A program made the position numbers and the translations under genes. A stretch of 64,000 nt of DNA from a virus. The notes under the pieces were generated by a model that was not told where the DNA came from, did not search any database, and was given only the letters and a program-made list of their open reading frames with translations. Positions within the stretch are counted from its first letter, which is position 1. The number at the start of each line of letters is the position of its first letter. Location of the stretch: the IMG/VR virus record IMGVR_UViG_3300045988_172839, positions 64,001-128,000 of that record. One strand, 5' to 3'. Positions 1-64,000 of the stretch are shown one piece after another.

Positions 1-856
1 TTAAACCATATAAATCCTCTACCAAAGTTCCAATTTGGTCTTCATTTAAGACTTGGATACGCTTGTAACTTGCGGTCATAAGTGCAGACATCAAAGCAGT
101 TACTTTATCCCAAAAGACCATAGGGTCTCCTGAACCGCGGAGTAAGAAATACTCATACGTCAACTGAGAACTACTTGAGTTATCTTCCCAATGATGGTAC
201 ATAGAAGACAGAACCTTTTGCATGGTTGGAGAAGACACCTCATTTAAGTGATTGTACAAGTCATCAAAACGCTCATCATAAGAGTTAGCTGCTTGCAAGT
301 CAATCAACTCTGGTACTACATTTAAAGCCGCACATTGATTATAAAAATTAGCCAACCCTTGACCATGTTGAAAGGCTTTCTCTTGAACTTTACCTACTTG
401 TGTCTTACGCACACAACGAATGAAAATACCGATACTACCATCTAACATATAGCAGACATAAGGTAAAGTCTCATCAATATCGTAGATACCGAAGAAGTGG
501 GAGAACAAGGAAGTGTCAGTCTTAGACTTCAACTCTTCCCTCAGTTTGAACTCCTTCTTAACCTTTCGCTCATTGAATACAAACAAGGAAATTAAACGAA
601 AAGGAAGTGGGAATAACAAGACCCACAAAAGAAGACTCACAAACCAATTCTTTACAATTACAGAAAGGACAATACACAATACAATGTAAAATCCAAAAAA
701 CAAGGCACTTTTACCTAGTCTTAAAATTCCACCACTAGCAACACCATAAGCACCCTCTGCCTCCGCAAAGTTTACTAAGTTTGTTACTGTTAATTTACCT
801 AATTGGGGTTTGACAAGCCAATACCCCTCTGAATAATCTCGCTTCGACTCAGCCAC
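1..856 (-). CDS. Polytopic membrane protein; 3' end runs off the left edge of the window
   Basis: The frame is open from GTG at 856-854 (overlapping the TAG of the upstream gene) down to position 2 with no stop. The translation VAESKRDYSEGYWLVKPQLG... contains long hydrophobic helices (LFFGFYIVLCIVLSVIV, FVSLLLWVLLFPLPF). It is absent from the ORF track because it is truncated. The start codon is uncertain. Confidence 0.5.
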   Translation of the reverse strand, partial: MAESKRDYSEGYWLVKPQLGKLTVTNLVNFAEAEGAYGVASGGILRLGKSALFFGFYIVLCIVLSVIVKNWFVSLLLWVLLFPLPFRLISLFVFNERKVKKEFKLREELKSKTDTSLFSHFFGIYDIDETLPYVCYMLDGSIGIFIRCVRKTQVGKVQEKAFQHGQGLANFYNQCAALNVVPELIDLQAANSYDERFDDLYNHLNEVSSPTMQKVLSSMYHHWEDNSSSSQLTYEYFLLRGSGDPMVFWDKVTALMSALMTASYKRIQVLNEDQIGTLVEDLYGL

Positions 857-1494
857 TATCTCAACCCCCCATGTTCAATATTCCAATAGGTCACTTTACC
901 TTCACTTACTGCTAACTCTACCGAAACCAAAGACTCTACGCGCGTTCCAATTTTGTTGGTTGCAGACACATCAAACAAAGCAAACCATTTGTCTAAACCC
1001 CCAGCACTATATACTCTCGATAGTGTTTTTAAATTTACAAGTCTATCTACACTTGGTGCGTAATCGTCCGGCCAAAAGAGTAAAGAATCTCCGACTTTTG
1101 GGGATACCCAAGGGAGAGATTTGTAAGCTCTTTCTGCACTTGCACTATCCTCAACCGAAGCTAAGTAAGTCATATAAGTCTTAGCTAGAGAATAGTCAAA
1201 ATTGTTATCTTTTGCTTTCCACTGACTTGTTGTTAAACTCAAGTGTTCTTTTGCAAAAGTTTCATCTGCGTAATTTGAAACAACTTCTTTTGCTGATTTT
1301 GCAACTTCTGTATCTCTCTGTAATTTAGCACCCTCATTATGAGACTGAATAATATTATTTGCAATAAAACCAAAGAACCCTAAAGTTACCAATACTGCAA
1401 GACCTATTAGTACATTTCTCTTTGCTTTACTCGATAGTCTGTAATCAAATAGGTGTAAGAACCATAAGACAACTTTCGATTTAATCTTCTTCAC
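856..1494 (-). CDS. Bitopic membrane protein (N-terminal TM anchor plus about 170 aa ectodomain)
   Basis: Track ORF 856..1503. AGGTGG lies 5 nt upstream of an in-frame GTG at 1494, so that start is preferred. The TM helix is VLIGLAVLVTLGFFGFIA. No catalytic motif was recognised. Confidence 0.6.
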   Translation of the reverse strand: MKKIKSKVVLWFLHLFDYRLSSKAKRNVLIGLAVLVTLGFFGFIANNIIQSHNEGAKLQRDTEVAKSAKEVVSNYADETFAKEHLSLTTSQWKAKDNNFDYSLAKTYMTYLASVEDSASAERAYKSLPWVSPKVGDSLLFWPDDYAPSVDRLVNLKTLSRVYSAGGLDKWFALFDVSATNKIGTRVESLVSVELAVSEGKVTYWNIEHGGLR

Positions 1495-2050
1495 TTGAAC
1501 CACCTACTTTTACAAAATTACCTAACGTGTAATCAACAACAGAACCCGTGGAATCGTAAACCACTGTTACTTGTCGATACCCTTCTACACCTCTTTTATA
1601 AACAGAGACTCTTTGTACCAGTTGGTTTGCTACAGAGTCGTAACTATACTGAATGGTTACTTTCTCTATAACACCTAGTAAGTTAGGGTAATGTTTTACC
1701 AAATCTGTCATATTGGTGTAAGAACCTTTATTCTCCAAAGTACCAAACTTCAAACTACTTGTGTTTTGTCCTTGAAAACCTTTACGACCTGTGTAAGTTG
1801 CAACCCAATTTATAATGTAATTCTCGAAAGGTTTCACTTGATTTTCTAATTCAATTTGCTCAGACCAAGCATTTTCATACTGAAGTTGACCTCTTGTTTT
1901 TTCCTCGGAGACTAAAGGAGCTAGTCGGCTCAAATCAAAAATTTGACCGTCTCCCGAATTTTGAAGAAAAAAGGTAGATACCGCTAGGCTAAGTAAAGTA
2001 GTTCCAACTAGAACACCACCATAAATACTAGCTTTCTTCCACTTCACCAT
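1481..2050 (-). CDS. Bitopic membrane protein (N-terminal TM anchor plus ectodomain)
   Basis: Track ORF 1481..2089. GGAGG lies 9 nt upstream of the ATG at 2050 (MVKWKKASIYGG...). The TM helix is GVLVGTTLLSLAVSTFF. It overlaps both neighbouring genes by a few codons. Confidence 0.6.
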   Translation of the reverse strand: MVKWKKASIYGGVLVGTTLLSLAVSTFFLQNSGDGQIFDLSRLAPLVSEEKTRGQLQYENAWSEQIELENQVKPFENYIINWVATYTGRKGFQGQNTSSLKFGTLENKGSYTNMTDLVKHYPNLLGVIEKVTIQYSYDSVANQLVQRVSVYKRGVEGYRQVTVVYDSTGSVVDYTLGNFVKVGGSSEED

Positions 2051-2255
2051 AAGGAAGAACCTCCGAGTCTTTCGTAGAACTGTAACCATCAGGCAGAATT
2101 TTGAACTTTAAATTATTCTCACAACGGACTAACAATACCCCCAGAGCCGTAACTAAAGAGACTGTTCCACCATAAATTACACCTTTGTGTTTAACACCTA
2201 CTTTGCTACCTACCACAAGCTTTGAAATCCAACCTTTACGAGAATCTTTAAACAT
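2028..2255 (-). CDS. Small (75 aa) membrane protein
   Basis: ATG ORF with one hydrophobic helix (VIYGGTVSLVTALGVLLV). It sits directly downstream of the promoter at 2294-2322. Confidence 0.5.
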   Translation of the reverse strand: MFKDSRKGWISKLVVGSKVGVKHKGVIYGGTVSLVTALGVLLVRCENNLKFKILPDGYSSTKDSEVLPYGEVEES

Positions 2256-2293
2256 GTTCCGTTTCCTATCACTTAAATTTACTTAATGGTTTT

Positions 2294-2322
2294 ATTTTAC
2301 ATTATTTCTGAGAAAAACGCAA
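2294..2322 (-). promoter_or_regulatory. Sigma-A type promoter
   Basis: On the minus strand: TTGCGT (2322-2317), a 17 bp spacer, then TAAAAT (2299-2294). It lies just after a terminator hairpin and upstream of the 2255 start. Confidence 0.5.
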
Positions 2323-2337
2323 GAAAGCATTTACTAA

Positions 2338-2374
2338 AAACAAGAAAACCAAGTAAACATTCTTATTTACTTGG
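2338..2374 (-). terminator. Rho-independent terminator
   Basis: On the minus strand: CCAAGTAAA, an 8 nt loop, TTTACTTGG, then TTTTCTTGTTTTT. Confidence 0.6.
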
Positions 2375-2387
2375 CAATTTCTTATAA

Positions 2388-2477
2388 GGCTCTCATTTGC
2401 TCTCTATTCGATTTTAACTTTCAAACAGAGAAACTTACCTCTTAATGTTTAAAATCGAAACTGGGGCAATCTGAGAC
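2388..2477 (-). repeat. 90 nt structured intergenic element, copy 1 of 2
   Basis: It shares conserved ends and exact length with 34274..34363. On the + strand it reads GGCTCTCATTTGCTCTCT ... TTAAAATCGAA ... CTGAGAC. An internal 11-12 bp stem (TTCGATTTTAA / TTAAAATCGAA) is preserved in both copies. Confidence 0.6.
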
Positions 2478-2492
2478 TCCTGATGGATATTT

Positions 2493-3047
2493 CTAACCGA
2501 ATGTGTCTGGTTTACCTCCGTAGAGATATAAAATGTGGAACGTGTTGGTGGTTTTCTCATACGACAAAACTAAGTACATATCATCATTTTTACCACCTGT
2601 AAGTATAAACAAGTTGTTTACCACATCAAGGTCTTTTGTAGACCAAACTTCAAAGCTATCAGACTTCAACTTGTAACCTTGCTTTTCGACTGCGTAGCGA
2701 AGAGAGATACCGCTAGAGTCTGCTTTCAAGCGACTGTCGTCTTTTCCTCTACGAAAAGTTTCAAGCAACTTCTCAATCGACTCTTGTTGTTCCTTTACTT
2801 TGGCGCTATCTGTTATTCTAGCACCTTCTGACAAATAACCCCTTGCTCTTGCTAAGTTAAGTTCCAAGTCACTTTGAACTTTGTCTTCAACCGACTTCGT
2901 TTCTTCTTGTTTTAAACTTACCTCAGTGGGAGAATCCTTTTCGTGACGAACTTCTTGCTCACCTTTGAAGTAGAGGATACCGAAAGCTATTAGGGTTCCT
3001 AACCCTACTCCACATACAACTGTTAAAATCCATTTCAATACTTTCAA
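2493..3047 (-). CDS. Bitopic membrane or secreted protein (184 aa)
   Basis: TTG-start ORF with an N-terminal hydrophobic helix (ILTVVCGVGLGTLIAFGILYF) followed by a charged, soluble-looking domain. Confidence 0.6.
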   Translation of the reverse strand: MKVLKWILTVVCGVGLGTLIAFGILYFKGEQEVRHEKDSPTEVSLKQEETKSVEDKVQSDLELNLARARGYLSEGARITDSAKVKEQQESIEKLLETFRRGKDDSRLKADSSGISLRYAVEKQGYKLKSDSFEVWSTKDLDVVNNLFILTGGKNDDMYLVLSYEKTTNTFHILYLYGGKPDTFG

Positions 3048-3068
3048 ATCACTACTACTTTCTACCGA

Positions 3069-4781
3069 TTACTTTAAAATCGGGGTTTTTGTTTCATCAT
3101 AAGCAAACTCCATACCAAGACCTTGCCACTGCTCTTTACGGTAAATACGGTAATACCAAACATACTGCTCACCACGGTAATCCCAACCTGCTAAAGAAGT
3201 GTTTTGTTCGATTGTAAGCAATGTACCATCTTTAAATACAGTACAAACAATACCTGTGTGTCCCCAAGTTGGATGCTCCATATCTGAGAATATAGCACCA
3301 CGTCTAGGTGTATTAGTTGTCCGATTGCCGAAAATATTTGCCCAAGCCCCCGCTTGCAAAGCACCATGACCTTGAACACTTTCTTGAGGTCTACCCCAAA
3401 TATGGTTCCCTAAAGAAATAGTCAAAGCTACGCACTGACCGTTAATACTTGGGTCTGCTGGATATTGAAACCAACCTGTACCTGGTAAACCAAAATCCAT
3501 ACCGTAATTTTTAGGGTTAATAATGTAAGGCTTTAACCCCTCAGGTAAATCCTCTGGGCGCCAACCCCAAGAACTAAAGGCATCAGCCGGAGGGTTGTCT
3601 TGACCATCCTCTGAAGAAAGACCACTAGCATCAGATTTAGTTGAAGCCTTGGTTTTATGTTGCCTTGGTTTACATTTAATCTTCCTTATAGCTTTTGTTA
3701 CTAAGTTGTCACTACTAGAACCACGAGACTTAGTGACATCAAAGATACCGCGAGTAAGGAACTTGGAATATAAATCATAACCTTTGTCGTTCATGTGAAC
3801 GGAGTCAGAAGTTAAGTCCTCCCATTTAGAGTTTTCTTGAACGTACTGATTCCAATCTAGGTAAGCCATATTTGACTTGCTACTTACATAAGATTTAATA
3901 GTCTCTGCAATCTTATCATGGTCTACTTTGTTATAAGAACCTTGACCCCCTTGTGAAGCAGTTGTTACCCAAATAACTGTCTTAGCACTTTTCGCTTCAC
4001 CTACAAGTTTATCCATTAACTCATGTGTTGGAGGTTGGTTTGTACCTAGTGCTACAACAAGTACATCTTTAATTTTCTTCTCAGACTCCAATTTCTTGGC
4101 AGTCTCAATACCACTGAGTGTACTATCTGAACTCTCAAAGGCTCTTGAAACTTTACTATCAAAGGTCGATTTAGGGAAATACCCTTTTAATTTAGGTTCA
4201 ACCCCTACTCCTAAAGAGTCTCCAATGAAAGTAAAACCTTCATAATCCTTCGCCCAATCAGTTACTTCTGTAGATAAATCCACAGAACCTACATTCTGAA
4301 AGTTTGTGTTAGTTGAATTAGACCCTTGTGAAGTATTAACCTCAGTAGGTGCGCAATCAACCGTAGCCATAATTGCAACATAAGTAACCGCAGCGGAAGC
4401 TCCAATAGTTGCAATCATAAATGTCCAACCAAAGGAAACTAGAACAATAGAAGTTAATCTAGCTAACCAAGTTAAAAAACGATTAAAACCTAATGACGAA
4501 CGAAGAGTCAACAACTTTAAGCGCTCTTTTACTTCATTGGATGCCGTTTCCACTAAAACACTTTCAACTTTTTTCTTATCCTCATCTGTTAGGTCTTTTT
4601 TACTTACCTCTTCTTGTAACTCAACTCGACTCTTTTTCAATTCTTCTAAGTTTTGCTTTCGTCTTCTTATAGAGTTTTTAGCAAAATGACGATAGAATCG
4701 ACCAATTAAAGGATACAGAAGAGTTACTACTAAAACTATAATTGGCAATATTAAGAACCTTAACATTGGTTCAAAAAACAT
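3069..4781 (-). CDS. Membrane-anchored bifunctional cell-wall hydrolase: SGNH/GDSL esterase domain plus C-terminal CHAP peptidase domain
   Basis: GAGGT RBS before the ATG, and N-terminal TM helices. SGNH blocks are present: FIGDSLGVG (block I), LGTNQ (block III) and DSVHMN (block V, DxxH), at about nt 3747-4235. CHAP signature: NGQCVALT (Cys) ... WGHTGIV (His) ... IEQN, at about nt 3132-3479. Confidence 0.85.
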   Translation of the reverse strand: MFFEPMLRFLILPIIVLVVTLLYPLIGRFYRHFAKNSIRRRKQNLEELKKSRVELQEEVSKKDLTDEDKKKVESVLVETASNEVKERLKLLTLRSSLGFNRFLTWLARLTSIVLVSFGWTFMIATIGASAAVTYVAIMATVDCAPTEVNTSQGSNSTNTNFQNVGSVDLSTEVTDWAKDYEGFTFIGDSLGVGVEPKLKGYFPKSTFDSKVSRAFESSDSTLSGIETAKKLESEKKIKDVLVVALGTNQPPTHELMDKLVGEAKSAKTVIWVTTASQGGQGSYNKVDHDKIAETIKSYVSSKSNMAYLDWNQYVQENSKWEDLTSDSVHMNDKGYDLYSKFLTRGIFDVTKSRGSSSDNLVTKAIRKIKCKPRQHKTKASTKSDASGLSSEDGQDNPPADAFSSWGWRPEDLPEGLKPYIINPKNYGMDFGLPGTGWFQYPADPSINGQCVALTISLGNHIWGRPQESVQGHGALQAGAWANIFGNRTTNTPRRGAIFSDMEHPTWGHTGIVCTVFKDGTLLTIEQNTSLAGWDYRGEQYVWYYRIYRKEQWQGLGMEFAYDETKTPILK

Positions 4782-4817
4782 ACTGTAACCTCACATTCTT
4801 CAAGTCTAAATCCAATT

Positions 4818-4858
4818 CTAACTAAAAGCACAAAGCTATTATTCCAGACTTTGCACTT
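4818..4858 (-). terminator. Possible rho-independent terminator
   Basis: On the minus strand: AAGTGCAAAG, a 13 nt loop, CTTTGTGCTT (10 bp stem with two G-U pairs), then TTTAGTTAG. The T tract is weak. Confidence 0.4.
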
Positions 4859-4897
4859 ACAAGAATATCATAAATACCCTCGACAGACAACTATTTG

Positions 4898-7447
4898 CTA
4901 CGCATCATTGTCTGATTTACTATCTTTCTTCATTTCCTTGTCCAAGGCATCAAACTTACTTTGAGTATCTACTTGACCAGAAGACCGTGCAGTTGGTTTA
5001 TCAAATAGACCTTCAAGTTCTTTAGCTACCTCAGTATCAGCTTGTTTAGAAGCCGAAGACTGTGTACGTTTAGAACTTCTGTTTCGCCCAAACATTCGCT
5101 TAAACCTAGAACCTGCACCACCCAAATTTCTCCTAGTAAAGTCTGATGCAGAACTTGTCGCATTACCTACAGCATCACGAACTCGACTATTTGAAGCACT
5201 AGATACCGAAGAATCTACCCCACTAGCAATATTCTTTACTTTCTCTAAGTTGCCAACAACTAAACTTGCAGCCATCTGTACACCGGCTTTCACTGGGATA
5301 GAAACAATACGAGCATTTCTATAAAGACCTTTAAACAAATTCGCTACTGCGACCCAATACAAAGCACAAGCAACTAAAGTAACTGCAATTAAAACCCCCA
5401 TAGTGGAACGTGGAGAATTAAAGGACTGACTCTCACCTAAACTGCCAGTTACAAGTTGGTTTCCACCATCACCCATAAGAATAGAAACAGTGAAGGCTAA
5501 CATAATGTTTACACCTAATACTAGTAAGAAAGGTAACATGCACTCAGTTGCAAAAGACTTAACTAATGTTTTATCTTGACGAATAAAGGATGCAAATACC
5601 GAGAGCATCATAGCAATAGGCAAGCAACACAGAATTAAAATCAAGAGAGTAGGAACCAAGTACACTACTACAAAGGAGTTGAACCACATCATGAAGAGTG
5701 TTACAAACCCATCTTTCTCAGCTACAATCTCATAAATGTCTGACTTCAAGGTTTGGTTATATACCAAACTCTCACCTGTCGCATTCTGTAAAATCATACG
5801 AAGGAAAGCGTCCCAACCAAAAGCTTTCAATTCAAAGCCTTGAGGTTCAAATACCACTTGACGTTGGTTGAACCCTGTTTGAGAAAAGATACGGTTGAAG
5901 TCGAAAGTCGCAATCATAGCACTTGCAGTATTCAATACTACATCATCAAGAGTGTAATAGTTCATAACATTTAACCAATCATTACGAACTTCTTTCGCTA
6001 CCTCTTGAAGTTTCTTCTCAACTTGTGTTAAATCAGACTCTTTCAAACCATAGTATAGCATTTCACTCTCTGAAAATACCATCGGACGAATAGTATAAGC
6101 AGCCGGGTTCATTGGCTCAGATACCACTTGCTTTTGACCTGCGTATTCAATCGTTTCAGGTTTTGCAATGTCTAACTCATACAAGTAATCTACCCAAGCA
6201 GTATAAGTTCTATAGGCGTTATCTGATGAGTAGTTGAACCAAGTCTTATAGTAAGCTTCAGACTCTTTATCCGTAATCGCATCAAGCTCTGTACGTTTTG
6301 TTCCATAACCTGCGTATGGTTTTGTACCGTAAGTATCACTCCACTGCAACAAGGTTTTGTTGGCTTCACGCAAGTAAGGAATAGTTACAGTAAATAGAGA
6401 ACCAAAGTCTAGGAAGTCTTTCATAGCTCCATAACCAGGTTTACCTGCTTCCATTTGGTAGTTGTAGAAGAATGAGTCATTTTTCTCTAACATCATCTTC
6501 TTAAACTCACCACTTGAACCTGCTTTAGTACTTAAACCATTATCGTAAAGCCCCCAAGACAAGTAATAGAATGGAGACTCTGTATAAAGAGCAAAAGCAG
6601 ACAACGACACCGCATCCTCTTGAGGAATTGCCTTTCCAGTTGTAGACTTGTTGGCTTTCGCCATTTGGTCTTGTAATGTCTCTTTGTGGTTATTGAAGTT
6701 TCGCTTAGACAGAATGAAGTAATCTTCATTCAAACCCACTTCATCTCCTACTTTCACTTGGCTCAAATCTTGTGTTGAAGTCTTTGCAATCGTATTTGAC
6801 GAAATCGGAGCGAAAATCCGTTTCATGGTTTTTGTATCAACTGAACCTGTTGAAGACGTTCCTTTACGGTCATTGATAAACCCAAGTTTAGAACGTTGTA
6901 ACAAAGTTTGATGGTTTGGTTTATCTGAACTCTCCAAACTCAAATACTCTTGCATAGAAGAGCGAATATCCGACGGAGTTACAGAGTTTGAAACATTTAA
7001 GGTCTTATCTGTTTGAGGGAACATAGTTGCAAGACCCTCAGACCATGAACCAATGTTAAATACAATCGCACCATTTGTTGAGATATTATCACCCATAATA
7101 TTCCCATAATACATACGAGAATAGTCGGCAATGTCGGGATACCCTCTGTACAGGTAATTTGTATCTAACCCTGTGTAATCTTCATTCGACAAACCATTGG
7201 AAAGCAAAGCCGAAGTCAAAGGAGAGTCAATCAAGTTCTTTCCACTTGCATCATTATCTTTTCTCTTCTCTCCGTTGTCTTTCTTCTTCTCTTTATCTTT
7301 CTTGTCTTTATCTTTATCCTTACTCTCCTCCGCATGAACAATGCTCGGACTAAGGACACTTAAACTGGATAGAAAGCTAGGAGCGATGAGTACCCCAAGG
7401 GATACCCCTACCAAAGTCCACTGCTTCATCTTTTTAGTTGTTATCAT
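4898..7447 (-). CDS. Large envelope protein (849 aa): signal peptide, K/D/E-rich linker, about 550 aa ectodomain, C-terminal multi-TM bundle and S/R/K-rich tail
   Basis: AGGAGG lies upstream of the ATG. The signal-like N-terminus is MKQWTLVGVSLGVLIAPSFLSSLSVLSPSIVHA. About 5 hydrophobic helices fall between residues 590-740. No enzymatic motif was recognised. Confidence 0.75.
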   Translation of the reverse strand: MITTKKMKQWTLVGVSLGVLIAPSFLSSLSVLSPSIVHAEESKDKDKDKKDKEKKKDNGEKRKDNDASGKNLIDSPLTSALLSNGLSNEDYTGLDTNYLYRGYPDIADYSRMYYGNIMGDNISTNGAIVFNIGSWSEGLATMFPQTDKTLNVSNSVTPSDIRSSMQEYLSLESSDKPNHQTLLQRSKLGFINDRKGTSSTGSVDTKTMKRIFAPISSNTIAKTSTQDLSQVKVGDEVGLNEDYFILSKRNFNNHKETLQDQMAKANKSTTGKAIPQEDAVSLSAFALYTESPFYYLSWGLYDNGLSTKAGSSGEFKKMMLEKNDSFFYNYQMEAGKPGYGAMKDFLDFGSLFTVTIPYLREANKTLLQWSDTYGTKPYAGYGTKRTELDAITDKESEAYYKTWFNYSSDNAYRTYTAWVDYLYELDIAKPETIEYAGQKQVVSEPMNPAAYTIRPMVFSESEMLYYGLKESDLTQVEKKLQEVAKEVRNDWLNVMNYYTLDDVVLNTASAMIATFDFNRIFSQTGFNQRQVVFEPQGFELKAFGWDAFLRMILQNATGESLVYNQTLKSDIYEIVAEKDGFVTLFMMWFNSFVVVYLVPTLLILILCCLPIAMMLSVFASFIRQDKTLVKSFATECMLPFLLVLGVNIMLAFTVSILMGDGGNQLVTGSLGESQSFNSPRSTMGVLIAVTLVACALYWVAVANLFKGLYRNARIVSIPVKAGVQMAASLVVGNLEKVKNIASGVDSSVSSASNSRVRDAVGNATSSASDFTRRNLGGAGSRFKRMFGRNRSSKRTQSSASKQADTEVAKELEGLFDKPTARSSGQVDTQSKFDALDKEMKKDSKSDNDA

Positions 7448-7462
7448 AAAGCTCAGAACCTC

Positions 7463-10400
7463 CTACTCACCTTGCTTTTTATCTTTGTTTGCTTCATCAA
7501 CACTATTTGAAGTGACTTGTTTTAAGTCACGTTTAACTTGTTGAATGTAACCATCTTTCTTAGGAGCCATCCAACGAACTTTAACCGATGCACCAAGAGT
7601 TTGTTGCCACTCATATACATCTGTTTCTCCTTCGTTTTCAGAACCACCCCAACCACCTTGTAGTTTCACTAGTAAGGCAGTGTAGTTGTCATAGTTCCCC
7701 GTTTCAGCAGCTTTTTGAAGTTGTGCTACCGAGTCAGAATAGTTTTGGTGTGTTGCCATAACCCAAAACATAAACTTATCTTTGAAGAAATAAGAATTTA
7801 TCTGATTAGTCAAATGAGTTGAAGCATCAATCATCTTAGGTGGACTGTACAAAAGATACCCAAAGGCTAAAATAGAAAGAACTGCTGGTACCACTCGGAT
7901 TTGACCTACGAATAAGAATACTAACATCAAGAAAGAAGCTACAATCAAAATAGTGACACCCCAAGAAGAGAACTTAGAATACAAGTAGTCTGTAAACTTA
8001 ATTTCATTCATCTTAGGTATAGTTGCAAAACCAGTTAACTCCAAGTAACGAGTTGTACCTGAGTAACTAGAAGCTGTGTTTGCACCCACCATATCTTGTA
8101 ATGAACTTAACATGGTTTGGTTCATAAAGGTTTTAGACCAACGTTGTTTGTACTCACGACCTTTAGTTGGGTTCAACATGAAGTAAGCCATATTTTTCAA
8201 TACATGATCTAAATCTTCCTCCTCACCCTCAGAAGCTGCCTTCAATGCATCTTCATCAATAACAGAAGAGTTATCTAAGTTAATAACATAAGGAATGTCT
8301 TTATTGAGAGGATTAGCACGAACAAGTACAGTTGAAGCGTATAAGTTGATAGCGTATTTTTTGTCAGCAGTATCTTTCGGAGCTTCACCTGCGGTATCAA
8401 CTAAAGCCCCTTTTGAACCTTGTCCCACCCAATACCCACTACTGTCTAAGCGAGAAGACTGTAATGGAATATCTTGAGCTTTACCTACTAATAAGGTACC
8501 GTTGTCACCTAACTTCTTGAACTTATCGTTACCACTTGCAAACCCCTTATCATCAAAACTAATAATCTCATCAATTACTGGTTTTGTAAGTGACATATTT
8601 GATTTAAATTTATAAGAGTCATCTGAGAAAGGTTTCGCGTTCATAGAAACCCATGCATCTGCACCAGGTACATTTTTAGTTAAGTCAAACATCGTTCTTG
8701 AATCCCCAAATACAGGGAAAAACCCAGTTAAATAACCTTGAGGTAATGCGTAATCAGTAGAACCTGAACGAATTTCAGAATAAGAAGAACCAAAATCATA
8801 ACCTTCAACATTTCCCCCACTGTGGAAAATAGAGCCATCCTTAGTCAAAGTTGCGGACTCATTACCGTTACGAACTAACCACTGAGTATTTAATGCACTT
8901 TGTAAGACTGCACCTAAATCGTTAAAGTTATAAAAGTCAATCGACCAACCCCAACCAGAAGTATCTGCTGACTCTTTTCCTGCTACTACGGAATCATTTG
9001 CAATAGCCGAGTAAAATCGCAATTTACGGTCAACAGAACCACCTAAAGTTGCATTTGATCCGTCAACTGAAAGATACCCCTTTCCTTTAAGGAGAGCTAA
9101 GTTATTAAGGTTGTTAATCGAAATCTGACGACCCACACCCGTATTCGTGTTGTTATAAATCTCAGACATCTTCTCGTCTACACTAGAACTTTTAATATCA
9201 ACCTTTTTATCTTTCTCTTTATTGGAATTTTTGTTGGAATCTTTGTTCTTGTTATTCTCTTTGTCATTACTGGATGCAGTTGAACTATTTGTTGTATCGT
9301 TTATCTTCTTAGCATACATCATAGGGTTTTGCGAAGCTGGAATCACAACATAAGCACCTCTTTGATTTGAACCTGTTTCTGAAATTAAATTACCAAAACC
9401 ATCAGTATACATACCTGCTGAGTAGATAGAGCTATCATAGAACGGTTTCAAAGAACCTTGGTTCTTTGTTTTCATAGCAGCCGGTAAAGCACCACGTTCC
9501 TCATAATCAAACCCGTTTAAGTAAGCATTCAATTTCTCAGCTAAATGTCTATCATTTGACTTTAACAAGTCTACAACCTTACTATCTGACCCGTCTAAAG
9601 TCAAAACATTAGAACCCCAACTCTTAGAGGCATCAACTGAAGCAAAGTTTGTATAGAACGTAGCTTGGGATACCGTAGGGGTACCACTAGGGTCTGGATT
9701 CCACTCATAGACAATTTCTTGTCGTTTTAAGTCAGACTCTTTAGCTTTACTTTCCCTAACTAACCCTAATAAAGTACCTTTATCTACATTATACTCATAA
9801 CGATTTTTAAGAGAAACTTCATCATCTGTGGTTAATAACGACTTAGACCATAACCCTACAGAACCAAATAACACTTCAAAGTAAGTAGCTTTTGTTTGTA
9901 ATGACTTCCAAGTTTGACCATTATCATCTGACTTAGCTAAGTACAAAGGTTCAGATGTTTTAGCTCCTAAATTAGCAACAAGCTTCGCTAATTCACCCGC
10001 CGGATCATCAGCTAAACCAGCATGAGTTTTTAAAATGGTTTGAATGTCAGATTGTGCATCACCTACTGTATTTCCATTTATAGAGACACGTGTCGTAAAC
10101 GGAGAATACCAGTTAGAGATAAAGAACCCTACTGTTTTAACCTCTGCCGGGGAGAGTCCTTTTGCACCACCGGATAAAGAACCATCAGCTTCACCTGCTG
10201 CAATCTTTAATTGGTCAATAGAACGCTCTAAGGCAGAACTTTTCTGACCTTGTTTATTCTCAGCATAAGCAGTAGTATAGTCAACTTTTAAACCTAAAAC
10301 TGAACTCCCAACTTGTAAAGCAACTGAACCTAAAAGTAAGGACACCGAAGCTAAAGTGACAGTCTTACCTACAAAACTTCTAACTTTCTTTCTTCTACCC

Positions 10401-10624
10401 TCAACTGCTACTTGCTCCAAGGTCATCGGAACAAACTGACTCGTTGATTTTCTTTTATCTACCGATTTTCCTCCAAAGAATAAAATCGAATTCTCACGCA
10501 ACGAGTCTACAAAACGTGAGAACTTGTTTGTTTCCTTTAATTTAACTTGCTTATCTTTAATCTTCTTCTTTCCGAACATGAATTTAAAGATTCCTTTCTT
10601 GAAAAAAGAAACCTCAGTACCCAA
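7463..10624 (-). CDS. Large envelope protein (1053 aa): N-terminal TM anchor, about 800 aa ectodomain with an N/K/D/S-rich insert, two C-terminal TM helices
   Basis: Long ORF. TTG at 10624 with GGGAG 11 nt upstream; an internal ATG alternative exists. TM helices: VTLASVSLLLGSVALQVG, and WGVTILIVASFLMLVFLFVG / VVPAVLSILAFGYLLY. No Walker motif. Confidence 0.75.
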   Translation of the reverse strand: MGTEVSFFKKGIFKFMFGKKKIKDKQVKLKETNKFSRFVDSLRENSILFFGGKSVDKRKSTSQFVPMTLEQVAVEGRRKKVRSFVGKTVTLASVSLLLGSVALQVGSSVLGLKVDYTTAYAENKQGQKSSALERSIDQLKIAAGEADGSLSGGAKGLSPAEVKTVGFFISNWYSPFTTRVSINGNTVGDAQSDIQTILKTHAGLADDPAGELAKLVANLGAKTSEPLYLAKSDDNGQTWKSLQTKATYFEVLFGSVGLWSKSLLTTDDEVSLKNRYEYNVDKGTLLGLVRESKAKESDLKRQEIVYEWNPDPSGTPTVSQATFYTNFASVDASKSWGSNVLTLDGSDSKVVDLLKSNDRHLAEKLNAYLNGFDYEERGALPAAMKTKNQGSLKPFYDSSIYSAGMYTDGFGNLISETGSNQRGAYVVIPASQNPMMYAKKINDTTNSSTASSNDKENNKNKDSNKNSNKEKDKKVDIKSSSVDEKMSEIYNNTNTGVGRQISINNLNNLALLKGKGYLSVDGSNATLGGSVDRKLRFYSAIANDSVVAGKESADTSGWGWSIDFYNFNDLGAVLQSALNTQWLVRNGNESATLTKDGSIFHSGGNVEGYDFGSSYSEIRSGSTDYALPQGYLTGFFPVFGDSRTMFDLTKNVPGADAWVSMNAKPFSDDSYKFKSNMSLTKPVIDEIISFDDKGFASGNDKFKKLGDNGTLLVGKAQDIPLQSSRLDSSGYWVGQGSKGALVDTAGEAPKDTADKKYAINLYASTVLVRANPLNKDIPYVINLDNSSVIDEDALKAASEGEEEDLDHVLKNMAYFMLNPTKGREYKQRWSKTFMNQTMLSSLQDMVGANTASSYSGTTRYLELTGFATIPKMNEIKFTDYLYSKFSSWGVTILIVASFLMLVFLFVGQIRVVPAVLSILAFGYLLYSPPKMIDASTHLTNQINSYFFKDKFMFWVMATHQNYSDSVAQLQKAAETGNYDNYTALLVKLQGGWGGSENEGETDVYEWQQTLGASVKVRWMAPKKDGYIQQVKRDLKQVTSNSVDEANKDKKQGE

Positions 10625-10692
10625 CGATACCGAGGCTCCCTAGTTGCTTGCAATGAAACTTACCTATCAACGATAAGCTCCAAGAAAACAAC

Positions 10693-11568
10693 TTATCGGT
10701 TAAATAGATTGGCAAAGAATATCGCAAGAGCCGTGGCATTACCAATCATAATGTAGGCTAAACAAGCACCTGTTACCACTAATTTTGGAACAGAGCGAGA
10801 CAAGTACGTTATCATGTAATTTGAGTGCGCACCTTTTGAAATACCATCTTTATAAGAGAACCAAGCTTCAGGTGAAATCAACACAGGGCGCTTGTCTCCT
10901 TTCTTCATAAAGTGATACATCAAACTTGGAGTCATCATTGCGAAAACATCCATCGCCATAGAGATACCAACTGTTGCACAAATCAAAATTGTAAGAATAC
11001 CCAACAAAGTACCTAATGGACTTGTAAAGAATTTCAAAATGTTTTGTGCTTCATTTAAGTCAGCCGTTACATCAGAGTTAACTGCTTGTAGAACACTTGA
11101 AATATTCGTATCTTGGTCTTCTACAAATTTATAGAGCCTTGCTCTATCTCTTGCAGATAAACCCCCTGAACGGTCATCTTTCAAGTTACTCAAAGCTATA
11201 TCCATGATTTTCTGACGAGTATTCATAGGATATTCCAAAAAGTTCTTACGGTCAATCGAAACTCGCTTTTTACTACTGTTGTAGTAAACAAACTTCCAAC
11301 CGTCAGATACTTGATCTGAACGTACAACTAACTGTACTCTAATCTCATTATTGATGTTATCAACAACTGAGGACACCCCTGCTTCACTGTCTACAATGAC
11401 AAAAGGCATACTATTCTCGCTCACAGTAGTTGCATCAAACTTCGCTCTAGCTTGTACAACATCTACCAAAAGATTGGAGTTGGGAGAAGAAAACCCCCAC
11501 AACCCCAAATTAACTACTAAGGATAACAAGGCTACTTGTAAAACTCTGACGAATTTTAACTGTGCCAT
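10693..11568 (-). CDS. Signal-peptide protein with C-terminal 3-4 TM domain (paralogue set, member 1)
   Basis: GAGGT lies 8 nt upstream of the ATG at 11568 (MAQLKFVRVLQVALLSLVV...). The track ORF extends to 11598. It shares the DV(T/A)AD and F-x-MTPS-x-x-(Y/H)F motifs with 11599..12498. Confidence 0.7.
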   Translation of the reverse strand: MAQLKFVRVLQVALLSLVVNLGLWGFSSPNSNLLVDVVQARAKFDATTVSENSMPFVIVDSEAGVSSVVDNINNEIRVQLVVRSDQVSDGWKFVYYNSSKKRVSIDRKNFLEYPMNTRQKIMDIALSNLKDDRSGGLSARDRARLYKFVEDQDTNISSVLQAVNSDVTADLNEAQNILKFFTSPLGTLLGILTILICATVGISMAMDVFAMMTPSLMYHFMKKGDKRPVLISPEAWFSYKDGISKGAHSNYMITYLSRSVPKLVVTGACLAYIMIGNATALAIFFANLFNR

Positions 11569-11598
11569 ATAAAACCTCGTTTCTGACGAACCGACCAA

Positions 11599-12498
11599 TT
11601 ACAATCCAACAAGGGATGCAAAAAGTGTTGAAATCGGGCCGACCAAGACCAACATAGAGTTGGTTGCGAAGAAAATCAAGATTAACGCATAAGCGAGCAT
11701 CATTACCCAAGTCTTACCAATGTAAATAAGAAGTGGGTTTCCACCTTTATCCAAAGCTTGGTCGTTGGCAGTAACCGCTTGTTTCGGAATAATGCTTGCA
11801 ATATAACCCCTCGCACCTTTAGCACTCTCAGCATCTTTTACAAAATACTGGAATGAAGGAGTCATGAAGTAGAACACTGCAATCGCCAAATGGATAAAGA
11901 ATGAGAATGAAGCTAAAATCAAGAATACCGCAATCGCACTGTTAAAGAATGGATAGAACGGAGCCAAGAAGTTTGAAGCAGCATCCCAGTCAGCAGCTAC
12001 ATCAGCAGTTGCGACAGAAATGAGATACCCTGCCGTAGATTTACGAACTTCTCTCATGTCTTTCCAGAATTTGTTAACAGTACCTTTTGTGACTGCGTTA
12101 TTTGTAGCTTCACCTGACTCAATCGCTGTCGCATCTCTGTCAGCAGTCTTTTTAACTGCTCTATTGATGTCTTGAATGACCTTGTTTTTGTCACCCTCAG
12201 TCAATTTGTCAAAGTTACTTGTAACTTCACCTTTTTGGTTATAAATCTTAGAACCAGTGAGACCATCACCTGTAGTTGTACGATAAGTGTTTCCTGAAAC
12301 CTCATCGTAAACCTTCTCTTGAAGTCGACTCATAGACTCTGAACTAGCATTTGCATCAGAACCACCCAAAGCGTGCACTTCTGCAATATCGGTAAAGTTT
12401 GTGACACCACTCACTTCAGACATATAACCTGCGCCTACTAAACTAGCAGACATTAAAACTGTTGCAAGAATTCCTCTTGCTGTTTTAGAAATGTTCAT
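11599..12498 (-). CDS. Signal-peptide protein with C-terminal 4 TM domain (paralogue set, member 2)
   Basis: GAGGT RBS before the ATG. The signal peptide is MNISKTARGILATVLMSASLVGAG. The C-terminal hydrophobic helices contain FYFMTPSFQYF, similar to FAMMTPSLMYHF in the downstream gene. Confidence 0.75.
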   Translation of the reverse strand: MNISKTARGILATVLMSASLVGAGYMSEVSGVTNFTDIAEVHALGGSDANASSESMSRLQEKVYDEVSGNTYRTTTGDGLTGSKIYNQKGEVTSNFDKLTEGDKNKVIQDINRAVKKTADRDATAIESGEATNNAVTKGTVNKFWKDMREVRKSTAGYLISVATADVAADWDAASNFLAPFYPFFNSAIAVFLILASFSFFIHLAIAVFYFMTPSFQYFVKDAESAKGARGYIASIIPKQAVTANDQALDKGGNPLLIYIGKTWVMMLAYALILIFFATNSMLVLVGPISTLFASLVGL

Positions 12499-12653
12499 AG
12501 ATAAACCTCAAATCTGGTTAAAGTTGTTGGAGCAACTTTACCTTTTATTTTTATTAGTTTATCCTACTACAATACGAAATAACTTTCGTTCTGCTCTCTT
12601 ATTGCTACTTCCAATAACAATAAGACAACGGTTTGAGGTGTACGAAAGTACCC

Positions 12654-13376
12654 TCAACTAAAATAGTGTAAGATAGAAATCCCTCCTAAATCCAACAAGA
12701 CCAAAGCTAACATACCATATTGTATGATAGACAAAGCTTTTCGTATCGCCATTTCCCACTCCGAACCTGTTTTGAAGGTTGAGATACCGGGCACCAAACG
12801 AATAGTTGTGAACATAGGAATGTTTGGAAAGAATATTTTGATGAAAACACCAAGAGCGAATCGGATTCCTTCCGTAGTTAACATATCTAACACTAAATGG
12901 GAAATAACCCCAAGTCCAAACCCTGTGACTATTAGTAACCATAACAGAGGGTCAAAACGTCCTGTAAATCCTAAGAAAGTTGGACTGAACATCAACCACA
13001 ATATCATGAGAAGTGTAAACTCACTATGTGTTTGCCACGAGCGATGGATACACCTCATGAATTTCAAAGTTTTATACAGAACAGAGCTTTTCTTCTGTTT
13101 GCTACTTAATCTCTCATCTAGCTTCTTGTAAGGTGTGTTTGCAATATGCAAGACCTTATTTTGTAACCAAGAAGCCGGGTCTTTTAATGGACTCGAATCC
13201 CAATGGTGGTCGTTATCCGACCACATACCACCATAAATCCCCGCTGTGTAAATGACCAAGAACTGTAACGCTGGAGAAATCAAATCACTTTGTATTAAAT
13301 AACCTGAGTCTTTCAAGGTTATGAACCCAGCCATTGCACACACCGTACCACCTAATCTGTGAGTTTTACCCTCCAT
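12654..13376 (-). CDS. Membrane-bound metal-dependent hydrolase, YdjM/DUF457-like
   Basis: It starts MEGKTHRLGG and contains WSDNDHHWDS plus several TM helices. That pattern matches DUF457-family proteins as I recall them. Not checked by search. Confidence 0.55.
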   Translation of the reverse strand: MEGKTHRLGGTVCAMAGFITLKDSGYLIQSDLISPALQFLVIYTAGIYGGMWSDNDHHWDSSPLKDPASWLQNKVLHIANTPYKKLDERLSSKQKKSSVLYKTLKFMRCIHRSWQTHSEFTLLMILWLMFSPTFLGFTGRFDPLLWLLIVTGFGLGVISHLVLDMLTTEGIRFALGVFIKIFFPNIPMFTTIRLVPGISTFKTGSEWEMAIRKALSIIQYGMLALVLLDLGGISILHYFS

Positions 13377-13379
13377 AGG

Positions 13380-13862
13380 TTACTTCCCCACTAATTCTTT
13401 AAAGTCTTTGGTACAAACCAAACGAACTTGTACTCCTACCTGTTTCTTAAGTGTTAAAACTGCTGAACCTACTTTTACCTTATTCCAAGACCTTGTGGCG
13501 CTTGGGTTAAAGGAAATTAAGTTAATGTAGGATACCGCTGAACCACTCGCAACTTCTTGATAAGTCAACTCTTGAAACTTTTGCAGTACCGATTGTACAA
13601 CAGTTAGTGACAAGCCCAAGGACTCGCTCACTCGTTTTAACAAATAAGTCTGAGGTAGCACTTTCCGAGCTTGGTCTTTTGAAACAGTTACTTTCATAAA
13701 TAACCCTTCGAACACATCAAAGGAATACCCTTTAGTAATCGCTTCAAAGCAAACTTCTCTATAGTATGAAACAATGTTGTCTACGGTTTCATACTTCAAA
13801 TGAACTAATTTACTTACTTCTTTTATAACCTCTACATAAGGCAACCGAGCCTTTGTACTCAT
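13380..13862 (-). CDS. Hypothetical protein (160 aa)
   Basis: ATG ORF with GAGGT 9 nt upstream. It is tightly packed, with its stop 3 nt before the next start. No secure motif. Confidence 0.65.
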   Translation of the reverse strand: MSTKARLPYVEVIKEVSKLVHLKYETVDNIVSYYREVCFEAITKGYSFDVFEGLFMKVTVSKDQARKVLPQTYLLKRVSESLGLSLTVVQSVLQKFQELTYQEVASGSAVSYINLISFNPSATRSWNKVKVGSAVLTLKKQVGVQVRLVCTKDFKELVGK

Positions 13863-13902
13863 GCGAACTGAACCTCATCTTACTAAACTGCGAACTTGAA
13901 TT

Positions 13903-14196
13903 TTAGAAAACTGTCAAATTTCTAAATCCAATTAAGAACTGTGTTGGTATTTCTTGTTGTTGGAATTGAAGTCGAGATTGAACCGTAGGGTTCGATAAGA
14001 CCTCCAACATCAAAGGTAATTCTTGGTCGGATACCTCAATGCAACAATGTGTTACTCGACCTTTCAAAGTCTTTTCAGCTAACTCCAATAAGTCAGCCTC
14101 CAAGCGCCTTTTCATTAAGTGAGCATGGTGTCCACCGAACCTTGAATCCCCACTGTTCTTTAAATTATTAAATATTTTTAAGTCTAAGAAAGCCAT
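13903..14196 (-). CDS. Hypothetical protein (97 aa)
   Basis: ATG ORF with an AAGGTGAG RBS, co-oriented in the operon. Confidence 0.6.
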   Translation of the reverse strand: MAFLDLKIFNNLKNSGDSRFGGHHAHLMKRRLEADLLELAEKTLKGRVTHCCIEVSDQELPLMLEVLSNPTVQSRLQFQQQEIPTQFLIGFRNLTVF

Positions 14197-14208
14197 GAAC
14201 TCACCTTC

Positions 14209-15231
14209 TTATCCACGCCCTGATATAAAGCGGAAACCTTGTAGAAGTAGGTTCCAAGCACCTTTAATCAAGGCAATAATTAGGGATACCGCTTGACCTT
14301 GAAACTCAGTCGCAAAGGACGTTCCAAAGATTACAAAGGCAACACCTAAAGCAACTAAAGTTTTCATGTGAAGTGATACATAACGACTCAACAAGTTACC
14401 GGTTGAAACCATAGGTTTGTTCTGCATTCCTTGGTTCATTCCACCCATACCCATGCCACGGTTCATGCCCATCGGGGAACCCATAGGAGCGCCCATTCCC
14501 ATACCGCCACGGTTCATGCCCATGCCACCTGCACCTTGCATTTGTTGAGAACCTGTACTCAACCCTGCACTCTCAATGATTTGACGAGCGTCATAAGACA
14601 AAGTGAAGAAAGAACCAATGAAACCTTTCAAACTAAAACCTTGGTCTTGACTCGGTTGTTTGTTCATGAAATATTCACGGGGACCAGACCATACCAAACA
14701 AAGTACATCTACAGAAGTTTGGAAGAAATACCCAAAAGTCGCAAGACCCCATAAAATATTGGCTAGGAACATCAACCCATAACCGACTGGAGCTAAAGCG
14801 TCCATCGCCATATCCCAACTAGAGTCTCTACTTGTATTGACCGCTTTGTTAATCTGATCTAATGCACGGTCTTTTGAAGGCTCTGGAATGGCGTCTCTTA
14901 CATTCTGCAAAATGTTGTTAGCTTGCTCACGTGTAATTGTATTTGTCGTGTCAACTGCATCGGATACCGCTGATGAAGAGTCAGGGACTCCACCTAACGA
15001 GTCTGTATTTGCAAAAGCAGTTGTAGGTAGAAGAGCTAAAGTATTCAGAAAAACAATACTTTCTAAGGCGAATTTTCTCCCTTTAAATTCTCTATTTAGG
15101 ACTAAATCCGAAATTCTCCCCAAAATCGACACCAACTTTCTGTTTATTTCGTTTATTTTATCAAAAAAGTTTTTCCTTGACAAGCATTTCTTAACAAAAA
15201 ATAAGAGTGGTCTGCCAACCACTCTTGCCAA
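14209..15231 (-). CDS. Polytopic membrane protein with Gly/Met-rich loop (paralogue set, member 3); start uncertain
   Basis: The ORF runs from the TTG at 15231. By analogy with its paralogues the signal peptide is ...ALESIVFLNTLALLPTTAFA, so a later TTG or GTG (15123-15135) may be the true start. It has TM helices and the GM-rich stretch GAGGMGMNRGGMGMGAPMGSPMGMNRGMGMGGMNQGM. Confidence 0.65.
   Translation of the reverse strand: MARVVGRPLLFFVKKCLSRKNFFDKINEINRKLVSILGRISDLVLNREFKGRKFALESIVFLNTLALLPTTAFANTDSLGGVPDSSSAVSDAVDTTNTITREQANNILQNVRDAIPEPSKDRALDQINKAVNTSRDSSWDMAMDALAPVGYGLMFLANILWGLATFGYFFQTSVDVLCLVWSGPREYFMNKQPSQDQGFSLKGFIGSFFTLSYDARQIIESAGLSTGSQQMQGAGGMGMNRGGMGMGAPMGSPMGMNRGMGMGGMNQGMQNKPMVSTGNLLSRYVSLHMKTLVALGVAFVIFGTSFATEFQGQAVSLIIALIKGAWNLLLQGFRFISGRG
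15155..15183 (-). promoter_or_regulatory. Possible internal sigma-A promoter
   Basis: On the minus strand: TTGTCA (15183-15178), a 17 bp spacer, then TAAAAT (15160-15155). It lies inside the annotated 5' end of ORF 14209..15231, which would favour a shorter CDS. Confidence 0.4.
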
Positions 15232-15234
15232 TCT

Positions 15235-15507
15235 CTATAAACCTAGACTGCGTTTGATTTCTGCTACTTTATTGGGTGCGAAACCTGAGAAAGCACTTTC
15301 TACATCTTCCAACCCATTAGGGAAGGTTACAGGTAAAGCACTAAACTTCGCACCTTTCACAATACGGACATGTTCTTCATTTTCTGGGTCGTAAGGGATT
15401 TCCTTATACGGGATACCCTCTGAGTCAAGCTTGCGCTTCAACATCTTACATCCGGGACAAACTCCATCTTCTGGGCGCTTTGTAAATACTACTACTTCTT
15501 TTGACAT
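15235..15507 (-). CDS. nrdH: NrdH-like glutaredoxin-fold redoxin (90 aa)
   Basis: It has a CPGC redox motif after an N-terminal beta strand (VVVFTKRPEDGVCPGCK), then LPV and a C-terminal SGFAPNKV. This resembles the NrdH pattern C-x-x-C ... LPV ... WSGFRPD. Confidence 0.6.
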   Translation of the reverse strand: MSKEVVVFTKRPEDGVCPGCKMLKRKLDSEGIPYKEIPYDPENEEHVRIVKGAKFSALPVTFPNGLEDVESAFSGFAPNKVAEIKRSLGL

Positions 15508-15525
15508 TTGTTTTTCTCGCTTTCT

Positions 15526-15957
15526 TTAGAGTATATTTAATTCTTGTGTATGAGCTGATAATATCCAATACAATTCAAACATATCTTCGACAAGAGGTAA
15601 ATCAGAAGCAAAAACCTCTAAAGCACCATTATATCGAGCACTAACATAATCGAAAGTTTGAATAGCGCTAAGACGTTCTAACTTCGGAGACTCCAAATAT
15701 AAACGATCAATGTAAGCTTTTAACTCAGGTACAAAGTCTTTAAGTGTATAGATAGAGCGTAAAATGTTATGTGAACCTTTTGTTTTCTTAAACTGTTCTT
15801 GGTCATAATAAGCCACAACTTTCTTAAGCTGAATTTCAAGTAACCAAGCCAAATTTACTCGAAGCAACAATCTGTTCCCCGTTAAATCGTAACATCTACC
15901 CAAATCTTGAACTAAATAATCAGTTAAAGTAGTTGGTGGAAATTCATACAACTCCAT
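15526..15957 (-). CDS. Hypothetical protein (143 aa)
   Basis: ATG ORF. Its start overlaps the upstream stop by 1 nt (TAATG), indicating translational coupling. Confidence 0.65.
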   Translation of the reverse strand: MELYEFPPTTLTDYLVQDLGRCYDLTGNRLLLRVNLAWLLEIQLKKVVAYYDQEQFKKTKGSHNILRSIYTLKDFVPELKAYIDRLYLESPKLERLSAIQTFDYVSARYNGALEVFASDLPLVEDMFELYWILSAHTQELNIL

Positions 15958-16229
15958 TACAACTCAACCTCCTGCCATAATGAATTGCTTTTAACTAAAC
16001 CATTTAGTAAAATCTCACGCTCCTCTAAATCATCATACGGATACAAAGTTACAAATAATCCTTTCTCATCTAACTTATCAATAGCTACAAGATTACCATC
16101 ATAAAATGGATCACCCTTTTTTGTCGGATAAAGCACAATCAAAAGCCTATAGTTAGGTTTTGAGGTGGGAACTTCATAAGTTTCTGCAAATTTCTTTGTG
16201 TAACGTTTTTTGAATAGTTGTTTTGCCAT
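15957..16229 (-). CDS. Hypothetical protein (90 aa)
   Basis: ATG ORF, co-oriented and coupled to the downstream gene. Confidence 0.6.
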   Translation of the reverse strand: MAKQLFKKRYTKKFAETYEVPTSKPNYRLLIVLYPTKKGDPFYDGNLVAIDKLDEKGLFVTLYPYDDLEEREILLNGLVKSNSLWQEVEL

Positions 16230-16274
16230 GTTATACCTACTTTCTACAACTAACTTTTATCTTACTTTATTTTA

Positions 16275-17591
16275 TTAAAAACTATCAAACATATCAACCA
16301 TTTGGTCTGTAGACATTGGTTTTAAATCCAACTGCGCTTTTGCAATCGTGTTTTCATGGTGCGCTGCTTTGTCTTCCTTATGTTTTTGAGACATTTGTTT
16401 GCTTTCTAAAACCCTCTCATTGCCTTTAATCTCATTAACTTCAATACCTACAGAAGAGATTGAAGAAACGGAAGGAGTTGGAGCAAGCAAACCTCGATAC
16501 CCAAGGAGAAGTAACTGAGTTTCAATATCCCCTCGACCTAGGTTATTCAAAAACTCTAAAAGAGCCAAAATTTCTTCATTGTTGAATTTGTCAAATAAAT
16601 CTTTGTATAGCTTTAGTTCATCTTTGGTAATACCCAACACATGAAGCCCCAATGAAATGTAAAGACCTCTCTTAACAAACTCTCTCAAACCCTCAACAAA
16701 GTTCTTCAAACCAATTTCTAACATAGCAGTGTGTACTGTTTTTGTATAAAGAACTGTGTTCTTTGTTCTTAGGTAGTCTAAGAAATCAAAGTACAAACCT
16801 CTGTGCTTATTTACATCAAGAACTGCAACCACATCATCATAGCGAACCGAACCATAAGAACGGTACACATTCTCTAGTTGTTTTAAGGACTGACGGAAAA
16901 CACAATTTGAACGAACTGCAATCAACTCCAAAGCCGGTTTCTCGAAGGCGAAACCTTCTTCAGTCGATACCCAAGTCATAAGGTTCACATTATCTGCTAC
17001 GCTAGGTAACTCAATCTCAATCTTCAAATCCATACGAGTTTTCAAAGGCTCTAACATCTTCTGTGGGTCAGTCGTACAGAAGAAAAAGATAGACTTAGGT
17101 GGGGCATCTTCAGTAAACTTCAACATACTTTCTTGACCTGCTTTGGAAATCAAGTGACACTCATCAAAGATAAAAATAGAATACCCTGCAAATAGTTTAG
17201 GCATGGAAGCAGACTCTACAAACTGTCGGACTGCATCTACGTTCCCTGTTTTTGAAGAGTCCAATTCTTTAACTGAGAACAAATGTGTGGCATCTGCCGT
17301 CTCAATATAGTCATTCAAGTCTTGACACATCTTACATTGGTTGCAAGGTAACAAATACTCTCTATTCTTCCACTTACGGACTTGTTTATTCTCACACAAG
17401 ACCAACTTAGTAGACATACGAGCCATAGTTGTTTTACCACAACCACTTGCGCCTGAAATCATCACACAAGCTGGGTAGTCTTCTCCATCTTTAGAAGAAA
17501 AGCGGTTCAAAAGCTTTTGAACTGCTAACTCATTTCCGATATAGCGGTCTACATCTTTTGACCTGTATTTCGTTGCGAAATTTTCAGCCAT
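16275..17591 (-). CDS. AAA+ clamp-loader ATPase, DNA polymerase III gamma/tau (DnaX)-like
   Basis: Walker A is GASGCGKTT, and a zinc-module-like CNQCKMC follows. Walker B / DExx is IFIFDECH. The sensor region is FFFCTTDPQKMLEPLKTRM. The N-terminus YRSKDVDRYIGNE is typical of RFC/DnaX box II. Confidence 0.75.
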   Translation of the reverse strand: MAENFATKYRSKDVDRYIGNELAVQKLLNRFSSKDGEDYPACVMISGASGCGKTTMARMSTKLVLCENKQVRKWKNREYLLPCNQCKMCQDLNDYIETADATHLFSVKELDSSKTGNVDAVRQFVESASMPKLFAGYSIFIFDECHLISKAGQESMLKFTEDAPPKSIFFFCTTDPQKMLEPLKTRMDLKIEIELPSVADNVNLMTWVSTEEGFAFEKPALELIAVRSNCVFRQSLKQLENVYRSYGSVRYDDVVAVLDVNKHRGLYFDFLDYLRTKNTVLYTKTVHTAMLEIGLKNFVEGLREFVKRGLYISLGLHVLGITKDELKLYKDLFDKFNNEEILALLEFLNNLGRGDIETQLLLLGYRGLLAPTPSVSSISSVGIEVNEIKGNERVLESKQMSQKHKEDKAAHHENTIAKAQLDLKPMSTDQMVDMFDSF

Positions 17592-17592
17592 A

Positions 17593-18210
17593 TTACAAAT
17601 CTTCTTTCCAACGTTGTACTTCTTCTTGTACTTGAGCTTTTGTATCGTCTAAGGCTTTCCAATAAGTCAAGCGTCTCAATTCAAATGAAATCCATTCCTC
17701 TGTTTCTTTGTCAAAGGCTTGAACTAAAATGTCTGAATACCCTTTTTCAATGTATTTACCCATTTCATTTAGAGCAAAGTTTTCTTTGTAGTAATTAGCA
17801 TAAGGAAACTCAGTTAACACTTCAGAAGTTTTCACATCAACAAAGCGAACGAGAGGATACCGCTCTTTGCTTTCTTGCTTGACTTTCTCTCTTAAAATCT
17901 TACCCAATTTAGGGAAAATATCTCTCAACTCCCAAGATAGAAAACCACACGCAAAAGGCTCATGAACCTCGCCTGTTTCTTTCTCAGTATAGGTTACAAT
18001 AACCCCATCAAAATGGTCTGTGAAGACTTGACCATCTTTGATATACAACTCATAATCTGCCTTACCGTAAGGTAAGCGAGGGAGTTTTACAGAACCACTC
18101 TCAACCATTTCTTTTGTTACTGTAAACGGTTGAACCTTGTAGTGTTCATCGATATAAAACAAAGTGGTTTGTTTACCTACTGGATATGGGCGTGCGTTTA
18201 ATAAAGTCAT
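17593..18210 (-). CDS. Hypothetical protein (205 aa)
   Basis: ATG ORF and the first gene after the promoter at 18238-18266. Its stop lies 1 nt from the next start. Confidence 0.65.
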   Translation of the reverse strand: MTLLNARPYPVGKQTTLFYIDEHYKVQPFTVTKEMVESGSVKLPRLPYGKADYELYIKDGQVFTDHFDGVIVTYTEKETGEVHEPFACGFLSWELRDIFPKLGKILREKVKQESKERYPLVRFVDVKTSEVLTEFPYANYYKENFALNEMGKYIEKGYSDILVQAFDKETEEWISFELRRLTYWKALDDTKAQVQEEVQRWKEDL

Positions 18211-18237
18211 TTATTTTCCTCATTTCTAGTTTTCTTT

Positions 18238-18266
18238 ATTATATCACAAATTGAGGTAAATAGCAA
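18238..18266 (-). promoter_or_regulatory. Sigma-A promoter with extended -10
   Basis: On the minus strand: TTGCTA (18266-18261), a 17 bp spacer, then TGTGATATAAT (-10 at 18243-18238). Confidence 0.65.
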
Positions 18267-18297
18267 GATTTTGGAGCAAATAAGATAAACTAAACAA

Positions 18298-18328
18298 AAA
18301 GAAAAGAAAACAGTGAGGTAAACCTCAC
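18298..18328 (-). terminator. Rho-independent terminator
   Basis: On the minus strand: GTGAGG, loop TTTA, CCTCAC, then TGTTTTCTTTTC. Confidence 0.65.
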
Positions 18329-18416
18329 CATTCTCCCGCAGTTTAGACGATTAGACACCCCTATCGGAGTGCTAAATTATATTACCACATTCTTTTCAAT
18401 TTTGCAATTTGAAATT

Positions 18417-19127
18417 CTAATTCATTCCAATTTGTTTTTGATGAGTGGATATCGAACCTGCCAATGCTTGTTGGTATGCTTTTTGTGGAGCTTTCAAATT
18501 GCCATTGTGTCTCCACAAAGTTTCTTGAAACTCTTGTTCATTGTTAGCACGTGATCCTACGCAGTTTGTTACCAAGCGAACTCGACCTGATTGTTTGTAC
18601 ATCAGAATGACAACATCTACAGGTACACTTGCACCAATTTCAAAACGATGTGCATAATGGTTTGGCACTGAAACCTTAGAAATATAACCATTTGATTGGA
18701 AGTACATATCAGTGTAGTACCCACGCTCAATCTTATCAAACAAAGGCAAGTATGTTGAGTCTTTGCGCTCATAATACTCACCACGGTTGAACAGGCGGAA
18801 ACCTACAAGAGTGTGGCTCAAATGGTACATTGTAAAATACATAACAGAGAAACCACCTAAGAATACTAACAAGTTCAATGCAGAAATTAAAAATCGAATG
18901 GTATAAGTTGAGTTCATCAACTGTTGCTCGTAAATTTCTAACCCCATATCAGCCAAAAACCAAGTGGATACCGCAAGTGTAGTCCAAAGGGCAATATTAC
19001 GACAAAGCGAACGAACTTGTTTTCCTTTTGTTTCTACTCGTTCTCTAAAGAGGTTCGCTAAGTTGCTTTCAACTTCAAGACGGTTGCTACGTTCTTGATT
19101 CTCAGTCATATACACTATGTTATTCAT
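18417..19127 (-). CDS. Membrane protein (236 aa, about 3 TM helices)
   Basis: AAGGAG RBS 8 nt before the ATG. Hydrophobic helices: IALWTTLAVSTWFLADMGL, FLISALNLLVFLGGFSVMYFTMY. Confidence 0.7.
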   Translation of the reverse strand: MNNIVYMTENQERSNRLEVESNLANLFRERVETKGKQVRSLCRNIALWTTLAVSTWFLADMGLEIYEQQLMNSTYTIRFLISALNLLVFLGGFSVMYFTMYHLSHTLVGFRLFNRGEYYERKDSTYLPLFDKIERGYYTDMYFQSNGYISKVSVPNHYAHRFEIGASVPVDVVILMYKQSGRVRLVTNCVGSRANNEQEFQETLWRHNGNLKAPQKAYQQALAGSISTHQKQIGMN

Positions 19128-19166
19128 TGGTTTGTCTCCTTTTCCTATTTCCCTTTAACTGTCTTT

Positions 19167-19195
19167 ATTATATCAAAAATAAGATACTTTGTCAA
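19167..19195 (-). promoter_or_regulatory. Consensus sigma-A promoter
   Basis: On the minus strand: TTGACA (19195-19190), a 17 bp spacer, then TATAAT (19172-19167). Confidence 0.75.
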
Positions 19196-19230
19196 GTACC
19201 TTATCGAAATTTATTCTAAAAGTCTAATTT

Positions 19231-20352
19231 TTAAAGCGTATCTTTTACTGGAATGTCCTTGAAACCTAAATTCTCCAAATGTTCAAGACAATCTGAGAAG
19301 TTGCAGAACAAGTCTAATTCCTCAGTTGGTTTATCGTAAGAGTCTATGAGACCTTCGGATACCGCTTTATCTCTTAGTTGCTTTCTGTACTTAAGAGCTT
19401 CTAGTTCCATAGGCAGACCTACGTTGTTTTTCATCATCAGAGGTTTAAAGTTTCCATATTTCGTTAAACCTTTCTCAACCTCTGGGTCGCAGTCCATCAT
19501 GAAATTATAAATCCAGTTCCAATGAGCTTTTTGACTTAAATTACGAATTTGGAAATACCAATCTACATAAGGCTCAACTTTTGATTTTTCAATCAAACCA
19601 ACTGCGTAACGCAAGTCGAAGTCATTTGTTGAACCAAGTCGATAATTACCAAACATCATCTGAACTCTACGACCACTACGAGCTGGTTTAAACTTGTTCT
19701 CGTCCATTTTCTGCACCATATAGGGCATATAACTATTCTTCAAAATAACGGAACCTAAACCATATTTAGGCGCTCTATTAGAGTGTGATGTAGACACTCT
19801 ACCTTTGTATAATTCAACTTTCGCATAAAATGTAACAACAGAACCTAAGTACAAAGCCATATCATTACACAAAGAAGCGTCAACCTCTGGTAAGAACAAC
19901 CACACATGACTTGAGAAAATCGGTTGATTTGGTATATCTTGGAAGTGTTTACTATCTTTACCGTTAGCTTCTTTAACTAACTGCTTAACCTCTGACTTCG
20001 TTCGAACCCCAAAAGTACCAACTAACGAGGGATCTAAAATTAGCAAGGATACCCCTTCTTTACTTTTTCGGACATCCGTTATCCGACCTGCTACTCCTAC
20101 ATAATGGTTTAAATAAGGTTGCAATCCAATACGACTTGAAGCAGTCGTATCAATTTTACCACCCTTCCATAAATTCAAAAATTCAAAGGCAGTAATCATG
20201 CCGTGTGTTTGCATCTCAAACGAAGTACGCTCTGCTTTTCCTTCTAACTTCGATAAGTCATTTACTCTACGAACCATAGAAAAAGGTGTGTAAACAATAC
20301 CTGTCTTAGGAGTTTTATTTCCTGATTTTTTCTTCTTTGGTTTCTTACCCAT
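19231..20352 (-). CDS. Hypothetical protein (373 aa) with lysine-rich N-terminus
   Basis: GTGAGGA RBS before the ATG. The N-terminus is MGKKPKKKKSGNKTPK. No catalytic motif was recognised. Confidence 0.7.
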   Translation of the reverse strand: MGKKPKKKKSGNKTPKTGIVYTPFSMVRRVNDLSKLEGKAERTSFEMQTHGMITAFEFLNLWKGGKIDTTASSRIGLQPYLNHYVGVAGRITDVRKSKEGVSLLILDPSLVGTFGVRTKSEVKQLVKEANGKDSKHFQDIPNQPIFSSHVWLFLPEVDASLCNDMALYLGSVVTFYAKVELYKGRVSTSHSNRAPKYGLGSVILKNSYMPYMVQKMDENKFKPARSGRRVQMMFGNYRLGSTNDFDLRYAVGLIEKSKVEPYVDWYFQIRNLSQKAHWNWIYNFMMDCDPEVEKGLTKYGNFKPLMMKNNVGLPMELEALKYRKQLRDKAVSEGLIDSYDKPTEELDLFCNFSDCLEHLENLGFKDIPVKDTL

Positions 20353-20393
20353 AGAAAATTCCTCACTTTCATTTAAGTTTATTTAGTGAGTTA

Positions 20394-20422
20394 ATTATAT
20401 CATAAAAAGGCTTGAAAGTCAA
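20394..20422 (-). promoter_or_regulatory. Sigma-A promoter with extended -10
   Basis: On the minus strand: TTGACT (20422-20417), a 17 bp spacer, then TGATATAAT (-10 at 20399-20394). Confidence 0.7.
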
Positions 20423-20449
20423 CAGAAGTGGGGAGTTAGAGGTCTTGGA

Positions 20450-20481
20450 GAACAAAAGCAAAACGCACCAAAATGGTGCGT
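20450..20481 (-). terminator. Rho-independent terminator
   Basis: On the minus strand: AACGCACC, loop ATTTT, GGTGCGTT, then TTGCTTTTGT. Confidence 0.7.
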
Positions 20482-20495
20482 TCCCTAACTCTAAA

Positions 20496-21710
20496 TTATT
20501 TCCCTTGCGTATAGTGTGCAAAGTAATTCGCCAAGTTGACTTGTGAGGATACCGCTGGTTTAGTTGAACCTTTAGTCTCTTTGTTAGACTTAGGAGTTTG
20601 AGTTCTTGCTGTACGTTTTGATTTTGGTTGATTGTACTCATTGTACACACCGAAAATACGCTCAAATTCAGATTTAACCTTAGAACCTTTAACTGCTCTA
20701 CGAGCACCTTTAACCTCATAAACCTCGTCAAACAAGTCTACCAGAAGTAACAAACCTTGTGGAAGAGCCAAGTTGAGACGGTCTTTCAACATCAATATCA
20801 ACTCTTCTGGTGTTTTGTCTGTTACCAACTTGTGTTTCAACAACTGACGAGCAACTTCTTCTTTCAAAGTCTCAGTCGAAAGCGCAAGACCAATCGCTAC
20901 AGACAAACGACTGAACAAACCCTCTGGGTGGTCAGGAACCAAAATACCTTCTCCACGAGCATCACGAACTTGAATAGCAAATTTAAAGTCTTTTGCAATC
21001 TCAGTAGCTACCTCTTCTGTCAACTCTGGGTGCAAGTCCATCAACTGACTTACAACAACTGGAAGAGCTTCACCGATACCAAGACGAGAGCCAATTTCTT
21101 TACAAGATTCATTCAAAGCAAGTAGACCCGGTTTTGTGAATACACGTGTTTCACCAATCGCAAATGGAACTTTAGGTACAGAACTCGGATTCTCAGCAGT
21201 AGACAAGAGACTTGTATTAGGTTGATAAATTACTTTCGGGTTCTCTTGTGAAACTAATACATCATCAAAAACTTCAAGTTCTTCAACCCCATCGTTTCGC
21301 AAAATATATCCTGCAATTTGAGTGGCGTCATAATACACACCACGTTTAAATACTCGAACTTTATGTACATTGGATTGAATAATACCCACTAGAGAAATAC
21401 CACCTGCTCTTGGAGCATTGTCATCACCCTCAGTAGTTAGGTTTGTAGCAGTCGGTTTTTCTTCTTTTGCTTTTGGTTTTTCAGTAGGTGTTACTGTAAC
21501 TGGTTTTCCTACTTTTTCTCCTACTACTCGACTTAGTGGCTCTACTACACATTCTTGTTCTCCATTTGGTTGAACTTCAACTGTTGGAACTGTATGAATA
21601 GGTGCAGTCGGTTTAGCAGTTTCTTGACCCAGTGCATCTGAAAGTGTTTGGGTTTTCTTTTCTTTCTCTGGCATTTTAGGACTGTTTCCTAAATTCAACA
21701 TTCTAACCAT
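20496..21710 (-). CDS. Hypothetical protein (404 aa) with P/T/E/K-rich N-terminal third and basic C-terminal tail
   Basis: GAGGT RBS before the ATG. Long ORF lying between the promoter at 21752-21780 and the terminator at 20450-20481. Confidence 0.7.
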   Translation of the reverse strand: MVRMLNLGNSPKMPEKEKKTQTLSDALGQETAKPTAPIHTVPTVEVQPNGEQECVVEPLSRVVGEKVGKPVTVTPTEKPKAKEEKPTATNLTTEGDDNAPRAGGISLVGIIQSNVHKVRVFKRGVYYDATQIAGYILRNDGVEELEVFDDVLVSQENPKVIYQPNTSLLSTAENPSSVPKVPFAIGETRVFTKPGLLALNESCKEIGSRLGIGEALPVVVSQLMDLHPELTEEVATEIAKDFKFAIQVRDARGEGILVPDHPEGLFSRLSVAIGLALSTETLKEEVARQLLKHKLVTDKTPEELILMLKDRLNLALPQGLLLLVDLFDEVYEVKGARRAVKGSKVKSEFERIFGVYNEYNQPKSKRTARTQTPKSNKETKGSTKPAVSSQVNLANYFAHYTQGK

Positions 21711-21751
21711 GCTTTAGCTGACCTCGTATCTTTCTGAAAAATTCTAAAATT

Positions 21752-21780
21752 AGTATAGCATGCCAATAAATAAAAGTCAA
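21752..21780 (-). promoter_or_regulatory. Sigma-A promoter with extended -10
   Basis: On the minus strand: TTGACT (21780-21775), a 17 bp spacer, then TGCTATACT (-10 at 21757-21752). Confidence 0.7.
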
Positions 21781-21811
21781 GAGATAAATAGATACCCTCC
21801 TGACTTTTTTC

Positions 21812-22816
21812 TTATTTTGTGACAGATTCAATAACAACCTTATCTACATCAGATAATTTACGGTAACGAACAGTTACAGTGTCGCCTATTTTTAGTTGGC
21901 TTGCGGTATCGAAATTAAGGGATACCGAGATGGTAGTTGAGCCAACAGATAAGACTGCTTTATAGGTGGCAGCTAAGTCGGAATTACCTTCTAAATGTAA
22001 TTCTTTTACAACGCCTTTAGCAACTAAGACCTCAGACGAAACTTTTGCACCATCTAAGTTTTGAGTATTTGAAGTGGTTGGTTTACTTTCACTACCACCT
22101 AAGTTCTCAGCTTTCTCTTTTGGTTTCTCTTCTGCAGAAGTTGAGCTAGAAGTTTTCTCTTCTTTCTTCTGAGAACCTTCCGGGAAAATACGGTCACTGT
22201 CGGATACCGCTGACTTTTTATCTGTAGTTCCTTTCTCTACCTGAGTAACCTTGTTTTTCAAATCACTTGAAGGGTTTTGTTTTACTTTATTTGCTATAAA
22301 GACCATAATACCAAAGAGCAAAACTGCCACAATGACAACGGTTAAACCAATAGACCAAGGAGACCATTTCTTCTTAACTGGGTGTGCGCTTGCACTATTT
22401 TCTATTTGACCATATTGGTCATAGTGGTTAGAGTCGAACTGATTTTGGGGATACCCCTGTGGGTTTTGATTGAAACCATTAGGCTCAAATCCTTGATTAT
22501 TTTGGGAACCCCAACCTTCATTTTGTCCTTGGTTAAACCCTTGAGATTGTTGAAACTCATTTGGGTAAGGTTGTTGAGGGTGTTCATACCCAAAACCACC
22601 ACCTCTTTGACCTTGAGGTTCAAAACCCCCACGTGGATTGAATCCTTGTTCTTCCTCTAATGAACTAGTTGTCTCAGAACCAAAATCAGAAGAACCAAAC
22701 CCATCCCTTTGTGGTGAAGGTTGTTGGTGAGGTTGTTGAGGGGAACCCCAATCAGGAACCCCGTTCCAACCCCCTTCATTATTATCTCGATGTTGTCCGA
22801 AATTACGCTGACTCAT
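21812..22816 (-). CDS. Single-pass membrane protein with Q/N/G/P-rich N-terminal low-complexity domain
   Basis: GAGGTGA RBS before the ATG. Residues 1-140 are Q/N/G-rich (GFNQGQNEGWGSQNNQGFEPNGFNQNPQGYPQNQF). The TM helix is WSIGLTVVIVAVLLFGIMVFIA. A S/K/E-rich linker and a C-terminal beta-rich domain follow. Confidence 0.75.
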   Translation of the reverse strand: MSQRNFGQHRDNNEGGWNGVPDWGSPQQPHQQPSPQRDGFGSSDFGSETTSSLEEEQGFNPRGGFEPQGQRGGGFGYEHPQQPYPNEFQQSQGFNQGQNEGWGSQNNQGFEPNGFNQNPQGYPQNQFDSNHYDQYGQIENSASAHPVKKKWSPWSIGLTVVIVAVLLFGIMVFIANKVKQNPSSDLKNKVTQVEKGTTDKKSAVSDSDRIFPEGSQKKEEKTSSSTSAEEKPKEKAENLGGSESKPTTSNTQNLDGAKVSSEVLVAKGVVKELHLEGNSDLAATYKAVLSVGSTTISVSLNFDTASQLKIGDTVTVRYRKLSDVDKVVIESVTK

Positions 22817-23747
22817 TTACGGTCACCTCAATTCTTTTCATCTTCTGTTCAGTAGAGTCGAAACCTAAAGCATAGGTTTTATCGATGATACCGAGTTCTC
22901 CTGTTTCCTTATCAAATCGAAGAACCTCAACATAAACCTCACCTTCACGTTGGTAAAGTGTAATCTCCCCATTCTCACTTTCCAAATATAAGAAACGACA
23001 ACGTTTTTCAACTGTTTCCTCTAACTCTAAAGCTAACGCACCAACCAAGCGCATTGGATTGTAAGTAACACCAGTTGGAGGTCTACCTGCTAAATAGTCA
23101 GACCAAAGTGTAGATTGTCCTCTGAGAGCTTCTGAGAGAGCGTCAAATCCATTGTAAAAGTTTTTGCGTATAAATTCCTTTAGAGAATCTAAATCGCGAG
23201 GGATGGCATTCTGGAGCGTTTGAGGGTAATCGTCTAAAACGCACCACTCAATCAAATCTTCACTAAAGCGAGACAAGAACCTATCTTTAGCTTTGCTATT
23301 AAGTACAAACCTTACCGTATAAGGACTACCTACTGGTTTGTACTTCTCCAACATGACATTGAGCAAATCCAAATTGTGGTAAGCCCAAACCTTCTCTGCA
23401 AATGCGTTTAAAAAAAGTTGAACTAAAGGAACATAGACATCCGCTTTAACGTTTGCTAACACATCATCAGACAAAAGGAAAGGAGAAACCGTCAACGTAC
23501 CTTTCTCAATATCTACTGAGAAAGAGAAAGGAAATGCGCCTTTAAAGGAGATACCAAATTGGTTATCGCTTTGTCTTGATTTTACAAATCGAAGTTGCTT
23601 CAAAGAGTAAGTTTCAACACTTTGTAACTCATTTAACCCTTTGAAATATAAGTCAAAACCACATCTACAAGCACTTCTTAGGTCAGTACAACCTTCTAAA
23701 GCGTTTGAACCTAACATAATTTTGAAGTCATTTTTCTCATAAAACAT
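22803..23747 (-). CDS. Hypothetical protein (314 aa), ORFan operon member
   Basis: AGGTGG lies upstream of the ATG. Its 3' end overlaps the next gene by 14 nt. Confidence 0.7.
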   Translation of the reverse strand: MFYEKNDFKIMLGSNALEGCTDLRSACRCGFDLYFKGLNELQSVETYSLKQLRFVKSRQSDNQFGISFKGAFPFSFSVDIEKGTLTVSPFLLSDDVLANVKADVYVPLVQLFLNAFAEKVWAYHNLDLLNVMLEKYKPVGSPYTVRFVLNSKAKDRFLSRFSEDLIEWCVLDDYPQTLQNAIPRDLDSLKEFIRKNFYNGFDALSEALRGQSTLWSDYLAGRPPTGVTYNPMRLVGALALELEETVEKRCRFLYLESENGEITLYQREGEVYVEVLRFDKETGELGIIDKTYALGFDSTEQKMKRIEVTVNESA

Positions 23748-23771
23748 TTAACTTCTAACCACCTAAACTAA

Positions 23772-24338
23772 TCAAAACTTGAAACTATCTGAAAATGAAA
23801 ACTCTTGTACTTCATCTTTCACTAGTTCTACTGAAAATGGATCTTCGAGAGTAGAGTCAGAACTAACATCTTCTTCCAAATCATCAACAGTTCCCTCATC
23901 CTCATATTGAGGAATGTTGAAACCAGACAGAGGTACCTCAGAGATACCCTGTGTCTCCTGTTTTCGCTCTTGAACCATAGTAGCAAAATCATTAGTAGAA
24001 CCTTCTTGCAAGCCTATTGCAAACTGAGAAACTGCTTCGGAAATTCTTAGTTTATCAATTTCGTCAGCTCTTCTCATATACTCTTCGTTGAAAGCAAGTT
24101 GAGCTTGTTGTTCATACCTCTCAGTTGTACTCAAATGCTTTTCTTCAAAATGAAACCCTTCAGCTCGGTTGTTGGTACCGATACCGATGAGGTTTTCAGT
24201 TCGAGAAACCGAACCAACCGTGCGAAGTTGAGACTCAGAGTCACCATCTTTAATTAGAGGTAGAACCTCTTCATAACCTTTACGAAAGGTTGCTTTAGCT
24301 TTACGCTCTAAATAGTCTGAAACTTTCTCTACACTCAT
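23772..24338 (-). CDS. Hypothetical acidic protein (188 aa), ORFan operon member
   Basis: ATG ORF whose start overlaps the upstream stop by 1 nt. The C-terminus is very acidic (EDEGTVDDLEEDVSSDSTLEDPFSVELVKDE). Confidence 0.7.
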   Translation of the reverse strand: MSVEKVSDYLERKAKATFRKGYEEVLPLIKDGDSESQLRTVGSVSRTENLIGIGTNNRAEGFHFEEKHLSTTERYEQQAQLAFNEEYMRRADEIDKLRISEAVSQFAIGLQEGSTNDFATMVQERKQETQGISEVPLSGFNIPQYEDEGTVDDLEEDVSSDSTLEDPFSVELVKDEVQEFSFSDSFKF

Positions 24339-25309
24339 TAAGAACCTGCTTTCTTACTGCTATCTTCCGTCTCATGTTTTACCTGAGACTTCTTATCCTT
24401 ATTCAAGAGAGTGTTTGGGTCAAATGTAGAATCTTCAAAACCTTTCGGTCTACGAGAAATTTCTTCATCATATTCTTTCAGAATGTTGTTAATAACCGTT
24501 TCACCCTCACTGTACTTAGCGTAGTTGTCTAAGTCCATATCGTTTGAAACAAGCCAACCACCCGCGCCTGTTTTCATCAAGGTAATGTTTACTGTAATGG
24601 TTTTCTTTTGAGCTAATTCAGATTTCCAGTAGTTACTTACATACTCATACAAGAAGTTTCTAGCCTTCGTAGAATCTGCCTCAGTTTTACGATACGAATA
24701 AATACCTTTTAAAAGACCTTCGCGATCCTCTTTCCAAAAATCTTTATTAGACAAGTCCAAGGCTTTCAATTTAACCGTTACACTACTCTTATCATCCGCA
24801 AAAGTCGCCTGATTCTCGATACCCTCAATCTCTAAACTAAGTAGAAATTGTTGGTACATCCCCTTTTTAAAGGACTCGGAGTAAGTGAACTCTGCATCTG
24901 ACTTGAAGTAACCATTTAAGGTTTTCAATACTTGGTCTTTATAAGCATATTTCTGAGCAGTTGCAAAGTCCAAAGTAGATAGAGAACGTAAGAAAGTTCT
25001 TAAAACCTCAGTTTCAGACAAGTTTTGGTCTCCTAAAGCCATACGAGTACCTTCATCAGACCAATAATACCCTTCTCCTGCTTCACCGTACTTACGAATT
25101 AAACGCTTTTGCTCTTCTTCAAATGGAGTTAGTCCTGCGTTTTTATTCTTCGGTTTGTCTACTTGCTCTTCACTTGCTTTCGTCTCTGTGTTCGATTTCT
25201 TAGCTTGGTTACAAGCTCGAACCCCAAATAGTAATAATACAAGAGCAAGAACACCTAGAATGGTGTATCTCAACCCTTTCTTATCCCATAATTCTTTTAT
25301 TTTGTCCAT
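24338..25309 (-). CDS. N-terminally membrane-anchored protein (323 aa), ORFan operon member
   Basis: ATG ORF with the hydrophobic helix YTILGVLALVLLLFGV near the N-terminus. Confidence 0.7.
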   Translation of the reverse strand: MDKIKELWDKKGLRYTILGVLALVLLLFGVRACNQAKKSNTETKASEEQVDKPKNKNAGLTPFEEEQKRLIRKYGEAGEGYYWSDEGTRMALGDQNLSETEVLRTFLRSLSTLDFATAQKYAYKDQVLKTLNGYFKSDAEFTYSESFKKGMYQQFLLSLEIEGIENQATFADDKSSVTVKLKALDLSNKDFWKEDREGLLKGIYSYRKTEADSTKARNFLYEYVSNYWKSELAQKKTITVNITLMKTGAGGWLVSNDMDLDNYAKYSEGETVINNILKEYDEEISRRPKGFEDSTFDPNTLLNKDKKSQVKHETEDSSKKAGS

Positions 25310-25327
25310 GAAAATCTTACCTCAACC

Positions 25328-26590
25328 TTAAAATTCAAGTGTATCTGGAATAGTTACGAAATCTGAAGATACCGAACCACTTACACTTGCCATATCTGTG
25401 TTTCGACCAGTGATAAAGTTGTAGCGCTCTGGTTCTTCTTGAATCATGTCATACACAACTCTCAAATAGGCAGTAGAGTAATACTCAATACACTCACTAA
25501 AACGCATTTGAAACTCAATTAAAGACTTAATTTCAAACTTGCTTACACTTGTATCTACGTCAGACACCCGTTTCAATCGAGCCAAACTCTCTACTAAGAA
25601 CTCAGTTTGTCGCTCAAATGACCAATCTTTCGCTAAATGGTTAATCTGACGAACCATAGCGTCCTCAGACATGAGGGCGTAGCGTTTCAACTGTCTAATC
25701 TTCTTGTCTTGCTCTTCTTTAGCTAAGTAGCGAACTTCTCTGATACGACTCAAGGAAAGTTGTCTTTGTGGGTATTCCCCTTCAGCAATTCCTAAATCAT
25801 AGAAAGTTAAAAGCAACCGTGTGAGACCTTTCATAATCTTCACTTTGCTCTCTTGGTAAACCGAAGCAGCAGACAAAGAATACCCTACAGTCTCAAAATC
25901 TTCTAAGAGCAATGAACCTGTATAAAGTTGAACTGCTATCGAAGTGTCCGCAGTAATATTAAACTCTCGTAAAGACCCACCTACACGATGTGCATCAATC
26001 GTTACAATACCTTGTTTGGACTTCTCTTTGAGCTTAGAAACGTAACCGTTTACTACGGATACCGGGAGAACCATGTACTCCCCTTCTACGAAAGAAACCT
26101 TTTTTCTAGGAAAGGATAGTTTACCTTTAGACATACTAATTGTAGGGAAAGCAAGTAACCCTTGGTTTAAAGTGTCTCCGAAATCCTTGTAAATCTTACT
26201 CAAACTAGTCTTTTGTCGGTCAGTTACTTCAACTGCACTCTCCAATAAAGGCAAAGCCAAAGAACCAAAGCGAACATCTTGTTTTCCTAAATTAAATCCT
26301 TGCAACTCTTTCGATTTATGTGGCGAAGTCACTACATAACAATAAGTGTTAGCGAGCAACCACAAAGCAAAACGCAAGTCCTCAAACTTTTTAGAAGAGC
26401 CAATCTCAAAAGGCAAGTCATGGAGAGCTTGCGCTCGCATTTTCGCAATTAAGAGTTCTAATTGCGTTCCAGATACCGAGAAGCTAGGATTGAAACCCTC
26501 AGAGTTTAAAAACCCTAACGGTTTCCCTTGCTCTGCTAGGAACTCTCCCACCTTCCATAACAACTGCTCTTGTTCAATTTTAAATACCAA
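25328..26590 (-). CDS. Hypothetical protein (420 aa), ORFan operon member
   Basis: TTG start with AGGTGG 9 nt upstream. No Walker or other motif was seen. Confidence 0.7.
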   Translation of the reverse strand: MVFKIEQEQLLWKVGEFLAEQGKPLGFLNSEGFNPSFSVSGTQLELLIAKMRAQALHDLPFEIGSSKKFEDLRFALWLLANTYCYVVTSPHKSKELQGFNLGKQDVRFGSLALPLLESAVEVTDRQKTSLSKIYKDFGDTLNQGLLAFPTISMSKGKLSFPRKKVSFVEGEYMVLPVSVVNGYVSKLKEKSKQGIVTIDAHRVGGSLREFNITADTSIAVQLYTGSLLLEDFETVGYSLSAASVYQESKVKIMKGLTRLLLTFYDLGIAEGEYPQRQLSLSRIREVRYLAKEEQDKKIRQLKRYALMSEDAMVRQINHLAKDWSFERQTEFLVESLARLKRVSDVDTSVSKFEIKSLIEFQMRFSECIEYYSTAYLRVVYDMIQEEPERYNFITGRNTDMASVSGSVSSDFVTIPDTLEF

Positions 26591-26608
26591 TCGTCTAAAC
26601 CACCTATT

Positions 26609-27913
26609 CTAATCTGTAATCTTCTGCATCAACTTAGCAAACTCAATTCTTGGAATCTCACTTGTAAAATCTGGTAAACCTTCTTGAATACAGTTGAACA
26701 AGTTGTCACTGTACAAGACATACAAGAAACCAAAGTAAAGCTCAAATGGTAAATAACTCTCATAAAAACTTACATAAGCATCTGCTGAAATTTGTTTTGT
26801 TTTAGCGTAAAGGTCTGAAAACTCAGAGCTATTCCCCACCGGTCCGTAAAACCAAATATTTAAGAAATTTAGTTGAACCTCTAAACCAACCTTAAGTACA
26901 GATTTAAATACACTATCAATTTCAGTCGTAGGTAAGTTTATAACCCCACCTTTAGCTAAGATGTACAGAAAAACTGCTTCACCATACGTCAAATAGTGTG
27001 TTAAACCCCACTCAACTTGAACGTTACCGATATCATACTGAACACCTTTACTTGCAAACTGTTTGTAAGCATTTTCTCTTAATACAGAACCATTCAAGTG
27101 CAAGTACATAGAACCACCCACACCGTACTGATAAGGTAAATACCCCTTTAGTTGAGCATCAATAATAGCACGTGCATCTTCTACATCTACACTACTATCA
27201 AAATCCTCATAAACTTCAAGTGGACTTTCAACCTCCACCAACAAATGAGAAGGTACATTACCGATAAAGTTTTTAGAGTTCCCTTCTAATAGTTGCTTGC
27301 GCAACGACTCCCAAGACTGACGAAACTCAGAGCTATCTTTACGAGAACTCAACAAATCTTCCATTTCATCAGAAATGCGAGCAAGAGAACCACCGTTTGA
27401 ACCCTCATTGAGAGCTAATTCTAGCTCTTCCAAAGATTTAATATTAGACTTAACCTCTTCAATAAACTCTGTTTGGTCTTCTGTTAAATCAATAGAGTCT
27501 TTATCAATCAAGCGGTCTGCGACCGATTTGAAATTGGATACCCCTTTGAGAAGTCCTCGCTTGTCTGTGAAGACACCTTCAACTCTGAAAATAATTCCAC
27601 CTTCAGAAGTATTTAACTCCAAATCATAATCAGATAAATCATCATCTTGTGCAACTCGTAGGGTACTTAAACATTCCCAAAGATTATCACTAACCGCCAG
27701 AGGAAATGAAGAACCTTGTATAATTGTAAAAGTCAACTCCTCATCAGACTTCAACTGCTTCTCAACCTCAGCTTGCACTGACTTTTTCTTAAATTGTCGA
27801 GAAATGTTGGATACCGCAAGAGCTAATGCGTAACCACTTGGACTATAAGAATAACTTGTGTCCGTAGGGTTTGCAATATCTAACAAAGCCAAAACAACCA
27901 TTTTGTTTTGCAT
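26609..27913 (-). CDS. Hypothetical protein (434 aa), ORFan operon member
   Basis: AGGTGG lies 6 nt upstream of the ATG. No motif was recognised. Confidence 0.7.
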   Translation of the reverse strand: MQNKMVVLALLDIANPTDTSYSYSPSGYALALAVSNISRQFKKKSVQAEVEKQLKSDEELTFTIIQGSSFPLAVSDNLWECLSTLRVAQDDDLSDYDLELNTSEGGIIFRVEGVFTDKRGLLKGVSNFKSVADRLIDKDSIDLTEDQTEFIEEVKSNIKSLEELELALNEGSNGGSLARISDEMEDLLSSRKDSSEFRQSWESLRKQLLEGNSKNFIGNVPSHLLVEVESPLEVYEDFDSSVDVEDARAIIDAQLKGYLPYQYGVGGSMYLHLNGSVLRENAYKQFASKGVQYDIGNVQVEWGLTHYLTYGEAVFLYILAKGGVINLPTTEIDSVFKSVLKVGLEVQLNFLNIWFYGPVGNSSEFSDLYAKTKQISADAYVSFYESYLPFELYFGFLYVLYSDNLFNCIQEGLPDFTSEIPRIEFAKLMQKITD

Positions 27914-27916
27914 TTT

Positions 27917-28381
27917 CTACCACCTGTTTTCTTTCTGTATACTATTCAACGTACTCCAAAAGTTCTCTAACTCCCCAACCTCAGAAAAGATGGAACGTAA
28001 GTCCTCAGATATTTTCAACTCCAAGAAAGGTAGAGACAAACCCCCAAACCCTTCATGCAAAGTATCTAAGCTAAAGCGACCCTTTTCTGTACTTGGTACA
28101 ACTATGGAAATACTGCTTTGAATATCAAGTCCTCCAAATTTAGAGGAGATCACACTTTTTACACAGTAGGAAACTTCTCCAAGTCTTGCTCCGATTTTTG
28201 ATTGACTAGGTAGGATACCCTCAACTTCTAGTGGGTAAGAACCACCTACGCTGAAATAAACCGGTAAGAGCTTAAAGTCAGAACCTAGATAGTGAACCAA
28301 TTCAATATCCTCTGAGTCCAACTGCCTAAAGGACGAAGCTGCTAACTGCAGACCTCTTCCACAACTAACTATCCGAGTCAA
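27917..28381 (-). CDS. Hypothetical protein (154 aa), ORFan operon member
   Basis: TTG start with AAAGGAG 9 nt upstream. It overlaps the upstream gene by 17 nt. Confidence 0.6.
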   Translation of the reverse strand: MTRIVSCGRGLQLAASSFRQLDSEDIELVHYLGSDFKLLPVYFSVGGSYPLEVEGILPSQSKIGARLGEVSYCVKSVISSKFGGLDIQSSISIVVPSTEKGRFSLDTLHEGFGGLSLPFLELKISEDLRSIFSEVGELENFWSTLNSIQKENRW

Positions 28382-29591
28382 CGAGCGAGACTCCTTTCTG
28401 TTCTAATCTATCTAAACTACGCTTAATCAATTCTGTACGAGTTGGAGCTAAAGGTATTAACAACCCCTCTCCACCAAAGTACCTACCAAACATCTGAGAA
28501 AACTCTTTTAAATACTCTTCTAAGTGAACGTTCTTACTATGAAGTTGAGACTTGCTAACCATTTTGTAGAAAATCTCTTGTTTACCTTCTTCATTTCTTA
28601 GATAATATGGAGTTGCGCCCGCAAAGGATACCCTTGTAAACTCTCCACCCAAACCTTTGAAACAATTTGTGTTAGGTAGTGGTTTATCATTGTCGTAATC
28701 CCAACAAATATAGTTGTAATACAATGGGTAACTCTTTAAACCACCTCGTGAAAATGAGATTTTAAAAGGTGTAATACTCCTAACCATCAAGTCTGGGTCT
28801 TCTTTTTTGTACTTCTCTAACACCTTAGTTTGTCCTTTTAATAAATCCTCATAAACCAAGGAATAGGGAAAGTCTCCTTTGTCTGTTCGCAGAGAATCTA
28901 AGACCTTACTTATTTTCTCATTTTGAACCTCGATTGAACCTTTTAAAATCAAAGGCACTAAAGAAGACTCTTGTTTTCTAGTTACTCCACTTAGAAAAGT
29001 CCAACCTATAGGTAGGGATACCCCTTGCTCTTTAGCGACCTTTGTTAGAAATCGATAATACACATTATGTAAAGACTCTTCAACCTCAGTGTATCCGTCA
29101 TGAACCGAAATCTCATCATTCAAGGTTTTAGGCAACCATAAAGGTACTTCTCCTTTTTGTTTACCTTCAGAAACTTTGACTTGACGAGTTTGAGCTTTAT
29201 CTTTTAAAAACCCCCTATTTCTCAAGTCATTAAAGGAATATAAATTTTCTAAATAGTCCACTTCTTGCTTGTACTGTAAGTAAGAGACAACCAAGGTTAA
29301 ACCAACTTGAAAAGGATGATTAGTTTTTACAACCTTCTGAACATACTCCAAATAATTGAGATTTAACACCAAAGATACCGCACTGCGCTTATCTGTATAG
29401 TTAGTAAAACCTAAGTCTTTTAACTGAGCTACAACATATTGAGACAACTCAAATTTACGCACAATAGTAGGAGAGTAAGTTATTCCGTAGTCGTACAACA
29501 TAACCTTTAGGACTTCAACTGCGCTACGCATCTGCAAGTAACGATTGTACAAGTCTTTTGGTGTAATCTTTGTTTTCAATACACTGTTCAT
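28365..29591 (-). CDS. Hypothetical protein (408 aa), ORFan operon member
   Basis: The ATG overlaps the upstream stop (ATGA). Long ORF. Confidence 0.7.
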   Translation of the reverse strand: MNSVLKTKITPKDLYNRYLQMRSAVEVLKVMLYDYGITYSPTIVRKFELSQYVVAQLKDLGFTNYTDKRSAVSLVLNLNYLEYVQKVVKTNHPFQVGLTLVVSYLQYKQEVDYLENLYSFNDLRNRGFLKDKAQTRQVKVSEGKQKGEVPLWLPKTLNDEISVHDGYTEVEESLHNVYYRFLTKVAKEQGVSLPIGWTFLSGVTRKQESSLVPLILKGSIEVQNEKISKVLDSLRTDKGDFPYSLVYEDLLKGQTKVLEKYKKEDPDLMVRSITPFKISFSRGGLKSYPLYYNYICWDYDNDKPLPNTNCFKGLGGEFTRVSFAGATPYYLRNEEGKQEIFYKMVSKSQLHSKNVHLEEYLKEFSQMFGRYFGGEGLLIPLAPTRTELIKRSLDRLEQKGVSLVDSDS

Positions 29592-29962
29592 AGACTTACC
29601 ACCATTATTTCTTGCACAATCACACCATCTGGTGTAGGAGTTTCCATACGAGAAAATCCTTGAAGTTTACTGCTTCTTAACCACTGCTCTCTCAATACTT
29701 GGTATGTTTTAGCAGACAGAGGGTTTGCACATTTACAACCCTCTTTTTCATTATAAACAGTTACCGCAACCGAAGTGGATACCCCTTTGAGATATAAAAT
29801 AGAGAACACTTGAACAGGTCTATATCGTAGAAGAGTATTGCTATCTAAGTCTTCTAAGTCCATTTTCTTGATTAAACTGTGACTCTTATGTGCTAAGGTA
29901 TAAACCTTAGAACCTACAATGAACTCAACCCCAGCATTAAAAGGTTTGCTACGAACTAACAT
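29588..29962 (-). CDS. Hypothetical protein (124 aa), ORFan operon member
   Basis: AAGGAAG RBS before the ATG. First gene after the promoter at 30009-30037. Confidence 0.65.
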   Translation of the reverse strand: MLVRSKPFNAGVEFIVGSKVYTLAHKSHSLIKKMDLEDLDSNTLLRYRPVQVFSILYLKGVSTSVAVTVYNEKEGCKCANPLSAKTYQVLREQWLRSSKLQGFSRMETPTPDGVIVQEIMVVSL

Positions 29963-30008
29963 CTTCCACTTCCTTCTCTAATCTAAACTCTAAATTGCAT
30001 TTTTCTCA

Positions 30009-30037
30009 ATTTTACCATATTTAGAGGGAAAATGCAA
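30009..30037 (-). promoter_or_regulatory. Sigma-A promoter with extended -10 (internal to the ORFan cluster)
   Basis: On the minus strand: TTGCAT (30037-30032), a 17 bp spacer, then TGGTAAAAT (-10 at 30014-30009). Confidence 0.65.
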
Positions 30038-30060
30038 GATTTAGACGATAAAGAAATGAT

Positions 30061-31626
30061 TTATTTATTGGCAAGTTGTTCTTCAAACTTAGTAGTGAAT
30101 GTATTAAACACATTCATTAAGTCACTCAGAGACACACGTGGGTCAAGGATACCAAAGTAAAATCTCTCGATATTTGAGTAATCTGTCTCTAACTTCTCTC
30201 CTGACATAGTGAGAGCTGAACCATTACCAAAGTGATAAGGTTTACTATACTTACTAAATACTACACCACCGATAAATTTTACATCGTTTGTCCGAGGATT
30301 TTGTTTTTCTGCAAACCAAGATAACTTGTTATAAGCTAATTGGAAATCTAACTCACTTGTTGTATTCACTAAAGCAGAGTGAACCATTTCACCATATCCG
30401 TCTAAAGTGGCTTGTAGAGTAGCTACCCTTTCAAAGAAAGCAGACTCCATAAATTTTAAGATAAGGTCTTTCTCTTGAAGTAAAAGACCATGTTCACTAA
30501 CCATAGAACCTTTAATAGATGACCAGGCACCTTTATCTTTATCTTGTTCACTAATGTAAGGCACTAAATCCCCTAAAAGAGAGTACATATTGTACAAAGA
30601 TACCGCTCCGAAGGTGTTCTCCATAAATCGGTAACGTAAGTTGTGCGCTCTTTGTTGCTCCAATTCTTTTAAGAACTGCAAACGAAGAGAGACAGGTAAA
30701 GGCATGTTTAAACTATTAAACTCTCGAACAAACTTCAACAAATACTCAATCTTAGAAGTTGGTTTCGCAAAACCACCATCTACCAAACTTTGCCAAAAGC
30801 TAGGTAAGGCAAAGCCGAAATTCTTCTGATACCCTAACTGTTGACTATAAGAGTAAGCATAAGTCAACATTTCATTGAAATAGCGAGTACGGAAGCGTAC
30901 CAACTGATTTTGTACTTGACCTTCAATATTGAAGAAGTCTTGCACACAGTCTACTCCAAACTTCAAAACTTCTCCTGTGGCCTCTTCTTCGGCAACGAAT
31001 TCCCATTTAATGTCGTGACCTAATGTACATTTAGCGCCTATTTCAAAGTAGTTTAGCTCCTTGAAGAACCACGTTCCACCACCCATTAGAGTTGCTAGTT
31101 TTGCTGCTTTTTCTCTAAAGTAATCGGTGTCAGTATTTAACTCTAATTCAATTCTTTGAAGTCCTTCTTCATAAAAACTCTCTTGTAAGAACCAACGAGA
31201 CAAAAGTTTTCTCTTCTCTTCACTAAAAGTCTCAGAAAAATAGCGAACATAAGAGGATACCACTGGGTATTGTGAACCTTGGAAGTTCTTTAATACTGTA
31301 CTTGTTGTACGAGCTAAAACTGGAACCTTAATCGAACTGTTTTCACCCTCTTCAAAGTAAAGACCACTCTCTTTAATATGGTTCAAAACTTGTTCCGACA
31401 AGACTCTACTTTTATCAATAAAGGCAGTTGGTACACTAAAGGACTTTAGTTTCTTACCACTCTGCATATAAAATCCGTAGCGGTCTTTTTCTTTAAAGTG
31501 AATACAAACCACCTGTCTCGGACTCTCAACTCCAACATCAGCTAAGCTCTCAAACTCAGTTAATAGTTTAGCTCCACCATCTGTTAAGTGACTTTCAATC
31601 TCTCTAACTGGTTTTCGACTAACCAT
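30061..31626 (-). CDS. Hypothetical protein (521 aa), ORFan operon member
   Basis: The ATG start overlaps the upstream gene by 8 nt. Long ORF with no motif recognised. Confidence 0.7.
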   Translation of the reverse strand: MVSRKPVREIESHLTDGGAKLLTEFESLADVGVESPRQVVCIHFKEKDRYGFYMQSGKKLKSFSVPTAFIDKSRVLSEQVLNHIKESGLYFEEGENSSIKVPVLARTTSTVLKNFQGSQYPVVSSYVRYFSETFSEEKRKLLSRWFLQESFYEEGLQRIELELNTDTDYFREKAAKLATLMGGGTWFFKELNYFEIGAKCTLGHDIKWEFVAEEEATGEVLKFGVDCVQDFFNIEGQVQNQLVRFRTRYFNEMLTYAYSYSQQLGYQKNFGFALPSFWQSLVDGGFAKPTSKIEYLLKFVREFNSLNMPLPVSLRLQFLKELEQQRAHNLRYRFMENTFGAVSLYNMYSLLGDLVPYISEQDKDKGAWSSIKGSMVSEHGLLLQEKDLILKFMESAFFERVATLQATLDGYGEMVHSALVNTTSELDFQLAYNKLSWFAEKQNPRTNDVKFIGGVVFSKYSKPYHFGNGSALTMSGEKLETDYSNIERFYFGILDPRVSLSDLMNVFNTFTTKFEEQLANK

Positions 31627-32062
31627 AAGCTACACCCCATTTCTCGAACGTCCCATCTCCTTTAGACAAGGAACGTAGAATAACCTTCCATTGGTCAAAC
31701 TGAACTTTTTCTTCTAAGACTAGAGCCAAGCGAGAAAAATCAAGCGGATACCCTAACTGGTAAGCTTGTTTTAGAACGGTGTATAAAGCTCTGAAGAACT
31801 TGTCCTCTAAAACATCTGGGGAATTTGTTTGAATGTAACGTGTAAAACGTTCATAATCTACTACGAAATGTAAAGGACTGTTTTCAAACAATTCAACTAC
31901 ACCTTCATCCGAGACTGTAGACAAAACCAAACTAGAAGACAAGCGTTTTAGACGAAAACGCAAAATGTCTTCTTCCAAATACACTAAACCATAACCTACT
32001 AAATCATCTGACTGAGAATTTCCTTTTGGAAACTCAATCAGACCTACTAATTCTTTACTCAT
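31619..32062 (-). CDS. Hypothetical protein (147 aa), ORFan operon member
   Basis: GAAGG RBS before the ATG, with a 4 nt gap to the upstream stop. Confidence 0.65.
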   Translation of the reverse strand: MSKELVGLIEFPKGNSQSDDLVGYGLVYLEEDILRFRLKRLSSSLVLSTVSDEGVVELFENSPLHFVVDYERFTRYIQTNSPDVLEDKFFRALYTVLKQAYQLGYPLDFSRLALVLEEKVQFDQWKVILRSLSKGDGTFEKWGVAYG

Positions 32063-32066
32063 TCTT

Positions 32067-32966
32067 TTATCCTTCTTCTGCTAATGAAACCTCAAATGCT
32101 ACTGGGTCTAAGTCCATTGTAGGTTCTAATTCCTTGTAAGCCAAGTTGACAGTAGTTAAAATACCACCAATCTCTTTTTGAATAGTGAACTCATCACTAG
32201 GAAATGCTAAACCTAGCTCAACCAAACGGTTATACATAGACACAATTTGCTCTTTGCACTCTTCAACCGTATTTCCTACAAAGTAAATGTTCTTTGTCTC
32301 TGTATTTCTCATCCGAGAACGGTCTTGAACGACTAAATACACAGTAATTCCATTAGTTAGAACCACAGAGCGACCACCTAAATGGTCAGATACCCGTTTG
32401 AGAGATACCGTTACAACCTCAGTTTCAATTCGGTATAGAAATTCCTCCGCAATCCAAAAATACTGCAGAACTGCACCTTCCATAATCTCGTCTTGACCTA
32501 CATATTCAATCTGAGGGTCTGGGCTTTTATAACCATTGGGAATAAGAATGGCGCTTGCGCAAGCGATCAAGCGATACCCTTTAGGAGCTTTTACCGACTG
32601 TAAATTCAACTTAGAATAAGCCAAATGACCTTTCTCACTAAACTCTTTCTTAGTTGAAATAAAAACAAACTCACATTCTTCTAACTCTTTAAATAAATTC
32701 TCAGAGCTAAGTCCTTTAATTTTTACAAAGGAAAGCAATTCAGAACCTATCGGACTTTGAGTTAGCTCCAAGTGGTGCAGTCCAAAGACCGTTGGACTCA
32801 TAGACTTAATATAAGCCATTGTTTGTTTGAACTCTCTCTCAAATACCTTATCCATAAAAGGAGACTGAGAGAAGTGAGGGGTAACTGAATATACCCCTAC
32901 TTCCTCGAATTCAGCACTTACGTTAGGTGTATATGAGAACTGTTCCAAGTCTTCTTCCTCAAACAT
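32067..32966 (-). CDS. Hypothetical protein (299 aa), ORFan operon member
   Basis: GAGAGG RBS 8 nt before the ATG. Confidence 0.7.
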   Translation of the reverse strand: MFEEEDLEQFSYTPNVSAEFEEVGVYSVTPHFSQSPFMDKVFEREFKQTMAYIKSMSPTVFGLHHLELTQSPIGSELLSFVKIKGLSSENLFKELEECEFVFISTKKEFSEKGHLAYSKLNLQSVKAPKGYRLIACASAILIPNGYKSPDPQIEYVGQDEIMEGAVLQYFWIAEEFLYRIETEVVTVSLKRVSDHLGGRSVVLTNGITVYLVVQDRSRMRNTETKNIYFVGNTVEECKEQIVSMYNRLVELGLAFPSDEFTIQKEIGGILTTVNLAYKELEPTMDLDPVAFEVSLAEEG

Positions 32967-32983
32967 ACTACAGACCTCTCAAC

Positions 32984-33637
32984 TTAACTTTTGGGTTCTA
33001 AAGACATCACCACCACCAAAGCGTTGTTGTCTCTTGTCATCTCAGCTCCGACAAAATGTTGCTTATTTGGGATACCGAGAAGTTCTGCTGCCAAAGGAAG
33101 TCTACGACCACCTAATTCAACAACCAAGTTGTAATCGCTCATTCCTAGAATATTTACAGACAAGTTCGCAAGAGCTTGAAAATCTACTGCAAAAGCTGGA
33201 ATTTTCTCACCACTCAATTTAGTAGCTTGTGGGAGAGAGTTTGTACAGTAAATACCTACCTCAACTTTTGTTCCCAAAGGTTGTTTAGCCAATTTCTCTA
33301 AGAACTTACGAAAAGACTCAGCCGTTTTCTTTCTTTGAGCAATCGCTTTCTCTCTCATAGATTTGTCTTCTGTCAAGAACTCATAGGCTTGAATAGCACG
33401 TGTAAAATCAATCGAAGCAAGAGCCAACTTGTCATTTACAAAGTGATATTGGAAGTAATCTTCATTATCCAAAACACTCTTAAGCGTCTCATCTGTTCCT
33501 TGAACCAACACGTCAGACTCCAAGAAATTACGAGGAATTGGAGACCATGTGATACCAAGTTCTAAATTATTCTGACCGTGCATTGCAGGTAAAGCAAGTG
33601 CCATTTGACCTGTTGCTGATAGTTTGTTGTTAGCCAT
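32984..33637 (-). CDS. Hypothetical protein (217 aa), first gene of the ORFan operon
   Basis: GTGAGGT RBS before the ATG. It follows the terminator at 33731-33761. Confidence 0.7.
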   Translation of the reverse strand: MANNKLSATGQMALALPAMHGQNNLELGITWSPIPRNFLESDVLVQGTDETLKSVLDNEDYFQYHFVNDKLALASIDFTRAIQAYEFLTEDKSMREKAIAQRKKTAESFRKFLEKLAKQPLGTKVEVGIYCTNSLPQATKLSGEKIPAFAVDFQALANLSVNILGMSDYNLVVELGGRRLPLAAELLGIPNKQHFVGAEMTRDNNALVVVMSLEPKS

Positions 33638-33730
33638 AGTTTAACCTCACTTAAACTTAATTTAATTTTCATAACTTATCAAAGTGCATACCTCGATTTT
33701 GGGAGCATACCCTATCAACCGTGGAAAATG

Positions 33731-33761
33731 ACAAAAAGAAAAGGCATCCGAAGTGGATACC
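33731..33761 (-). terminator. Rho-independent terminator
   Basis: On the minus strand: GGTATCC, loop ACTTC, GGATGCC (one G-U pair), then TTTTCTTTTTGT. The stem contains the GGTATC motif. Confidence 0.65.
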
Positions 33762-33774
33762 GAACACTGTGTGT

Positions 33775-34254
33775 TTATGGATTAACTAAATAAGCACCTA
33801 AATTGTTCAAATCATCAAAAGGGGATTGAAGTTGACCTTTGATAACCTTACGGAAAATAGGAACTCCTTCCGTACCTCGAGTTAATCGCTCAAAACTCTC
33901 TTCAGAAAAACCCCTAAAGTCCTCTACAGAGTCAAAGCCAATGTAATAAATCGACTTAGGGTCAATACCTTTATCTTTTAGGTTTACATCTAAGCGCCTA
34001 GCAAACTTCTGACAGTCTGGGCAAGTTGAAACCCCTACAAAAACATAAAATGTTTCTCCCTTGTCTGCTTTTGAAATGACTTCTTCTACTGTAGAGGGTG
34101 TAAATTGTTCAGTTGTTGACTTGTACTCTCTTACTGCGTTCTCTTGTAGCACTGTTTTAGCTCCCCAAAAGGAAATACCTAAAATGGCGATACCGAAGAA
34201 GAATTGTAACCAAGGTTTTACATCATAAAATTTTGCATTAAATTTCTTAGCCAA
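33775..34254 (-). CDS. Membrane-anchored thioredoxin-fold thiol-disulfide oxidoreductase (Bta/PedC-like)
   Basis: TTG start. The N-terminal TM helix is WLQFFFGIAILGISFWGA. A CPDC active-site motif sits in the context FYVFVGVSTCPDCQKF. Confidence 0.65.
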   Translation of the reverse strand: MAKKFNAKFYDVKPWLQFFFGIAILGISFWGAKTVLQENAVREYKSTTEQFTPSTVEEVISKADKGETFYVFVGVSTCPDCQKFARRLDVNLKDKGIDPKSIYYIGFDSVEDFRGFSEESFERLTRGTEGVPIFRKVIKGQLQSPFDDLNNLGAYLVNP

Positions 34255-34273
34255 ATTAACCTACTTTCTAAAT

Positions 34274-34363
34274 GGCTCTTATTTGCTCTCTGACGAATTT
34301 TAATTGTCGAAGAGATAAAGTATCAAATTTAGAATTAAAATCGAATAGGAGCGAAACTGAGAC
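34274..34363 (-). repeat. 90 nt structured intergenic element, copy 2 of 2
   Basis: On the + strand: GGCTCTTATTTGCTCTCT ... TTAAAATCGAA ... CTGAGAC. It has the same length and the same terminal blocks as 2388..2477. Here it lies in the 5' UTR of the thioredoxin-like gene, just after a terminator. Confidence 0.6.
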
Positions 34364-34366
34364 CTC

Positions 34367-34400
34367 AAAATTGAAAAGTGAGAGGAACGTAACCTCTCAC
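34367..34400 (-). terminator. Rho-independent terminator
   Basis: On the minus strand: GTGAGAGG, loop TTACGTT, CCTCTCAC, then TTTTCAATTTT. Confidence 0.75.
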
Positions 34401-34419
34401 TTAAATTTGAAAGACCAAT

Positions 34420-37194
34420 TTAGTTCTCTTTGCGAGATTTGAAGCCTACAAAACCAACAAGCAAACCAAAGATACCGAGAGTAGCTAGGGCGCTAGAAGT
34501 CTCACCTGTGTTTGGAAGTTGACGTTGTTCAACAGTTGAGGTTTGTACAAGAGTTTCACCTTGTTCTGTAGCTGGTGTAGCAGAATACACAGTAGGAGCA
34601 ACATCTGATTGAACAACGAAACCTGATGTTGAAGTTGCAGTTGTTGTAGTTGAAGCTGAGTTTGAACTATTTGCAACAGTTACAGTAGCTTGAGGAACTT
34701 TGTAATCAACCACATGCCCGTTGTTGTCTACAACTGGTACTGGCTTGTAACCAGCTTTTTCAAGTTCTTTACGTTTAGCATCTGCAAGCTCTACTAAGCG
34801 TTTTGTTTCTGCTTCTTCAAACTTCGCTTTGGCAGTTTCGTAAACATTCTTCGCTTCAAGTGCTTTAGCACTTTTAACTTCAAAGTCTGCTTTGGCTTCA
34901 CGTTGTGCTTTTTGTGCAACTAGGAGAGCTTTCTCTGCTTGTTCAAGTTCAACTTTTAGATCCGCCAAACGAGTTTTCGCATTTTTAAGGTCTGCAAGCT
35001 CTTTTTCGGCTTGTTTAACTTTAGCTTGAGCATCTTTGAGTGCTTGTTCAGCTTCAGATACCGCTTTAGATTTAGCTTCTGCTGAAACTTTCATTAATCC
35101 CAACTTAGCTTGCTCAATTTCCAAAGCCTTATTTGCTTGCCCAAGGCTGAACTTAGCGATATTTGCACGACCACGAGCGCTTCTTGCTTCAATTTCTTTT
35201 TGAGCATGTGACACTAGCAAGTTGTTTACCAAGGCATTTGCATTAGCTAAATCAACAACTGCTTTGTCATGACGAGTTTTAGCACGCTCTAAGTAAGTTT
35301 GTGCTTTAGCAAGAGGACTACCTTCTTTTTTCAATGCGTTCAACTTAACAGTTGCACTACGCAAAGTTGAGTTAGCTTTTTCCAAGCCTTTGTCTGCTGC
35401 TTCAATTTGCTCACGGACAGCGCCTACTGCTTTTGCAGTATCTTTCAAACGTTGAACTGCATCAGCTACACGACGTTCAAAAACTTCTTTCTTCAAAGGA
35501 TTCTCAATAGGAGTTGTATCCCAAGTTGAGCCATTTGTAAGTGAGCTACGGACAGAAGTTAGAAAGTGCGTAGTGTAGAAATCGTCCGTTTTGCTCTGAG
35601 CAACCCCACCAAAGTAAGCAGTCTCATTTGGATAGTCAAATTGCAAAATCCCTTGAGTATGCGCATAGTCATTCTTAGTTGAAATCAACTGTACAAAATG
35701 ATTGTACAAGGTTTCTTTCATCTCGCCCAAAGTCTTACGGTAAACACCATCTTCATCATCAAAATCATGTGAAGCAAAGGTAGTCACAGAGTTTTCATAG
35801 TATTGTCCACCACGTGCTTCAACTTCTGAATCAGTAGTAGGCATGTTATACTCTTTGGCAACCTTGTTGATACCCTTAGCATAGTGTCCTGAACCACCTT
35901 TTTTACGGTATTCTTGTCGCATACTATTTGAATAGTTTACTTTCACATACTCGTCTGCAATCTTTTGAGCAAATTCCAATGAAGTTTTAGATAGAACTGC
36001 ATCTGGTAGTCCAAGTTGTTTACGAGCTTGATTTAGCAAGTCAGCTACAAAGTAGTTCAATTCATCACGAATTTCTTTAGGAAGATTGTTGATGTCATAG
36101 CGAGTAGTGTCTTCCAACTCGTTTTTCGTTTGAACATACTTGTTGTTAGCATTTGCAACTTGTGTACGAACAACTCGATTATACAACTCAGTTGTACGTT
36201 TGTTACGTTCCTCAGTAGACAAAGCACTGTTGTCAGCAAGGTTGTAAGCAATCGTATCTTTTACTGCTTGTACAAAGCTAGGGTCAAGAGTAATTTCTGG
36301 AAGATGTGTAGCACGGATTTTACTGTTGTAATCCCCTGCTTTATCATACTCATCATTCGCCTTCGCATAAGCAATCTGAGCATCAGCTTTCGTTTTATTC
36401 AAGTCTTCAATTTCTTTAGTTGAAGTAGCAATCTTAGATTCAGCATCTTTTACAGAATTTTGGTACTCTTGTTCTTTAGGTTTAGCTTCTTCAACACGTT
36501 TTTCGTTTGACTCTACTGAACTTTTAGCATCTTGTTCTTCAAAACGAGCATCAGTTTGAGCTTTACGGGCTTCTGGGAGCTTAGTATCGTTCAAGATAGC
36601 TTCTTTTTCAGCAGCTTCTTTTTCTGCCTTTTCCAAAGCACCTTTCGCTTCATCTACTTCAGCTTGTTTAGTAGCAACTGCTTTTTCTTGCGCAGCTACT
36701 TCGTCAGCAGAAACAATAGTTGCATTTTTAGCAGTGGATACCGCTTTTTCTGCTTGAGTAACTTCACCTTTTGCAGTTTCCACACTTTGTTCTGCTTGTT
36801 TAACTTGCTCTGTTGTAGGCAACTCTTTTTCAGCTTTTTCTACTTTTTCTTGTTTTTCTTTTACAGTAGACTCAGCACCTTTAACAGCATCATCTTTTTG
36901 CGCTACAGTTTCTTTTGCTTTATCTGCATCTTCTTGGGTTTGTTTAGCAGTAGCACCAAGTTCAGCGACTTCTTCCTTAGTAGGAGCTTTCACTTCTACT
37001 GGTTTTGGCGCTTCTTTCTCTACCAAAGCTGGTTCGTTTTTGGCATCTGTTGTAGGAACTTTCGGTTGATTTTGTTCTGTACGCAAACCACCTGCATTGT
37101 CAACAGTAGGATCAAAGATTGTGTCGGCATGTGCAACAGTGGTTGAAATACTTGCAGCGGCTAAAGCAGCAGTAGCGATAATAGATTTTTTCAT
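34420..37194 (-). CDS. LPXTG-anchored coiled-coil surface protein, PrgA/Sec10-like (putative surface exclusion protein)
   Basis: The signal peptide is MKKSIIATAALAAASISTTVAHA. Long A/E/K-rich coiled-coil arms flank a central globular domain (LNQARKQLGLPDAVLSKTSLEFAQKIADEY ... GHYAKGI ... DYAHTQG), matching the SEC10/PgrA domain pattern as I recall it. The sorting signal is LPNTG (34504-34518) followed by a hydrophobic helix and KSRKEN. Confidence 0.65.
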   Translation of the reverse strand: MKKSIIATAALAAASISTTVAHADTIFDPTVDNAGGLRTEQNQPKVPTTDAKNEPALVEKEAPKPVEVKAPTKEEVAELGATAKQTQEDADKAKETVAQKDDAVKGAESTVKEKQEKVEKAEKELPTTEQVKQAEQSVETAKGEVTQAEKAVSTAKNATIVSADEVAAQEKAVATKQAEVDEAKGALEKAEKEAAEKEAILNDTKLPEARKAQTDARFEEQDAKSSVESNEKRVEEAKPKEQEYQNSVKDAESKIATSTKEIEDLNKTKADAQIAYAKANDEYDKAGDYNSKIRATHLPEITLDPSFVQAVKDTIAYNLADNSALSTEERNKRTTELYNRVVRTQVANANNKYVQTKNELEDTTRYDINNLPKEIRDELNYFVADLLNQARKQLGLPDAVLSKTSLEFAQKIADEYVKVNYSNSMRQEYRKKGGSGHYAKGINKVAKEYNMPTTDSEVEARGGQYYENSVTTFASHDFDDEDGVYRKTLGEMKETLYNHFVQLISTKNDYAHTQGILQFDYPNETAYFGGVAQSKTDDFYTTHFLTSVRSSLTNGSTWDTTPIENPLKKEVFERRVADAVQRLKDTAKAVGAVREQIEAADKGLEKANSTLRSATVKLNALKKEGSPLAKAQTYLERAKTRHDKAVVDLANANALVNNLLVSHAQKEIEARSARGRANIAKFSLGQANKALEIEQAKLGLMKVSAEAKSKAVSEAEQALKDAQAKVKQAEKELADLKNAKTRLADLKVELEQAEKALLVAQKAQREAKADFEVKSAKALEAKNVYETAKAKFEEAETKRLVELADAKRKELEKAGYKPVPVVDNNGHVVDYKVPQATVTVANSSNSASTTTTATSTSGFVVQSDVAPTVYSATPATEQGETLVQTSTVEQRQLPNTGETSSALATLGIFGLLVGFVGFKSRKEN

Positions 37195-37229
37195 AGGTAA
37201 ATACCTCTTTCTTTTATTTTGATAAGTAT

Positions 37230-37258
37230 ATTATACCAAAATAATTACAATAAGTCAA
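37230..37258 (-). promoter_or_regulatory. Sigma-A promoter P1 with extended -10
   Basis: On the minus strand: TTGACT (37258-37253), a 17 bp spacer, then TGGTATAAT (-10 at 37235-37230). Confidence 0.7.
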
Positions 37259-37315
37259 GTGTTTTATTTCATTAAATTTCACAACGAAACTTAAACTTCT
37301 TATTTTGATAAATCT

Positions 37316-37344
37316 ATTATACCAAAATTAAATTAAAAAGTCAA
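37316..37344 (-). promoter_or_regulatory. Sigma-A promoter P2 with extended -10 (tandem duplicate of P1)
   Basis: On the minus strand: TTGACT (37344-37339), a 17 bp spacer, then TGGTATAAT (-10 at 37321-37316). The flanks are nearly identical to P1, which lies 86 bp downstream. Confidence 0.65.
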
Positions 37345-37423
37345 GTAAAAACTATGAAATTATAAAGAACCTATAAAACCCTCAATTATAATAACAGAAT
37401 AATTAAATTTTTGCAAGTATAAA

Positions 37424-37455
37424 TAAAAAAAAAAGAAAGGGAGTTTTCCCTTTCT
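37424..37455 (-). terminator. Rho-independent terminator
   Basis: On the minus strand: AGAAAGGGA, loop AAAC, TCCCTTTCT, then a run of 10 T. Confidence 0.8.
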
Positions 37456-37461
37456 CTTCAT

Positions 37462-40400
37462 TTATCTATCTTCTTTGCGCTTTCTTCCAAGGAAAGACAA
37501 ACCAAGTAAAGCAAGTAAACCATACCCACCTACTGAAAGTGCAGCCGTGTCTCCACCACCTGTATTTGGAAGTTGTGGAGTTTTTGGTGTTGGTTTAGTT
37601 GGTGTTGGTGGAACATCAGTGCGTGTCTTAACAGTATTTGAAGAAACTTCGATACCGTTAACAATGTGTGACACCTTGTTCTCAACCTCACCGGCTTGAA
37701 TACGAGTCATTTCAACAAAGACATCAGCTTGGAACTCAGAGTCTTTCGTGATTGAACGCAAGAACTCTTCTTTTAGACCAATTTCAAGCTGGCCTTTAGC
37801 TTTATCTTCTTTCAACCAAGCGTAAGTAGTTAAGTCATCGCCTGCTTTGAAGTGTTTACCATCAGCAGTTACAAAATCACGTTTTGCAATTACTTTATAC
37901 TTACCATCAAAACGGTCATGAGTTTCTTGGTAGTCATCTACAAACTTGTACTCGAACAAGTCATCCGCACGGTTACTTGGAATAAGTGTTCCTGTAAATG
38001 AATAGTAGAAGATTTGACCTAAAGTAATCTTTTGACCATCTTTAGACTCTTTATCTCCAATAGAAATCACAACATCTTTCTTAGTTTCAAACTTAGGAAT
38101 GTTGTTTACTACTGTTGTAGTCACCTCTGCAACTCCAAAGTCAATTTGATAAGCAGTATTTTCATACTTACCACCAGTTTTACCGAACTGTTCTTTGATT
38201 TTCATTGGATTAATAATGGTAATTGTGTCACCTGTTTGAACATACTTAGCGTAGAACTCTTCAGGATTTTCAGCTTCCCAAACTTGGAAGGCACCTTTAG
38301 GTTTAAATCCACGCTCAATTAAAGCATTACGAACTACTTCTGGTGCTTTTTCAATACTTTCATAAATAGTGTATTTCAAACCTTTCACTTCTTGACCTTT
38401 AGAGTCAGAAAGTTTAATACCATCAGAAAGTACATCTAACACATCTTCTGGATAATCATCAGCAATAAAGAAACCTTGTGCAATACGAGATTTGTCAGCT
38501 TGGATACCCTTGTATTGTGAGTAATCAGCAGTTACATGATAGTAGTTAGTTGATCCTGCAAATACTTGCTTACCATCAATGTTTACTCCAACCTTGTCGA
38601 AATTTGCTTTCTTAGGATTTGGTTTCACTACTTTGTTCACTACTGTTTCTGTTACCATTGCAAGACCAAAATCAAGTTGGTAAGCAGTATTCTTATACTC
38701 AGCTACTTTACCTAACATTTCTTTACGAACTGTCATAGGATTAGTAATTGTAAGAACCTCACCTGTCTTCACATACTTGTCGTAGAACTCAGTTGGGTTT
38801 TCAGCAGTTAAGACTTGAATAGCACCTTTAGGTGTATAACCTGCAGATTTAAGTGACTCTTGAACTCCTTTCGGAGCGTCTGCAAGTGTCTTGTAAACAG
38901 TTGACTTCAAACCAGTTACAAGGTTGCCTTTAGAATCTTTTACAACAATCTCATTCTCATTGACTGAAACTGCTTCTTCTGGGAAATCATCAACAATGTG
39001 GAAACCGTTCGCAATTCTGTTAGCGTCCGCTTCGATTCCTTTATAAGCACTATAATCAGCAGTTAATGTGTAATAGTTGACTGTTCCAGCTACTACTGGT
39101 TTACCATTAATACTTACACCGGCTTTATTCAAGTTCTTCTTGTGTGGGTTTGTTTTAGGTACACTATTTGAAACAGTTTCAGTTTCAGCAACCAAACCAA
39201 AATCAAGTTGATAAGCCGTATTTTGGTACTTAGCTCCCGTTTGATTTAACTTAGCAGAAACCGTCATAGGGTTTTTAACAGTCAACGTTTCCCCTGTTTT
39301 CACATACTTATTGTAATAAGCAACTGGATCAACCGCTTCAAAGACTTGAATAGCACCTTTAGGTTGAATATTTCTCTTAGCAAAGGCTTTTTGAACCTTT
39401 TCAGGAGCATCTGCTAAAGAGTTGTAGATAGTTTGTTTCAAACCTTCTACTTCATTACCTTTAGAATCAAGAACTTTCACATCTTTTTCATTGATAGATA
39501 CCACATCTTCTGGGAAATCATCTGCAATAAAGAAACCATTTTGAATTTTGTCTTCATCTGCTTCAATACTTTTGTATTGGTCATAACGAACAGTCAACTC
39601 ATAATAGTTAGTAGACCCTGCAAGAACTTGTTTACCATTGATGTTAACATGAGCAGCGTTAAAGTTTGCCTTATTAGGTTTAGGAGCTGGCACACTGTTT
39701 ACAACTGTCTCAGTCACTTTAGCAGAACCAAAGTCAAGTTGGTAAGCAGTATTTTCATACTTAGCACCTGTTTGGTTCAAGTGAGCTTTAACTGTCATTG
39801 GTACAGTAAGTGTAAGCACTTCACCTGCACGAACATACTTATTGTAAAACTCAGTACGATTTTCAAATTCAATAACTTGAATAGCACCTTTTGGTTGATA
39901 CCCTTGAAGTTTGAGAGCATCTTGCACCTCTTTAGGTGCATCTGCTACCGATTTATAAACCTTAGAAGTATAACCTTTTACTGCTTGACCTTTAGAGTCA
40001 ACTACCTTAATACCGTTAGTGTCAATATCTACTGCTTCTTCTGGATAATCATCCACAAAGTAGAAACCTTTCGCTACACGGTCTTTTTCAGCTTCAATTC
40101 CTTTATAATCAGAATAATCAGCAGTTAATGTGTAGTAGTTCGTAGAGCCTGCAAGAACTTGTTTACCGTTGATGTCAACACCTTTGGCATTCAAGTTTTT
40201 CTTATGTGGATCTGTTTTAGGTACACGATTTTCTACAATGTCAGCTTGGTAGCCATTACCAAAGTCTACTTGGTAAGCAGTATTTTGATATGATGCACCT
40301 TTACGGTCAAGTGACTGTTTCACCCTCATTGAGTCAACAATCGTTACAGAATTACCTTTAGAAACGTATTTATCAAAGAACTCTTGAGGGTTATCAGCCA

Positions 40401-43400
40401 TGAAGACTTGGAAAGCACCTTTAGGTTTGATACCACTAGTTTCAAGAATGGCTTTGATTTTAGGGTCTTTTACTTCTTCAATAGAGTTAAAGTGGTACTC
40501 AGTGATACCCTTAACTTCTGCACCGTTAGAATCGAATGCGCGAATTTCTCCACGCTCAATATCAAGCGCTTCTTCTGGGTAATCTTCTACAACACCAAAA
40601 CCTTTTTGAATAGCATCAGAACCACCCTTAATACCTTTGTACTTACTGTAGTCCATTGTTACATGGTAGTAATTCACTGAACCTGCAAGAACTTGTTTAC
40701 CATCAATTTTCACACCATCTTTATTGTAGTTTACTTTCACTGGTTTTGTTCCACCAGGTGTTGTAACTTCTACAATATTAGAATAAACTTCGTATTTGTT
40801 ATTCAAGTTCAAATGGAAGTTATTCTTATAAACAGCGTTATCATTTGTAACCTCTCCGTAAACCTTCAAAACTGGTACGTTGTAAGCAGTTGACAGATTT
40901 GCATTTATCTTATCGATACCACTCTTTTTCAGTACCCCTGTTAAACGGTGTGCTGACTCATCATAAGTAATAGTGTAGTCACTATTTTGAGCTTGAGTTT
41001 TAGCAAGGTTTAACTGATACCCTTGTGGTAAATTATCATGAATTTCGTAAACCTCAGTAACTTCGCGGTTTCTTGGAAGTGGTTTAGTTTCTAACTCCCA
41101 AACAACCTCAGACATCTTAGGTACATTGGATTTGTTGATGTTTGCTCCAAGATTGTTCTTAACATACTTCTCAACTTCTGGTGTTGTTTTCAACAAAGCA
41201 TAGCGAACATGAATAGTTCTAGGTGAAATCGGAGTTGGTACTGGTTTCTCCACTGGTTTCGGAGGAGCTGGAGGGAGAGGAACATGAGGTACATCTGGTG
41301 TCTCTGTAGGTAGAGGTTTCAATGGATTCTCTACTGGAGGTACAATAGGAGTTTTATCCTTCTCGTTGTACTTAGGTTCATTTGGTTTCTTCTCAGTAAA
41401 CTCACTTGGTTTAGGTGGCTCTTTAGGGAGAGGAACATGACCCACCTCAGTTGGTCTTTCAACTGGAGGTTTCTCCGGTGTAGGCACTGGTTTATTTAAA
41501 GTGTCTTTCTCTTTCTGTTTAAGCTCTGGAACTTCTGGTGGATTTGGAACCTCTGGTGGAACCAATTTCTTAACAACCGATTTTCCACCCCAAAGTTGGA
41601 AAGCGTACCCTGCTGCATAAAGTTCAAAATCTGTTTGAATCTTACGACCGTAGAACTTATCCTCATAGTCCGTAACTCGACGGTATTCTCTCGCTTGAGC
41701 TTCTGTGTAGGTCTGGGTACCACGAAGACCTTCAGCCAAATAGGTTAACTTATGAACAGCACCTTTACCTACAGTTAAAATTGTACCTTTAGGTGTATCA
41801 AAGAAGTCGTTCACGTCTGTATAATAAGGATCACCAGCTTTCCAACGTTTCAAACCAGTATCATCATCTGAAGTGTGAGTACCATCTGAGTGGATACCCA
41901 TCCAAACCTGTTTCCCTTTATAAGTAGTACGAGCCACTTCTGAACCTGGAGGGTTAATTACTGCACCTGTATCTTCATCAGTATTGTAAGTATGACGAAC
42001 AGCTTGAGTATAGTCCAAGTCTGCATAAATTGTAGTAGTACCTAAATTTAAAGGTCTACCCGTTGCTTCATCATAATAATGAATATCCCACTCATTATTC
42101 AAGTAGTTATATGGGTTAAAACCAATAGGAGAAATCGGGCCTTGACTACCATCTTTATACCACCAAACCCATAAACGAGTGTAAGTATCTTTATTACCTG
42201 GAATATCAAAACTCTTAGAAGGAGTTGTTCTTGACACTAATCGAGCAGAAATCGTTTTACCTGTCGTTGTACGACCTACATTATGCAAAGTGAAGGTCGA
42301 ACCTTGTTTGATACCGGTGATGATTTTTCCACCTAAACGCTCAGTGTTACCATACAAACCTTTTGCAACGTTAGGGTCTTCTTGAAGGTCTTTATCTAAA
42401 GTTAAAGTCGTCTTAGAATTAGCACCTAAAGCACCTTCAACTACTTCTAAACCTTTCTCTGGTGTGAAAACTGCAGTAACATCAGAGTAGTAATCCATAG
42501 AACCACGTTTAGACTCATTCAAAGTACCGTAAAGTGTTACCCCATTCCCTTGAGCTAAAATAGGTTTTTTCTTAACCTCATCAACTTCACGATTATAAGT
42601 TTTTAACTCTTCTTCATAAGTAGCTTTAGCTAACTTATAACGAGTCATAGCTGCATCATACTTATCTTGCTCTGCTTTGTTTTCTTTATCAATCTGAGCG
42701 TTTCGTTTATTTAACTCAGCTAATGCAGACTCATAAGCAGCTTGCGCAGTTGAGTTTGCTTTACGAATAGCTTCATTCTCTTTATTTCGAGCTTCCACTG
42801 CTTTCGTATAAGCATCTTTGTTCGCCTTGTTGGTTTTATCAATCTCAGCGTTCCGAGTATTCGCAACCTCTAAATCTTTACGATATTGCTCCAGCTTTTG
42901 ACGATAAGTAGTCATATCTGCGTCAGATTGAGTTTTACGCTCAGTCCATTTACCTAATTCAGACTCATAAGCTGACTTAGCGGCTGCATTGTCTTTGTCG
43001 ATTTGAGCATTTTTCGCAACTTGATCTGCTACTGCTTTTTCATAGCGAGATTTAGCAGCTTGATTATCTTTCTTGATTTGCTCATTTTCAGACTTAATAG
43101 CTTCTACCTTAGCTAAATGTTGCTCATGTTTTACTTGATTGTTTTTATCAATTTGAGCATTTTTATCATTAGCCGTTTTTAAATCTGTTTGATATTTCGC
43201 TTGAGCATCTTCATAGTCTTTCTTAGCTTTTGCATTTTCTTCTTTAACAATCTTAATTTCTTGGTTACGAGTTGCAACCTCTTCTTTAAAACGGTCAGCT
43301 TCTTTCTTCACAACTTCTGCTTGGTTGTCATAATTTTGCTCAATCTCTTTTTGGCGTTTCTCCAAATCAGAAGAACTTGTTGCAGTACCACCATCTGCTG

Positions 43401-43713
43401 GCGCATCAACAACAACATTCAAACCTGCAGCTTTCGCTTCGGATACCGCATTATCTACCTTGTTACGGTTGACGGTTACATCAAGTGTACCTTCTTTAGC
43501 TTTAGCGCTTTCTTGGCTTTCTAAAGCACTAGGAGTTGGTGCGTTTTGTACTTGTTTGGCATTTGTAGCATTATTTGTTACTTCATCCGCACTTACAGTA
43601 CCACTACTTAAAGCAGTACCCAAAGCTGCAAGACCGAGAATAACACCACAAGCACCATAATGTTTCACTTTACGGATACTTCCGTATGTTTTTGTTTCTG
43701 CACTTCTGCTCAT
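37462..43713 (-). CDS. Antigen I/II-family LPXTG adhesin (2083 aa) with expanded C-terminal domain array
   Basis: YSIRK-type signal (KTYGSIRKVKHYG...). Ala-rich A-region repeats contain a recurring KNAQIDK(N/D/E)N motif (about nt 42559-43356). The V-region-like globular domain lies at about 41563-42555. The proline-rich P region (PPEVPNPPEVPE ... PLPPAPPKP) lies at about 41218-41562. Five tandem 177 aa domains and a terminal domain follow. The sorting signal is LPNTG (37558-37572) followed by a TM helix and RKRKEDR. Confidence 0.8.
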   Translation of the reverse strand: MSRSAETKTYGSIRKVKHYGACGVILGLAALGTALSSGTVSADEVTNNATNAKQVQNAPTPSALESQESAKAKEGTLDVTVNRNKVDNAVSEAKAAGLNVVVDAPADGGTATSSSDLEKRQKEIEQNYDNQAEVVKKEADRFKEEVATRNQEIKIVKEENAKAKKDYEDAQAKYQTDLKTANDKNAQIDKNNQVKHEQHLAKVEAIKSENEQIKKDNQAAKSRYEKAVADQVAKNAQIDKDNAAAKSAYESELGKWTERKTQSDADMTTYRQKLEQYRKDLEVANTRNAEIDKTNKANKDAYTKAVEARNKENEAIRKANSTAQAAYESALAELNKRNAQIDKENKAEQDKYDAAMTRYKLAKATYEEELKTYNREVDEVKKKPILAQGNGVTLYGTLNESKRGSMDYYSDVTAVFTPEKGLEVVEGALGANSKTTLTLDKDLQEDPNVAKGLYGNTERLGGKIITGIKQGSTFTLHNVGRTTTGKTISARLVSRTTPSKSFDIPGNKDTYTRLWVWWYKDGSQGPISPIGFNPYNYLNNEWDIHYYDEATGRPLNLGTTTIYADLDYTQAVRHTYNTDEDTGAVINPPGSEVARTTYKGKQVWMGIHSDGTHTSDDDTGLKRWKAGDPYYTDVNDFFDTPKGTILTVGKGAVHKLTYLAEGLRGTQTYTEAQAREYRRVTDYEDKFYGRKIQTDFELYAAGYAFQLWGGKSVVKKLVPPEVPNPPEVPELKQKEKDTLNKPVPTPEKPPVERPTEVGHVPLPKEPPKPSEFTEKKPNEPKYNEKDKTPIVPPVENPLKPLPTETPDVPHVPLPPAPPKPVEKPVPTPISPRTIHVRYALLKTTPEVEKYVKNNLGANINKSNVPKMSEVVWELETKPLPRNREVTEVYEIHDNLPQGYQLNLAKTQAQNSDYTITYDESAHRLTGVLKKSGIDKINANLSTAYNVPVLKVYGEVTNDNAVYKNNFHLNLNNKYEVYSNIVEVTTPGGTKPVKVNYNKDGVKIDGKQVLAGSVNYYHVTMDYSKYKGIKGGSDAIQKGFGVVEDYPEEALDIERGEIRAFDSNGAEVKGITEYHFNSIEEVKDPKIKAILETSGIKPKGAFQVFMADNPQEFFDKYVSKGNSVTIVDSMRVKQSLDRKGASYQNTAYQVDFGNGYQADIVENRVPKTDPHKKNLNAKGVDINGKQVLAGSTNYYTLTADYSDYKGIEAEKDRVAKGFYFVDDYPEEAVDIDTNGIKVVDSKGQAVKGYTSKVYKSVADAPKEVQDALKLQGYQPKGAIQVIEFENRTEFYNKYVRAGEVLTLTVPMTVKAHLNQTGAKYENTAYQLDFGSAKVTETVVNSVPAPKPNKANFNAAHVNINGKQVLAGSTNYYELTVRYDQYKSIEADEDKIQNGFFIADDFPEDVVSINEKDVKVLDSKGNEVEGLKQTIYNSLADAPEKVQKAFAKRNIQPKGAIQVFEAVDPVAYYNKYVKTGETLTVKNPMTVSAKLNQTGAKYQNTAYQLDFGLVAETETVSNSVPKTNPHKKNLNKAGVSINGKPVVAGTVNYYTLTADYSAYKGIEADANRIANGFHIVDDFPEEAVSVNENEIVVKDSKGNLVTGLKSTVYKTLADAPKGVQESLKSAGYTPKGAIQVLTAENPTEFYDKYVKTGEVLTITNPMTVRKEMLGKVAEYKNTAYQLDFGLAMVTETVVNKVVKPNPKKANFDKVGVNIDGKQVFAGSTNYYHVTADYSQYKGIQADKSRIAQGFFIADDYPEDVLDVLSDGIKLSDSKGQEVKGLKYTIYESIEKAPEVVRNALIERGFKPKGAFQVWEAENPEEFYAKYVQTGDTITIINPMKIKEQFGKTGGKYENTAYQIDFGVAEVTTTVVNNIPKFETKKDVVISIGDKESKDGQKITLGQIFYYSFTGTLIPSNRADDLFEYKFVDDYQETHDRFDGKYKVIAKRDFVTADGKHFKAGDDLTTYAWLKEDKAKGQLEIGLKEEFLRSITKDSEFQADVFVEMTRIQAGEVENKVSHIVNGIEVSSNTVKTRTDVPPTPTKPTPKTPQLPNTGGGDTAALSVGGYGLLALLGLSFLGRKRKEDR
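38074..40731 (-). repeat. Five tandem, diverged 531 bp coding repeats (177 aa AgI/II C-domain-like modules)
   Basis: The repeats start at residues about 995, 1173, 1350, 1527 and 1704. Each carries N(L/F)N..GV.I(N/D)GKQVLAGS.NYY ... PKGA(I/F)QV ... Y(E/Q)NTAYQ(L/V/I)DFG. Confidence 0.8.
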
Positions 43714-43833
43714 GTAAAATTCAAATCCTTTCTTTTACATAAAATAAATTTTGGTAAGTAAACCTTACCAACTAATCATCTAAACAACCTCATTCAAACA
43801 TAAATCGGAAACGAGCTTGTTTCTACTTTGACA

Positions 43834-43862
43834 ATTATAGCACAAGGGTTAATAGTAGTCAA
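43834..43862 (-). promoter_or_regulatory. Sigma-A promoter with extended -10 for the adhesin gene
   Basis: On the minus strand: TTGACT (43862-43857), a 17 bp spacer, then TGCTATAAT (-10 at 43839-43834). The 5' UTR is about 115 nt. Confidence 0.7.
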
Positions 43863-43920
43863 GGTTCAAACTCAAAAAACTTAGAAAAAGCCTATATTTT
43901 GCCAATTATTTAATATGCTA

Positions 43921-43964
43921 AATCTAATAAAAGTTGGGTTAAGTTTAATAACTACAACCCAACT
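43921..43964 (-). terminator. Probable rho-independent terminator overlapping the last codons of the kinase gene
   Basis: On the minus strand: AGTTGGGTT, a 15 nt loop, AACCCAACT, then TTTATTAGATT. Confidence 0.5.
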
Positions 43965-44821
43965 GAGGTTAAATATTCCAAAGTATTTACCCCATTAGTA
44001 TCTTGTGGGTAATACAGATTCAACTGACGTTTCATTAAATTCCACTGATGCGACATATCTAAAACAGTCCAATTTGATAATTCAGATTGTAATAAATTAA
44101 CAAATTTAACAACATCAAAGTCGTAAGGATACCACTCAACCGCTTTGCTATTACTTTTCAAAGTTGTCCCAAAAGGTTGCATTTTAATCTGCTTATCTCT
44201 GTGTAAATAAACCCGCTTTAGAAATAAGGAATTTTCACCTACACCTAAACTAAACCCTTGATCAAACAACAAAGAAGTTCTAAAGCAATTTAAGTCAGAA
44301 TCAAACATTAAACCAAAATTTTGAAAATGTCTATCTGTATTTATGAAGATTGTATCTAATGTCACAAAAGCTGAGAAATATCTATAACTATCGTCGTAAG
44401 AAACTTGACCTTTAGAATACCACCTGAGTATATTTTGTAATTCCAATACTCGGTCTTGAATAGACAAACGCAAGTACTTTTTATCCATCCAATATTGAAA
44501 CAAGACTATTCGCCTATCTTCACTAGGTTTATTCCAATATTGTTGATTTATCTTATTAACTAATTTTGAATCAAAAGCATAAAGATAATCTAATATAATT
44601 TGAAACATAGGTATAAAAGAATATCTAGGTTTATAAGAAGGACTTTTACTGATATTTGGGAAAATATACCGATACGGTACAAAGTCTTTAAAAGATGTAG
44701 ACTCTAAAAATAGAGAAATTAAAAACTCCGATAGAGCTTCACCACCAAACGAATCTACCTTCAGAAAGTACTTTCCATCATAATGTTTAGGTTGATTACC
44801 TTTAGGAGACAATGACATCAC
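43952..44821 (-). CDS. HipA-family Ser/Thr kinase core (HipT-like toxin candidate)
   Basis: An N-terminal SLSPKGNQPK resembles the HipA Gly-rich loop (S-L-x-G-x-Q-x-K). The catalytic-loop-like motif is NTDRHFQNFG, followed by FDQGFSLG. The start is GTG at 44821 or ATG at 44818, overlapping the upstream TGA. Confidence 0.65.
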   Translation of the reverse strand: MMSLSPKGNQPKHYDGKYFLKVDSFGGEALSEFLISLFLESTSFKDFVPYRYIFPNISKSPSYKPRYSFIPMFQIILDYLYAFDSKLVNKINQQYWNKPSEDRRIVLFQYWMDKKYLRLSIQDRVLELQNILRWYSKGQVSYDDSYRYFSAFVTLDTIFINTDRHFQNFGLMFDSDLNCFRTSLLFDQGFSLGVGENSLFLKRVYLHRDKQIKMQPFGTTLKSNSKAVEWYPYDFDVVKFVNLLQSELSNWTVLDMSHQWNLMKRQLNLYYPQDTNGVNTLEYLTSVGL

Positions 44822-45165
44822 ATAGCACCCCCTGCGCGTAATACATCATAATAGGATTGGAAGCCTTTATTATATGGTTCGTCAAATTCAAGCCAAAAAC
44901 CATCTTCAACATCACAAGCTCTATGCGAAAGCAACTCATCCAATAAGGTAGGGTTTTCTTTCCCAATAATTTGACGTCTTCCCCAATGTTCAGGTATTCT
45001 ACGAGACTCAAACTCCCCAGTGAAACCTCGCTCAGTTAAATCATAAAAAGTAAATCTATTTGCAAGAGGAATATCTAAAACTTCAACTTTCGCAACCGAG
45101 TCATCAGATAAAACCAAGTTTGCAACACTCGTATCATAATGTTTCAGAACTGCGTTTAATACCAT
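44818..45165 (-). CDS. Small protein (115 aa) resembling the HipA N-terminal subdomain (HipS-like)
   Basis: AGGAGG lies 7 nt upstream of the ATG at 45165. The longer track ORF to 45282 runs through the promoter and terminator, so it is rejected. The gene is translationally coupled to the kinase gene. The similarity to the HipA N-domain is loose (FESRRIPEH, LLDELLSHRACDVEDGFWL). Confidence 0.5.
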   Translation of the reverse strand: MVLNAVLKHYDTSVANLVLSDDSVAKVEVLDIPLANRFTFYDLTERGFTGEFESRRIPEHWGRRQIIGKENPTLLDELLSHRACDVEDGFWLEFDEPYNKGFQSYYDVLRAGGAM

Positions 45166-45193
45166 AGGAAACCTCCTGATTTTATTATGAAAT

Positions 45194-45222
45194 ATTTTAC
45201 CACAAATCAAACAAAAAGTCAA
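45194..45222 (-). promoter_or_regulatory. Sigma-A promoter with extended -10; -35 embedded in the preceding terminator stem
   Basis: On the minus strand: TTGACT (45222-45217), a 17 bp spacer, then TGGTAAAAT (-10 at 45199-45194). Confidence 0.7.
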
Positions 45223-45243
45223 GAGTAGATACCTTTGACTTTT
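45208..45243 (-). terminator. Rho-independent terminator
   Basis: On the minus strand: AAAAGTCAA, a 12 nt loop, TTGACTTTT, then TGTTTG. The 3' arm is also the -35 of the next promoter. Confidence 0.55.
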
Positions 45244-45247
45244 TAGT

Positions 45248-45391
45248 TTATAAGATATGGAAGAGCTGTAGTAAGTAAGCAACGATTACAAAAACTACTA
45301 CAACCGAAAAGATAAAACGTAGGCTTTTCTTAATGGTCTTTAAAATCAATCCAAGAATAAAGCCAATAAGCAATAAGGTAATAAAGTTCAT
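45248..45391 (-). CDS. Possible 47 aa two-helix hydrophobic peptide
   Basis: ATG ORF below the track size cut-off: MNFITLLLIGFILGLILKTIKKSLRFIFSVVVVFVIVAYLLQLFHIL. It starts 23 nt after the DUF1002 gene stop and ends just before the terminator. No strong RBS is visible. Confidence 0.35.
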   Translation of the reverse strand: MNFITLLLIGFILGLILKTIKKSLRFIFSVVVVFVIVAYLLQLFHIL

Positions 45392-45414
45392 AAACTTAAA
45401 CCTATAAACTCAAA

Positions 45415-46371
45415 TTAGTGAAACGCACTAACTAAAGAGTCCCACAAAGACTTAACCCAATCAACTGCCTTCTCAAAAACACCATGCTCTTCCGCAGATT
45501 TTAAGAACTTCCCTACACTCTCAGAAATATTGTCTTTCAAGTCTCCCAACTGATTTAAAACCTCTTTCGAGTCAATCGCAGAAGTAGACTGATACCCTTT
45601 AGCGAATTGAACAAGTTGAGAGACTTGTTCATCTGAGATAATACCATCAAGCTTATTGTCTTTTAGAGCTTTCTTAACAATTAGCTCGACTTTCTTATCG
45701 TCAGCCACTTGACCTTTGTTTTGCTTTTCTTTTGCTAGTTCAGTTTTAATTTGAATTAAAGCGTTATCTAACAATTTACTATCAAAGCCTTTAGCATCTT
45801 TGTTAGCTTCAGCAATCTGAGCAGTTGTTGAAACTTCTTGGTTGGCAATCTCAGTTCGTTTTGCATCTACTTCTTGACCGTTTGCTTCAAGAGCCTTAGA
45901 AACACCAACTAAGGCAGACTCACCTGTTACTTTTACAGGGGCAGACACTTCAATCGCTAAATCTGTTGCTCCTGCAGTTATTGCAGCATTGCGATATTGA
46001 GTCTCAGTTACACGTGTAATATTATCTGGAGTCACAATTTTTACTGTTATACCCTTGCCTTTGTCTTGTTTGGCTACCAAGGTAGAAGAAATCAAAGAAA
46101 CACCGTTAACATCCGACTCGTTCATATACTTACCGTAGTCTTTCTTAGAAACTACTTGGCGCTTCACATTTGCTACATCATTCACATTGAAAGATTTATT
46201 AACCTCTTCAACTTGAGAGTCTGTTAAGCTACCACCGTAAACCAAAGTAGGTTTGCCCCACTTCTCATCAATCATGTCTGTTTGAATGCTAGCGTGTACT
46301 ACTTGCGTTCCCAATCCCAGAGCTAGGATAGATAAAGCGGATACCGAGAGGTATTTGATTTTGTTTTTCAT
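45415..46371 (-). CDS. Secreted DUF1002 (YpuA-like) protein
   Basis: The signal peptide is MKNKIKYLSVSALSILALGLGTQVVHA. The block DNITRVTETQYRNAAITAGATDLAIEVSAPVKVTGESALVGVSKALE matches the DUF1002 core as I recall it. Confidence 0.65.
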   Translation of the reverse strand: MKNKIKYLSVSALSILALGLGTQVVHASIQTDMIDEKWGKPTLVYGGSLTDSQVEEVNKSFNVNDVANVKRQVVSKKDYGKYMNESDVNGVSLISSTLVAKQDKGKGITVKIVTPDNITRVTETQYRNAAITAGATDLAIEVSAPVKVTGESALVGVSKALEANGQEVDAKRTEIANQEVSTTAQIAEANKDAKGFDSKLLDNALIQIKTELAKEKQNKGQVADDKKVELIVKKALKDNKLDGIISDEQVSQLVQFAKGYQSTSAIDSKEVLNQLGDLKDNISESVGKFLKSAEEHGVFEKAVDWVKSLWDSLVSAFH

Positions 46372-46427
46372 AATAGAAATCCTTTATTTATAACTAATTT
46401 GACTTACTGTTTCGTAAGATTGACTTC

Positions 46428-46456
46428 ATTATAGCACCACTACAAGAAAAATGCAA
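46428..46456 (-). promoter_or_regulatory. Sigma-A promoter with extended -10
   Basis: On the minus strand: TTGCAT (46456-46451), a 17 bp spacer, then TGCTATAAT (-10 at 46433-46428). Confidence 0.7.
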
Positions 46457-46487
46457 GAAGAAAACCAAAGCAGTTAACTTTGGTTTT
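46457..46487 (-). terminator. Rho-independent terminator
   Basis: On the minus strand: AAAACCAAAG, loop TTAACTG, CTTTGGTTTT, running straight into the -35 of the next promoter. Confidence 0.7.
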
Positions 46488-47059
46488 TATTTTAAATCTT
46501 TAGTAAGGGCTCTTAAACTTGCGTTGTATTCAATTCGAGAAAACCCTAACTGTTTAGCTAACGGATAATAACTTTTCTGAATTAAATCTAGTAAAGCGTC
46601 TTCTGACTCATAATTTCTACCGAACCAAACTAAATCGTTATAAATTTCACCTAACCAACACAACTCTTTAATTGAGGTCAAGTCGTCAAAGAGCCAACCA
46701 CCATTACCATCACCTTCAGCAAATCGTAAATCATAAGACTTATCTTTCAATCGAGAATTGACATTTAGAGTCAGTTTTGCTGTGTTCCGGTAATTCTTAC
46801 TATCTGTTCTAAACTCAGTCTTAGCAGTAGTTCGGAAAAGTTTAAGTTGATACCCCAATGCTCCTGATGGTTTATAGTAGGTTAAAATGTAACCTCTTGC
46901 ATCATAAGAGAAAATAAAGCAATTTTTCTTACTTGGTTTATCCGGGAAAGCTTGCATTAAAACTAAGTAATTCGATTTTGCCACCACAACTAAACGTTTT
47001 AAGAAGTCTGCGAACTTAACTAGGTCTTTTGTTTGTTCATCTAGGTCTTTATAATTCAT
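46487..47059 (-). CDS. Small-protein family paralogue A (190 aa)
   Basis: GAGGT lies 7 nt before the ATG at 47059 (MNYKDLDEQTKDLVKFADFL...); the track ORF extends to 47083. It shares with its neighbours the N-terminal M-x-Y-K-(D/E)-L-(D/N)...K.(V/I).F motif and the C-terminal A..LG(F/L)S motif. Confidence 0.7.
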   Translation of the reverse strand: MNYKDLDEQTKDLVKFADFLKRLVVVAKSNYLVLMQAFPDKPSKKNCFIFSYDARGYILTYYKPSGALGYQLKLFRTTAKTEFRTDSKNYRNTAKLTLNVNSRLKDKSYDLRFAEGDGNGGWLFDDLTSIKELCWLGEIYNDLVWFGRNYESEDALLDLIQKSYYPLAKQLGFSRIEYNASLRALTKDLK

Positions 47060-47088
47060 ACATAAAACCTCACAAAACCTCACAATAG

Positions 47089-47622
47089 TTAATTCTGAAA
47101 GTAACCTAGTTTCTTGTAAAGATAGGTTTGTAAGTCTAGGTCTTTGTTAATTTCATTAGTTGAAATTTTCATATCTTTAGCCAGTTTTAGTGCTTGATCT
47201 ACTAAATCTTCAAATAGAAGGTTACCCATGAGTTCGTAAGCTAGAGGTACAACCTCTTCGTTTGTTTCCAAACCAACACCTTCATACTCATCCTCTGCTA
47301 CCGTTGCAATCTGGAAAACCAAAGAATCACCATATCCTAAATCACGTTTATTAGCTTTATACTCTGCAAAAACTTCATTACCTTGAACCTTAATTAAGAA
47401 AGACTTAGAAATATTAGAACCTTTAGTATATAAACGCAAGTAAAGAGTATCCTCATCTAACCGTTCTTTACTCCAAGAAGTAGAACCTCTATCGTAAGCC
47501 ACTTTACTCAATATTAATGGAATGTCCTGTTCTTTTTGATAACTCAAATGAGTTAATAACCCAATTAAATAACAGAACTTAATTACCTTCTGTTCAACCT
47601 CATTCAATTCTTTGTATTTCAC
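47089..47622 (-). CDS. Small-protein family paralogue B (177 aa)
   Basis: GTG start with GAGGTG 8 nt upstream. The protein starts MKYKELNEVEQKVIKFCYLIGLL... and has a C-terminal ...ALKLAKDMKISTNEINKDL. Confidence 0.7.
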   Translation of the reverse strand: MKYKELNEVEQKVIKFCYLIGLLTHLSYQKEQDIPLILSKVAYDRGSTSWSKERLDEDTLYLRLYTKGSNISKSFLIKVQGNEVFAEYKANKRDLGYGDSLVFQIATVAEDEYEGVGLETNEEVVPLAYELMGNLLFEDLVDQALKLAKDMKISTNEINKDLDLQTYLYKKLGYFQN

Positions 47623-47639
47623 CTTGTTTTCACCTCAAT

Positions 47640-48214
47640 CTATTTAACTTTAGAACTACCTAAACTTCTCAACACCTTTTCGTTGTATTGACCTAAATAA
47701 TAAGCAATCGTTTCAGCTTCACGTGTTATTGAGTCCTTATCAAGACCCAAAGCGTGAGCCAATTTTACAAACAAACTACCAAAACTAGCACCAACCCAAA
47801 AGATGACTCTAAGTTCTTAGAGTCAACTGTTTCAAAAGCTCTCAAATAAGTAATAAGTTTGCTTTCATCCCACTCACCATAGGAACCCAGCTTAGTTAAA
47901 GGGAGTAAAAAGTTGGTTTCATCACTGGATACCCCTCGCTTATAAGTCCAAAAACTAACATCTAAATACTCAAAATTGTCTAAAGATAAACTAACTTTCA
48001 ATTTCGGAAACCCATTGGAGCGAAATAGAATTAAATCATAAAACTCCCCATTCGACTCTCCTGCAAAACCTCCATTGGTGAACGTTGAGATATATTGAAA
48101 ATCTCTTAATTCAGAAAATCGATGAGGTTCTTTTAAACATAAACTTAGCAAATCCATAAAAGCTGCAAAAGACAGAAATACTTTGTCTTCTGTGTTTAAA
48201 TCTGTATAGCTCAT
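47640..48214 (-). pseudogene. Small-protein family paralogue C, interrupted by a frameshift
   Basis: The ORF from 48214 (MSYTDLNTEDKVFLSFAAFMDLL...) stops at 47765. The family C-terminus (...FVKLAHALGLDKDSITREAETIAYYLGQYNEKV) continues in the -1 frame, which is open from 47816 to the TAG at 47640. The switch most plausibly lies at the TTTTGGG run (47795-47801). Confidence 0.6.
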
Positions 48215-48229
48215 ATAATACCCCTCAAA

Positions 48230-48777
48230 CTAAACCCACAACTTGTTTGTATTGCTATAAATCATTGTCAATCTGTTTAAATCTTGAGTTATCTTTTTCT
48301 GAGAAAGACCCAAAGCTGTAGCCAATGAAACTGTTAAGGATACCAACTCTAAGAATAAAGGAGTTTCTAAATTAGCATAAGCAATCAAACTTAGTTCTTC
48401 GTTCAAATCAATCGAATAAAAATCTTCATCATCCGTAATTGTTGCTAAAAGGAGATCCAATGTATCATCTTCATTGCAACTAGATTTACCAAAGAAACGT
48501 AAAAGCCAACTTGTGCGTGTTTGCGCTAAGTAAATACTCTGAACAATATCACTACCTTCTAACTTAACTAAGTCTCGAACCTCAGAGTCACAGTAGTCTA
48601 ATTCCACAAAAGTGTTGTTCTTAGCGGAAAACCTACTACTATGTACAGGTAGCGGAGAATCATCAATAGAACCGTGTACTAAATCAACCAACAAACTACA
48701 TAGATAACCAACAAACTACATAGATAATGAAATTTAATTTGAAGTTGGTTTGGTTCATTTAACTCTTTGAATTTCAT
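48230..48777 (-). pseudogene. Small-protein family paralogue D, interrupted by a 20 bp tandem duplication
   Basis: AAGAGG RBS, then ATG at 48777 giving MKFKELNEPNQLQIKFHYLCSLL. A perfect 20 bp duplication (48686-48727) then shifts the frame into a TAG. Deleting one copy joins it in frame to ...VDLVHGSIDDSP... (track ORF 48230..48694). Confidence 0.7.
48686..48727. repeat. Perfect 20 bp tandem duplication
   Basis: On the + strand, AACCAACAAACTACATAGAT is repeated with period 20 and is identical over 22 nt of overlap. The length is not a multiple of 3, and it lies inside paralogue D. Confidence 0.9.
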
Positions 48778-48806
48778 TTAGAAACCTCTTAATATTTAAT
48801 AAATTT

Positions 48807-48835
48807 AGTATAACATAAAAAGTTAATTATTACAA
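48807..48835 (-). promoter_or_regulatory. Sigma-A promoter with extended -10
   Basis: On the minus strand: TTGTAA (48835-48830), a 17 bp spacer, then TGTTATACT (-10 at 48812-48807). Confidence 0.5.
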
Positions 48836-48842
48836 GTGAAAA

Positions 48843-48871
48843 CTAAAAAGCACCCAACCGAAGTTGGATAC
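48843..48871 (-). terminator. Rho-independent terminator
   Basis: On the minus strand: GTATCCAAC, loop TTCG, GTTGGGTGC (two G-U pairs), then TTTTTAG. The stem is closely similar to the terminator at 33731-33761. Confidence 0.6.
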
Positions 48872-48880
48872 CTTTACCTA

Positions 48881-49312
48881 TTAGCTAAATAACTCTTCCA
48901 AGCAACGAAGAATTTCTTTTCTATCAAACCAATTAGCATAATTTACAAATTGAACTTGCAAGTTCTTTGTGACTTCACTAAAGTTGAAGTAGAAACCTTG
49001 TTCTCTAGTACCACTACGCTCATACTTCCCATAATCATAGTAATCTTCTGAAATTAAGTCAATAGAGAACGTATATGTACAGTCCTTATTTATATAAAAA
49101 GTTACTAAAACGTGTTGTACTGTTCCCAAAGAATCAACAAAAGAATCACGGAAAACAACAGGTTCACCACTCTTGGAAACTGTAACAGTTCTACGCAGTT
49201 GCTTTAAACACTGCAAGACAGAAGATCGTTTGAAAAACTCTTCAAAATAAGTATTTTGGAAGTTTTCTAAGCGTGGTTGACTGTCTGCGAAAAGTTCGTT
49301 TACAATACTCAT
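48881..49312 (-). CDS. Hypothetical protein (143 aa)
   Basis: ATG ORF, 28 nt downstream of the 604 aa gene. No motif was recognised. Confidence 0.65.
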   Translation of the reverse strand: MSIVNELFADSQPRLENFQNTYFEEFFKRSSVLQCLKQLRRTVTVSKSGEPVVFRDSFVDSLGTVQHVLVTFYINKDCTYTFSIDLISEDYYDYGKYERSGTREQGFYFNFSEVTKNLQVQFVNYANWFDRKEILRCLEELFS

Positions 49313-49340
49313 ATTTTCACCTCATCAAAAATAAATCAAA

Positions 49341-51155
49341 CTAACCCAATAAATCCGTGAAAGTAGCTACGGATACCGCTTGTTGTGAGAAATCATGTGT
49401 TGCTTCTTCTGCGGAGTCTACAAATTCAGCACCAACAAATTCTGCGAAGTCTTTCAAATTCAAAGCAGTTTGTGACTTACGCTCTACTGCGAGAGTTAAT
49501 TTCTCACTTGCTTGTTCATTTGGCACTCGACCACCTACAGACAAGTTTGTAAGCACTACTGCACCTTCTACATTCGTTGCAAAAACCATTGCTTTATCTG
49601 TTGGAATACTTGCTTGGAACAGAAGAGACCCATCTTCCACTACAGAAGTTGCTTTCTTATCCAAAGATTTAGAAATGTAAATCTTACAAGCATCTGAATC
49701 GAATTGGTTATATGGATTCATACTAAAGGTCAAACCTTGCACACCTTCAATAAGTAACCCTTCTGCTGCCAAACCTTGACGGTTGAGACAAGTCATATCT
49801 CCTGTATAAGTGACACCACTTATATTCTCAGAATAGAAACCAACGTGGCGACCGTCTACGCTTTGAGCGTGTAAGTCCAAATCACCGTCTTGGTTCCAGT
49901 AGATACCGATTTGGTAGTTATCTGAAACTTCGATACGAGTGTACATAGGGTATGAACCAATGAAAGACTTAGCAGTTATTGGAAGTGCAATCGAAATATG
50001 CTCTTCTGGTTGATAGAATTTCAACTCTTTTTCTGCAAAGCGAGACTTGAACTCTTCTCTAATACGTTCTAAGTACAAGGCAACCACATGGTTCGCTAAA
50101 CCACTAATAGGAGTTTGTTTGATAGCTTTTACATAAGTTTTACCGTTACGAATACGATAAACTTGGTAATCACCCTCAACCAAGACAACTAATTCACTCA
50201 AATAGTTGTAGTAGCGAATAAGTTGATAGTTTGTGATACCGCTCAAGTCTTTAGGGAACTCCTTTAAAAGAGTTTTAAAGGTATGGTCTTTACGAGAGAC
50301 TTCAGACAAACGCTTCATAGCGTTTACTTCTCTTTGAAGACCTAATTTACGTAAGGTCAACCACAACTGCTTGTTTGGACGGAAATGATCGGCTAAAGGT
50401 TGGAGACCCTGTTTTGAAACAAAGTCTTTAACCAAAGACACAATCAAGTCTTTCTTATCTTTTGATAAGTATTGAACTTCGTGGCGCAAATAACTGAAAG
50501 TCATAGAGTTCTTGTAGTAGTCAGTTGTACCTAAGAGGATACGAACCAACAAACGAACTAGTAACTCTGGATTTTTAGGAGCGACTTTATAGCGATACCC
50601 AAATTCAATTTGAAGCTCTTTATTGGCTTTCTCAGTAATATCTATACCATAGTGTTCTACCAAATCTGCCAAGATTGAAATGTCGCTTGTAGGTAAAGCC
50701 AAGGGTTGATTTAGAAAGACTCCTAAATCATCTCGAACTTCCATATAAGACTTAATTTGAATAGTTGTTAAATGTGTGTTCAAAGCAGTTTGAAAGGCTT
50801 TTTCCTCAGAATTAGGAATGAAATCTGTGCCGAAAAATTCTTTTAACCCACCATAAGTCATAGCATAATGACAAAGACGGTCAAATACCACTTCCTCCCA
50901 ACTTAAACCTTTACGAACCTCAAAAGTCTCATAAAAGGTAGCGTTGGCGTTTCTCAAATCAACCCCATAGAGCTTAATTAAAGCGTCTGCAGTCTCTTTT
51001 GAAATTGGTTCAAGAGGGTCTACGAGGATACCGTAAGTTAAACACAACTGAGTGTTTTTAAGGTCTCCAATCTCTTTTGTGCTTTCTACAACCTTTAAAT
51101 ATTTTGCTAAAGTTTCAATTTGTGCGTAGTTCATTTCCAACCTACTTCTTTCCAT
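49341..51155 (-). CDS. Hypothetical 604 aa protein with possible C-terminal TerD-like domain
   Basis: Long ORF; the start is ATG at 51155 or the ATG 7 codons later. The C-terminal stretch IGIYWNQDGDLDLHAQSVDGRHVGFYSENISGVTYTGDMT...AAEGLLIE loosely follows the TerD pattern (G..W..DLDL....F.....GD....E.i.i). Confidence 0.7.
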   Translation of the reverse strand: MERSRLEMNYAQIETLAKYLKVVESTKEIGDLKNTQLCLTYGILVDPLEPISKETADALIKLYGVDLRNANATFYETFEVRKGLSWEEVVFDRLCHYAMTYGGLKEFFGTDFIPNSEEKAFQTALNTHLTTIQIKSYMEVRDDLGVFLNQPLALPTSDISILADLVEHYGIDITEKANKELQIEFGYRYKVAPKNPELLVRLLVRILLGTTDYYKNSMTFSYLRHEVQYLSKDKKDLIVSLVKDFVSKQGLQPLADHFRPNKQLWLTLRKLGLQREVNAMKRLSEVSRKDHTFKTLLKEFPKDLSGITNYQLIRYYNYLSELVVLVEGDYQVYRIRNGKTYVKAIKQTPISGLANHVVALYLERIREEFKSRFAEKELKFYQPEEHISIALPITAKSFIGSYPMYTRIEVSDNYQIGIYWNQDGDLDLHAQSVDGRHVGFYSENISGVTYTGDMTCLNRQGLAAEGLLIEGVQGLTFSMNPYNQFDSDACKIYISKSLDKKATSVVEDGSLLFQASIPTDKAMVFATNVEGAVVLTNLSVGGRVPNEQASEKLTLAVERKSQTALNLKDFAEFVGAEFVDSAEEATHDFSQQAVSVATFTDLLG

Positions 51156-51385
51156 TTCTCTTCAAAACGAAAGCCCTAAACCAAGTGATCTAGAGCTAAC
51201 ATGTGCGAACCGTAATAAACCATTCGTAGTAAAGGGCAGTACGTCTTACCAAGTACCACCTACTACGAATATTATATATTTCCTAAGTAAAGGAACGGTT
51301 TTATGCAATCAATTCAATTAGGCGAGGTGTAAATTCATCAGCTTTATGTTTTCGGTAGAGGAACACCTTTATGCCAAATATATTT
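51156..51385 (-). promoter_or_regulatory. Long (about 230 nt) structured 5' leader
   Basis: This is the distance from the promoter at 51388-51416 to the first ATG. It contains the 8 bp stem TTCGTAGT/ACTACGAA (51223-51269) enclosing GTAC palindromes, and a second stem AGGTGT/ACACCT. Confidence 0.45.
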
Positions 51386-51387
51386 AT

Positions 51388-51416
51388 AGTATAGCACAAA
51401 CTTTGATGTTTGTCAA
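51388..51416 (-). promoter_or_regulatory. Consensus sigma-A promoter with extended -10
   Basis: On the minus strand: TTGACA (51416-51411), a 17 bp spacer, then TGCTATACT (-10 at 51393-51388). Confidence 0.7.
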
Positions 51417-51430
51417 GGGAAAACTATCAT

Positions 51431-51898
51431 TTACTGTACTTTATGATAGTATTGGTCATCACAATCATCTTCATCAATGTAACCACCAAAATAACGAGCC
51501 AACTCGGTTAAAATACTCACCGCAACAGGGTCCATACCTAAGGATAAGGTTGTAATAGGTTGATTGAACTCTGGTAAATCACAGTCTAAATTCGCTTCAA
51601 TTTCCTCTGGCTCTAAAATAAAGCGAGAATTATAGTGATAGAAAATGTTACGAGTAGTACCGTTAACAGCAACATCAATAAAACCATATTCCTTGAAATC
51701 TTCACCGTTGCGGTATAAAATAGGACAAGAGACACCATTTACAGTCGTAGTTTTTGGGTGAGTAGTAGGTTCATCCACCCCGACATTTACATTTAAAACG
51801 GAAAGGTCGCCTATAAATCTACTTACATATTCTAATGCACTTACAATTTCATGCACTGAAACATGACCTAAAAGAGCCGCTTTTGTATCATTTGCCAT
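51431..51898 (-). CDS. Hypothetical acidic protein (155 aa)
   Basis: GAGGT RBS before the ATG. It lies between the promoter at 51930-51958 and the next promoter. Confidence 0.65.
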   Translation of the reverse strand: MANDTKAALLGHVSVHEIVSALEYVSRFIGDLSVLNVNVGVDEPTTHPKTTTVNGVSCPILYRNGEDFKEYGFIDVAVNGTTRNIFYHYNSRFILEPEEIEANLDCDLPEFNQPITTLSLGMDPVAVSILTELARYFGGYIDEDDCDDQYYHKVQ

Positions 51899-51929
51899 TT
51901 GTTTTTACCTCATGTAATTTGATAGGTTT

Positions 51930-51958
51930 ATTGTAGCAAAAATAAAAAGAAAAGTCAA
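51930..51958 (-). promoter_or_regulatory. Sigma-A promoter with extended -10; -35 embedded in the nrdF terminator stem
   Basis: On the minus strand: TTGACT (51958-51953), a 17 bp spacer, then TGCTACAAT (-10 at 51935-51930). Confidence 0.7.
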
Positions 51959-51973
51959 GAATAAATCTTGACT
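51941..51973 (-). terminator. Rho-independent terminator of nrdF
   Basis: On the minus strand: AGTCAAGA, loop TTTAT, TCTTGACT, then TTTCTTTTTATT. Confidence 0.7.
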
Positions 51974-51980
51974 CTTTTTC

Positions 51981-54900
51981 TTATAAACCAACCATATAAT
52001 CGCTATCTTCCATAGCTTCAACTTGACCGAGAAGATACCCATTCCCAACTTGCGAGAAGAAATCATGGTTGGAAGTACCCGTTGAAATACCATTCATAAT
52101 GATAGGGTTAACATCATCTGCTGAATCTGGGAAGAGTGGATCTTGTCCTAGGTTCATAAGAGCCTTATTGGCATTGTAACGAAGGAAAGTCTTCACTTCT
52201 TCTGTCCAACCAATTTCATCATATAACTCTTCTGTGTACCTCTCCTCATTTTCATACAGAGTGTAGAGCAAGTCGTACATCCACGCTTTTAATTCTTCTT
52301 GTTCTTCCTCAGATAGCTCATTAAAAGCGAGTTGGAACTTATAGCCAATATAAGTACCGTGAACACTATTTCCAGTTATAACTACAGAGCCACTTTGACT
52401 ACGAGTTACCAAATACCCTGAAGGAACTTGGATACCGTAAATCTGCTCACCTTCAAGCTCAGTTCGTGTCACCGCAGCACCATAACTAGTGGAACCATTA
52501 GGTAAAATAGTTAAAGAATAATTAACAAGACCCTCTGCACTAAATGGTGAACGATCTTCAAACTCTCTAATACGAGTTTTATAACCAATTAAACTACACA
52601 AGGCTTGCACATAATCTATACTCTCTTTATTTATAGAGCAATATCTATAAGAGTTATCACTACATTTAGCACCTACCCAATCAAACAGTGTTTCCAAATA
52701 TTGTAAGCACCATTTAAAGTCTACTTCATTCAAAGGGCGTTTAGGTAAAGACTTCAACTTACTCTCTTCGATACCGAATTGGTTAAATTTAGAAATACGG
52801 AGTACAGTTCCATTTCCTTCGGGATAAGAATATTCCTTGTAAGTTATATCTAAAGACTCCAACAAATCTTTCATCTTTGCAATAATCTCTGGTTTACTAC
52901 TGCTCAATACCAGATGTTTACTTAAAGCACTTTCTACTACCGTTCCAAATTTAGACAAACAAATATATAAATCTTCCCATTTAGATAAAGGTTCTACCTT
53001 AGAGTTTGGAGATAAAACCTCAGTAGGATGCAACCAATAAGAGCTACTACCTAAAGTTAAATCCGCTGGCCGAGTAATCAATTTATCACTAGTCAAAGCT
53101 TTACGAATAAGTCTGTGATTAGGTGTACATTTTAAATCAACATAACCAAGTTTAGACTTAAACTGATAAATCTTAGGTGCAAAATCCGTTGAAATCGTAG
53201 AAACTGGTGCAAAATTCGTTCTGCGAGTTTCTTTATCAAACTGCAAGACCAAGTCTTGTGGGCGAATATCGGCTACGGATACCCAACCTTTAGGTGTTAG
53301 CACCTCTTGGTCTTTTGTCATGCACTCATCTCGAATAATAAGCTTAATAATCTCAGCCACATTAGGGAGTTTGTTGTTTCCTAAGTACCATAAAGGTGTA
53401 AAGAAACCAGAGTAGAAAAGGAAAGACTCTAGGAAGACACTTGCTACTTTCTTTTGAAGTGGGGTTCCATTGTCATAAACCTCTTTGATAATCTCTGCTT
53501 TCTTCTGCAAATATGGGTTGTTGGCAGTCCACTCAAAAATTTCTTCAATCTCAGACTTGGTGTTCAATGTGGAGAATATTGAGGAGTAGGACTTGGCGTG
53601 GACACAGTTGCCTGAGATAATAGTTTTTCGACCTGCAGATACCACTAGAAACTGCGAGGGAACTTCAACACCATAGACTTCTTCACCTTCCAGTTTCTCA
53701 AACGATAAACTTTGAAGTTGGACATCACGTTGATTTTCAGATGATAAAATACGAACATAGTAATTATCACTATACTTTTCAGATCTATCATCTATGTTTA
53801 CACCTGAGTTATGAGTATAACCTGCTAAAGTGCTAAGAACTTTAACAAAATTCGCGTTTTCAATTTCTTTTGTATAATAAGAAATATAACCTCTTGAACC
53901 ATCTTCATTATAGTGAACATGAGAGTCCCATAAAGAAAGCTCTTCAATAAATTGCTGTGCTTTCTCTGCATTGAAATCAGAAAAAGAGAACCAATTATTT
54001 AACACTTTAGGTTTTAAGTTCAAAGAACCTAACATTGTAAAAGGTACAAATACATTAAAGTTCCTTTGTGGTTTACATTTACCTGAACCTAGTTTACCGT
54101 TAATTTCCTTATAAGATATACCCGAATCTTCGCATAACTTTAATAATTTTGCTATCTTGGGCTCTTTAGAAAAACTAAACCGAATAGTAAAAGTTTCAGT
54201 TTTTAAACGAGGATCCTTATCTCGATATTGTTGAATCCGTTTAATTTCCCTCTCAGTAATAGACCCATCTGCTTGGAAAGCAATCAATAACTTCTCAAAA
54301 GGAGTTAAAAGGGAAACTGAAGTTTGTGTAACAAAAGGTCTCACTAAAGGTACGCGTCGATAAGCAGTTTTAGGAAGTTTCACAAAATCCTCAGCAGTTA
54401 CAACTCCGTATTTATAAGACTTCCATGCATCTAATGGAGAACCGGATTTTAAAGAAGTCTCTTCAAAAAGCATGCGGTGTCCGGGAGATACCCTTAAATC
54501 TACTGCTGAATTATATATCCGCTCAATATGAGGTGCTTTGTGTTTAGATGTTTTTATAACCTTTTCAAACCTTGTAGTTTCTGTCTTTGGGTCATAAGCC
54601 AAAATAGTATCACCTTCAACAATATCCGCAATCGGAACCCAACCTCTATCAATCGTTAGAAGTTTATGGTCTTTCGTATAGCACTCCATAAACTCAATAT
54701 TGTTTAACACTGCTTCTTCATGCTGTGTACGAACATCTGGTTTAATTGCGGATACCCCGTCAACCGACTGCAACGTATCTAACAAGGTCAACCCACCAAA
54801 GACTTTAACTACTAAATCTCTTTCTTTTTCAGGCAACTTGCGCCAATCATCTAAATCATTAGACAAAGGAATACGAGTATCTAACCAAAATTGTTCAGTT

Positions 54901-55013
54901 AGTTTTTCCCAAGTTGCTTTATCAACTACGTCCTCAATGGCGTTCCAATTTATCGCCTTGTAAAAATCTGGTTCTTGTGTCAAATCCTTCTCACTTTCTA
55001 ATCGTAATCTCAT
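51981..55013 (-). CDS. nrdF: Class Ib ribonucleotide reductase beta subunit (NrdF) precursor containing two inteins
   Basis: The extein sequence is typical of NrdF: INWN, FWLDTRIPLSNDLDDW, VFGGLTLLDTLQ, HEEAVLNNIEFME / VHAKSYSSIF, FLESFLFYSGFF, IRDE / SVHGTYIGYKF. Removing residues 111-469 and 564-882 leaves a 332 aa protein of normal NrdF length. Confidence 0.9.
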   Translation of the reverse strand: MRLRLESEKDLTQEPDFYKAINWNAIEDVVDKATWEKLTEQFWLDTRIPLSNDLDDWRKLPEKERDLVVKVFGGLTLLDTLQSVDGVSAIKPDVRTQHEEAVLNNIEFMECYTKDHKLLTIDRGWVPIADIVEGDTILAYDPKTETTRFEKVIKTSKHKAPHIERIYNSAVDLRVSPGHRMLFEETSLKSGSPLDAWKSYKYGVVTAEDFVKLPKTAYRRVPLVRPFVTQTSVSLLTPFEKLLIAFQADGSITEREIKRIQQYRDKDPRLKTETFTIRFSFSKEPKIAKLLKLCEDSGISYKEINGKLGSGKCKPQRNFNVFVPFTMLGSLNLKPKVLNNWFSFSDFNAEKAQQFIEELSLWDSHVHYNEDGSRGYISYYTKEIENANFVKVLSTLAGYTHNSGVNIDDRSEKYSDNYYVRILSSENQRDVQLQSLSFEKLEGEEVYGVEVPSQFLVVSAGRKTIISGNCVHAKSYSSIFSTLNTKSEIEEIFEWTANNPYLQKKAEIIKEVYDNGTPLQKKVASVFLESFLFYSGFFTPLWYLGNNKLPNVAEIIKLIIRDECMTKDQEVLTPKGWVSVADIRPQDLVLQFDKETRRTNFAPVSTISTDFAPKIYQFKSKLGYVDLKCTPNHRLIRKALTSDKLITRPADLTLGSSSYWLHPTEVLSPNSKVEPLSKWEDLYICLSKFGTVVESALSKHLVLSSSKPEIIAKMKDLLESLDITYKEYSYPEGNGTVLRISKFNQFGIEESKLKSLPKRPLNEVDFKWCLQYLETLFDWVGAKCSDNSYRYCSINKESIDYVQALCSLIGYKTRIREFEDRSPFSAEGLVNYSLTILPNGSTSYGAAVTRTELEGEQIYGIQVPSGYLVTRSQSGSVVITGNSVHGTYIGYKFQLAFNELSEEEQEELKAWMYDLLYTLYENEERYTEELYDEIGWTEEVKTFLRYNANKALMNLGQDPLFPDSADDVNPIIMNGISTGTSNHDFFSQVGNGYLLGQVEAMEDSDYMVGL
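52368..53324 (-). mobile_element. Intein 2 (319 aa) in nrdF, with degenerate LAGLIDADG-type endonuclease insert
   Basis: It starts with Cys right after IRDE (CMTKDQEVLTPKGWVSVADI), has block B KCTPNHRL, and ends VVITGN followed by +1 Ser (SVHG). The central region has LAGLIDADG-like remnants (YLETLFDWVG). Confidence 0.8.
53607..54683 (-). mobile_element. Intein 1 (359 aa) in nrdF, with LAGLIDADG-type homing endonuclease domain
   Basis: It starts with Cys right after FME (CYTKDHKLLTIDRGWVPIADI), has block B VSPGHRM, endonuclease motifs LLIAFQADGS and ELSLWDS, and ends TIISGN followed by +1 Cys (CVHAKSY). Confidence 0.8.
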
Positions 55014-55320
55014 TTGTAAAATCGTTTTGCAAAACTCGGAAATGAACCTCAGTTATTGCACCACTCTGATGAAGATTGTATAGATTAAAATGCACATACC
55101 GTAAAAAGTAGACTTCATCTTTGGTTAAGAATAGGTCATTTAAGTAGTGAAATTCTAACCAATTTAAAGTCTTTTCAATCTCAGCACATCTAAAACTTTT
55201 CAATTTAGTAAGAGGTGTCTTTAATTCTGTATCAAAGGCATATAAAAATGATAAAGCTAAAGACTCACTTGTGATTGGTATAGAGGAAACATCAAAAGAA
55301 ACAATAAGTTGCTTAATCAT
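54991..55320 (-). CDS. Hypothetical protein (109 aa)
   Basis: AAAGG RBS before the ATG. Its 3' end overlaps the nrdF start by 23 nt. Confidence 0.6.
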   Translation of the reverse strand: MIKQLIVSFDVSSIPITSESLALSFLYAFDTELKTPLTKLKSFRCAEIEKTLNWLEFHYLNDLFLTKDEVYFLRYVHFNLYNLHQSGAITEVHFRVLQNDFTNEITIRK

Positions 55321-55325
55321 GCTAA

Positions 55326-56015
55326 CTACCTTTCTAACTCAATTACAAAGTCAGTTGAAGTTGAACCGAACCAACCGTAGACAGTTCTCTTACCTCTAAT
55401 ATCGCCTATTTTACCTATTGAGTCAGAACCATAATAGATAGTAAAGGGTTTAAACGCTTTAAGTGAACCTTTACGGTATTCTTTTGAACCGCTGCGAACC
55501 TCAGTAGTTAAACTATCAAAGTCTGGTCCTTTCCATCTAAGGTCTTCAGATTTTACTAAAACAATGAACGACTTGGTATCACCTAATAGTGGATCAGAAA
55601 GTTCCTTAGTCACACTACTATACGGAAAATCTTCAATCCGTTCATGATAATCTACGAGAACATGTTTATCAAAATTAAGAGTCTGATATAGGGAACTGAG
55701 AGCAATAATACTCATAAAAAGAAATACAAATTTATTCAACTTTACTAAATTGGAACCGAAATTTGAAGTAAATCCTATATACATTAAAACTAAAGCAAGT
55801 AAAACTACCCCTACAAAATAAAATGTAGCGTAAGACCCAAAAAATACATAAGGAACCATCAAAGGTAAAGATACCGCAAGTGTTATTAAACCTAAATAAA
55901 CCCATTTGTTAGAACTCTCTTTAAGTTGAGACCACAAATACTTTAAATCTTTAGGTTTTTCAGCAATTAGAACCGTGTCTACATGTTCAGTTGTTTCAAT
56001 CATTTTATCGCTCAT
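55326..56015 (-). CDS. Membrane protein (229 aa, 3-4 TM helices)
   Basis: ATG ORF. Helices: WVYLGLITLAVSLPLMVPYVFF, FYFVGVVLLALVLMYIGF, FVFLFMSIIALSSLY. Confidence 0.7.
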   Translation of the reverse strand: MSDKMIETTEHVDTVLIAEKPKDLKYLWSQLKESSNKWVYLGLITLAVSLPLMVPYVFFGSYATFYFVGVVLLALVLMYIGFTSNFGSNLVKLNKFVFLFMSIIALSSLYQTLNFDKHVLVDYHERIEDFPYSSVTKELSDPLLGDTKSFIVLVKSEDLRWKGPDFDSLTTEVRSGSKEYRKGSLKAFKPFTIYYGSDSIGKIGDIRGKRTVYGWFGSTSTDFVIELER

Positions 56016-56021
56016 CTAAAT

Positions 56022-56465
56022 TCAACCTTTCATCATTTCAAAGAACAAAATGGAGAACTCTAACCGTTGCCACAATGTTTCCAATTCACTCTCACAAGTA
56101 AACACAAATTGCTCTAATTGGCGCTTGCGCTCTTCCTTGATACCCTTGGTGTTTTCTGCTAGTGAAAACCACTTATTCTCCAACTGAGTCAAAATAGACA
56201 ATTCTTTCTCAGTCTTAGAACCTTGGCGAAACTGCTCAGTTGCTTTTAGTTCCAGCAAACGGTTTCTGTAAGACTCGGTTAAGAGTTGCGCTTCTTGAAT
56301 TTGGTTCAAGTAAGACAAAATTGTTTTGTCGGATACTAAAACTTTTGTCTTTAAAGCTACTGGGTGGAATTGCTCTCTTGTATGTAAGTAAGCGAAGACC
56401 TTATAAATGTTTTCTTCACGTTTTCCTGCAGAAAGAGAACCCATCTCTCTTAGTTTGTTTGCCAT
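56022..56465 (-). CDS. Hypothetical protein (147 aa)
   Basis: The ATG at 56465 overlaps the upstream TGA (TGATG). The track ORF begins one codon earlier at a TTG. Confidence 0.65.
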   Translation of the reverse strand: MANKLREMGSLSAGKREENIYKVFAYLHTREQFHPVALKTKVLVSDKTILSYLNQIQEAQLLTESYRNRLLELKATEQFRQGSKTEKELSILTQLENKWFSLAENTKGIKEERKRQLEQFVFTCESELETLWQRLEFSILFFEMMKG

Positions 56466-56905
56466 CAATTCTGAACCTCACTTCTATGTTTCGCACTCCG
56501 AATCATCACAACTAGAGAAAGCAAATAGTTTTCGACTAACTTAGCTTTCATAAAGTAAGCAGTTTCAGCTCTTCTTAGTAACCATAATTCTGCTTTATCC
56601 GAATCAGTGAACTCAAAAACTTCATAGAATCCTTTAATTTTTAGATAAAAGTCTTTGTCAGTATGCAGCAAAGAAACTTCGGCTTCTGGTTTAAAAAGAG
56701 AGCCGTCAAAAGTTGTATGATACCCGAAAGCAGAGAGAACAGTTGTAAATTCGATGTCTTTAAAGTTTCTAAAGTACGTATCTAAATGACCAATCTCACG
56801 TTTTTCTTGCTCTACATTTCGAGGTAAGGTTGCGAACTGATTATCCAATACTCTGCGCCATTTTCGACCTAGAATACTAGGTCTTTTCTTAATTTGTTTT
56901 GTCAT
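56465..56905 (-). CDS. Hypothetical basic protein (146 aa)
   Basis: ATG ORF and the first gene after the promoter at 56943-56971. Confidence 0.65.
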   Translation of the reverse strand: MTKQIKKRPSILGRKWRRVLDNQFATLPRNVEQEKREIGHLDTYFRNFKDIEFTTVLSAFGYHTTFDGSLFKPEAEVSLLHTDKDFYLKIKGFYEVFEFTDSDKAELWLLRRAETAYFMKAKLVENYLLSLVVMIRSAKHRSEVQN

Positions 56906-56942
56906 AGATTGATAGTCTTTCTAAGAAAATTTTTATACTTTC

Positions 56943-56971
56943 ATTTTAACAAAAAATAAAAAGAAAGTCAA
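56943..56971 (-). promoter_or_regulatory. Sigma-A promoter with extended -10; -35 embedded in the preceding terminator stem
   Basis: On the minus strand: TTGACT (56971-56966), a 17 bp spacer, then TGTTAAAAT (-10 at 56948-56943). Confidence 0.7.
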
Positions 56972-56987
56972 GGGAAAATGACTTTCT
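56951..56987 (-). terminator. Rho-independent terminator
   Basis: On the minus strand: AGAAAGTCA, loop TTTTCCCT, TGACTTTCT, then TTTTATTTTTT. Confidence 0.7.
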
Positions 56988-56995
56988 TTATTAGG

Positions 56996-57727
56996 TTAAA
57001 TGCGAATTTGATAAGAAGTTGCGGCTTGGAAAAACTCAGCAAAACCGTAGTCGGAAAGACAGAACGATACCGAATTGGGTAGCCAAACATCTAAATTAAG
57101 TGGAATCACATAAGTTTCTGCGAATCTACAGAACTTACTGTAAAGACGGTTTGCTTTGAGGACTTGCTCTAAGGTTTGAGTTGGGTCTGCAACCAAAATA
57201 TGATGCGAGTGTTTCAACTCACTTAGAATATTGGTGTATTGATTCAAGTTCAAATCGGGATTATCTATATCGAAAATGTAGTCAGCCTTGTAGTAATCAA
57301 GACGAGTCTTCAACTTAGAAAAGTCATAAATATTCGGTAGGATAAAGTTACTTAAATCTTGTAAATCCTTTTCTCTTGTGGAGTAGAACTTCATGATTGC
57401 TAAGTCCTCCCAGGATAAGACAAGAACAGTTAAGTTTGAATAGTTTAACTCTTTATCAAAGGAAACCTCAGAAATATCTGGAACTACGAAAATCTTTTCG
57501 ACATCATTAGAGAGTTGAAAAGTTTGTAGTTGTTCAACCGTCAAAGGTAAAGAACCAATATAATCAATATCTCTAGTTTCTCTATATCCACCTGAAAGTA
57601 AAGATACCGCAGAGCCACCTGTGACAAAAATTTTAGCAAATTTATCTTGACGTTCTAGTTCTAAATTTAGTTGATTTAACTTCTCTAAAATCTTAGTGTA
57701 AGACAACGTTTGATAAGGTAAAAACAT
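56996..57727 (-). CDS. Nucleotidyltransferase-fold protein, AbiEii/DUF6036-like (putative)
   Basis: AGGAG lies 6 nt before the ATG. IFVTGGSAVSLLSGGYRETRDIDYIGS matches the G-[GS] ... D-x-D minimal NTase signature, in the arrangement seen in AbiEii-type toxins. Confidence 0.5.
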   Translation of the reverse strand: MFLPYQTLSYTKILEKLNQLNLELERQDKFAKIFVTGGSAVSLLSGGYRETRDIDYIGSLPLTVEQLQTFQLSNDVEKIFVVPDISEVSFDKELNYSNLTVLVLSWEDLAIMKFYSTREKDLQDLSNFILPNIYDFSKLKTRLDYYKADYIFDIDNPDLNLNQYTNILSELKHSHHILVADPTQTLEQVLKANRLYSKFCRFAETYVIPLNLDVWLPNSVSFCLSDYGFAEFFQAATSYQIRI

Positions 57728-57941
57728 CTTCTTCTCCTAATTCTTGTGCAAAGGTACGAGTAGACCAAACCCTCTTTGGTAAATGAATAGAGCCACTTAA
57801 AACTAATTGACAATTTTCCTCAGACTCAAGCCAATTTAAAGCATCAAGCGTTTCTTTTTGCCTTGGTTTGTCCAACGAAAAGTACAAAACTTCGTGCCTT
57901 AGAATTAGGCGCATTTTTTCGATTAAATCAAGTTTTTCCAT
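57693..57941 (-). CDS. Hypothetical protein (82 aa) overlapping the NTase gene start
   Basis: AAGGAT RBS before the ATG. Its 3' end overlaps the downstream gene by 35 nt. Confidence 0.5.
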   Translation of the reverse strand: MEKLDLIEKMRLILRHEVLYFSLDKPRQKETLDALNWLESEENCQLVLSGSIHLPKRVWSTRTFAQELGEEDVFTLSNVVLH

Positions 57942-57974
57942 ATTAAGACATCCTTCTTAACAAATTAGTGTAAC

Positions 57975-58003
57975 CTAAACAGAAAACAAGCTCAAGGCTT
58001 GTT
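57975..58003 (-). terminator. Rho-independent terminator
   Basis: On the minus strand: AACAAGC, loop CTTGA, GCTTGTT, then TTCTGTTTAGG. Confidence 0.55.
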
Positions 58004-58014
58004 AAGTATAAATC

Positions 58015-58419
58015 CTAAGCTGGTAATAAATTACGAATAAACCGATTTGAAACACCGCTAACATAAGTTTCGATAGACGTATCAAAATACTGAGCTAGTT
58101 TTTGTAATAAATCTAATGAACTATCCATGTCTAGTACACAAATACACGTTTTAGACAAACCTAATCCCCCACTCTCAGTTACATTTTCTTCCACGGTAGA
58201 GTAAGATAAAGTAAACTCATCGCATAGATACCGAAGTGTGTACTTGTTCGAAGTCACATAGGTAAGGAAAGCAGTACGTGACTCAGATAAGTCACAACTA
58301 TCATAAGAGAAAGACTTGAGAGAACTGGTAACTACTTCAACTCCAAAACTCTTTAAAAGTCGAAATAAATCGGATTCTTCTAATACCCCAACAATAGAAA
58401 TAAGTGAACGAGAAAACAT
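58015..58419 (-). CDS. Hypothetical protein (134 aa)
   Basis: GGAG lies 10 nt before the ATG at 58419 (MFSRSLISIVG...). The track ORF starts at a TTG at 58443. Confidence 0.6.
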   Translation of the reverse strand: MFSRSLISIVGVLEESDLFRLLKSFGVEVVTSSLKSFSYDSCDLSESRTAFLTYVTSNKYTLRYLCDEFTLSYSTVEENVTESGGLGLSKTCICVLDMDSSLDLLQKLAQYFDTSIETYVSGVSNRFIRNLLPA

Positions 58420-58559
58420 AATAAAATCTCCAAAAATAACCAAATTAAATTTAAACGCTCTAATTGTCTCCGTATCGCATTTTAAATCTTTGAGGGGTAA
58501 TTATACCTCTTTGATATTTAAGACGAAACTGGAGCAAATTAGGACGGTTTACGGACGAG

Positions 58560-59384
58560 TTAGGACAAATCAGAAGGTGAGGATACCAAATGAGTATATA
58601 CTTCTGATGTGTAAGGTGTTTCAAATTTAAAGGTGTGACCTTCTTTAAACTTCTTAGTCTTGCGAATAGGAGTTAAATCGTAACCTTCTTCATAATCATC
58701 ACAATCACACTCCTGACCCCAATCACGTTTACATCTACACTCAAATTTTCTATCTAATTTGTACCATTTCTCTTTGAACTTAGCTAAAGAGAGAAGATAA
58801 ACTGTTTGAGTCGTAAAACCTGTAGTTTTATCGGTAGACTCAACTGTGCAGTAATGTAGTTCTCTTGGAGTATAAGCAGAAACAAAGGCGAAGAATACAT
58901 TTAAGGCGAAACTATCATCTTCAAGTATATTATACTTAGGAGTACAACTTTTCTCTGCAAAACTTACTAGACTTTCTAAGTCCATAACTGGAATTTCAAC
59001 GAACTCATTGGAGTTTTGGATACCGAAGTCACAGAACTCAATAAGGAAAGTACCCACTTCATCTCTTGTTAAGTAAGAGTAATCTTCAAAATCTATAATC
59101 TCAGTTAAACCGTAGTTAGGAGAACTAGAACGTTGACGCTCTGCTTGAAATTCTTCAAACGTACAGAATCCTTTGTAAAAAGTAGATTTAAAGTCTGATT
59201 TCTCAGTACAGTATAAATCACCAATCTTATAAGTCTTAAAGGTGAAGTGGTTTGCGTACTTCTCTAAAAAGGCAATTAAGGGGTTCTTACCATAACCTGC
59301 GATAAAGAAGTCAATTTTATTCTGTTGAGCATAAAATAAAAGTTCTTGAATGTCTGATTGTTTTACTGTTACTGTATTCACCAC
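58560..59384 (-). CDS. Hypothetical protein (274 aa) with Cys-rich segment
   Basis: The GTG start immediately follows the upstream TAA. It contains the CRCKRDWGQECDCDD cluster. Confidence 0.65.
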   Translation of the reverse strand: MVNTVTVKQSDIQELLFYAQQNKIDFFIAGYGKNPLIAFLEKYANHFTFKTYKIGDLYCTEKSDFKSTFYKGFCTFEEFQAERQRSSSPNYGLTEIIDFEDYSYLTRDEVGTFLIEFCDFGIQNSNEFVEIPVMDLESLVSFAEKSCTPKYNILEDDSFALNVFFAFVSAYTPRELHYCTVESTDKTTGFTTQTVYLLSLAKFKEKWYKLDRKFECRCKRDWGQECDCDDYEEGYDLTPIRKTKKFKEGHTFKFETPYTSEVYTHLVSSPSDLS

Positions 59385-59771
59385 TTATAACCCCCCATTA
59401 CTCCAATCTACAAAACTAGTTACAACTGAACGTAAAACCTCTAAATAATTTACCAAATCTTTCTTAAACTTTAAAGTGTGTTGATTTTTATACTTGAAAA
59501 TGTACCAACGTGTTAAACGTTTTTCTAGGGATACCCTAGAATCAAATAAAATAAGTTTTTCTAGGTTTTCATGATAGTCAGACCACTCAATCTCCAAACC
59601 GGGAAAAACAACAATAGAATCAACTAACGTTTCGAGTCTTGTTAAAGCGGAAGTCATCCTAGACACATCATAGTAAGGATAGTTCCTATTAAAATTATCT
59701 AACGTTACTAAAACATTATATATCGCCCAATTCAATTCTTTTGAATATCTTTTTACTTTGTAATCAATCAT
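59385..59771 (-). CDS. Hypothetical protein (128 aa)
   Basis: GAGGG RBS before the ATG. First gene after the promoter at 59800-59828. Confidence 0.65.
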   Translation of the reverse strand: MIDYKVKRYSKELNWAIYNVLVTLDNFNRNYPYYDVSRMTSALTRLETLVDSIVVFPGLEIEWSDYHENLEKLILFDSRVSLEKRLTRWYIFKYKNQHTLKFKKDLVNYLEVLRSVVTSFVDWSNGGL

Positions 59772-59799
59772 ATTGCAACCCTCATTCCTAATTTTCTTT

Positions 59800-59828
59800 A
59801 TTATATCAAAACTAAGTTATTTTGTCAA
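59800..59828 (-). promoter_or_regulatory. Consensus sigma-A promoter
   Basis: On the minus strand: TTGACA (59828-59823), a 17 bp spacer, then TATAAT (59805-59800). It belongs to a cassette of about 45 bp that is nearly identical to the one at 62244-62285. Confidence 0.8.
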
Positions 59829-59853
59829 ATAAAAAGAGGACTTTATGTCCTCT
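59829..59853 (-). terminator. Rho-independent terminator
   Basis: On the minus strand: AGAGGAC, loop ATAAA, GTCCTCT, then TTTTATTTGACA. The T tract runs into the -35. Confidence 0.7.
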
Positions 59854-59858
59854 AAATT

Positions 59859-60197
59859 TTAACCTTTGGAAAATTGTGCATAAAGATCAGACAACAAATT
59901 TGCTAACTTCACATAGTCTTCATAAGTGGAGACTCTACGATTTGCATGAATGGTTTCAATCAAAGACACTTGTGTTCCTATTAATTCAATGTTAGGTTCA
60001 TTTAAGAACCTGTATAGAACCGAGCGATAAAACGTGTCTACATAAAACTCAATGAAAAGGTCAAGCTCATCAACTAACTTTTGCAACAAAGATACCCAAA
60101 CTTCTGCTTTTCTAAGTTCTACCTTAGATTTAGTATCTAGGTAATTGTTGAAATAGTGCAAAATCTGAAAGATTTCGCTGTCATATCTCTTTTCCAT
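59859..60197 (-). CDS. Hypothetical protein (112 aa)
   Basis: GGAG RBS before the ATG, with a 2 nt gap to the upstream stop. Confidence 0.65.
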   Translation of the reverse strand: MEKRYDSEIFQILHYFNNYLDTKSKVELRKAEVWVSLLQKLVDELDLFIEFYVDTFYRSVLYRFLNEPNIELIGTQVSLIETIHANRRVSTYEDYVKLANLLSDLYAQFSKG

Positions 60198-60199
60198 GC

Positions 60200-61111
60200 T
60201 TAATCTCCAATCAACCTTACAAAATTAGAACCCTTCAAGTTCAAGTCGTTGAAGTGTTTGTTTAGTTCCATGAAAGACATAGACTCAAAGTTTTCAAGTT
60301 CTTCTTTGCTTGCTAACCAATAATAGTTAGAGTGCCAAGCAAACTCCTTACTGTAAATAGAGATAAAATCAAGACAATTTAGTGACTCTGCAACTTCAAC
60401 TACAAGCTTATCCAAATCAAAGTTCAAAAAGTCATATAATAAACTGAGTTTGTCCTCAATAAGTTCTTTATCCGTACCGTTTTCAAAGAAGACATATAAG
60501 TTCTTATGTGACCAGTAAGAGTCTTGAACGAGGATACCGCGAGGAATTTTAAGTTCTTTTAGCTTTTCTTCTACTTTTGTATACAAGACTTGTAAAACTT
60601 CCTCAGTGCACTTCTCTTCCAACTGTTTATCTTCTAAGAGTTTCTTGTATTCTTCTTCCGTTTCATAAGGAATATAGTTCCAAGGTGTTTTTACAAAATC
60701 TTTTAGAGAACGCAAAGTTGCATAGTAGTCAGTTAATTCAAAACGCTGACCTTTATCAATGTATTGATTGTACAAAGGAGACCACTCAGCTCGTGAGGGT
60801 TTAAACTTGTCCAGAATGAAAAGACGTTCACCAAAGATAACAGGTAATTTAACAACATCAATTACAGTTTCACCATTAGGACTCTCATACAAAATAACTT
60901 CTTTGTACCACACCCCAAACAAAAACTCTGGGTTTTCCTTGAGTTGGAAGTGCATCATCTCATGAGAGTATTTATTTTTAAACACAAAGTAACCTTTTGG
61001 GTATTCAACATTAAATGGAGTTAAGCCTAATGTCTTTAAATACTTCAAGGTGCTGTCCATCATATTTTTGTTTTCTTTAGTTGCAAGTTTTCGTTTAATT
61101 CGTTTGTTCAT
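60200..61111 (-). CDS. Hypothetical protein (303 aa)
   Basis: ATG ORF with no motif recognised. Confidence 0.65.
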   Translation of the reverse strand: MNKRIKRKLATKENKNMMDSTLKYLKTLGLTPFNVEYPKGYFVFKNKYSHEMMHFQLKENPEFLFGVWYKEVILYESPNGETVIDVVKLPVIFGERLFILDKFKPSRAEWSPLYNQYIDKGQRFELTDYYATLRSLKDFVKTPWNYIPYETEEEYKKLLEDKQLEEKCTEEVLQVLYTKVEEKLKELKIPRGILVQDSYWSHKNLYVFFENGTDKELIEDKLSLLYDFLNFDLDKLVVEVAESLNCLDFISIYSKEFAWHSNYYWLASKEELENFESMSFMELNKHFNDLNLKGSNFVRLIGD

Positions 61112-61121
61112 TTGAATTTAC

Positions 61122-61484
61122 CTATTTTTCTACCACTTTTTCTCTACGTACTGAAACAGTACCTTGAGACGGACTGTCAGATAAGGATACCGTGACTTTG
61201 TAAACAAAACCTGTTCCCTTCTCTCGGAAAAGATCTGCATAATTTTCCATAGCAGCTATAGCATCATCTAAACTAAACCATCGAGCTTTAACTGTAAGAC
61301 CTCCACGGTCATCCACAGTTACAACATTCTCATAATAAACAACTGAAGTCAACGGAAAATCAACTTGAGAACTGTTTTGGCGAACCTTTTCTATCTCTTG
61401 TTCTTTTAAGTAAGCTTCTGCTTCTTCTTTGGTTTTAAAAACCTTTGAACCTACTTTATATTGTTTAATTTCTTCTAGTTTCAT
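61122..61484 (-). CDS. Hypothetical protein (120 aa)
   Basis: AAGGAG RBS before the ATG. Confidence 0.65.
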   Translation of the reverse strand: MKLEEIKQYKVGSKVFKTKEEAEAYLKEQEIEKVRQNSSQVDFPLTSVVYYENVVTVDDRGGLTVKARWFSLDDAIAAMENYADLFREKGTGFVYKVTVSLSDSPSQGTVSVRREKVVEK

Positions 61485-61500
61485 TTTTAGCTCCTTGAAG

Positions 61501-61812
61501 TTAAATAACTGGATTTGCTGGGAGAGTTTCGAGAACTGGGATACCCTTGGTGCTGAGTAGAATAGTTAAAGCGTCTACTCCTACCTTTGGAATATAGGCT
61601 AGTTCTAAGGTTTCTTTGTTAAATAGATAAACTTTATCTTCTTTTTCCAAATGCGCTTTTTGTATGTGGTAAGCACTCACTTCACTCAAAGAATTGAACT
61701 TAAGGTATTGCACTGTGTAACTATACCCCACCAAATCAAGAACTAAATCCTCTAAGCTTTGAGGTGTTTCAATTACTAAAGTAGGTGCTAATGTGAATTC
61801 TATTGGTTTCAT
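61501..61812 (-). CDS. Hypothetical protein (103 aa)
   Basis: GGAGG RBS before the ATG, with a 2 nt gap to the upstream stop. Confidence 0.65.
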   Translation of the reverse strand: MKPIEFTLAPTLVIETPQSLEDLVLDLVGYSYTVQYLKFNSLSEVSAYHIQKAHLEKEDKVYLFNKETLELAYIPKVGVDALTILLSTKGIPVLETLPANPVI

Positions 61813-61814
61813 CT

Positions 61815-62216
61815 TTAGTCCCCTCCGTTTGCACGCTCTTCTGCATTTGTTAAACTTGATCCAATTGTTTGTAGTTCATCTAAAGTTAAAGTTTCAAGCA
61901 AACTAAGTTTTGTTTTAACTAAAATAGTTCTTTTTAGCTTTCTTGTTAAGGCACTTATTTCAGCTTGTTCACGTGTTAAATGTAAGCAATAGTCTTTACT
62001 GTAGGCATCTGCAATCAATCCGTCCTCATAACGATACCGATTTTGGGAGCTTGTCGTTACATAAGTAGTTCCTACTTTTTCAACTACTTCCTCTTTTATT
62101 TTCCCTACGGTATCTACCATGTAAGCTGAAGATGCAGCGTTCTGCTCAATATAAACAGTCTGACCTACTTGAAAGTCTTTCTTTGTGTATTTCGCTTGTT
62201 TTTCTGACATAATCAA
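61815..62216 (-). CDS. Hypothetical protein (133 aa)
   Basis: TTG at 62216 or ATG at 62210, after AGAGGA. First gene after the promoter at 62244-62272. Confidence 0.65.
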   Translation of the reverse strand: MIMSEKQAKYTKKDFQVGQTVYIEQNAASSAYMVDTVGKIKEEVVEKVGTTYVTTSSQNRYRYEDGLIADAYSKDYCLHLTREQAEISALTRKLKRTILVKTKLSLLETLTLDELQTIGSSLTNAEERANGGD

Positions 62217-62243
62217 ACAATCCTCTTCTGATTTATTTTCTTT

Positions 62244-62272
62244 ATTATAACAAAATAAAGTTATTTTGTCAA
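62244..62272 (-). promoter_or_regulatory. Consensus sigma-A promoter
   Basis: On the minus strand: TTGACA (62272-62267), a 17 bp spacer, then TATAAT (62249-62244). Confidence 0.8.
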
Positions 62273-62298
62273 ATAAAAAGTAAGATTTGACCTTACTT
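62271..62298 (-). terminator. Rho-independent terminator
   Basis: On the minus strand: AAGTAAG, loop GTCAAAT, CTTACTT, then TTTATTTGACA. The T tract runs into the -35. Confidence 0.65.
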
Positions 62299-62306
62299 TC
62301 TCTTAC

Positions 62307-62597
62307 TTATTCTAAAGTAGGTACAAGCTCAACATAGAAGTTTCCTTTAAATGAATTACTATCTTCTACTGTGTATTTAAAGTAATTCTTATCTTTTCTA
62401 TTCCAAAAAGCGTTTTGCAAACGCAATAGCAAGTCAAAATGATCTACAGAGTCTACATACTCAGGAAATTGCTGTAATGTAAGGTCTAATAAAACTCTAG
62501 GAACAGAAGAAGTAGAGGATACCACACCTAAAACATCATGAGACCACAAATTCAAATGTAGGTCTGTTAACTTTTCTAAACTAATTACATAAACCAT
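62307..62597 (-). CDS. Hypothetical protein (96 aa)
   Basis: AAAGGA RBS before the ATG, with a 3 nt gap after the methyltransferase stop. Confidence 0.6.
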   Translation of the reverse strand: MVYVISLEKLTDLHLNLWSHDVLGVVSSTSSVPRVLLDLTLQQFPEYVDSVDHFDLLLRLQNAFWNRKDKNYFKYTVEDSNSFKGNFYVELVPTLE

Positions 62598-62600
62598 AGC

Positions 62601-63719
62601 TTATCCTTTCTCTACTAAAGCTTTTACAATAGCCGCAATAACTGGTGGGCTTACAGAATTACCTACTTGCTTATACATCTGATTCCTACTTGTACCGCAC
62701 TCTTGGATGTTCTTCACAAACTCAAGTGGATACCCTTGTGCTAGGAAACACTCAACCTCAGTTAATTTCCTTACTCTTAAACCTAAATCATCAGATAACA
62801 TAATTCGAGGAGAATCTTGACGAGCAGTAATCGTAGGAGCTAAACCTTTTACTGAGTGGACTCTACGATATTGCTCTAAGTTTTTATGTACTTCCCTAGG
62901 TAACAACCCTAAACGTAAAATCGAGTTAGTTCTAGGTAAAGTCAAACCAAATTCAAAATCCTTTAAATAAAGCCTATCTTCTGGTTTAGTTATTTGATAA
63001 TGCGTATCGTCTACAAAAGGCTCCACTATATCTTCCAAAACAGATGTAGTATCACTAGGTTTTAAAGAATTAAACATATTAAAACTTGGAAACAGAGGTT
63101 CTGTTAAGTTTGCTAATGTAACAGAACTTAACTCCTTTTTCAACTTGTTAATACGAGAAGACCACTTATCTTCCTCATACAAAGAACTCTCACCTTTATA
63201 GATACCACAAATAAAGGTTCTTTCTCTAATTTGAGGAACACCAAAATCCTTAGAGTTTAAAACTGTAAAGTCTATCACATAATCTAATTCAGCTAAAGAA
63301 TCTAAAATAACTCTGAAAGTCTTACCATTATCATGACTGACTAAGTTCTTTACATTCTCTAAAAGGAAGTATTTTGGTCGCTTTTCTTTTAAGATACATA
63401 AGACATCAAAGAATAACGTACCCCTAGTGTCTTCAAAACCTTTTCGTTGACCTGCAATCGAAAAAGCTTGACAAGGAAAACCATCAACCAATAAGTCATG
63501 GTCTGGTATATCTCTTTCATCAACTTTAGTTATATCTCCAATTAAGACACTACTATCAAAATTTGCACCATAAGATTGTTGTGCAAATTTATCAATTTCT
63601 GAAGCAAAGACAACCTTATGTGGAATATTTGCTAAACGCAACCCCTCTTCAAAACCACCGATACCACTAAATAAGGAAACTACTCTTAATTCACTCAATT
63701 TATATCTCTTCACTAGCAA
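62601..63719 (-). CDS. dcm: DNA (cytosine-5)-methyltransferase
   Basis: The canonical C5-MTase motifs are present: I LFSGIGGF, IV GFPCQAFSIAG, VI ENVKNL, VIII QIRERTF and X GNSVSPPV. The start is uncertain: TTG at 63719, or TTG at 63698, which has a better RBS. Confidence 0.9.
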   Translation of the reverse strand: MLVKRYKLSELRVVSLFSGIGGFEEGLRLANIPHKVVFASEIDKFAQQSYGANFDSSVLIGDITKVDERDIPDHDLLVDGFPCQAFSIAGQRKGFEDTRGTLFFDVLCILKEKRPKYFLLENVKNLVSHDNGKTFRVILDSLAELDYVIDFTVLNSKDFGVPQIRERTFICGIYKGESSLYEEDKWSSRINKLKKELSSVTLANLTEPLFPSFNMFNSLKPSDTTSVLEDIVEPFVDDTHYQITKPEDRLYLKDFEFGLTLPRTNSILRLGLLPREVHKNLEQYRRVHSVKGLAPTITARQDSPRIMLSDDLGLRVRKLTEVECFLAQGYPLEFVKNIQECGTSRNQMYKQVGNSVSPPVIAAIVKALVEKG

Positions 63720-64000
63720 CTAAAGTCATAGGCTAAAAATTTACCAGTCATCAACGGAATGTAAACCGTACCGTTGTAGTTATCGTCAAAACCTGTTTGG
63801 TAGACAAAATAAGATACCGAAGGTGGGTTTTGCTCTACAAAGTTAACCACTGTATCAATCTTGGAAACTATACGGTAGTTTCTACAATTCTCTATAAAAC
63901 CACAAGAATAGTCAGTAAATAAAGCACCTACTAATCGGTTCACATATTCATACAAAACAGAACAATCACTATAAACCTTACTTGAAGTCTTATCTGTTAA
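63713..64000 (-). CDS. Hypothetical protein; 5' end probably beyond the right edge of the window
   Basis: The frame is open from the window edge to the TAG at 63713. The track ORF starts at an internal TTG (63955). Confidence 0.45.
   Translation of the reverse strand, partial: LTDKTSSKVYSDCSVLYEYVNRLVGALFTDYSCGFIENCRNYRIVSKIDTVVNFVEQNPPSVSYFVYQTGFDDNYNGTVYIPLMTGKFLAYDFSC

Follow-up and report, generated by a model that had tools for sequence, protein, structure and literature searches.

The element and its genes

The window, i.e. the whole 64,000-nt stretch of DNA analysed here, matches contigs of ~240 kb from human oral metagenomes at 100% identity. The element to which it belongs is giant (~240 kb), plasmid-like and carried by oral streptococci, and is probably Inocle-like. 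All of the 64 coding sequences called are located on the minus strand, as originally predicted, and cover 92.5% of the window; promoter-like repeats and terminator-like hairpins are present as well. The core genes (Table 1) are homologous to, and syntenic with, those of pXO16, a conjugative plasmid of Bacillus thuringiensis and a distant relative. Among 72,556 plasmids, pXO16 alone carries a relative of the 849-aa marker protein; relatives were also found on oral contigs of 86-284 kb, and none in phages. Two N6/N4 methyltransferases are encoded directly upstream of the window, near the orphan C5 methyltransferase.

Table 1. Genes and motif copies located in the 64-kb window
Feature	Position	Strand	Remarks
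GGTATC array, 116 copies	1..64000	-	mean gap 551 bp, CV 0.50, longest gap 1458 bp
Motif copy outside called CDS	485..490	-	close to truncated left end of window
GDSL lipase/CHAP cell-wall hydrolase	3069..4781	-	type known from Gram-positive conjugation modules
849-aa protein without Pfam match	4898..7447	-	best marker of element family; 39% identical to part of a 1834-aa pXO16 protein, E 4e-151
1053-aa protein	7463..10624	-	homologous to the same 1834-aa giant pXO16 protein
Reverse-orientation copy	8393..8398	+	one of only four
Non-coding copy	10626..10631	-	5' UTR-like short spacer upstream of 1053-aa gene
YdjM-family membrane hydrolase	12654..13376	-	pXO16 homologue 50% identical
HU-like DNA-binding protein	13380..13862	-	
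DnaX/clamp-loader-like AAA+ ATPase	16275..17591	-	34% identical to pXO16 'AAA family ATPase'
Non-coding copy	21791..21796	-	between stop codon and promoter-like TTGACT...TATACT
Remaining reverse-orientation copies	21905, 55575, 62109	+	
Non-coding copy	33756..33761	-	5' arm of terminator-like hairpin GGTATCC-ACTTC-GGATGCC, then T run
Antigen I/II adhesin, 2083 aa	37462..43713	-	LPXTG anchor, five 531-bp repeats
Non-coding copy	48867..48872	-	inside terminator-like hairpin GGTATCCAACTTCGGTTGGGTGC, then T run
Ribonucleotide reductase small subunit	51981..55013	-	split by intein-like Hint/LAGLIDADG segments
Orphan C5 cytosine DNA methyltransferase	62601..63719	-	

Abundance, strand and spacing of the motif

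Exact counting of GGTATC yields 116 copies on the gene-sense minus strand (GATACC on the plus strand) versus 4 on the opposite strand, which makes it the hexamer with the strongest strand skew in the window. This skew is stronger than the ~112 versus ~4 copies claimed in the original prediction, whose 16 example coordinates are all present in the exact list and whose four reverse copies are found precisely at the positions given. The motif was also said to occupy all three reading frames and to be preceded by C or G in about 95 of 112 cases. The frames are indeed populated by 37, 23 and 51 coding copies, in addition to 5 non-coding ones, and the 5' base is C at 52 sites, G at 44, T at 17 and A at 3. 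The 3' base is C at 52 sites and T at 34, and the extended consensus reads W-D-S-GGTATC-Y. CGGTATC occurs 52 times and AGCGGTATC 14 times, the latter figure being that anticipated for sites embedding AGCGG, and the recurring Ala-Val-Ser tripeptide noticed earlier is encoded by 17 in-frame copies. The copies placed outside coding sequences were recovered likewise: that at 10626 is 5' UTR-like, and the hairpins holding those at 33756 and 48867 have stems of 7 bp each, followed by T runs.

Markov models of order 1-3 lead to an expectation of 7.5-24.7 copies. Permuting synonymous codons within each gene (n=1000) produced 22.6±4.3 copies, with a maximum of 37, versus 111 observed in coding sequences, an excess of ~20 sd. 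The opposite orientation, with 4 copies observed and 5.9 expected from the shuffles, is not depleted. Of the two strands, the one with the motif is richer in G, and many words are skewed on it.

The copies are evenly spaced. Their gaps display a mean of 551 bp and a CV of 0.50, while the CV never fell below 0.73 in 10,000 random placements. Gaps shorter than 200 bp number 6 versus 35 expected, and the longest gap, 1458 bp, compares with a mean maximum of 2915 bp at random. A wider spacing (~0.9 kb) is observed across the 2083-aa adhesin gene.

Conservation in relatives and absence from other DNA of the same hosts

The polar word of pXO16 is GGGGTA, with 658 sense versus 5 antisense copies across the whole 350 kb, or one per 531 bp, each 10-kb bin around the plasmid containing 13-26 copies. 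Its coding sequences contain 500 copies against 119±9 in shuffles, some 40 sd above. Coding copies fall for 65% in the single frame GGG GTA and are uniformly positioned along the genes; a 4.4-kb ORF-free stretch holds 8 sense and 0 antisense copies. The commonest octamer of pXO16 is AGGGGTAG (232/0). With this same pattern in a distant relative, the signal in the DNA is one that is inherited and selected. A polar word with a GGTA core was found in every relative examined (L073 53/2, L093 42/3, L161 37/0, L163 31/0, L196 with GGGTAT 35/1, L197 48/1), GGGTA and GGGTAT being polar in every family member examined. The word takes the form S-GGTA-TC in the oral element, GGGGTA-K in pXO16 and GGGTAT in intermediates, at a density of about one per 350-650 bp across the family and with a spacing more regular than at random. 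The period is ~530-550 bp in both the Bacillus and the Streptococcus elements. Sites turn over, replacements arising within 150 nt; single sites are lost and then substituted nearby during evolution, with density and spacing retained. Members of the pXO16/Inocle-like superfamily as a whole inherit this polar GGTA-core signal. A third lineage of giant contigs, with a related stand-alone zinc-finger gene, displays a different polar and evenly spaced hexamer, GTTTAT; in the giant contig L164, whose zinc-finger gene is related as well, no obvious polar word was found.

Other DNA of the same hosts behaves differently. GGTATC occurs 15 times sense versus 13 antisense per 49 kb of Streptococcus prophage/ICE. 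In pBtic235, a plasmid with co-directional genes that resides in the same B. thuringiensis strain as pXO16, GGGGTA is found 7/0 times per 50 kb, versus 95 per 50 kb in pXO16. The known Firmicute Chi/KOPS words are not the enriched ones (AGCGG 28/13, GCGCGTG 0/0, GAAGCGG 2/0), and no enrichment of known Firmicute Chi words was observed in the window or in pXO16. GGTATC is a DNA-level signal under selection on one strand. The earlier view of a selected polar motif rather than a codon pair, distinct from known Chi/KOPS words and from a host-wide preference, is borne out by these shuffles and controls. Since the motif is missing from the remaining mobile DNA of these hosts, its reader is probably encoded by the element itself.

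Possible functions of the motif

The even spacing, the kinship with pXO16 and the drift of a family trait between relatives lie beyond the original prediction, in which the candidate classes were left unranked.

We tentatively favor hard-wired primase initiation sites, carried by the template of the lagging strand and by the strand that is transferred. The motif would be the preferred start site of the element's own DnaG/T7-type primase, made up of a stand-alone CHC2 zinc-finger protein, a Toprim protein and a DnaB-like helicase, the helicase-primase running 5'->3' along the motif strand. As it is G-rich, this strand is presumed to be the lagging-strand template; the direction of replication is deduced solely from GC skew, which gene orientation by itself could yield. 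Primase sites consist of a trinucleotide and a cryptic 3' base, with specificity attributed to the zinc-binding domain (T7 GTC, T4 GTT, S. aureus CTA, AtTwinkle (G/C)GGA; PMC5737085). The putative GTA-centred site fits these established rules. T7 primase recognizes 5'-GGGTC-3', in which the 3' C is cryptic, and makes the primer pppACCC; Firmicute DnaG uses 5'-CTA-3'. On this model, 5'-GTA-3' would serve as the trinucleotide, its A being cryptic, and the predicted primers would be pppACC(S) in the oral element and pppACCCC in pXO16. By chance, DNA of 33-37% GC contains a 6-7-nt G-rich site only once per 3-8 kb, so that selection would have written one per half kilobase or so; dense sites would keep Okazaki fragments short. 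pXO16 reportedly transfers its DNA in single-stranded form (PMC6199540); once in the recipient, the incoming strand could have its complement started from these sites too.

The gene content is consistent with such a primase. pXO16 encodes a CHC2 zinc-finger protein, a Toprim protein, a DnaB-like helicase, a polymerase, a ligase and a gyrase. The family of the window's element possesses, in the same order as pXO16, a DnaB-like helicase and a stand-alone Zn_ribbon_DnaG protein with an intact CPFH...CFGC motif, whose best PDB matches are the DnaG primases 2AU3 and 1D0Q; a search for the Toprim partner in the oral element was unsuccessful. If copies on the opposite strand merely go unused, no depletion of the reverse orientation is to be expected, as observed. 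The GTTTAT lineage, with its related zinc-finger gene, also speaks for a primase, and L164 against one. The T7 genome, the one familiar case for comparison, differs, as its own primase sites (161 vs 159, CV 0.92) display no enrichment, strand bias or even spacing. The co-occurrence of zinc finger and motif is phylogenetic, and would be equally true of any further protein of the element, e.g. the FtsK-like ATPase, the ParB_N-HNH nuclease, the SNF2 helicase or the methyltransferases.

Because the motif strand is also the mRNA-sense, non-template strand of the co-directional genes, on which the motif always lies, it may instead be linked to transcription. GGTA words could act as ops-like signals recruiting an elongation factor or pausing RNA polymerase in order to ensure processive transcription over very long co-directional gene arrays, an unlikely alternative. 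The loop G4-G5-T6-A7 of the E. coli ops element GGCGGTAGCGTG, exposed to RfaH, is the GGTA of the motif core, only G5 and T6 being read specifically (PMC5995543). GCGGTA is frequent in the window, as judged from the CGGTATC and AGCGGTATC counts, the top pXO16 octamer points the same way, and plasmid conjugation operons are known to be driven by RfaH-type regulators (PMC11880322). However, no NusG/RfaH-like protein was found in the PGAP annotation of pXO16 or by Pfam scan of ~60 window and flank proteins. Nothing in the motif corresponds to C3:G8, the pair that closes the ops loop, since its flanks (S...T and G...K) are not complementary, and known ops sites are single and located in operon leaders, not repeated every 550 bp. 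The promoter-like repeats and terminator-like hairpins suggest transcription units of ordinary size, and even spacing independent of gene boundaries is not predicted.

A Chi-like word, attenuating a helicase-nuclease (host AddAB/RexAB or an enzyme of the element) arriving from one side, could prevent degradation of the giant replicon or of intermediates that arise in its rolling-circle replication or transfer. Chi words are polar, over-represented and co-oriented with replication in E. coli, B. subtilis and L. lactis; the B. subtilis Chi, AGCGG, is short and of comparable density, and a shortest distance from break to next site would favor even spacing. The proposal is nevertheless unlikely, as a host Chi should be shared by DNA of the same host and the motif is not, known Firmicute Chi words do not match it, and the GGTA core is common to Bacillus and Streptococcus elements whose host Chi words differ. 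In addition, no pair of genes resembling AddAB was found on the elements and the reverse orientation is not avoided.

It is similarly improbable that the motif guides an FtsK/SpoIIIE-like conjugative ATPase or another translocase, loading or orienting DNA pumping in transfer or segregation in the manner of KOPS, SRS or Streptomyces TraB sites. Known guide words are 8-mers, with at least several kb between one copy and the next (~12 kb for E. coli KOPS). A ~830-aa FtsK_SpoIIIE-domain protein does belong to the conserved conjugation module, in pXO16 and just past the left end of the window, and polarity is uniform round the whole of pXO16. The mobilization by pXO16 of oriT-less plasmids and chromosomal DNA (PMC6199540) suggests loose substrate recognition. 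Yet a search of the 833-aa protein at E<0.01 revealed no FtsK gamma domain, the one that reads KOPS, and it is the nick that determines the direction of single-stranded transfer, the mode reported for pXO16 (PMC6199540). Why a fast translocase would need a ruler of 0.5 kb is not obvious, and the reverse orientation is undepleted.

Strand-specific nicking or modification, in which a ParB_N-HNH nuclease or an orphan methyltransferase would mark one strand per 0.5 kb, much like the single-strand interruptions of phage T5 DNA, is very unlikely. The ParB_N-HNH protein adjoins the replication genes in both family branches, three orphan methyltransferases lie at or upstream of the right end of the window, and the site is asymmetric like those of type IIS and type III systems. 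Restriction/modification targets are normally avoided rather than enriched, though, the even spacing is left without explanation, and the motif core is common to pXO16 and the oral element despite their different sets of methyltransferases.

An artefact of codon usage, dipeptide preference or purine skew, which single-strand genes on a G-rich strand with many skewed words and the dominant GGG GTA frame of pXO16 might suggest, is rejected as next to impossible by the synonymous shuffles and by the same-host replicons whose co-directional genes lack the motif, in line with its even spacing and its occurrence in all frames and in ORF-free DNA.

Polar word in the window

GGTATC is a real, strongly selected and evenly spaced polar word. 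An exact count over the 64-kb window gives 116 copies of GATACC on the + strand and 4 of GGTATC, the latter lying where the original prediction had placed them. Because all called coding sequences (64/64, covering 92.5% of the window) are on the minus strand, GGTATC is the form carried by the sense, G-rich strand, and counts are given below as sense/antisense. The word ranks first among the hexamers of the window for strand skew. Its expected number under Markov models of order 1-3 is 7.5-24.7 copies, and within-gene shuffling of synonymous codons yields 22.6±4.3 copies (maximum of 37 in 1000 shuffles) against 111 observed in coding sequences. That no single codon pair is involved, as originally proposed, is borne out by the presence of the word in all reading frames (37/23/51). 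Five copies are non-coding, and two of them are located within hairpins followed by T runs, in agreement with the terminator stems first described; a repeated family of motif-bearing terminator hairpins was considered and rejected, as these hairpins do not recur. The flanks of the window copies follow the consensus W-D-S-GGTATC-Y. Codon usage is distorted to the point that 27% of the ATC codons of the window and 25% of its TCC codons fall inside motif copies, and the recurring Ala-Val-Ser tripeptide noticed at the outset is produced 17 times.

The original prediction had overlooked the evenness of the spacing. Gaps average 551 bp with a CV of 0.50, to be compared with a lowest value of 0.73 in 10,000 random placements. 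Gaps shorter than 200 bp number 6 instead of the 35 expected, and the longest gap measures 1458 bp where 2915 bp would be expected. The reverse orientation is found at the level of expectation (4 observed versus 5.9 expected), with no depletion.

Kinship with pXO16 and the Inocles

The core of the window is homologous to and collinear with pXO16, a 350-kb conjugative plasmid of Bacillus thuringiensis sv. israelensis which was the only match among 72,556 plasmids. The shared core (see the table of features) includes proteins of the conjugation module. The 849-aa and 1053-aa proteins belong to it, as do YdjM, an AAA+ clamp-loader-like protein and a ParB_N-HNH protein; farther downstream are an FtsK-like ATPase, two helicases (one SNF2/DEAD, one DnaB-like) and a CHC2 zinc-finger protein. 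Identity to the pXO16 homologues is 39% for the 849-aa protein (E 4e-151), 50% for YdjM and 34% for the AAA+ protein. The element core had no phage matches. Alignment of the clamp-loader protein to genome contigs gave generic DnaX genes from cyanobacteria and Pelagibacter, where no polar word is present.

According to a review on pXO16 (PMC6199540), all its coding sequences have the same orientation, single-stranded DNA is transferred, and conjugative self-transfer is known, within pXO16-like elements, for pXO16 only. A single orientation is likewise observed here, in the window (64/64) and over about 120 kb of a 240-kb relative. The element also fits the 'Inocle' elements of oral Streptococcus (PMC12340149), being of human oral origin and having genes like those of Streptococcus (LPXTG proteins, NrdH, replication genes). 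pXO16, the Inocles and the window element are all giant (240-400 kb) Firmicute elements with mostly unknown genes and long co-oriented gene stretches; of these, only pXO16 is known to conjugate itself. The same paper (Kiguchi et al. 2025, PMC12340149) describes an Inocle marker, InoC, of about 454 aa with a Replic_Relax domain (PF13814), and a switch of ORF orientation and GC skew at origin and terminus. InoC was not found among the window and flank proteins scanned (~120 kb, about half the element), and no orientation switch was met in ~120 of the 240 kb of contig 3300007997_000004 (155.6k through 240.2k to 35.5k). The only opposite-strand gene met in the family is found in one variant and encodes a 768-aa N6-adenine methyltransferase-like protein with an NPPY motif; it displays a reversed GC skew and zero motif copies in either orientation, and is probably a recent insertion. 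In the accessible portions of the two articles, pXO16 has 0 occurrences in the Inocle paper (PMC12340149), and a polar motif is mentioned neither there nor in the pXO16 review (PMC6199540). Literature searches on the motif words and on pXO16 together with the motif found nothing, although the primary pXO16 papers (Plasmid 2015; Environ Microbiol 2018) may mention one.

Conservation and turnover of the word in the family

The pXO16 word is GGGGTA, with the consensus W-GGGGTA-K, and occurs 658 times in sense and 5 times in antisense over 350 kb. Along the whole circle every 10-kb bin has 13-26 copies, and gaps average 531 bp, with a CV of 0.71 and a maximum of 2071 bp. Shuffling yields 119±9 copies against 500 observed in coding sequences. 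The non-coding 12% of pXO16 contains 24% of the copies. Among 143 intergenic copies, 69 end 3-9 nt before a start codon and therefore double as ribosome-binding (Shine-Dalgarno) sequences. An ORF-free stretch of 4.4 kb adjoining the Toprim gene carries the word at normal density (8/0); this stretch may serve as an origin region or give rise to a long non-coding transcript.

Relatives of both types keep their respective words. Oral variants with 55-65% protein identity retain GGTATC (53/2, 42/3 and 38/0), Bacillus-type relatives retain GGGGTA (37/0 and 31/0), and two further IMG/VR giants carry GGGTAT (35/1) and GGGGTA (48/1). GGGTA and GGGTAT are polar in every family member examined. GGTA is thus the fixed core around which the word drifts (GGGGTAK, GGGGTAT, GGGTAT, SGGTATC), with the period kept at ~0.35-0.65 kb. 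In orthologous genes with 63-65% protein identity, about half of the motif sites occupy the same position and most lost sites are replaced within 150 nt; in orthologues at 40% identity, 0 sites are position-matched, yet 4-5 of 5 have a neighbour. This turnover with nearby replacement indicates selection on density and spacing rather than on particular sites.

The polar word defines a superfamily of giant elements and provides a simple sequence signature to recognise its members in metagenomes. It links the oral giant elements, described only recently, to pXO16, which is tractable by experiment. With 658 versus 5 near-regular copies over 350 kb, the footprint is unusually clean for any genome, and it offers a testable handle on the replication or transfer of elements whose biology is almost entirely unknown.

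Element specificity

In pBtic235, from the same B. thuringiensis strain, 50 kb of co-directional genes contain GGGGTA 7/0 times versus 95/2 in pXO16. A Streptococcus prophage/ICE carries GGTATC 15 times in sense and 13 in antisense per 49 kb, and unrelated phage contigs display no comparable polar word. A codon or dipeptide artefact is ruled out by the shuffles, the spread over frames, the ORF-free DNA and these host controls. Selection on a polar word, the central claim of the original prediction, withstands both the codon-preserving shuffles and the host controls. As the control replicons lack a comparable word, the elements probably encode their own protein for reading the motif.

Candidate readers of the word

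The element word is a kind of polar architecture word, set apart from every described one by its density, regularity and element specificity. Earlier polar words of this nature, Chi and KOPS among them, gave insight into how chromosome repair and segregation proceed.

The explanation we tentatively favour is that the primase of the element initiates at the word. Whatever the explanation, it has to cover five properties: the word belongs to one strand (the sense strand, rich in G), its ruler of ~0.5 kb is conserved, reverse copies are tolerated, the word is element-specific, and it drifts slowly by co-inheritance. Suitable genes are present. Among the products of pXO16 are a CHC2 zinc-finger protein that stands alone (WP_000365721), a Toprim protein (WP_000389279) and a DnaB-like helicase (WP_001162832), besides a polymerase, a ligase and gyrase. 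The oral element carries, in the same order as pXO16, a DnaB-like helicase and a 210-aa Zn_ribbon_DnaG protein with CPFH...CFGC ligands, the best PDB matches of which are the DnaG primases 2AU3 and 1D0Q; a Toprim protein was not located in this element, about half of which was read. The zinc-finger gene of the oral element was located by synteny, as broad searches matched mostly ordinary phage primases.

Primases of the DnaG/T7 type recognise a trinucleotide whose 3' base is cryptic, the zinc-binding domain being implicated in specificity; known sites are GTC (extended GGGTC) for T7, GTT for T4, CTA for S. aureus and (G/C)GGA for AtTwinkle (PMC5737085). The element word resembles such sites, which for T7 read 5'-GGGTC/TGGTC/GTGTC: they are short, are read on a single-stranded template by the CHC2 zinc-binding domain, and have G-rich sequence on the 5' side of a trinucleotide that contains T and whose 3' base is cryptic. 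If GGTA is read as G-GTA, the predicted primers would be pppACC(S) here and pppACCCC in pXO16, a template AGGGGTAG giving sequence-dependent primers of the pppACCCC type. The known sites, of 3-5 nt, are frequent enough by chance, whereas the element word, of 6-7 nt, would occur by chance only every 3-8 kb in DNA of 33-37% GC; a short Okazaki length would therefore need selection. A priming site would readily explain the even spacing and the indifference to reverse copies. In pXO16, the same sites could also serve to start the second strand on the DNA strand that enters the recipient. A primase site should lie on the lagging-strand template; the motif strand, being G-rich, would be this template if the fork runs as the skew suggests.

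A number of points weigh against priming. The support is drawn from sequence, and the zinc-finger protein and the motif are linked only by co-inheritance. The element word is about five-fold above expectation, confined to one strand and regularly spaced; none of this holds for the sites of T7, which leave no such footprint in their own genome (161 top versus 159 bottom, CV 0.92, no excess). Finally, a giant contig with a related zinc-finger gene (L164) shows no obvious polar word.

Several rival readers were considered. A signal acting on the non-template strand in the manner of ops is unlikely, in spite of a suggestive sequence: RfaH reads a loop of ops whose sequence is exactly GGTA (PMC5995543), and GGTA is here on the non-template strand. 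The flanks of the element word are however not complementary and provide no closing C:G pair, no NusG paralogue (NGN/KOW protein) appears in the pXO16 annotation or among the scanned proteins, and the word is distributed in hundreds of copies with no leader-only placement, whereas ops occurs once per operon.

Chi words are also polar and over-represented on the replication-leading, G-rich strand, and short ones reach one per few hundred bp. A Chi-like function is nevertheless rather improbable. The word is not host-wide, judging from same-host mobile DNA (7/0 per 50 kb in pBtic235, 15/13 in the prophage/ICE), its core is shared in related form by elements of different host genera, unlike Chi, and its sequence is unrelated to known Firmicute Chi. 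The words compared were GCTGGTGG of E. coli, AGCGG of B. subtilis and GCGCGTG of L. lactis; in line with the original prediction, the known Firmicute Chi and KOPS words are not those enriched here.

A similarly low probability is given to a guide for the FtsK-like ATPase of the element, of the KOPS, SRS or Streptomyces TraB type. Those guides are polar G-rich words too, and an FtsK-family ATPase is indeed element-encoded, but the 833-aa protein has only PF01580, with no FtsK gamma winged-helix domain at E<0.01, and transfer is single-stranded. Unlike these guides, the word is a hexamer rather than an octamer and its reverse orientation is not avoided; its density is roughly 5-25 times theirs. 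It is very unlikely that the word serves for nicking or modification, be it by the conserved ParB_N-HNH nuclease or by the orphan methyltransferases. DNA uptake sequences, which occur in roughly equal numbers on both strands, are dismissed by strand ratios of 29:1 for GGTATC in the window and 132:1 for GGGGTA in pXO16.

Should the primase explanation be true, this would be, to our knowledge, the first case of primase specificity visibly reshaping the coding sequence of its genome. A broader version, possible but doubtful, is that of a private 'primer code' across the superfamily, in which each element's own stand-alone zinc-finger primase subunit would read a 6-7-nt word on one strand every 0.5 kb. 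Lagging-strand and post-transfer second-strand synthesis would thereby be hard-wired and restricted to self DNA, and word and reader would have co-evolved from GGGGTA through GGGTAT to GGTATC, with GTTTAT in a third lineage.

GTTTAT was observed in a separate family of giant IMG/VR contigs not homologous to the window (L165-L171, 214-295 kb), in which a stand-alone CHC2 gene is present. Their GC content is 32% in L165 and 45-46% in L166-L171. The hexamer is polar and evenly spaced, with 46-58 versus 6-10 copies per 20 kb in all frames, a gap CV of 0.55-0.93 (0.55-0.70 in L166-L171), and 44-48 copies observed against 22±3.6 in shuffles.

Other features of the element

The window is 100% identical to a Logan contig and to a 238.7-kb contig (k127_74389) from a human oral metagenome (ENA ERZ989710). 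IMG/VR contains around twenty relatives, 86-284 kb in length; those labeled L078-L096, plasmid-like and spanning this size range, are catalogued there as viral genomes, although the regions read showed neither a capsid nor a terminase gene. A 240,176-bp contig wraps round through a 780-bp end overlap with 93% identity, its ends being collinear with an uninterrupted contig.

Coordinates of the features in the window, its relatives and pXO16
Feature	Location	Description
Collinear core	window 856-33637 plus flanks; pXO16 NC_018516 200-237 kb	
Antigen I/II adhesin	window 37462-43713	2083 aa; five diverged 531-bp tandem repeats at 38103-40746
Ribonucleotide reductase small subunit	window 51981-55013	1010 aa; three matched stretches parted by Hint and LAGLIDADG segments (intein insertions)
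Promoter-like repeat family	window 19158-19203, 37214-37352, 51914-51960, 59791-59836, 62235-62280	
Three orphan DNA methyltransferases in a row	window 62601-63719; L136 (upstream of window) 7999-9601	two N6/N4, one C5
IS607-like unit	L097 13956-15861; L074 20897-22520	serine recombinase and TnpB/Cas12f-like; just past left end of window
Opposite-strand gene	L308 (IMG/VR 3300008664_000005) 14622-16928	at contig end
ORF-free 4.4-kb stretch	pXO16 40088-44524	no annotated gene, no sense-strand ORF of at least 70 aa

Most proteins of the element have no Pfam family. Those assigned include an antigen I/II LPXTG adhesin, an intein-bearing ribonucleotide reductase subunit, an NrdH-like glutaredoxin, a clamp-loader-like ATPase, a CHAP/GDSL hydrolase and a C5 methyltransferase. 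Motif spacing is wider in the adhesin gene, at about 0.9 kb. A 37-bp piece of this gene is 97% identical to 'agglutinin receptor' genes in prophage/ICE records of Streptococcus gallolyticus and S. suis; kinship with the Streptococcus 'phages' phi-Sga/Ssu_rum was rejected, this fragment being the sole match and these records being unrelated prophage and ICE composites. The promoter-like repeats form a conserved family that reads, in sense, TTGAC(A/T)-N12-TTTTGnTA(T/C)AAT, a -35 plus extended -10; a search with the pattern matched a single site per contig.

The IS607-like unit is present in some variants and missing from others, and is co-oriented with the genes. It was rejected as a motif-free 'foreign' control, as its motif density is normal, with 2 copies over 1.9 kb. 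DHFR, RNase H, DUF3310 and Fic genes are found farther upstream of the methyltransferases, and the methyltransferase-DHFR-Fic region is an anti-restriction and nucleotide-metabolism block. Sibling DHFR loci with 56-58% identity (L338-L345) display no motif excess. A DHFR homologue at 54% identity is located on a 2.2-Mb contig (L352, BNJV01002897.1). The DHFR region of the element is found at 81% identity, with the motif at 37/0, on a metagenome contig of 477,247 bp (L336, BNJT01000212.1), which exceeds every element size seen elsewhere.

Follow-up and report, generated by a model that had tools for sequence, protein, structure and literature searches.

Introduction

Relatives of the locus analysed here are found on a conjugative plasmid and in a group of giant plasmid-like elements of human oral bacteria. 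The 350-kb plasmid pXO16 of Bacillus thuringiensis has been shown experimentally to be conjugative; neither its relaxase nor its oriT has yet been identified, and the function of most of its genes is unknown (PMC9673590; PMC6199540). Its authors remarked on a phage-like gene organisation, but its transfer is conjugation, and no plaques were found (PMC6199540). The oral elements, called Inocles, carry VirB4 and VirD4, and their DNA is enriched 16-fold in cells relative to the 0.45-um filtrate (PMC12340149). We consider here a block of 13 genes, g1 to g13, in a stretch of 64,000 nucleotides (the window) from an IMG/VR virus record.

Results

The 13 genes lie consecutively on the minus strand from 33637 to 21812, with the sizes that an earlier note had listed (Table 1). 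The overlapping junctions it described are all present (8 nt at 31619, 4 nt as ATGA at 29588, 17 nt at 28365, 1 nt at 24338 and 14 nt at 22803), and nearly all 13 starts are indeed preceded by a Shine-Dalgarno-like GAGGT, AGGTGG or AAGGAG. Junctions of at most 25 nt account for 11 of the 12 within the block (median 3.5 nt) versus 18 of the 45 in the rest of the window (median 90 nt; Fisher p = 0.002). No other run of genes in the window is packed as tightly; the single 98-nt gap of the block falls between g4 and g5. Measured against a relative of 88% identity, dN/dS is 0.05-0.16 for 12 of the 13 genes and 0.36 for g11. The genes are real and under purifying selection, and the block is a genuine operon; the gene packing is what suggests a stoichiometric complex of the 13 products.

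Table 1. Coordinates and main properties of the operon, its flanking genes and its boundary signals.
Feature	Position	Strand	Remarks
AgI/II-family adhesin, LPXTG, 2083 aa	37462-43713	-	upstream context
Second LPXTG surface protein, 924 aa	34420-37194	-	upstream context
g0, 159 aa	33775..34254	-	membrane-anchored, PedC-like (thioredoxin-like); always precedes operon in Inocle lineages
Terminator-like hairpin and T-run	33743..33761	-	between g0 and g1
g1, 217 aa	32984..33637	-	soluble; all Inocle-like lineages, 57-91% identity
g2, 299 aa	32067..32966	-	soluble, acidic; core
g3, 147 aa	31619..32062	-	soluble; Inocle lineages only
g4, 521 aa	30061..31626	-	soluble; core
g5, 124 aa	29588..29962	-	basic (pI 9.3)
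g6, 408 aa	28365..29591	-	basic (pI 9.0); core
g7, 154 aa	27917..28381	-	soluble; Inocle lineages, 64-91%
g8, 434 aa	26609..27913	-	acidic; core, weakly conserved
g9, 420 aa	25328..26590	-	core; most conserved soluble member (68-90% among Inocles)
g10, 323 aa	24338..25309	-	TM anchor and extracytoplasmic NTF2-like domain
g11, 188 aa	23772..24338	-	acidic (pI 4.4)
g12, 314 aa	22803..23747	-	soluble; Inocle lineages and L012
g13, 334 aa	21812..22816	-	Inocles and L012
Promoter-like site TTGACT-17-TATACT with TG	21752..21780	-	10/12 match, extended -10
g14 (404 aa), g15 (373 aa), g16 (236 aa)	18417..21710	-	always follow operon in Inocle lineages
Transfer-type module	3069..17591	-	collinear with pXO16 region at 327-341 kb

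The one internal promoter that had been proposed, at 30009-30037, matches the consensus at 9 of 12 positions, and since promoter-like matches in the operon region are no commoner than in shuffled sequence (24 found, 28.7 expected), it provides no evidence. The hairpin directly upstream of g1 is better supported and is likely the upstream boundary of the operon, while the promoter-like site in the 101-nt gap past g13 likely starts the next transcription unit at g14.

Searches of Pfam, PHROG and PADLOC and profile searches of the PDB return no match for any of the 13 proteins and reveal no family of enzymes or of capsid, tail, T4SS or defence proteins, in line with the first reading, which had recognised no enzymatic, capsid, tail or T4SS motif. 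No Walker A motif occurs in any of the 13. Transmembrane helices are found in just two, g10 (aa 11-29) and g13 (aa 150-168), so the membrane proteins are the products of the 10th and 13th genes rather than the last two; the extremely acidic member had been correctly placed and is g11. The operon encodes 11 soluble and two bitopic membrane proteins and no NTPase, and both membrane proteins are coupled to soluble genes, g10 by its overlap with g11 and an 18-nt gap after g9, g13 by its overlap with g12.

We compared the block with Inocle-like lineages, represented by oral-metagenome contigs of 200-480 kb. Its order is kept in every such lineage sampled, down to about 50% identity, and in one more distant lineage, L012; the genes are thus conserved together in related elements, where the absence of joint conservation had been named as grounds for rejecting the proposal. 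Six members have homologues on pXO16 (g2, g4, g6, g9 and g10, with g8 weakly), and at least five lineages share a contiguous core of soluble members, g2-g4-g6-g8-g9. The genes are ORFans, as first described, in having no match to the families searched, but not in the sense of lacking relatives. The block is a hallmark of a superfamily of giant plasmid-like elements from Firmicutes, to which the oral Inocle-type elements, pXO16 and further uncultured relatives belong and of which at least 29 contigs are entered in IMG/VR as viral genomes.

Conservation differs from gene to gene. Homologues of g2 and g9 are found on pXO16 (WP_000134297, HMM E 3e-18; WP_000358996, HMM E 5e-17) and in L012, L013 and L014, and those of g4 on pXO16 (WP_000456290, 615 aa), in L012 (777 aa) and in L014 (870 aa), with no g4 relative found in phage records; g6 is represented on pXO16 by WP_000220763. 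The invariant residues of g4, C200-x3-H204 ... C227-x2-D230, form a possible metal site. Matches to g8 are weaker (pXO16 WP_000543633, in syntenic position, E 7.5e-4; L012, 2e-4; L014, 9e-4). No g1 homologue was seen in the pXO16 stretches examined, and g3 is undetected in L012, whose g4 is longer. The slot of g5 holds a small ORF in L012 (E 1e-4); in pXO16 (an ORF of 118 aa) and L014 (one of 129 aa) the correspondence is purely positional. At the position of g7, L012 has an ORF of 176 aa and L014 one of 133 aa, neither with detectable similarity to g7. The fastest-evolving member, g11, shows 31-45% identity between lineages and has a 448-aa homologue in L012. The product of g13 begins with a 149-aa Q/G/N/P-rich low-complexity region containing nine FG/GF dipeptides, and its TM helix is followed by a Ser/Lys/Glu-rich linker and a small C-terminal beta-rich domain.

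For g6, a set of 1.84 billion representatives yields just 21 clusters of relatives at 50% identity. Its AF2 model, a confident one (pTM 0.73), has no fold match or structural neighbour in the PDB or BFVD by Foldseek, the top matches (pieces of polymerases, reverse transcriptases and replication initiators) being insignificant, with E > 0.1 and TM-scores of about 0.1. The family conserves the motifs WTFxxGxxRxxE and NxxxGxGGEF and an invariant Y179, together with hhhhDxD in most members.

The same structural check gives a different outcome for g10, whose family comprises 78 clusters at 90% identity. In its AF2 model (pLDDT 86) a TM helix at the N-terminus is followed by an NTF2-like domain, and Foldseek gives a probability of about 1.0 for YcdA, CaMKII-hub and SnoaL-type proteins. 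Target-normalised TM-scores are 0.5-0.59 to single-domain targets of about 120-135 residues and 0.29 to the top match, a 322-residue YcdA; structures of VirB8, TcpC and PrgL are absent from the top 50 matches. NTF2-like lipoprotein domains are common outside T4SSs, which counts against a role in transfer.

In pXO16, L011 and L037-L043 the orthologue of g10 lies between the genes for a VirB4-like ATPase and an FtsK-like (FtsK/SpoIIIE) ATPase. The former is called VirB4-like because it has a Walker A motif and matches DUF87 weakly, and the assignment is supported by a phmmer E of 3e-110 between the 726-aa Inocle protein and the 678-aa pXO16 protein. The T4SS genes of Inocles run collinear with those of pXO16, but their VirB4-like and FtsK-like genes are just 195 nt apart with no g10-like ORF between them, so the g10 of the operon is the only orthologue found. 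Hence, while family searches bear out the earlier view that the block contains no T4SS member, g10 can be recognised from its fold and its context as a T4SS-cluster protein and, apparently relocated, ties the operon to the unusual DNA-transfer machinery of these elements.

The operon sits, as the earlier note had it, between surface adhesins and a module that we find to be collinear with the pXO16 transfer region. Upstream, two LPXTG proteins together span 34420..43713; the block is preceded in the Inocle L004 by a 1006-aa surface-anchored protein and in L005 by an LPXTG protein and GtfA/GtfB. Downstream, g14, g15 and g16 are set apart by gaps of 100-140 nt. The transfer-type module encodes a 438-aa AAA+ protein, a YdjM-like membrane protein, two polytopic proteins of about 300 aa, a CHAP/GDSL hydrolase, and 1053-aa and 849-aa proteins whose pXO16 counterpart is one fused 1834-aa protein; it extends past position 1 of the window as far as the genes for the VirB4-like and FtsK-like ATPases. 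On pXO16 the homologues are scattered over three places (the g2-g8 core at about 296-302 kb, g9 at 320 kb and g10 spanning the record origin); the giant surface proteins of the aggregation region lie about 6 kb upstream of g2-g4-g6-g8 there. A 5'-3' exonuclease gene (PF02739 at both loci) is the neighbour of the core in L013 and L014, two distant relatives, and L013 also has an ArdC-like gene beside the g6 homologue; these neighbours suit DNA metabolism or establishment equally well as transfer.

Discussion

What might such an operon do? We tentatively favour the reading that it specifies an accessory sub-assembly of a pXO16-type conjugation apparatus (T4SS). On this account g10 and g13 would link to an envelope channel whose parts (VirB6-like, hydrolase, VirB4-like and FtsK-like proteins) are encoded 10-40 kb downstream, while the soluble core and its small partners would form a cytoplasmic complex that docks on the channel or prepares its substrate, and the upstream adhesins would give mating-pair contact. 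Several observations count against it. For members besides g10 the sole tie to transfer is gene neighbourhood, and the three separate locations on pXO16 mean that the core there is not physically tied to T4SS genes. Moreover, to our knowledge, known Gram-positive T4SSs have no need for such a set of 11 soluble proteins.

A less likely account is that the soluble core acts in replication, repair, segregation or nucleoid organisation of the element, with g10 and g13 as passengers or membrane tethers. Downstream of the block come genes for a clamp-loader-like AAA+ protein and an HU-like protein, a ribonucleotide reductase is also in the window, and genes for gyrase, a DnaB-like helicase and a primase-like protein occur nearby in pXO16 and its relatives. 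The exonuclease beside the core, the basic g5 and g6, and the conserved acidic, Arg and Tyr positions of g6, with its replication-type Foldseek matches, point the same way. However, those matches are insignificant and some members of the g6 family lack the DxD motif; NTPase, nuclease, polymerase, primase and DNA-binding domain matches are absent at any threshold, and two proteins with extracytoplasmic domains are translationally coupled within the operon.

By analogy with the Sec/Asp proteins of serine-rich-repeat adhesins, the block might instead serve export, folding, modification or anchoring of the giant adhesins upstream, which we consider improbable. A large surface protein and the thiol-disulfide-type g0 do precede it in every Inocle lineage checked, with glycosyltransferases there in L005, and the pXO16 core comes after the aggregation adhesins. 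Yet all 13 proteins lack SecA2/SecY2, Asp1-3, sortase and glycosyltransferase signatures, the identity of the adhesin varies between lineages while the operon is constant, and no obvious adhesin lies beside the core in L013 and L014. The hairpin, moreover, parts g0 from g1, and in other elements the orthologue of g10 is found within T4SS clusters.

We hold it equally improbable that the block is an establishment, anti-defence or defence island, acting in the recipient early after entry or protecting the element, in the manner of the leading-region genes that conjugative plasmids carry. The ArdC-like neighbour in L013, the single orientation of all genes and an acidic, fast-evolving g11, as is often the case with DNA mimics, would suit it, but PADLOC gives no match, the block contains membrane proteins with ectodomains, and its strict order and the strong purifying selection on 12 of its 13 genes across lineages are unlike variable islands of this kind. 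Very improbable indeed is a reading in which the elements would be jumbo phages or their descendants and the block would code for divergent parts of a virion or injection device: the IMG/VR entries, the phage-like organisation of pXO16, the many coupled genes without enzymes and the alternation of about 150 and 400-520 aa sizes, superficially like tube and sheath sets, stand against the lack of any PHROG match for g1-g16 or Pfam match to sheath, tube, gp25, portal, terminase or capsid, the unmatched g6 model, the absence of g4 relatives from phage records, the enrichment of Inocle DNA in cells and the plaque-free conjugative transfer of pXO16.

Returning to the conjugation sub-assembly, the earlier note took the block for the best candidate in the window for a previously undescribed machine. 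The pXO16 homologues and the T4SS context of g10 make it more readily understood as a dark component of the pXO16-type conjugation system, a known, if poorly understood, kind of apparatus, than as a new machine standing on its own. In architecture, with its TM anchor and NTF2-like ectodomain, g10 resembles VirB8, and we propose it as VirB8-like in that respect; the Tcp system of pCW3 is a distant relative of the pXO16-type apparatus to which the operon would belong.

Organisation and constraint of the operon

The window is transcribed almost wholly from the minus strand, and between 33637 and 21812 exactly 13 ORFs follow one another, which we number g1 to g13 in that order (217, 299, 147, 521, 124, 408, 154, 434, 420, 323, 188, 314 and 334 aa). 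An earlier note had described this block from the sequence alone, and the genes, sizes, overlaps and ribosome sites that it claimed are all present. Neighbouring genes overlap by 8 nt at 31619, by 4 nt (ATGA) at 29588, by 17 nt at 28365, by 1 nt at 24338 and by 14 nt at 22803; the remaining gaps measure 3-24 nt, with the exception of 98 nt between g4 and g5, and the starts are preceded by ribosome sites of the GAGGT, AGGTGG or AAGGAG type. The tight packing is not merely the general style of the element: in the operon the median junction is 3.5 nt and 11 of the 12 measure 25 nt or less, whereas in the rest of the window the median is 90 nt and 18 of 45 are that short (Fisher p = 0.002). An internal promoter that the note had placed near 30009 does not hold up, as it matches at 9 of 12 positions and such matches are no commoner there than in shuffled sequence. 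Scanning the window for Rfam families and tRNAs revealed no RNA element.

The genes are real, since dN/dS is low when they are compared with a relative whose proteins are about 88% identical (0.05-0.16 for 12 genes and 0.36 for the acidic g11). Nor are they mutual duplicates or paralogues, because no probability above 5.3% emerged from an all-against-all hhalign comparison of 17 families. A hydrophobic helix occurs only in g10 (aa 11-29) and g13 (aa 150-168), the other 11 proteins being soluble, and a Walker A motif was found in none of the 13. Measured against a related locus (L008) over window positions 18417-34254, dS varies four-fold among neighbours, from 0.57 for g7 to 2.1-2.4 for g3, g10 and the preceding PedC-like gene g0, and this unevenness suggests recombination mosaicism inside the operon.

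The source element

An exact copy of g4, with its whole neighbourhood, lies on a 238.7-kb human oral metagenome contig. More generally, g6 homologues occur almost exclusively on oral-metagenome contigs of 200-295 kb, plus one of 477 kb, and contigs of these sizes include exact or near-exact copies of the operon. The window has a GC content of about 37% and encodes an AgI/II-family LPXTG adhesin (2083 aa), a second LPXTG protein, an intein-bearing ribonucleotide reductase, a clamp-loader-like AAA+ protein and a CHAP hydrolase. In the adhesin we see six C2-domain stretches, while the sole other Pfam match of the 924-aa LPXTG protein that follows it is a weak one to MscS_porin, below the cut-off; the two may resemble the PrgB/PrgA aggregation/exclusion pair of pCF10. 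The 1010-aa ribonucleotide reductase small-subunit gene matches Ribonuc_red_sm in three stretches together with Hint and LAGLIDADG, a split pattern that appears to indicate one or more inteins.

Inocles are giant extrachromosomal elements of oral Streptococcus, about 350 kb long, in which 95% of genes are unknown and which carry VirB4/VirD4, sortase and LPXTG proteins; about three quarters of people are reported to carry them, and there is no stable host-plasmid culture system for them (PMC12340149, Kiguchi et al. 2025). The element studied here shares with them its oral source, streptococcal-type AgI/II and LPXTG proteins, VirB4-like and FtsK-like genes, an IS insertion and a gene content that is nearly all unknown. 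It also agrees with the published picture of a giant (about 300-400 kb), plasmid-like, Streptococcus-like element of human saliva in that the operon is carried by oral contigs of 200-295 kb (one of 477 kb). Judging by this content, the source element is very likely an Inocle; the marker InoC (about 454 aa, with a PF13814 N-terminal domain) is absent from the window and from the loci fetched with 10 kb on either side. In IMG/VR at least 29 contigs of the superfamily (34-284 kb) are labelled viral. This label is probably a misclassification, as neither g1-g16 (g14-g16 being the three genes after the operon) nor the large membrane proteins match any structural family of PHROGs, and pXO16, a relative, is a plasmid that transfers by conjugation.

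Conservation of the block and searches for known families

The earlier note had proposed a check of gene order in related elements; we compared the neighbourhoods of g6 homologues at 88% (L007/L008), 68% (L005) and 54% (L004) identity. In all of them the 13 genes stand in identical order, with the PedC-like membrane protein g0 before and g14-g16 after, and 22 IMG/VR loci have the same arrangement. Upstream of g0 the content varies: the window and L007 have the AgI/II adhesin, L005 has an LPXTG protein with GtfA/GtfB, and L004 has an HTH/sigma-like protein with a 1006-aa surface-anchored protein. In L007, from a long-read assembly (GCA_015473165.1, BNJT01000212.1, 477 kb), g12 is split into 209 and 83 aa and g14 into 275 and 148 aa (positions 15907-19162), which are probably uncorrected sequencing errors and not pseudogenes.

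A more distant 162-kb element, L012, carries g2, g4, g5, g6, an ORF in the g7 position and g8-g13, then g14, g16, an AAA+ gene and a YdjM-like gene. The still more distant L013 and L014 retain g2, and g4, g6, g8 and g9 with a small ORF in each interval between these four. These arrangements imply that the soluble core g2-g4-g6-g8-g9 is ancient and has been kept together. Beside the core in both L013 and L014 (3032-4165 in the latter) we find a 5'-3' exonuclease (PF02739), and in L013, where the two neighbours occupy 11580-12602 and 4960-5976, also an ArdC-like antirestriction protein (ArdcN and MPTase-PolyVal).

The absence of recognisable enzymatic, T4SS, capsid or tail motifs, noted at first reading, is borne out by our Pfam, PHROG and PADLOC searches. 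Pfam and PHROGs gave no credible match for any of the 13 (TFIID-31kDa, DUF7804, MAP17 and phrog_22335 lay far below cut-offs). PADLOC, run on ten of the 13 (g1-g9 and g12), gave a single non-significant match at E 0.033, with PDC-S02 far below cut-off. Neither megablast of the block against collections of phages and plasmids nor tblastn of g4 against phages found anything; PDB sequences did not match the family profiles of g2, g4, g6, g8, g9 and g10, and Pfam revealed no extra domains in longer g4, g6 and g11 homologues and their neighbours (L012, L013, L014, pXO16). The description of the genes as ORFans is thus correct in that they belong to no Pfam, PHROG or PADLOC family, but not in the sense of isolation, as homologues exist across Inocle lineages and on pXO16. 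A contractile injection system (eCIS, T6SS or tailocin), considered on account of the protein sizes, was set aside, there being no Pfam or PHROG match to sheath, tube, gp25-like or baseplate proteins.

Structure prediction with Foldseek, also proposed in the earlier note, was run on two of the 13 proteins and placed g10, discussed below, among NTF2-like folds. The g6 model, confident overall (pTM 0.73), has no neighbour in the PDB or the viral BFVD (best E 1.2 and 0.19; TM about 0.1). Exhaustive HMMER over 1.84 billion representatives yields just 21 clusters for the g6 family; Pfam on 22 family representatives found nothing, and a GTDB species-genome scan with the g6 alignment gave no confirmed relative. 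The conserved g6 motifs (WTFxxGxxRxxE, NxxxGxGGEF, an invariant Y179 and a DxD that follows a hydrophobic strand) match no family and suggest a functional site. We considered whether g6 could be a palm enzyme (GGDEF, RT, PolB), an AEP primase (hhhDhD) or Toprim/Spo11-like, a reading prompted by the WDYDN and GGEF motifs, the invariant Y179 and Foldseek noise matches. It found no support and was rejected: the Foldseek matches have E > 0.1 and TM about 0.1, GGEF is one residue short of GG(D/E)EF, the DxD is not universal, and E208 falls in a helix of the model.

Two further proteins have distinctive features. In g4, C200-x3-H204 and C227-x2-D230 are invariant among the Inocle, L012, L014 and pXO16 homologues, and these positions may form a metal-binding site. 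In g13 a Q/G/N-rich cytoplasmic tail leads through a TM helix to a small ectodomain; its residues 1-149 are Q/G/N/P-rich low complexity with nine FG/GF dipeptides, a character kept across lineages that resembles prion-like or FG-repeat domains.

Homologues on pXO16 and the transfer region

When g4 was compared by tblastn with 72,556 plasmids, the only match was pXO16 (pBTHD789-1 / pAM65-52-2-350K), a 350-kb conjugative plasmid of Bacillus thuringiensis sv. israelensis, of which we examined 122 kb. Profile searches find homologues of g2, g4 and g6 there at E 3e-18 to 7e-17, and of g8 at E 7.5e-4 at the syntenic position. The order g2-g4-(small ORF)-g6-g8 is that of the operon, and some 6 kb upstream of the block are the aggregation region's giant surface proteins. 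Another 18 kb past the g2-g8 block comes the homologue of g9; that of g10 (36-40% identity) spans the record origin, directly upstream of an FtsK/SpoIIIE gene. In the 122 kb we found no homologue of g1, g3, g7 or g11-g13.

The part of the window downstream of the operon holds eight proteins collinear with pXO16 at 327-341 kb (see the table). Beyond the window start come three proteins (445, 216 and 409 aa), then an IS607-type insertion, a 726-aa Walker-A protein and an FtsK/SpoIIIE protein. The 726-aa protein is VirB4-like (GMSGSGKS), lies about 17 kb beyond the window start and matches a 678-aa pXO16 protein at E 3e-110; in L011, a 190-kb element, its relative matches DUF87/HerA weakly. Both pXO16 and L011 are collinear with the whole stretch, which covers window 3069-17591 and, at locus L044, 10648-20648, against 9234-31700 and 1-3182 of two pXO16 loci (L010 and L009), and comprises the AAA+, YdjM-like, two membrane-protein, VirB6-like, hydrolase, 445-, ~216/306- and ~410-aa, VirB4-like and FtsK-like genes. 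The insertion (serine resolvase and TnpB/OrfB_IS605; L044 13956-15861) sits within the Inocle T4SS cluster, between the 409-aa and VirB4-like genes. The 1053-aa and 849-aa proteins correspond to a single 1566-aa protein in L011, and the pair would represent a gene split or fusion in a putative VirB6-like channel component. The pXO16 'tip' locus is reported to hold two ATPases and a hydrolase, and its T4SS to be distantly related to that of pCW3 (PMC9673590, PMC6199540); the collinear stretch appears to have the reported 'tip' content.

Coordinates of features in the window and their pXO16 counterparts
Feature	Position	Remarks
Ribonucleotide reductase small-subunit gene	51981-55013
AgI/II-family adhesin, then 924-aa LPXTG protein	34420-43713
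Terminator-like hairpin with T-run	33761-33743	just before g1
g4	30061-31626
g13	21812-22816
Promoter-like site, good	21780-21752	after g13
AAA+ protein		34% identity to pXO16
YdjM-like protein		50% identity to pXO16
Two polytopic proteins, about 300 aa		collinear with pXO16
1053-aa and 849-aa proteins	4898-10624	counterparts of the two parts (N- and C-terminal) of an 1834-aa pXO16 protein; 39% identity across 690 aa
849-aa protein, VirB6-like	4898-7447	at least 5 TM segments
Cell-wall hydrolase	3069-4781	CHAP/GDSL here, weakly NlpC/P60 in pXO16

The g10 family, with 78 clusters, is broader than that of g6. In the g10 AlphaFold model (pLDDT 86) a linker joins an N-terminal TM helix to an NTF2-like alpha+beta domain, and the Foldseek matches of the model, at probability of about 1.0, are the B. 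subtilis lipoprotein YcdA (top), the CaMKII hub and SnoaL/ketosteroid-isomerase-like proteins, with target-normalised TM-scores of 0.5-0.59 to small single-domain targets and 0.29 to YcdA. In VirB8-like T4SS components a short cytoplasmic N-terminus precedes a single TM helix and an NTF2-like ectodomain; TcpC (pCW3), PrgL (pCF10), TraM (pIP501) and ConB (ICEBs1) are NTF2-like. The modelled g10 appears to share this architecture and its orthologues lie in T4SS clusters beside ATPase genes; however, it has no sequence match to Pfam TcpC/VirB8 or to the PDB, and none of VirB8, TcpC, PrgL, TraM and ConB is among its top 50 Foldseek matches.

On pXO16, in L011 and at seven IMG/VR loci (L037-L043), the g10 orthologue lies between the VirB4-like and FtsK-like genes. 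The collinear Inocle T4SS cluster has no g10-like ORF in any frame, the gap there being 195 nt, and the operon copy is therefore the only g10 orthologue found in the Inocle, where it starts 18 nt after g9 and overlaps g11 by 1 nt. What is a T4SS-cluster gene in one branch of the superfamily sits within the 13-gene operon in the other.

Discussion

The best explanation that we can offer for the operon, put forward tentatively, is that it encodes an accessory sub-assembly of a pXO16-type conjugation apparatus. On this reading g10 and g13 would be membrane connectors, the 11 soluble proteins would assemble in the cytoplasm into a complex that prepares the substrate or docks on the channel, and the set as a whole would have the mating adhesins on one side and the channel genes on the other. 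Our data establish how the operon is built, its conservation and homologies, and the fold and gene contexts of g10; we infer both the assembly of the proteins and the role of the soluble core in transfer. The block itself contains no VirB4-family ATPase (neither Walker A nor Pfam match) and no coupling ATPase of the VirD4 or FtsK/TcpA type, the FtsK_SpoIIIE gene following the VirB4-like gene outside the window; the VirB6-like protein and the hydrolase are likewise not in the block, both lying downstream.

Against a role in transfer, however, the pXO16 core is not adjacent to T4SS genes, and the core lies beside the exonuclease in L013 and L014, with the ArdC-like protein as well in L013. Moreover, no Gram-positive T4SS is known to employ such a soluble protein set. 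We consider it unlikely that the operon is a replication or maintenance module. A role in adhesin biogenesis, which the surface-protein genes before g0 could bring to mind, is improbable: the 13 proteins have no Pfam match to SecA2, SecY2 or Asp1-3 of the accessory Sec system, and GtfA/GtfB stand upstream only in L005. Equally improbable is a function in establishment or anti-defence, as the ten proteins scanned with PADLOC matched no defence model. Phage-type morphogenesis, in spite of the viral label, is very improbable, with no PHROG match in g1-g16, no Pfam match and, of the two proteins modelled, g6 having no BFVD or PDB neighbour.

How could such a module act in transfer? No relaxase or oriT has been found on pXO16, which transfers very rapidly and mobilises 'non-mobilisable' plasmids (PMC9673590, PMC6199540). 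Conceivably, though we regard this as unlikely, the soluble core and its small partners, with g10 and g13, form an undescribed DNA-processing/delivery complex that feeds the pXO16-type T4SS and replaces relaxase and oriT. If true, this would explain the fast transfer of pXO16 and its movement of oriT-less plasmids and chromosomal DNA, and the same delivery machine would be at work in Inocles, carried by most humans.

The earlier note saw here a candidate for a previously undescribed machine. We would say that the operon is not yet demonstrably a new machine, but that it is best seen as a large module without recognisable families within a conjugation system. Inocles have been known since 2025 and pXO16 since 1987, its sequence since 2015. 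What appears to be new is the 13-gene operon, the five-gene core found in Inocles and pXO16 as well as in other giant elements, the collinear T4SS region by which Inocles and pXO16 are linked, and the relocation of g10. Since pXO16, which is genetically tractable and experimentally conjugative, shares both this constrained module and the T4SS cluster with Inocles, the function of the Inocle operon can be tested through six B. thuringiensis pXO16 genes, namely WP_000134297, WP_000456290, WP_000220763, WP_000543633, WP_000358996 and the orthologue of g10 that spans the origin. The shared module also provides a marker set for recognising a superfamily now filed as viral in IMG/VR and, if it proves to belong to the transfer machine, would bring many new components into Gram-positive conjugation.

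How does the operon compare with known systems? In the prgQ operon of pCF10 (Enterococcus faecalis), the adhesin/exclusion genes prgA, prgB and prgC are followed by the T4SS genes. While the genes after prgC encode mostly membrane proteins and ATPases of known Pfam families, soluble proteins make up 11 of the 13 here, with no ATPase and no Prg/Pcf match; what the two appear to have in common is a set of LPXTG adhesin/exclusion genes and then a long same-strand run of packed genes. The Inocle paper does not describe the 13-gene operon and mentions neither pXO16 nor Bacillus (PMC12340149), and the pXO16 homologues are all annotated as hypothetical, with no published function found (PMC9673590, PMC6199540). 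Although identity to pXO16 is just 19-40% and its genes lie at three loci and not in one operon, with the g10 orthologue between two T4SS ATPase genes, both are giant elements of one orientation with mostly unknown genes and with gyrase and helicase genes of their own (PMC6199540).

Follow-up and report, generated by a model that had tools for sequence, protein, structure and literature searches.

Architecture of the nrdF locus

The window, that is, the whole 64,000-nt stretch of DNA analyzed here, is carried by a large Streptococcus-like mobile element and harbors on its minus strand a gene for NrdF, the beta subunit of class Ib ribonucleotide reductase (RNR), which is interrupted by two inteins. 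The features of the locus are as follows.

51981..55013, minus strand: nrdF precursor ORF (1010 aa plus stop) with two inteins inside, from Pfam and PDB matches
54684..55013, minus strand: N-extein, aa 1 to 110, ending in NNIEFME with the Glu of the first ExxH motif, from structure alignment
53607..54683, minus strand: intein 1, 359 aa, HINT plus LAGLIDADG domains; Cys1, SPGH-R, VYG, SGN end
54261..54290, minus strand: LAGLIDADG motif 1 of intein 1, LLIAFQADGS, catalytic Asp retained
53916..53942, minus strand: LAGLIDADG motif 2 of intein 1, ELSLWDSHV, catalytic Asp retained
53325..53606, minus strand: middle extein, aa 470 to 563, starting with CVHAKSY (+1 Cys, ligand His, radical Tyr), containing FLESFLFYSGF and ending in IIRDE
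52368..53324, minus strand: intein 2, 319 aa, HINT plus degenerate LAGLIDADG domains; Cys1, TPNH-R, IYG, TGN end
52941..52970, minus strand: remnant of LAGLIDADG motif 1 in intein 2, LYICLSKFGT, catalytic Asp replaced by Phe
52665..52691, minus strand: remnant of LAGLIDADG motif 2 in intein 2, TLFDWVGAK, catalytic Asp replaced by Val
51984..52367, minus strand: C-extein, aa 883 to 1010; its first residues, SVHGTY, supply the +1 Ser and the ligand His for the second ExxH motif
51950..51976, minus strand: terminator-like hairpin with a T-run right after the nrdF stop, from a consensus scan only

Removal of both inteins leaves an extein of 332 aa which matches positions 1 to 281 of the Pfam profile Ribonuc_red_sm (E value of 6e-94), while the unspliced precursor matches this profile in three pieces, the middle one corresponding to profile positions 91 to 194. 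The best PDB matches of the spliced protein are NrdF/R2F entries, and its match to the solved NrdF structure 4n83 has an E value of 1e-185. Alignments to 4n83, 1kgn, and 9l6o are ungapped across FMESVHAKSYS and IRDESVHG(T/Y)YIGYK, and counting along the 1kgn row places the ExxH ligands at E108/H111 and E202/H205, the metal-ligand numbering of Corynebacterium ammoniagenes R2F. Because these alignments run through both motifs, each intein is located directly after the Glu of one ExxH motif. The junctions (arrows mark insertion points here and below) read NNIEFME↓CYTKDHK and TIISGN↓CVHAKSY for intein 1 (aa 111 to 469) and LIIRDE↓CMTKDQE and VVITGN↓SVHGTY for intein 2 (aa 564 to 882). At site 1, Cys occupies the +1 position in the window gene, where all three structures have Ser, and intein-less NrdF proteins carry Ser, Gln, or Ala at this position. 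The first-pass annotation, which had identified the gene as nrdF, placed both insertions exactly behind the two ligand glutamates, and noted that the +1 Cys of intein 1 replaces the usual Ser, was thus correct on all three counts.

Each of the segments that bear ligands (LLDTLQS, FME-C-V-H-AKSY, FLESFLFYSGF, and IRDE-S-V-H) is retained, and all six metal ligands (Asp, Glu, His, Glu, Glu, and His) are present together with the radical Tyr four residues past the first His. Judged from its sequence, the gene specifies a full-length, 332-aa class Ib R2 protein once both inteins are removed, and the 1010-aa product is best annotated as NrdF plus two inteins with a mature protein of 332 aa. No match to the RNR large subunit (nrdE) was detected among the window ORFs of 570 to 1053 aa, and the NrdF product would, therefore, require NrdE and NrdI of the host. 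The genes adjoining nrdF are small ORFs without known function, and an operon uniting nrdF with nrdE was not found among the large ORFs.

Splicing residues and predicted splicing route

Both insertions possess the residues that define a splicing intein, these being C1, SPGH in block B, N359, and a +1 Cys in intein 1 and C1, TPNH in block B, N319, and a +1 Ser in intein 2. The penultimate His (position G:6) and the block F:13 His, which are common in inteins without being obligatory, are absent from both, with Gly occupying G:6. A family HMM searched against a six-frame translation of the window matched only these two inteins (2.9e-91 and 3.9e-73).

Structure prediction is consistent with this assignment, as the AF2 models of both inteins matched intein, Hedgehog, and BIL structures in Foldseek, indicative of a HINT fold. 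The model of intein 1 (pLDDT of 87.6) matched the TliVMA intein (E value of 1e-15), PI-SceI (E value of 2e-14, TMq of 0.61), I-DmoI, and AceL NrdHF, and that of intein 2 (pLDDT of about 73) recovered the same set, with a TMt of 0.62 to I-DmoI. PI-SceI and TliVMA, the top matches for both models, combine HINT and nested LAGLIDADG domains as the window inteins do, but share only 11 to 14% sequence identity with them and reside in other host proteins. Both possess the canonical penultimate His.

Among characterized inteins, the split intein AceL NrdHF (PDB 6ZGQ) is a close counterpart. It splices within minutes in its native context, SIRDE↓SMHVE, lacks the block F and block G histidines, and employs Arg69 to contact the C-scissile carbonyl; replacement of its penultimate Gly (G145H) abolishes splicing, the E-1A and D-2A substitutions result in slower splicing, and H+3A slows Asn cyclization relative to the other steps (Hoffmann et al., ChemBioChem, PMC7891396). 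Like the window inteins, it interrupts a class Ib RNR beta subunit, is a member of the same sequence family (a profile of site-1 inteins matches 6zgq at 9e-14), lacks the block F:13 and penultimate His, and ends in Gly-Asn (G145 and N146, the latter replaced in the N146A mutant). Its insertion point is that of intein 2, directly behind the second ExxH glutamate, and its block B reads S-P-N-H-R-M, the Arg after the block B His, which compensates for the missing histidine, being retained in both window inteins. In contrast, AceL NrdHF occurs in nature as two halves separated by a GIY-YIG gene, while the window inteins are contiguous and contain LAGLIDADG domains. Furthermore, AceL NrdHF starts with Ala and splices by the class 3 route via Cys124 at block F:4, whereas both window inteins have Cys at position 1 and Gly at F:4, for which a class 1 route is predicted. 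The class 3 route (WCT/MCT type), which relies on a Cys at F:4 as branch point together with Thr at G:5 and mostly goes without a nucleophile at position 1, is thus excluded for the window inteins because F:4 is not Cys, and the two are kin of a class 3 intein that cannot use its route.

Instead, sequence and models indicate that both inteins should splice by the class 1 route. Cys1 would form a thioester, the N-extein would be handed to the +1 residue, Cys for intein 1 and Ser for intein 2, and the terminal Asn would cyclize, following which an acyl shift would restore the peptide bond. The Arg after the block B His (SPGH-R and TPNH-R) is proposed to cover for the missing penultimate His, as in AceL NrdHF, and room for this Arg would require the small penultimate Gly. 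Two such splicing events in the 1010-aa precursor would rebuild both E-x-x-H helices, yielding a 332-aa NrdF reading E-C-V-H and E-S-V-H. A precedent exists in mycobacteriophage Bethlehem, where the intein of gp51 (RDF) has a penultimate Gly and splices fully, the G316H variant being slower, and other phage class 1 inteins lacking the penultimate His have also been described (Kelley et al. 2016, PMC5050341). The Bethlehem intein belongs to class 1 and resembles what is proposed here in its penultimate Gly, but it interrupts a different host protein.

An intein family at the ExxH motifs of R2 proteins

The family to which both inteins are assigned comprises 2540 protein clusters at an E value of ≤1e-3. 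For comparison, 150 sequences were retrieved with a profile built from both window inteins, which renders the sample biased, and 141 family inteins were compared. The block B His is present in 140 of these, followed directly by Arg in 86 (both window inteins included), and Cys occupies block F:4 in 116. The flanking residues are also recurrent, with Glu or Asp at -1 in 110/141 and His at +2 or +3 in 107/141. The Gly-Asn ending without a penultimate His, to which the first-pass annotation had drawn attention in both inteins, is indeed present, yet it constitutes no special link between them, as 138 of the 141 family members end in G-N. Both window inteins are members of the already described AceL NrdHF intein family.

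Several phage-encoded relatives occupy equivalent positions. The phage sequence that best matches intein 1 (29.8% identity, 130 bits) is an intein in NrdF of Corynebacterium phage Darwin (NC_042086, gp74, labeled “ribonucleotide reductase + intein”). It is inserted at the same point (SFME↓...VISGN↓CVHARSY), with the same +1 Cys and SGN end; unlike intein 1, it starts with Ala, carries Cys at F:4 (VYCVQVPS), and is thus class-3-like, its phage having an actinobacterial host. Inteins of the same family directly follow the first ExxH glutamate in Pectobacterium phages CB7, phiTE, and PcCB7V and Vibrio phage C-ZP2022, although in class Ia NrdB (AFSE↓...↓TIHSRSY) rather than NrdF; the CB7 NrdB intein has been mentioned previously (PMC7344957). 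Further family members, in class Ia NrdB of Tenacibaculum phage PTm1 and Pseudanabaena phage PA-SR01, interrupt the second motif, one residue away from the intein 2 position (E-x↓C-H). The G-N end was evident in all four phage inteins with a mapped C-terminal junction (PcCB7V, PTm1, PA-SR01, and Darwin), the C-ZP2022 match having ended before the intein C terminus.

At least three distant R2 proteins (P0025, P0035, and P0059) harbor inteins at both ExxH motifs, and two others (P0030 and P0077) contain two inteins each, of which one or both are located at a nearby, different position. Both R2 ExxH motifs represent recurrent landing sites for one intein family. One clade (support of 0.78) combines R2 motif-2 inteins with others that interrupt non-R2 proteins at DE↓CH sites, from which it follows that the family does change sites; a different DE↓CH host, P0063, is a ResIII/Helicase_C helicase.

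Endonuclease domains and homing history

The LAGLIDADG fold, a double alpha-beta-beta-alpha-beta-beta-alpha arrangement, is predicted in both inteins, whose models match I-DmoI, I-SceI, and PI-SceI, and the Pfam profile LAGLIDADG_3 matches the precursor with 33.1 bits against a cutoff of 22.5. Intein 1 retains both catalytic aspartates within its two LAGLIDADG helices (IAFQADGS and LWDSH), while intein 2 has lost both (CLSKFGT and FDWVGA) and with them the two-helix signature, in agreement with the initial impression of a retained and a degenerate endonuclease. The corresponding columns are Asp in 133 and 129 of the 141 family members, and the Phe and Val substitutions are common to the whole intein 2 clade.

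Among 28 full-length alleles from two 90% clusters, intein 2 was present in all 28, while intein 1 was present in 13 and site 1 was empty in 15. Of 655 residues compared between two closely related alleles, P0176 (with intein 1) and P0177 (without), 13 differ, and 11 of the differences are located within -27 to +35 of site 1 (P = 3.6e-10). At the DNA level, differences amount to 22 per 100 nt between -100 and +120 of site 1 and to 1.3 per 100 nt in the 900-nt flanks on either side, a pattern in which intein 1 is flanked by a co-conversion-like tract. As read from the sequence pattern, this divergent patch proves that intein 1 moved by recombination together with its flanks, but not that its own endonuclease made the cut; the elements are mosaic elsewhere too, away from site 1.

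These patterns indicate that the two inteins have reached different points in the homing cycle. Intein 2 is probably old, is fixed in this element family, and is endonuclease dead, while intein 1 would still be, or would recently have been, spreading by homing into FME↓SVH alleles that lack it, a process in which it would carry along the codon for its +1 Cys and about 100 nt of flank per side. An endonuclease-dead, fixed intein 2 beside intein 1 places two stages of the homing cycle in one gene, and close alleles with and without intein 1 that differ almost only in a tract of roughly 220 nt constitute a natural study system.

Origin of the two inteins

The two inteins are homologous over their full length (27% identity, 87 bits, E value of 8e-24), with visible common features in block A (TKD..LT..GWV..ADI) and block F (VYG.(E/Q)VPS), and their splicing domains alone are 39% identical. 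The mutual resemblance in blocks A, B, and F/G reported by the first-pass annotation was thereby substantiated, but its proposal that one intein colonized the other site of the same gene was not. According to that proposal, duplication within the nrdF lineage into the symmetry-related ExxH site would have produced recent paralogues, a scenario with which the full-length homology, the common block features, the E↓(C/S)VH sequence of both insertion sites, and the adjoining position of the two clades in the neighbor-joining point estimate are all compatible. It is nevertheless exceedingly improbable. Besides their low protein identity, the inteins agree at only 44.6% over aligned codons and exhibit no nucleotide similarity (best blastn match, E value of 0.13). 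When the 141 family inteins are ranked by similarity to intein 1, intein 2 comes 96th, and in the ranking for intein 2, intein 1 comes 40th. Dozens of inteins in other proteins thus outscore the partner, each intein having nearer kin at its own site in other R2 genes, and in the full-length neighbor-joining tree the two same-site clades receive bootstrap values of 0.975 and 1.0, but their union only 0.005. Intein 1 has same-site kin in other NrdF genes, its score against the Darwin intein (130 bits) exceeding that against intein 2 (87 bits), and close alleles contain intein 2 beside an untouched, empty site 1. Moreover, the DNA targets of the two sites agree at only 15 of 30 positions, a level equaled or exceeded at 415 other window positions, and the partners are also distant from one another in four of the five further R2 proteins that hold a pair of family inteins. 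A recent jump within the window gene is, therefore, not supported, and the sequence comparisons indicate that both inteins arrived separately in nrdF.

On sequence grounds, the two inteins may descend from a remote ancestor that occupied one of the two sites, given the adjoining clades (0.5% bootstrap), the 39% identity of the splicing domains, and joint membership of a subgroup with Gly at F:4. An R2-specific subgroup (Cys1, F:4 Gly, and VYG.(E/Q)VPS) may have moved at least once between motifs 1 and 2, a suggestion that we regard as tenable, if somewhat doubtful. All 24 of the 141 sampled inteins with F:4 Gly are located in R2, all but P0061 being assigned to motif 1 or 2, and the 17 best splicing-domain matches of intein 1 all belong to this subgroup with both sites mixed; the best nonallelic matches of intein 2 are the site-1 inteins P0006 and P0003 (44 and 43%) and the site-2 intein P0033 (43%). 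The mixed clade of R2 motif-2 and DE↓CH inteins also attests to site changes within the family. However, the subgroup does not form a clade, the best Gly-enriched clade having a bootstrap value of 0.165 and excluding the intein 2 group; Cys to Gly is a single base change which may have occurred several times, and the profile used for retrieval derived from the window inteins themselves. It may be remarked that such an old site switch is compatible with separate arrival in nrdF, in that the window would hold one descendant of each branch.

A more specific version, which we consider rather unlikely, is that this subgroup arose from class-3-type ancestors by loss of the F:4 Cys and then crossed between the pseudosymmetric metal-binding helices, guided by the E↓(C/S)xH context needed for histidine-free splicing and not by similarity of the DNA targets. 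Were this true, R2 would represent a natural case in which internal protein symmetry, and not the endonuclease target, sets the place where an intein settles.

Functional constraint on nrdF and its inteins

The reading that we favor, and consider very probable on the basis of sequences and models, is that nrdF carries two separate AceL-family inteins which splice by the class 1 route, arrived independently, and stand at different stages of homing, a neat but ordinary case that leaves the understanding of inteins or RNR unchanged. Splicing and DNA cleavage by these inteins are activities that we infer from sequence, models, and population patterns.

Two further explanations concern function. 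The location of the inteins at metal ligands could be taken to imply putative regulatory inteins that tie NrdF maturation to metal or redox state, with the -1 Glu, the +3 His, and Cys1/+1 Cys acting as sensor. The prevalence of acidic -1 residues and of His at +2 or +3 across the family and the effects of the E-1A, D-2A, and H+3A substitutions in AceL NrdHF would accord with this idea, but a few conserved targets (R2 ExxH motifs and DExH helicases) counted repeatedly explain these flanks equally well, and intein-free alleles and host genes function without such control; we therefore regard it as improbable. Slightly less probable again, and thus very unlikely, is that the gene is a decaying pseudogene in which splicing of at least one intein has been lost and the ORF stays open only by chance. 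The dead endonuclease of intein 2 and the absence of nrdE from the large window ORFs might be cited in its favor, as might the condition of nrdF in sister elements, four of which (L007 to L010) have lost its first 89 codons and contain a TGA before site 2, while in another (L012) the gene is truncated after FFTPL; from these sequences, nrdF looks dispensable there. Endonuclease loss, however, leaves splicing unaffected, the splicing residues are all intact in the 13 double-intein alleles, and the metal ligands and radical Tyr are retained. Between the window and the P0023 lineages, both of which carry the two inteins, the extein displays a dN/dS of 0.05 at a dS of 0.77, which argues that both inteins splice, and the corresponding dN/dS values are 0.17 for intein 1, 0.24 for intein 2, and 0.13 to 0.20 for the splicing domains of both.

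An nrdF gene interrupted after both ExxH glutamates

The minus-strand ORF at 51981-55013 encodes a 1010-aa precursor of the class Ib ribonucleotide reductase beta subunit (R2), within which two inserts were delineated (carets mark splice junctions):

53607-54683, minus strand: intein 1, residues 111-469, NNIEFME^CYTKDHK...TIISGN^CVHAKSY
52368-53324, minus strand: intein 2, residues 564-882, LIIRDE^CMTKDQE...VVITGN^SVHGTY

Removal of both inserts yields a 332-aa product which covers the Pfam profile Ribonuc_red_sm in full (E = 6e-94); the match to the unspliced precursor falls into three pieces, with breaks at profile positions 91 and 194. When compared with solved structures, the spliced protein matched the NrdF entry 4n83 (E = 1e-185), which we take to be the Streptococcus sanguinis enzyme, and its alignments to 4n83, 1kgn, and 9l6o are uninterrupted across FMESVHAKSYS and IRDESVHG(T/Y)YIGYK. 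On the 1kgn row the motif positions are E108/H111 and E202/H205, presumably the ligand numbers of Corynebacterium ammoniagenes R2F. Because the structure alignments run through both motifs, each insert can be placed directly after the Glu of one ExxH motif, intein 1 at the first (site 1) and intein 2 at the second (site 2); the two corresponding helices form a pseudo-twofold symmetric pair within the ferritin-like bundle that is typical of di-iron carboxylate proteins. The first-pass annotation of an nrdF gene with inteins after both ExxH glutamates is thus borne out by the junctions, the Pfam match, and the three structure alignments, as is its remark that site 1 is followed by a +1 Cys where NrdF normally has Ser, the latter being the residue in all three structures.

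A 109-aa ORF located upstream (54991-55320) overlaps the nrdF start codon (55013) by 23 nt, an overlap which suggests translational coupling of the two, and four extra N-terminal residues (MILQ or MILR) are annotated in some nrdF alleles.

Both inserts are predicted inteins with nested LAGLIDADG domains

Based on sequence motifs and modeled structures, both inserts are assigned as inteins carrying nested LAGLIDADG domains. Cys1, the block B (S/T)xxH motif, the terminal Asn, and a +1 Cys or Ser are present in each. When intein 1 was modeled with AF2 (pLDDT 87.6, pTM 0.85), the predicted structure matched TliVMA (E = 1e-15), PI-SceI (E = 2e-14), I-DmoI, and I-SceI, together with HINT domains including that of AceL NrdHF, a solved, fast-splicing split intein (PDB 6ZGQ); the intein 2 model, which is of lower confidence (pLDDT 73), returns the same set of matches. 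A profile of site-1 inteins also retrieves 6ZGQ (E = 9e-14). Pfam searches with the inteins alone gave Hint_2 scores of 16 to 23 bits, under the cut-off of 28.4, and intein membership is, therefore, based on the motifs, the models, and the 6ZGQ match. The mutual resemblance of the two inteins reported previously is upheld by a whole-length alignment with 27% identity (E = 8e-24), and a family HMM found no match in the window beyond these two. Similarly, the view that intein 1 retains its LAGLIDADG motifs and that intein 2 is degenerate agrees with the catalytic aspartates, both of which are kept in intein 1 and both lost throughout the intein 2 clade.

Among phages, intein 1 has its closest relative in the NrdF of the Corynebacterium phage Darwin, at the same insertion site (SFME^...VISGN^CVHARSY) and in a gene annotated as "ribonucleotide reductase + intein." Literature searches on inteins at both R2 metal motifs turned up only brief references to inteins in NrdB or beta subunits, along with the AceL NrdHF paper. 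The inteins described here extend a family that is already known, in a host protein that is also known, and neither site is new: the AceL NrdHF paper reports site 2, and annotated phage genomes contain site 1. What is new to us is that both R2 ExxH motifs are recurrent landing sites of one intein family, along with a clean intein presence/absence polymorphism accompanied by a co-conversion tract.

The Gly-Asn end is a family trait

A search with a profile of the two inteins returned 2,540 protein clusters at E <= 1e-3, and 141 full-length inteins were sampled from its best matches. A Gly-Asn end was observed in 138 of the 141, the block B His in 140, and an Arg directly following this His in 86, the last being shared by both window inteins (SPGH-R-M in intein 1 and TPNH-R-L in intein 2). 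The insertion point of AceL NrdHF, whose native flanks are SIRDE^SMHVE (PMC7891396), corresponds exactly to site 2 of the window nrdF. AceL NrdHF is without the block F His and the penultimate His, yet it splices within minutes; its Arg69, which directly follows the block B His, touches the C-scissile carbonyl, with R69A slowing splicing and G145H, which clashes with Arg69, abolishing it (PMC7891396). Good splicing is likewise on record for a mycobacteriophage intein whose penultimate residue is Gly, and replacement of this Gly by His slows it (PMC5050341). The Gly-Asn end is, therefore, an established trait of this family, and the residue that compensates for it is also known. Although the first-pass annotation correctly noted that both inteins lack the penultimate His, the prevalence of Gly-Asn across the family and the published His-free splicing mean that this shared feature is no sign of a special link between them.

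In 116 of the 141 sampled inteins, 111 of which also start with Cys, block F position 4 (F:4) holds the Cys that serves as the branch point in class 3 inteins, AceL NrdHF among them. In both window inteins F:4 is Gly and position 1 is Cys, and we infer that they would splice via the class 1 route, since Gly at F:4 rules out that of class 3. Family members starting with Ala (that of Darwin and the public related proteins P0024 and P0038) all have the F:4 Cys.

The two inteins are unlikely to be recent copies of each other

The first-pass annotation had proposed that one intein colonized the symmetry-related site of the same gene. Among the 141 sampled inteins, intein 2 ranks as the 96th best BLAST match of intein 1, and intein 1 as the 40th best match of intein 2. 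At the nucleotide level no similarity between the two was detected (best blastn E = 0.13; aligned codons 44.6% identical), which rules out gene conversion between them. In a neighbor-joining tree built from full-length sequences (200 bootstraps), intein 1 falls within a clade of nine site-1 NrdF inteins (bootstrap 0.975), and intein 2 clusters with an ectopic copy and its orthologue from P0023, a lineage carrying both inteins (bootstrap 1.0); the union of the two clades has a bootstrap of 0.005. Deep branches of this tree and of one built from the splicing domain have bootstraps below 0.2. Descent of one intein from the other within this gene thus appears, from these sequences, not to be recent, and the earlier evolutionary reading holds in a weak, ancient sense only. 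Use of one endonuclease for both sites is also unlikely, as their DNA targets are identical at 15 of 30 positions, a match no better than that of 415 other places in the window.

An ancient switch between motifs 1 and 2 is a real possibility, although less likely than not. All 24 F:4-Gly inteins in the sample, which is biased by the query profile, sit in R2 proteins, and the sites that were mapped, those of all but the P0061 intein, are at motif 1 or motif 2. When the splicing domain alone is considered, the 17 best matches of intein 1 all belong to this subgroup, with both sites mixed, and inteins 1 and 2 share 39% identity; no supported clade was recovered for the subgroup.

Five other, distant R2 proteins harbor two family inteins (P0025, P0035, P0059, P0077, and P0030). 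Breaks in P0025, P0035, and P0059 lie at Pfam profile positions of approximately 93 and 193, as in the window; the junction reading of P0077 differs from that of the window, and the first intein of P0030, a glutaredoxin-R2 fusion (NrdHF-like), lies at position ~63. As with the window inteins, the partners are mutually distant in four of the five proteins; only in P0035 are they close relatives.

Presence/absence polymorphism at site 1

The window protein belongs to a 151-member 90% cluster found on contigs of up to 247 kb. Across the 28 full-length alleles of this and the P0023 cluster, intein 2 is present in all 28 and intein 1 in 13, site 1 being empty in the remaining 15 (FME^SVH, FME^QVH, FVE^SVH, FME^AIH, or FIE^SVH); the flank NNIEFME^...^CVHAKSYS is identical in every intein-1 allele. 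The histories of the two inteins differ. Between P0176, which has intein 1, and P0177, which lacks it, 13 differences were counted over 655 residues, 11 of them between -27 and +35 of site 1 (P = 3.6e-10). The DNA comparison gives 22 differences per 100 nt within -100 to +120 nt of the site versus 1.3 per 100 nt in the 900 nt to either side of this tract. As judged from the sequences, this divergent tract looks like homing with co-conversion of the flanks.

Other site states were apparent in more distant relatives. Site 1 is filled and site 2 empty in P0004, P0005, P0007, and P0010-18; contig L006 combines an empty site 1 with a different intein, bearing an intact endonuclease, at site 2, and P0003 pairs a degenerate site-1 intein with that same other site-2 intein. 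The nrdF of L011 has an empty site 2. In L006 (8001-9011) and L011 (644-1570), a copy of the intein 2 lineage occurs outside nrdF (corresponding to window 55326-56015), where the ORF ME^CMTKAQ...VVITGG displaces most of a homologue of the 229-aa ORF that immediately precedes nrdF. Because of its Gly-Gly end, this ectopic product is incapable of splicing. Its junctions are ATG(G)AG^TGT and GGT^GGTTCAA, the latter motif occurring twice in the 229-aa ORF, with the two loci using different copies.

Selection on the spliced product

Between the window and the P0023 lineage, the extein dN/dS is 0.05 at a dS of 0.77, compared with 0.17 for intein 1 and 0.24 for intein 2, with the lowest values in the splicing parts. 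Such extein conservation would be hard to explain unless a spliced NrdF is made and used. Two observations temper this reading: no nrdE was found among the large ORFs of the window, and broken, decaying nrdF copies occur in the sister elements L007-L010 and L012 (syntenic with window 51981-58498). In L007-L010, a deletion equivalent to window 54746-58498 takes out the first 89 nrdF codons, and ahead of site 2 a CGA codon has become TGA; the L012 copy breaks off after FFTPL. The L007 type retains both inteins.

Genomic context

Metagenomic contigs of 170 to 250 kb show synteny with the window, and nearly all window ORFs of at least 120 aa lie on the minus strand. Most of the large ORFs scanned had no Pfam match. 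Example ORFs are as follows:

37462-43713: 2083-aa ORF, likened by position and size to the antigen I/II adhesin of relatives L017 and L012
34420-37194: ORF
3069-4781: ORF
62601-63719: ORF
16275-17591: ORF

Other window products include an LPXTG protein, a C5 DNA methylase, a CHAP plus GDSL protein, and a clamp-loader-like ATPase, and relatives also encode N6/N4 methylases. By analogy with Inocles, giant streptococcal elements whose description agrees with the context seen here (32% GC, LPXTG proteins, a sortase, and >240 kb; PMC12340149), our guess is that the window may be part of such an extrachromosomal element; the Inocle paper mentions neither ribonucleotide reductase nor inteins. Megablast searches of the nrdF gene against phage records and of 24 kb of the window against plasmids returned no match, and a site-1 intein profile search of genome contigs returned two distant Rhodobacteraceae matches only.

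In two relatives, an IS200/IS605-type pair (a Y1 transposase and an OrfB/TnpB-like gene) lies ~3 kb downstream of nrdF:

L020, 9980-11045: IS200/IS605-type pair
L021, 8889-9968: IS200/IS605-type pair

The P0015 gene (L015/L016, 6001-7686) encodes a 561-aa NrdF with a shorter site-1 intein (about 229 aa) and an empty site 2; it was seen on 40 contigs. It adjoins SecY, SecG, and sortase genes on contigs of up to 467 kb, which possibly represent a giant element of a different kind or else a small genome.
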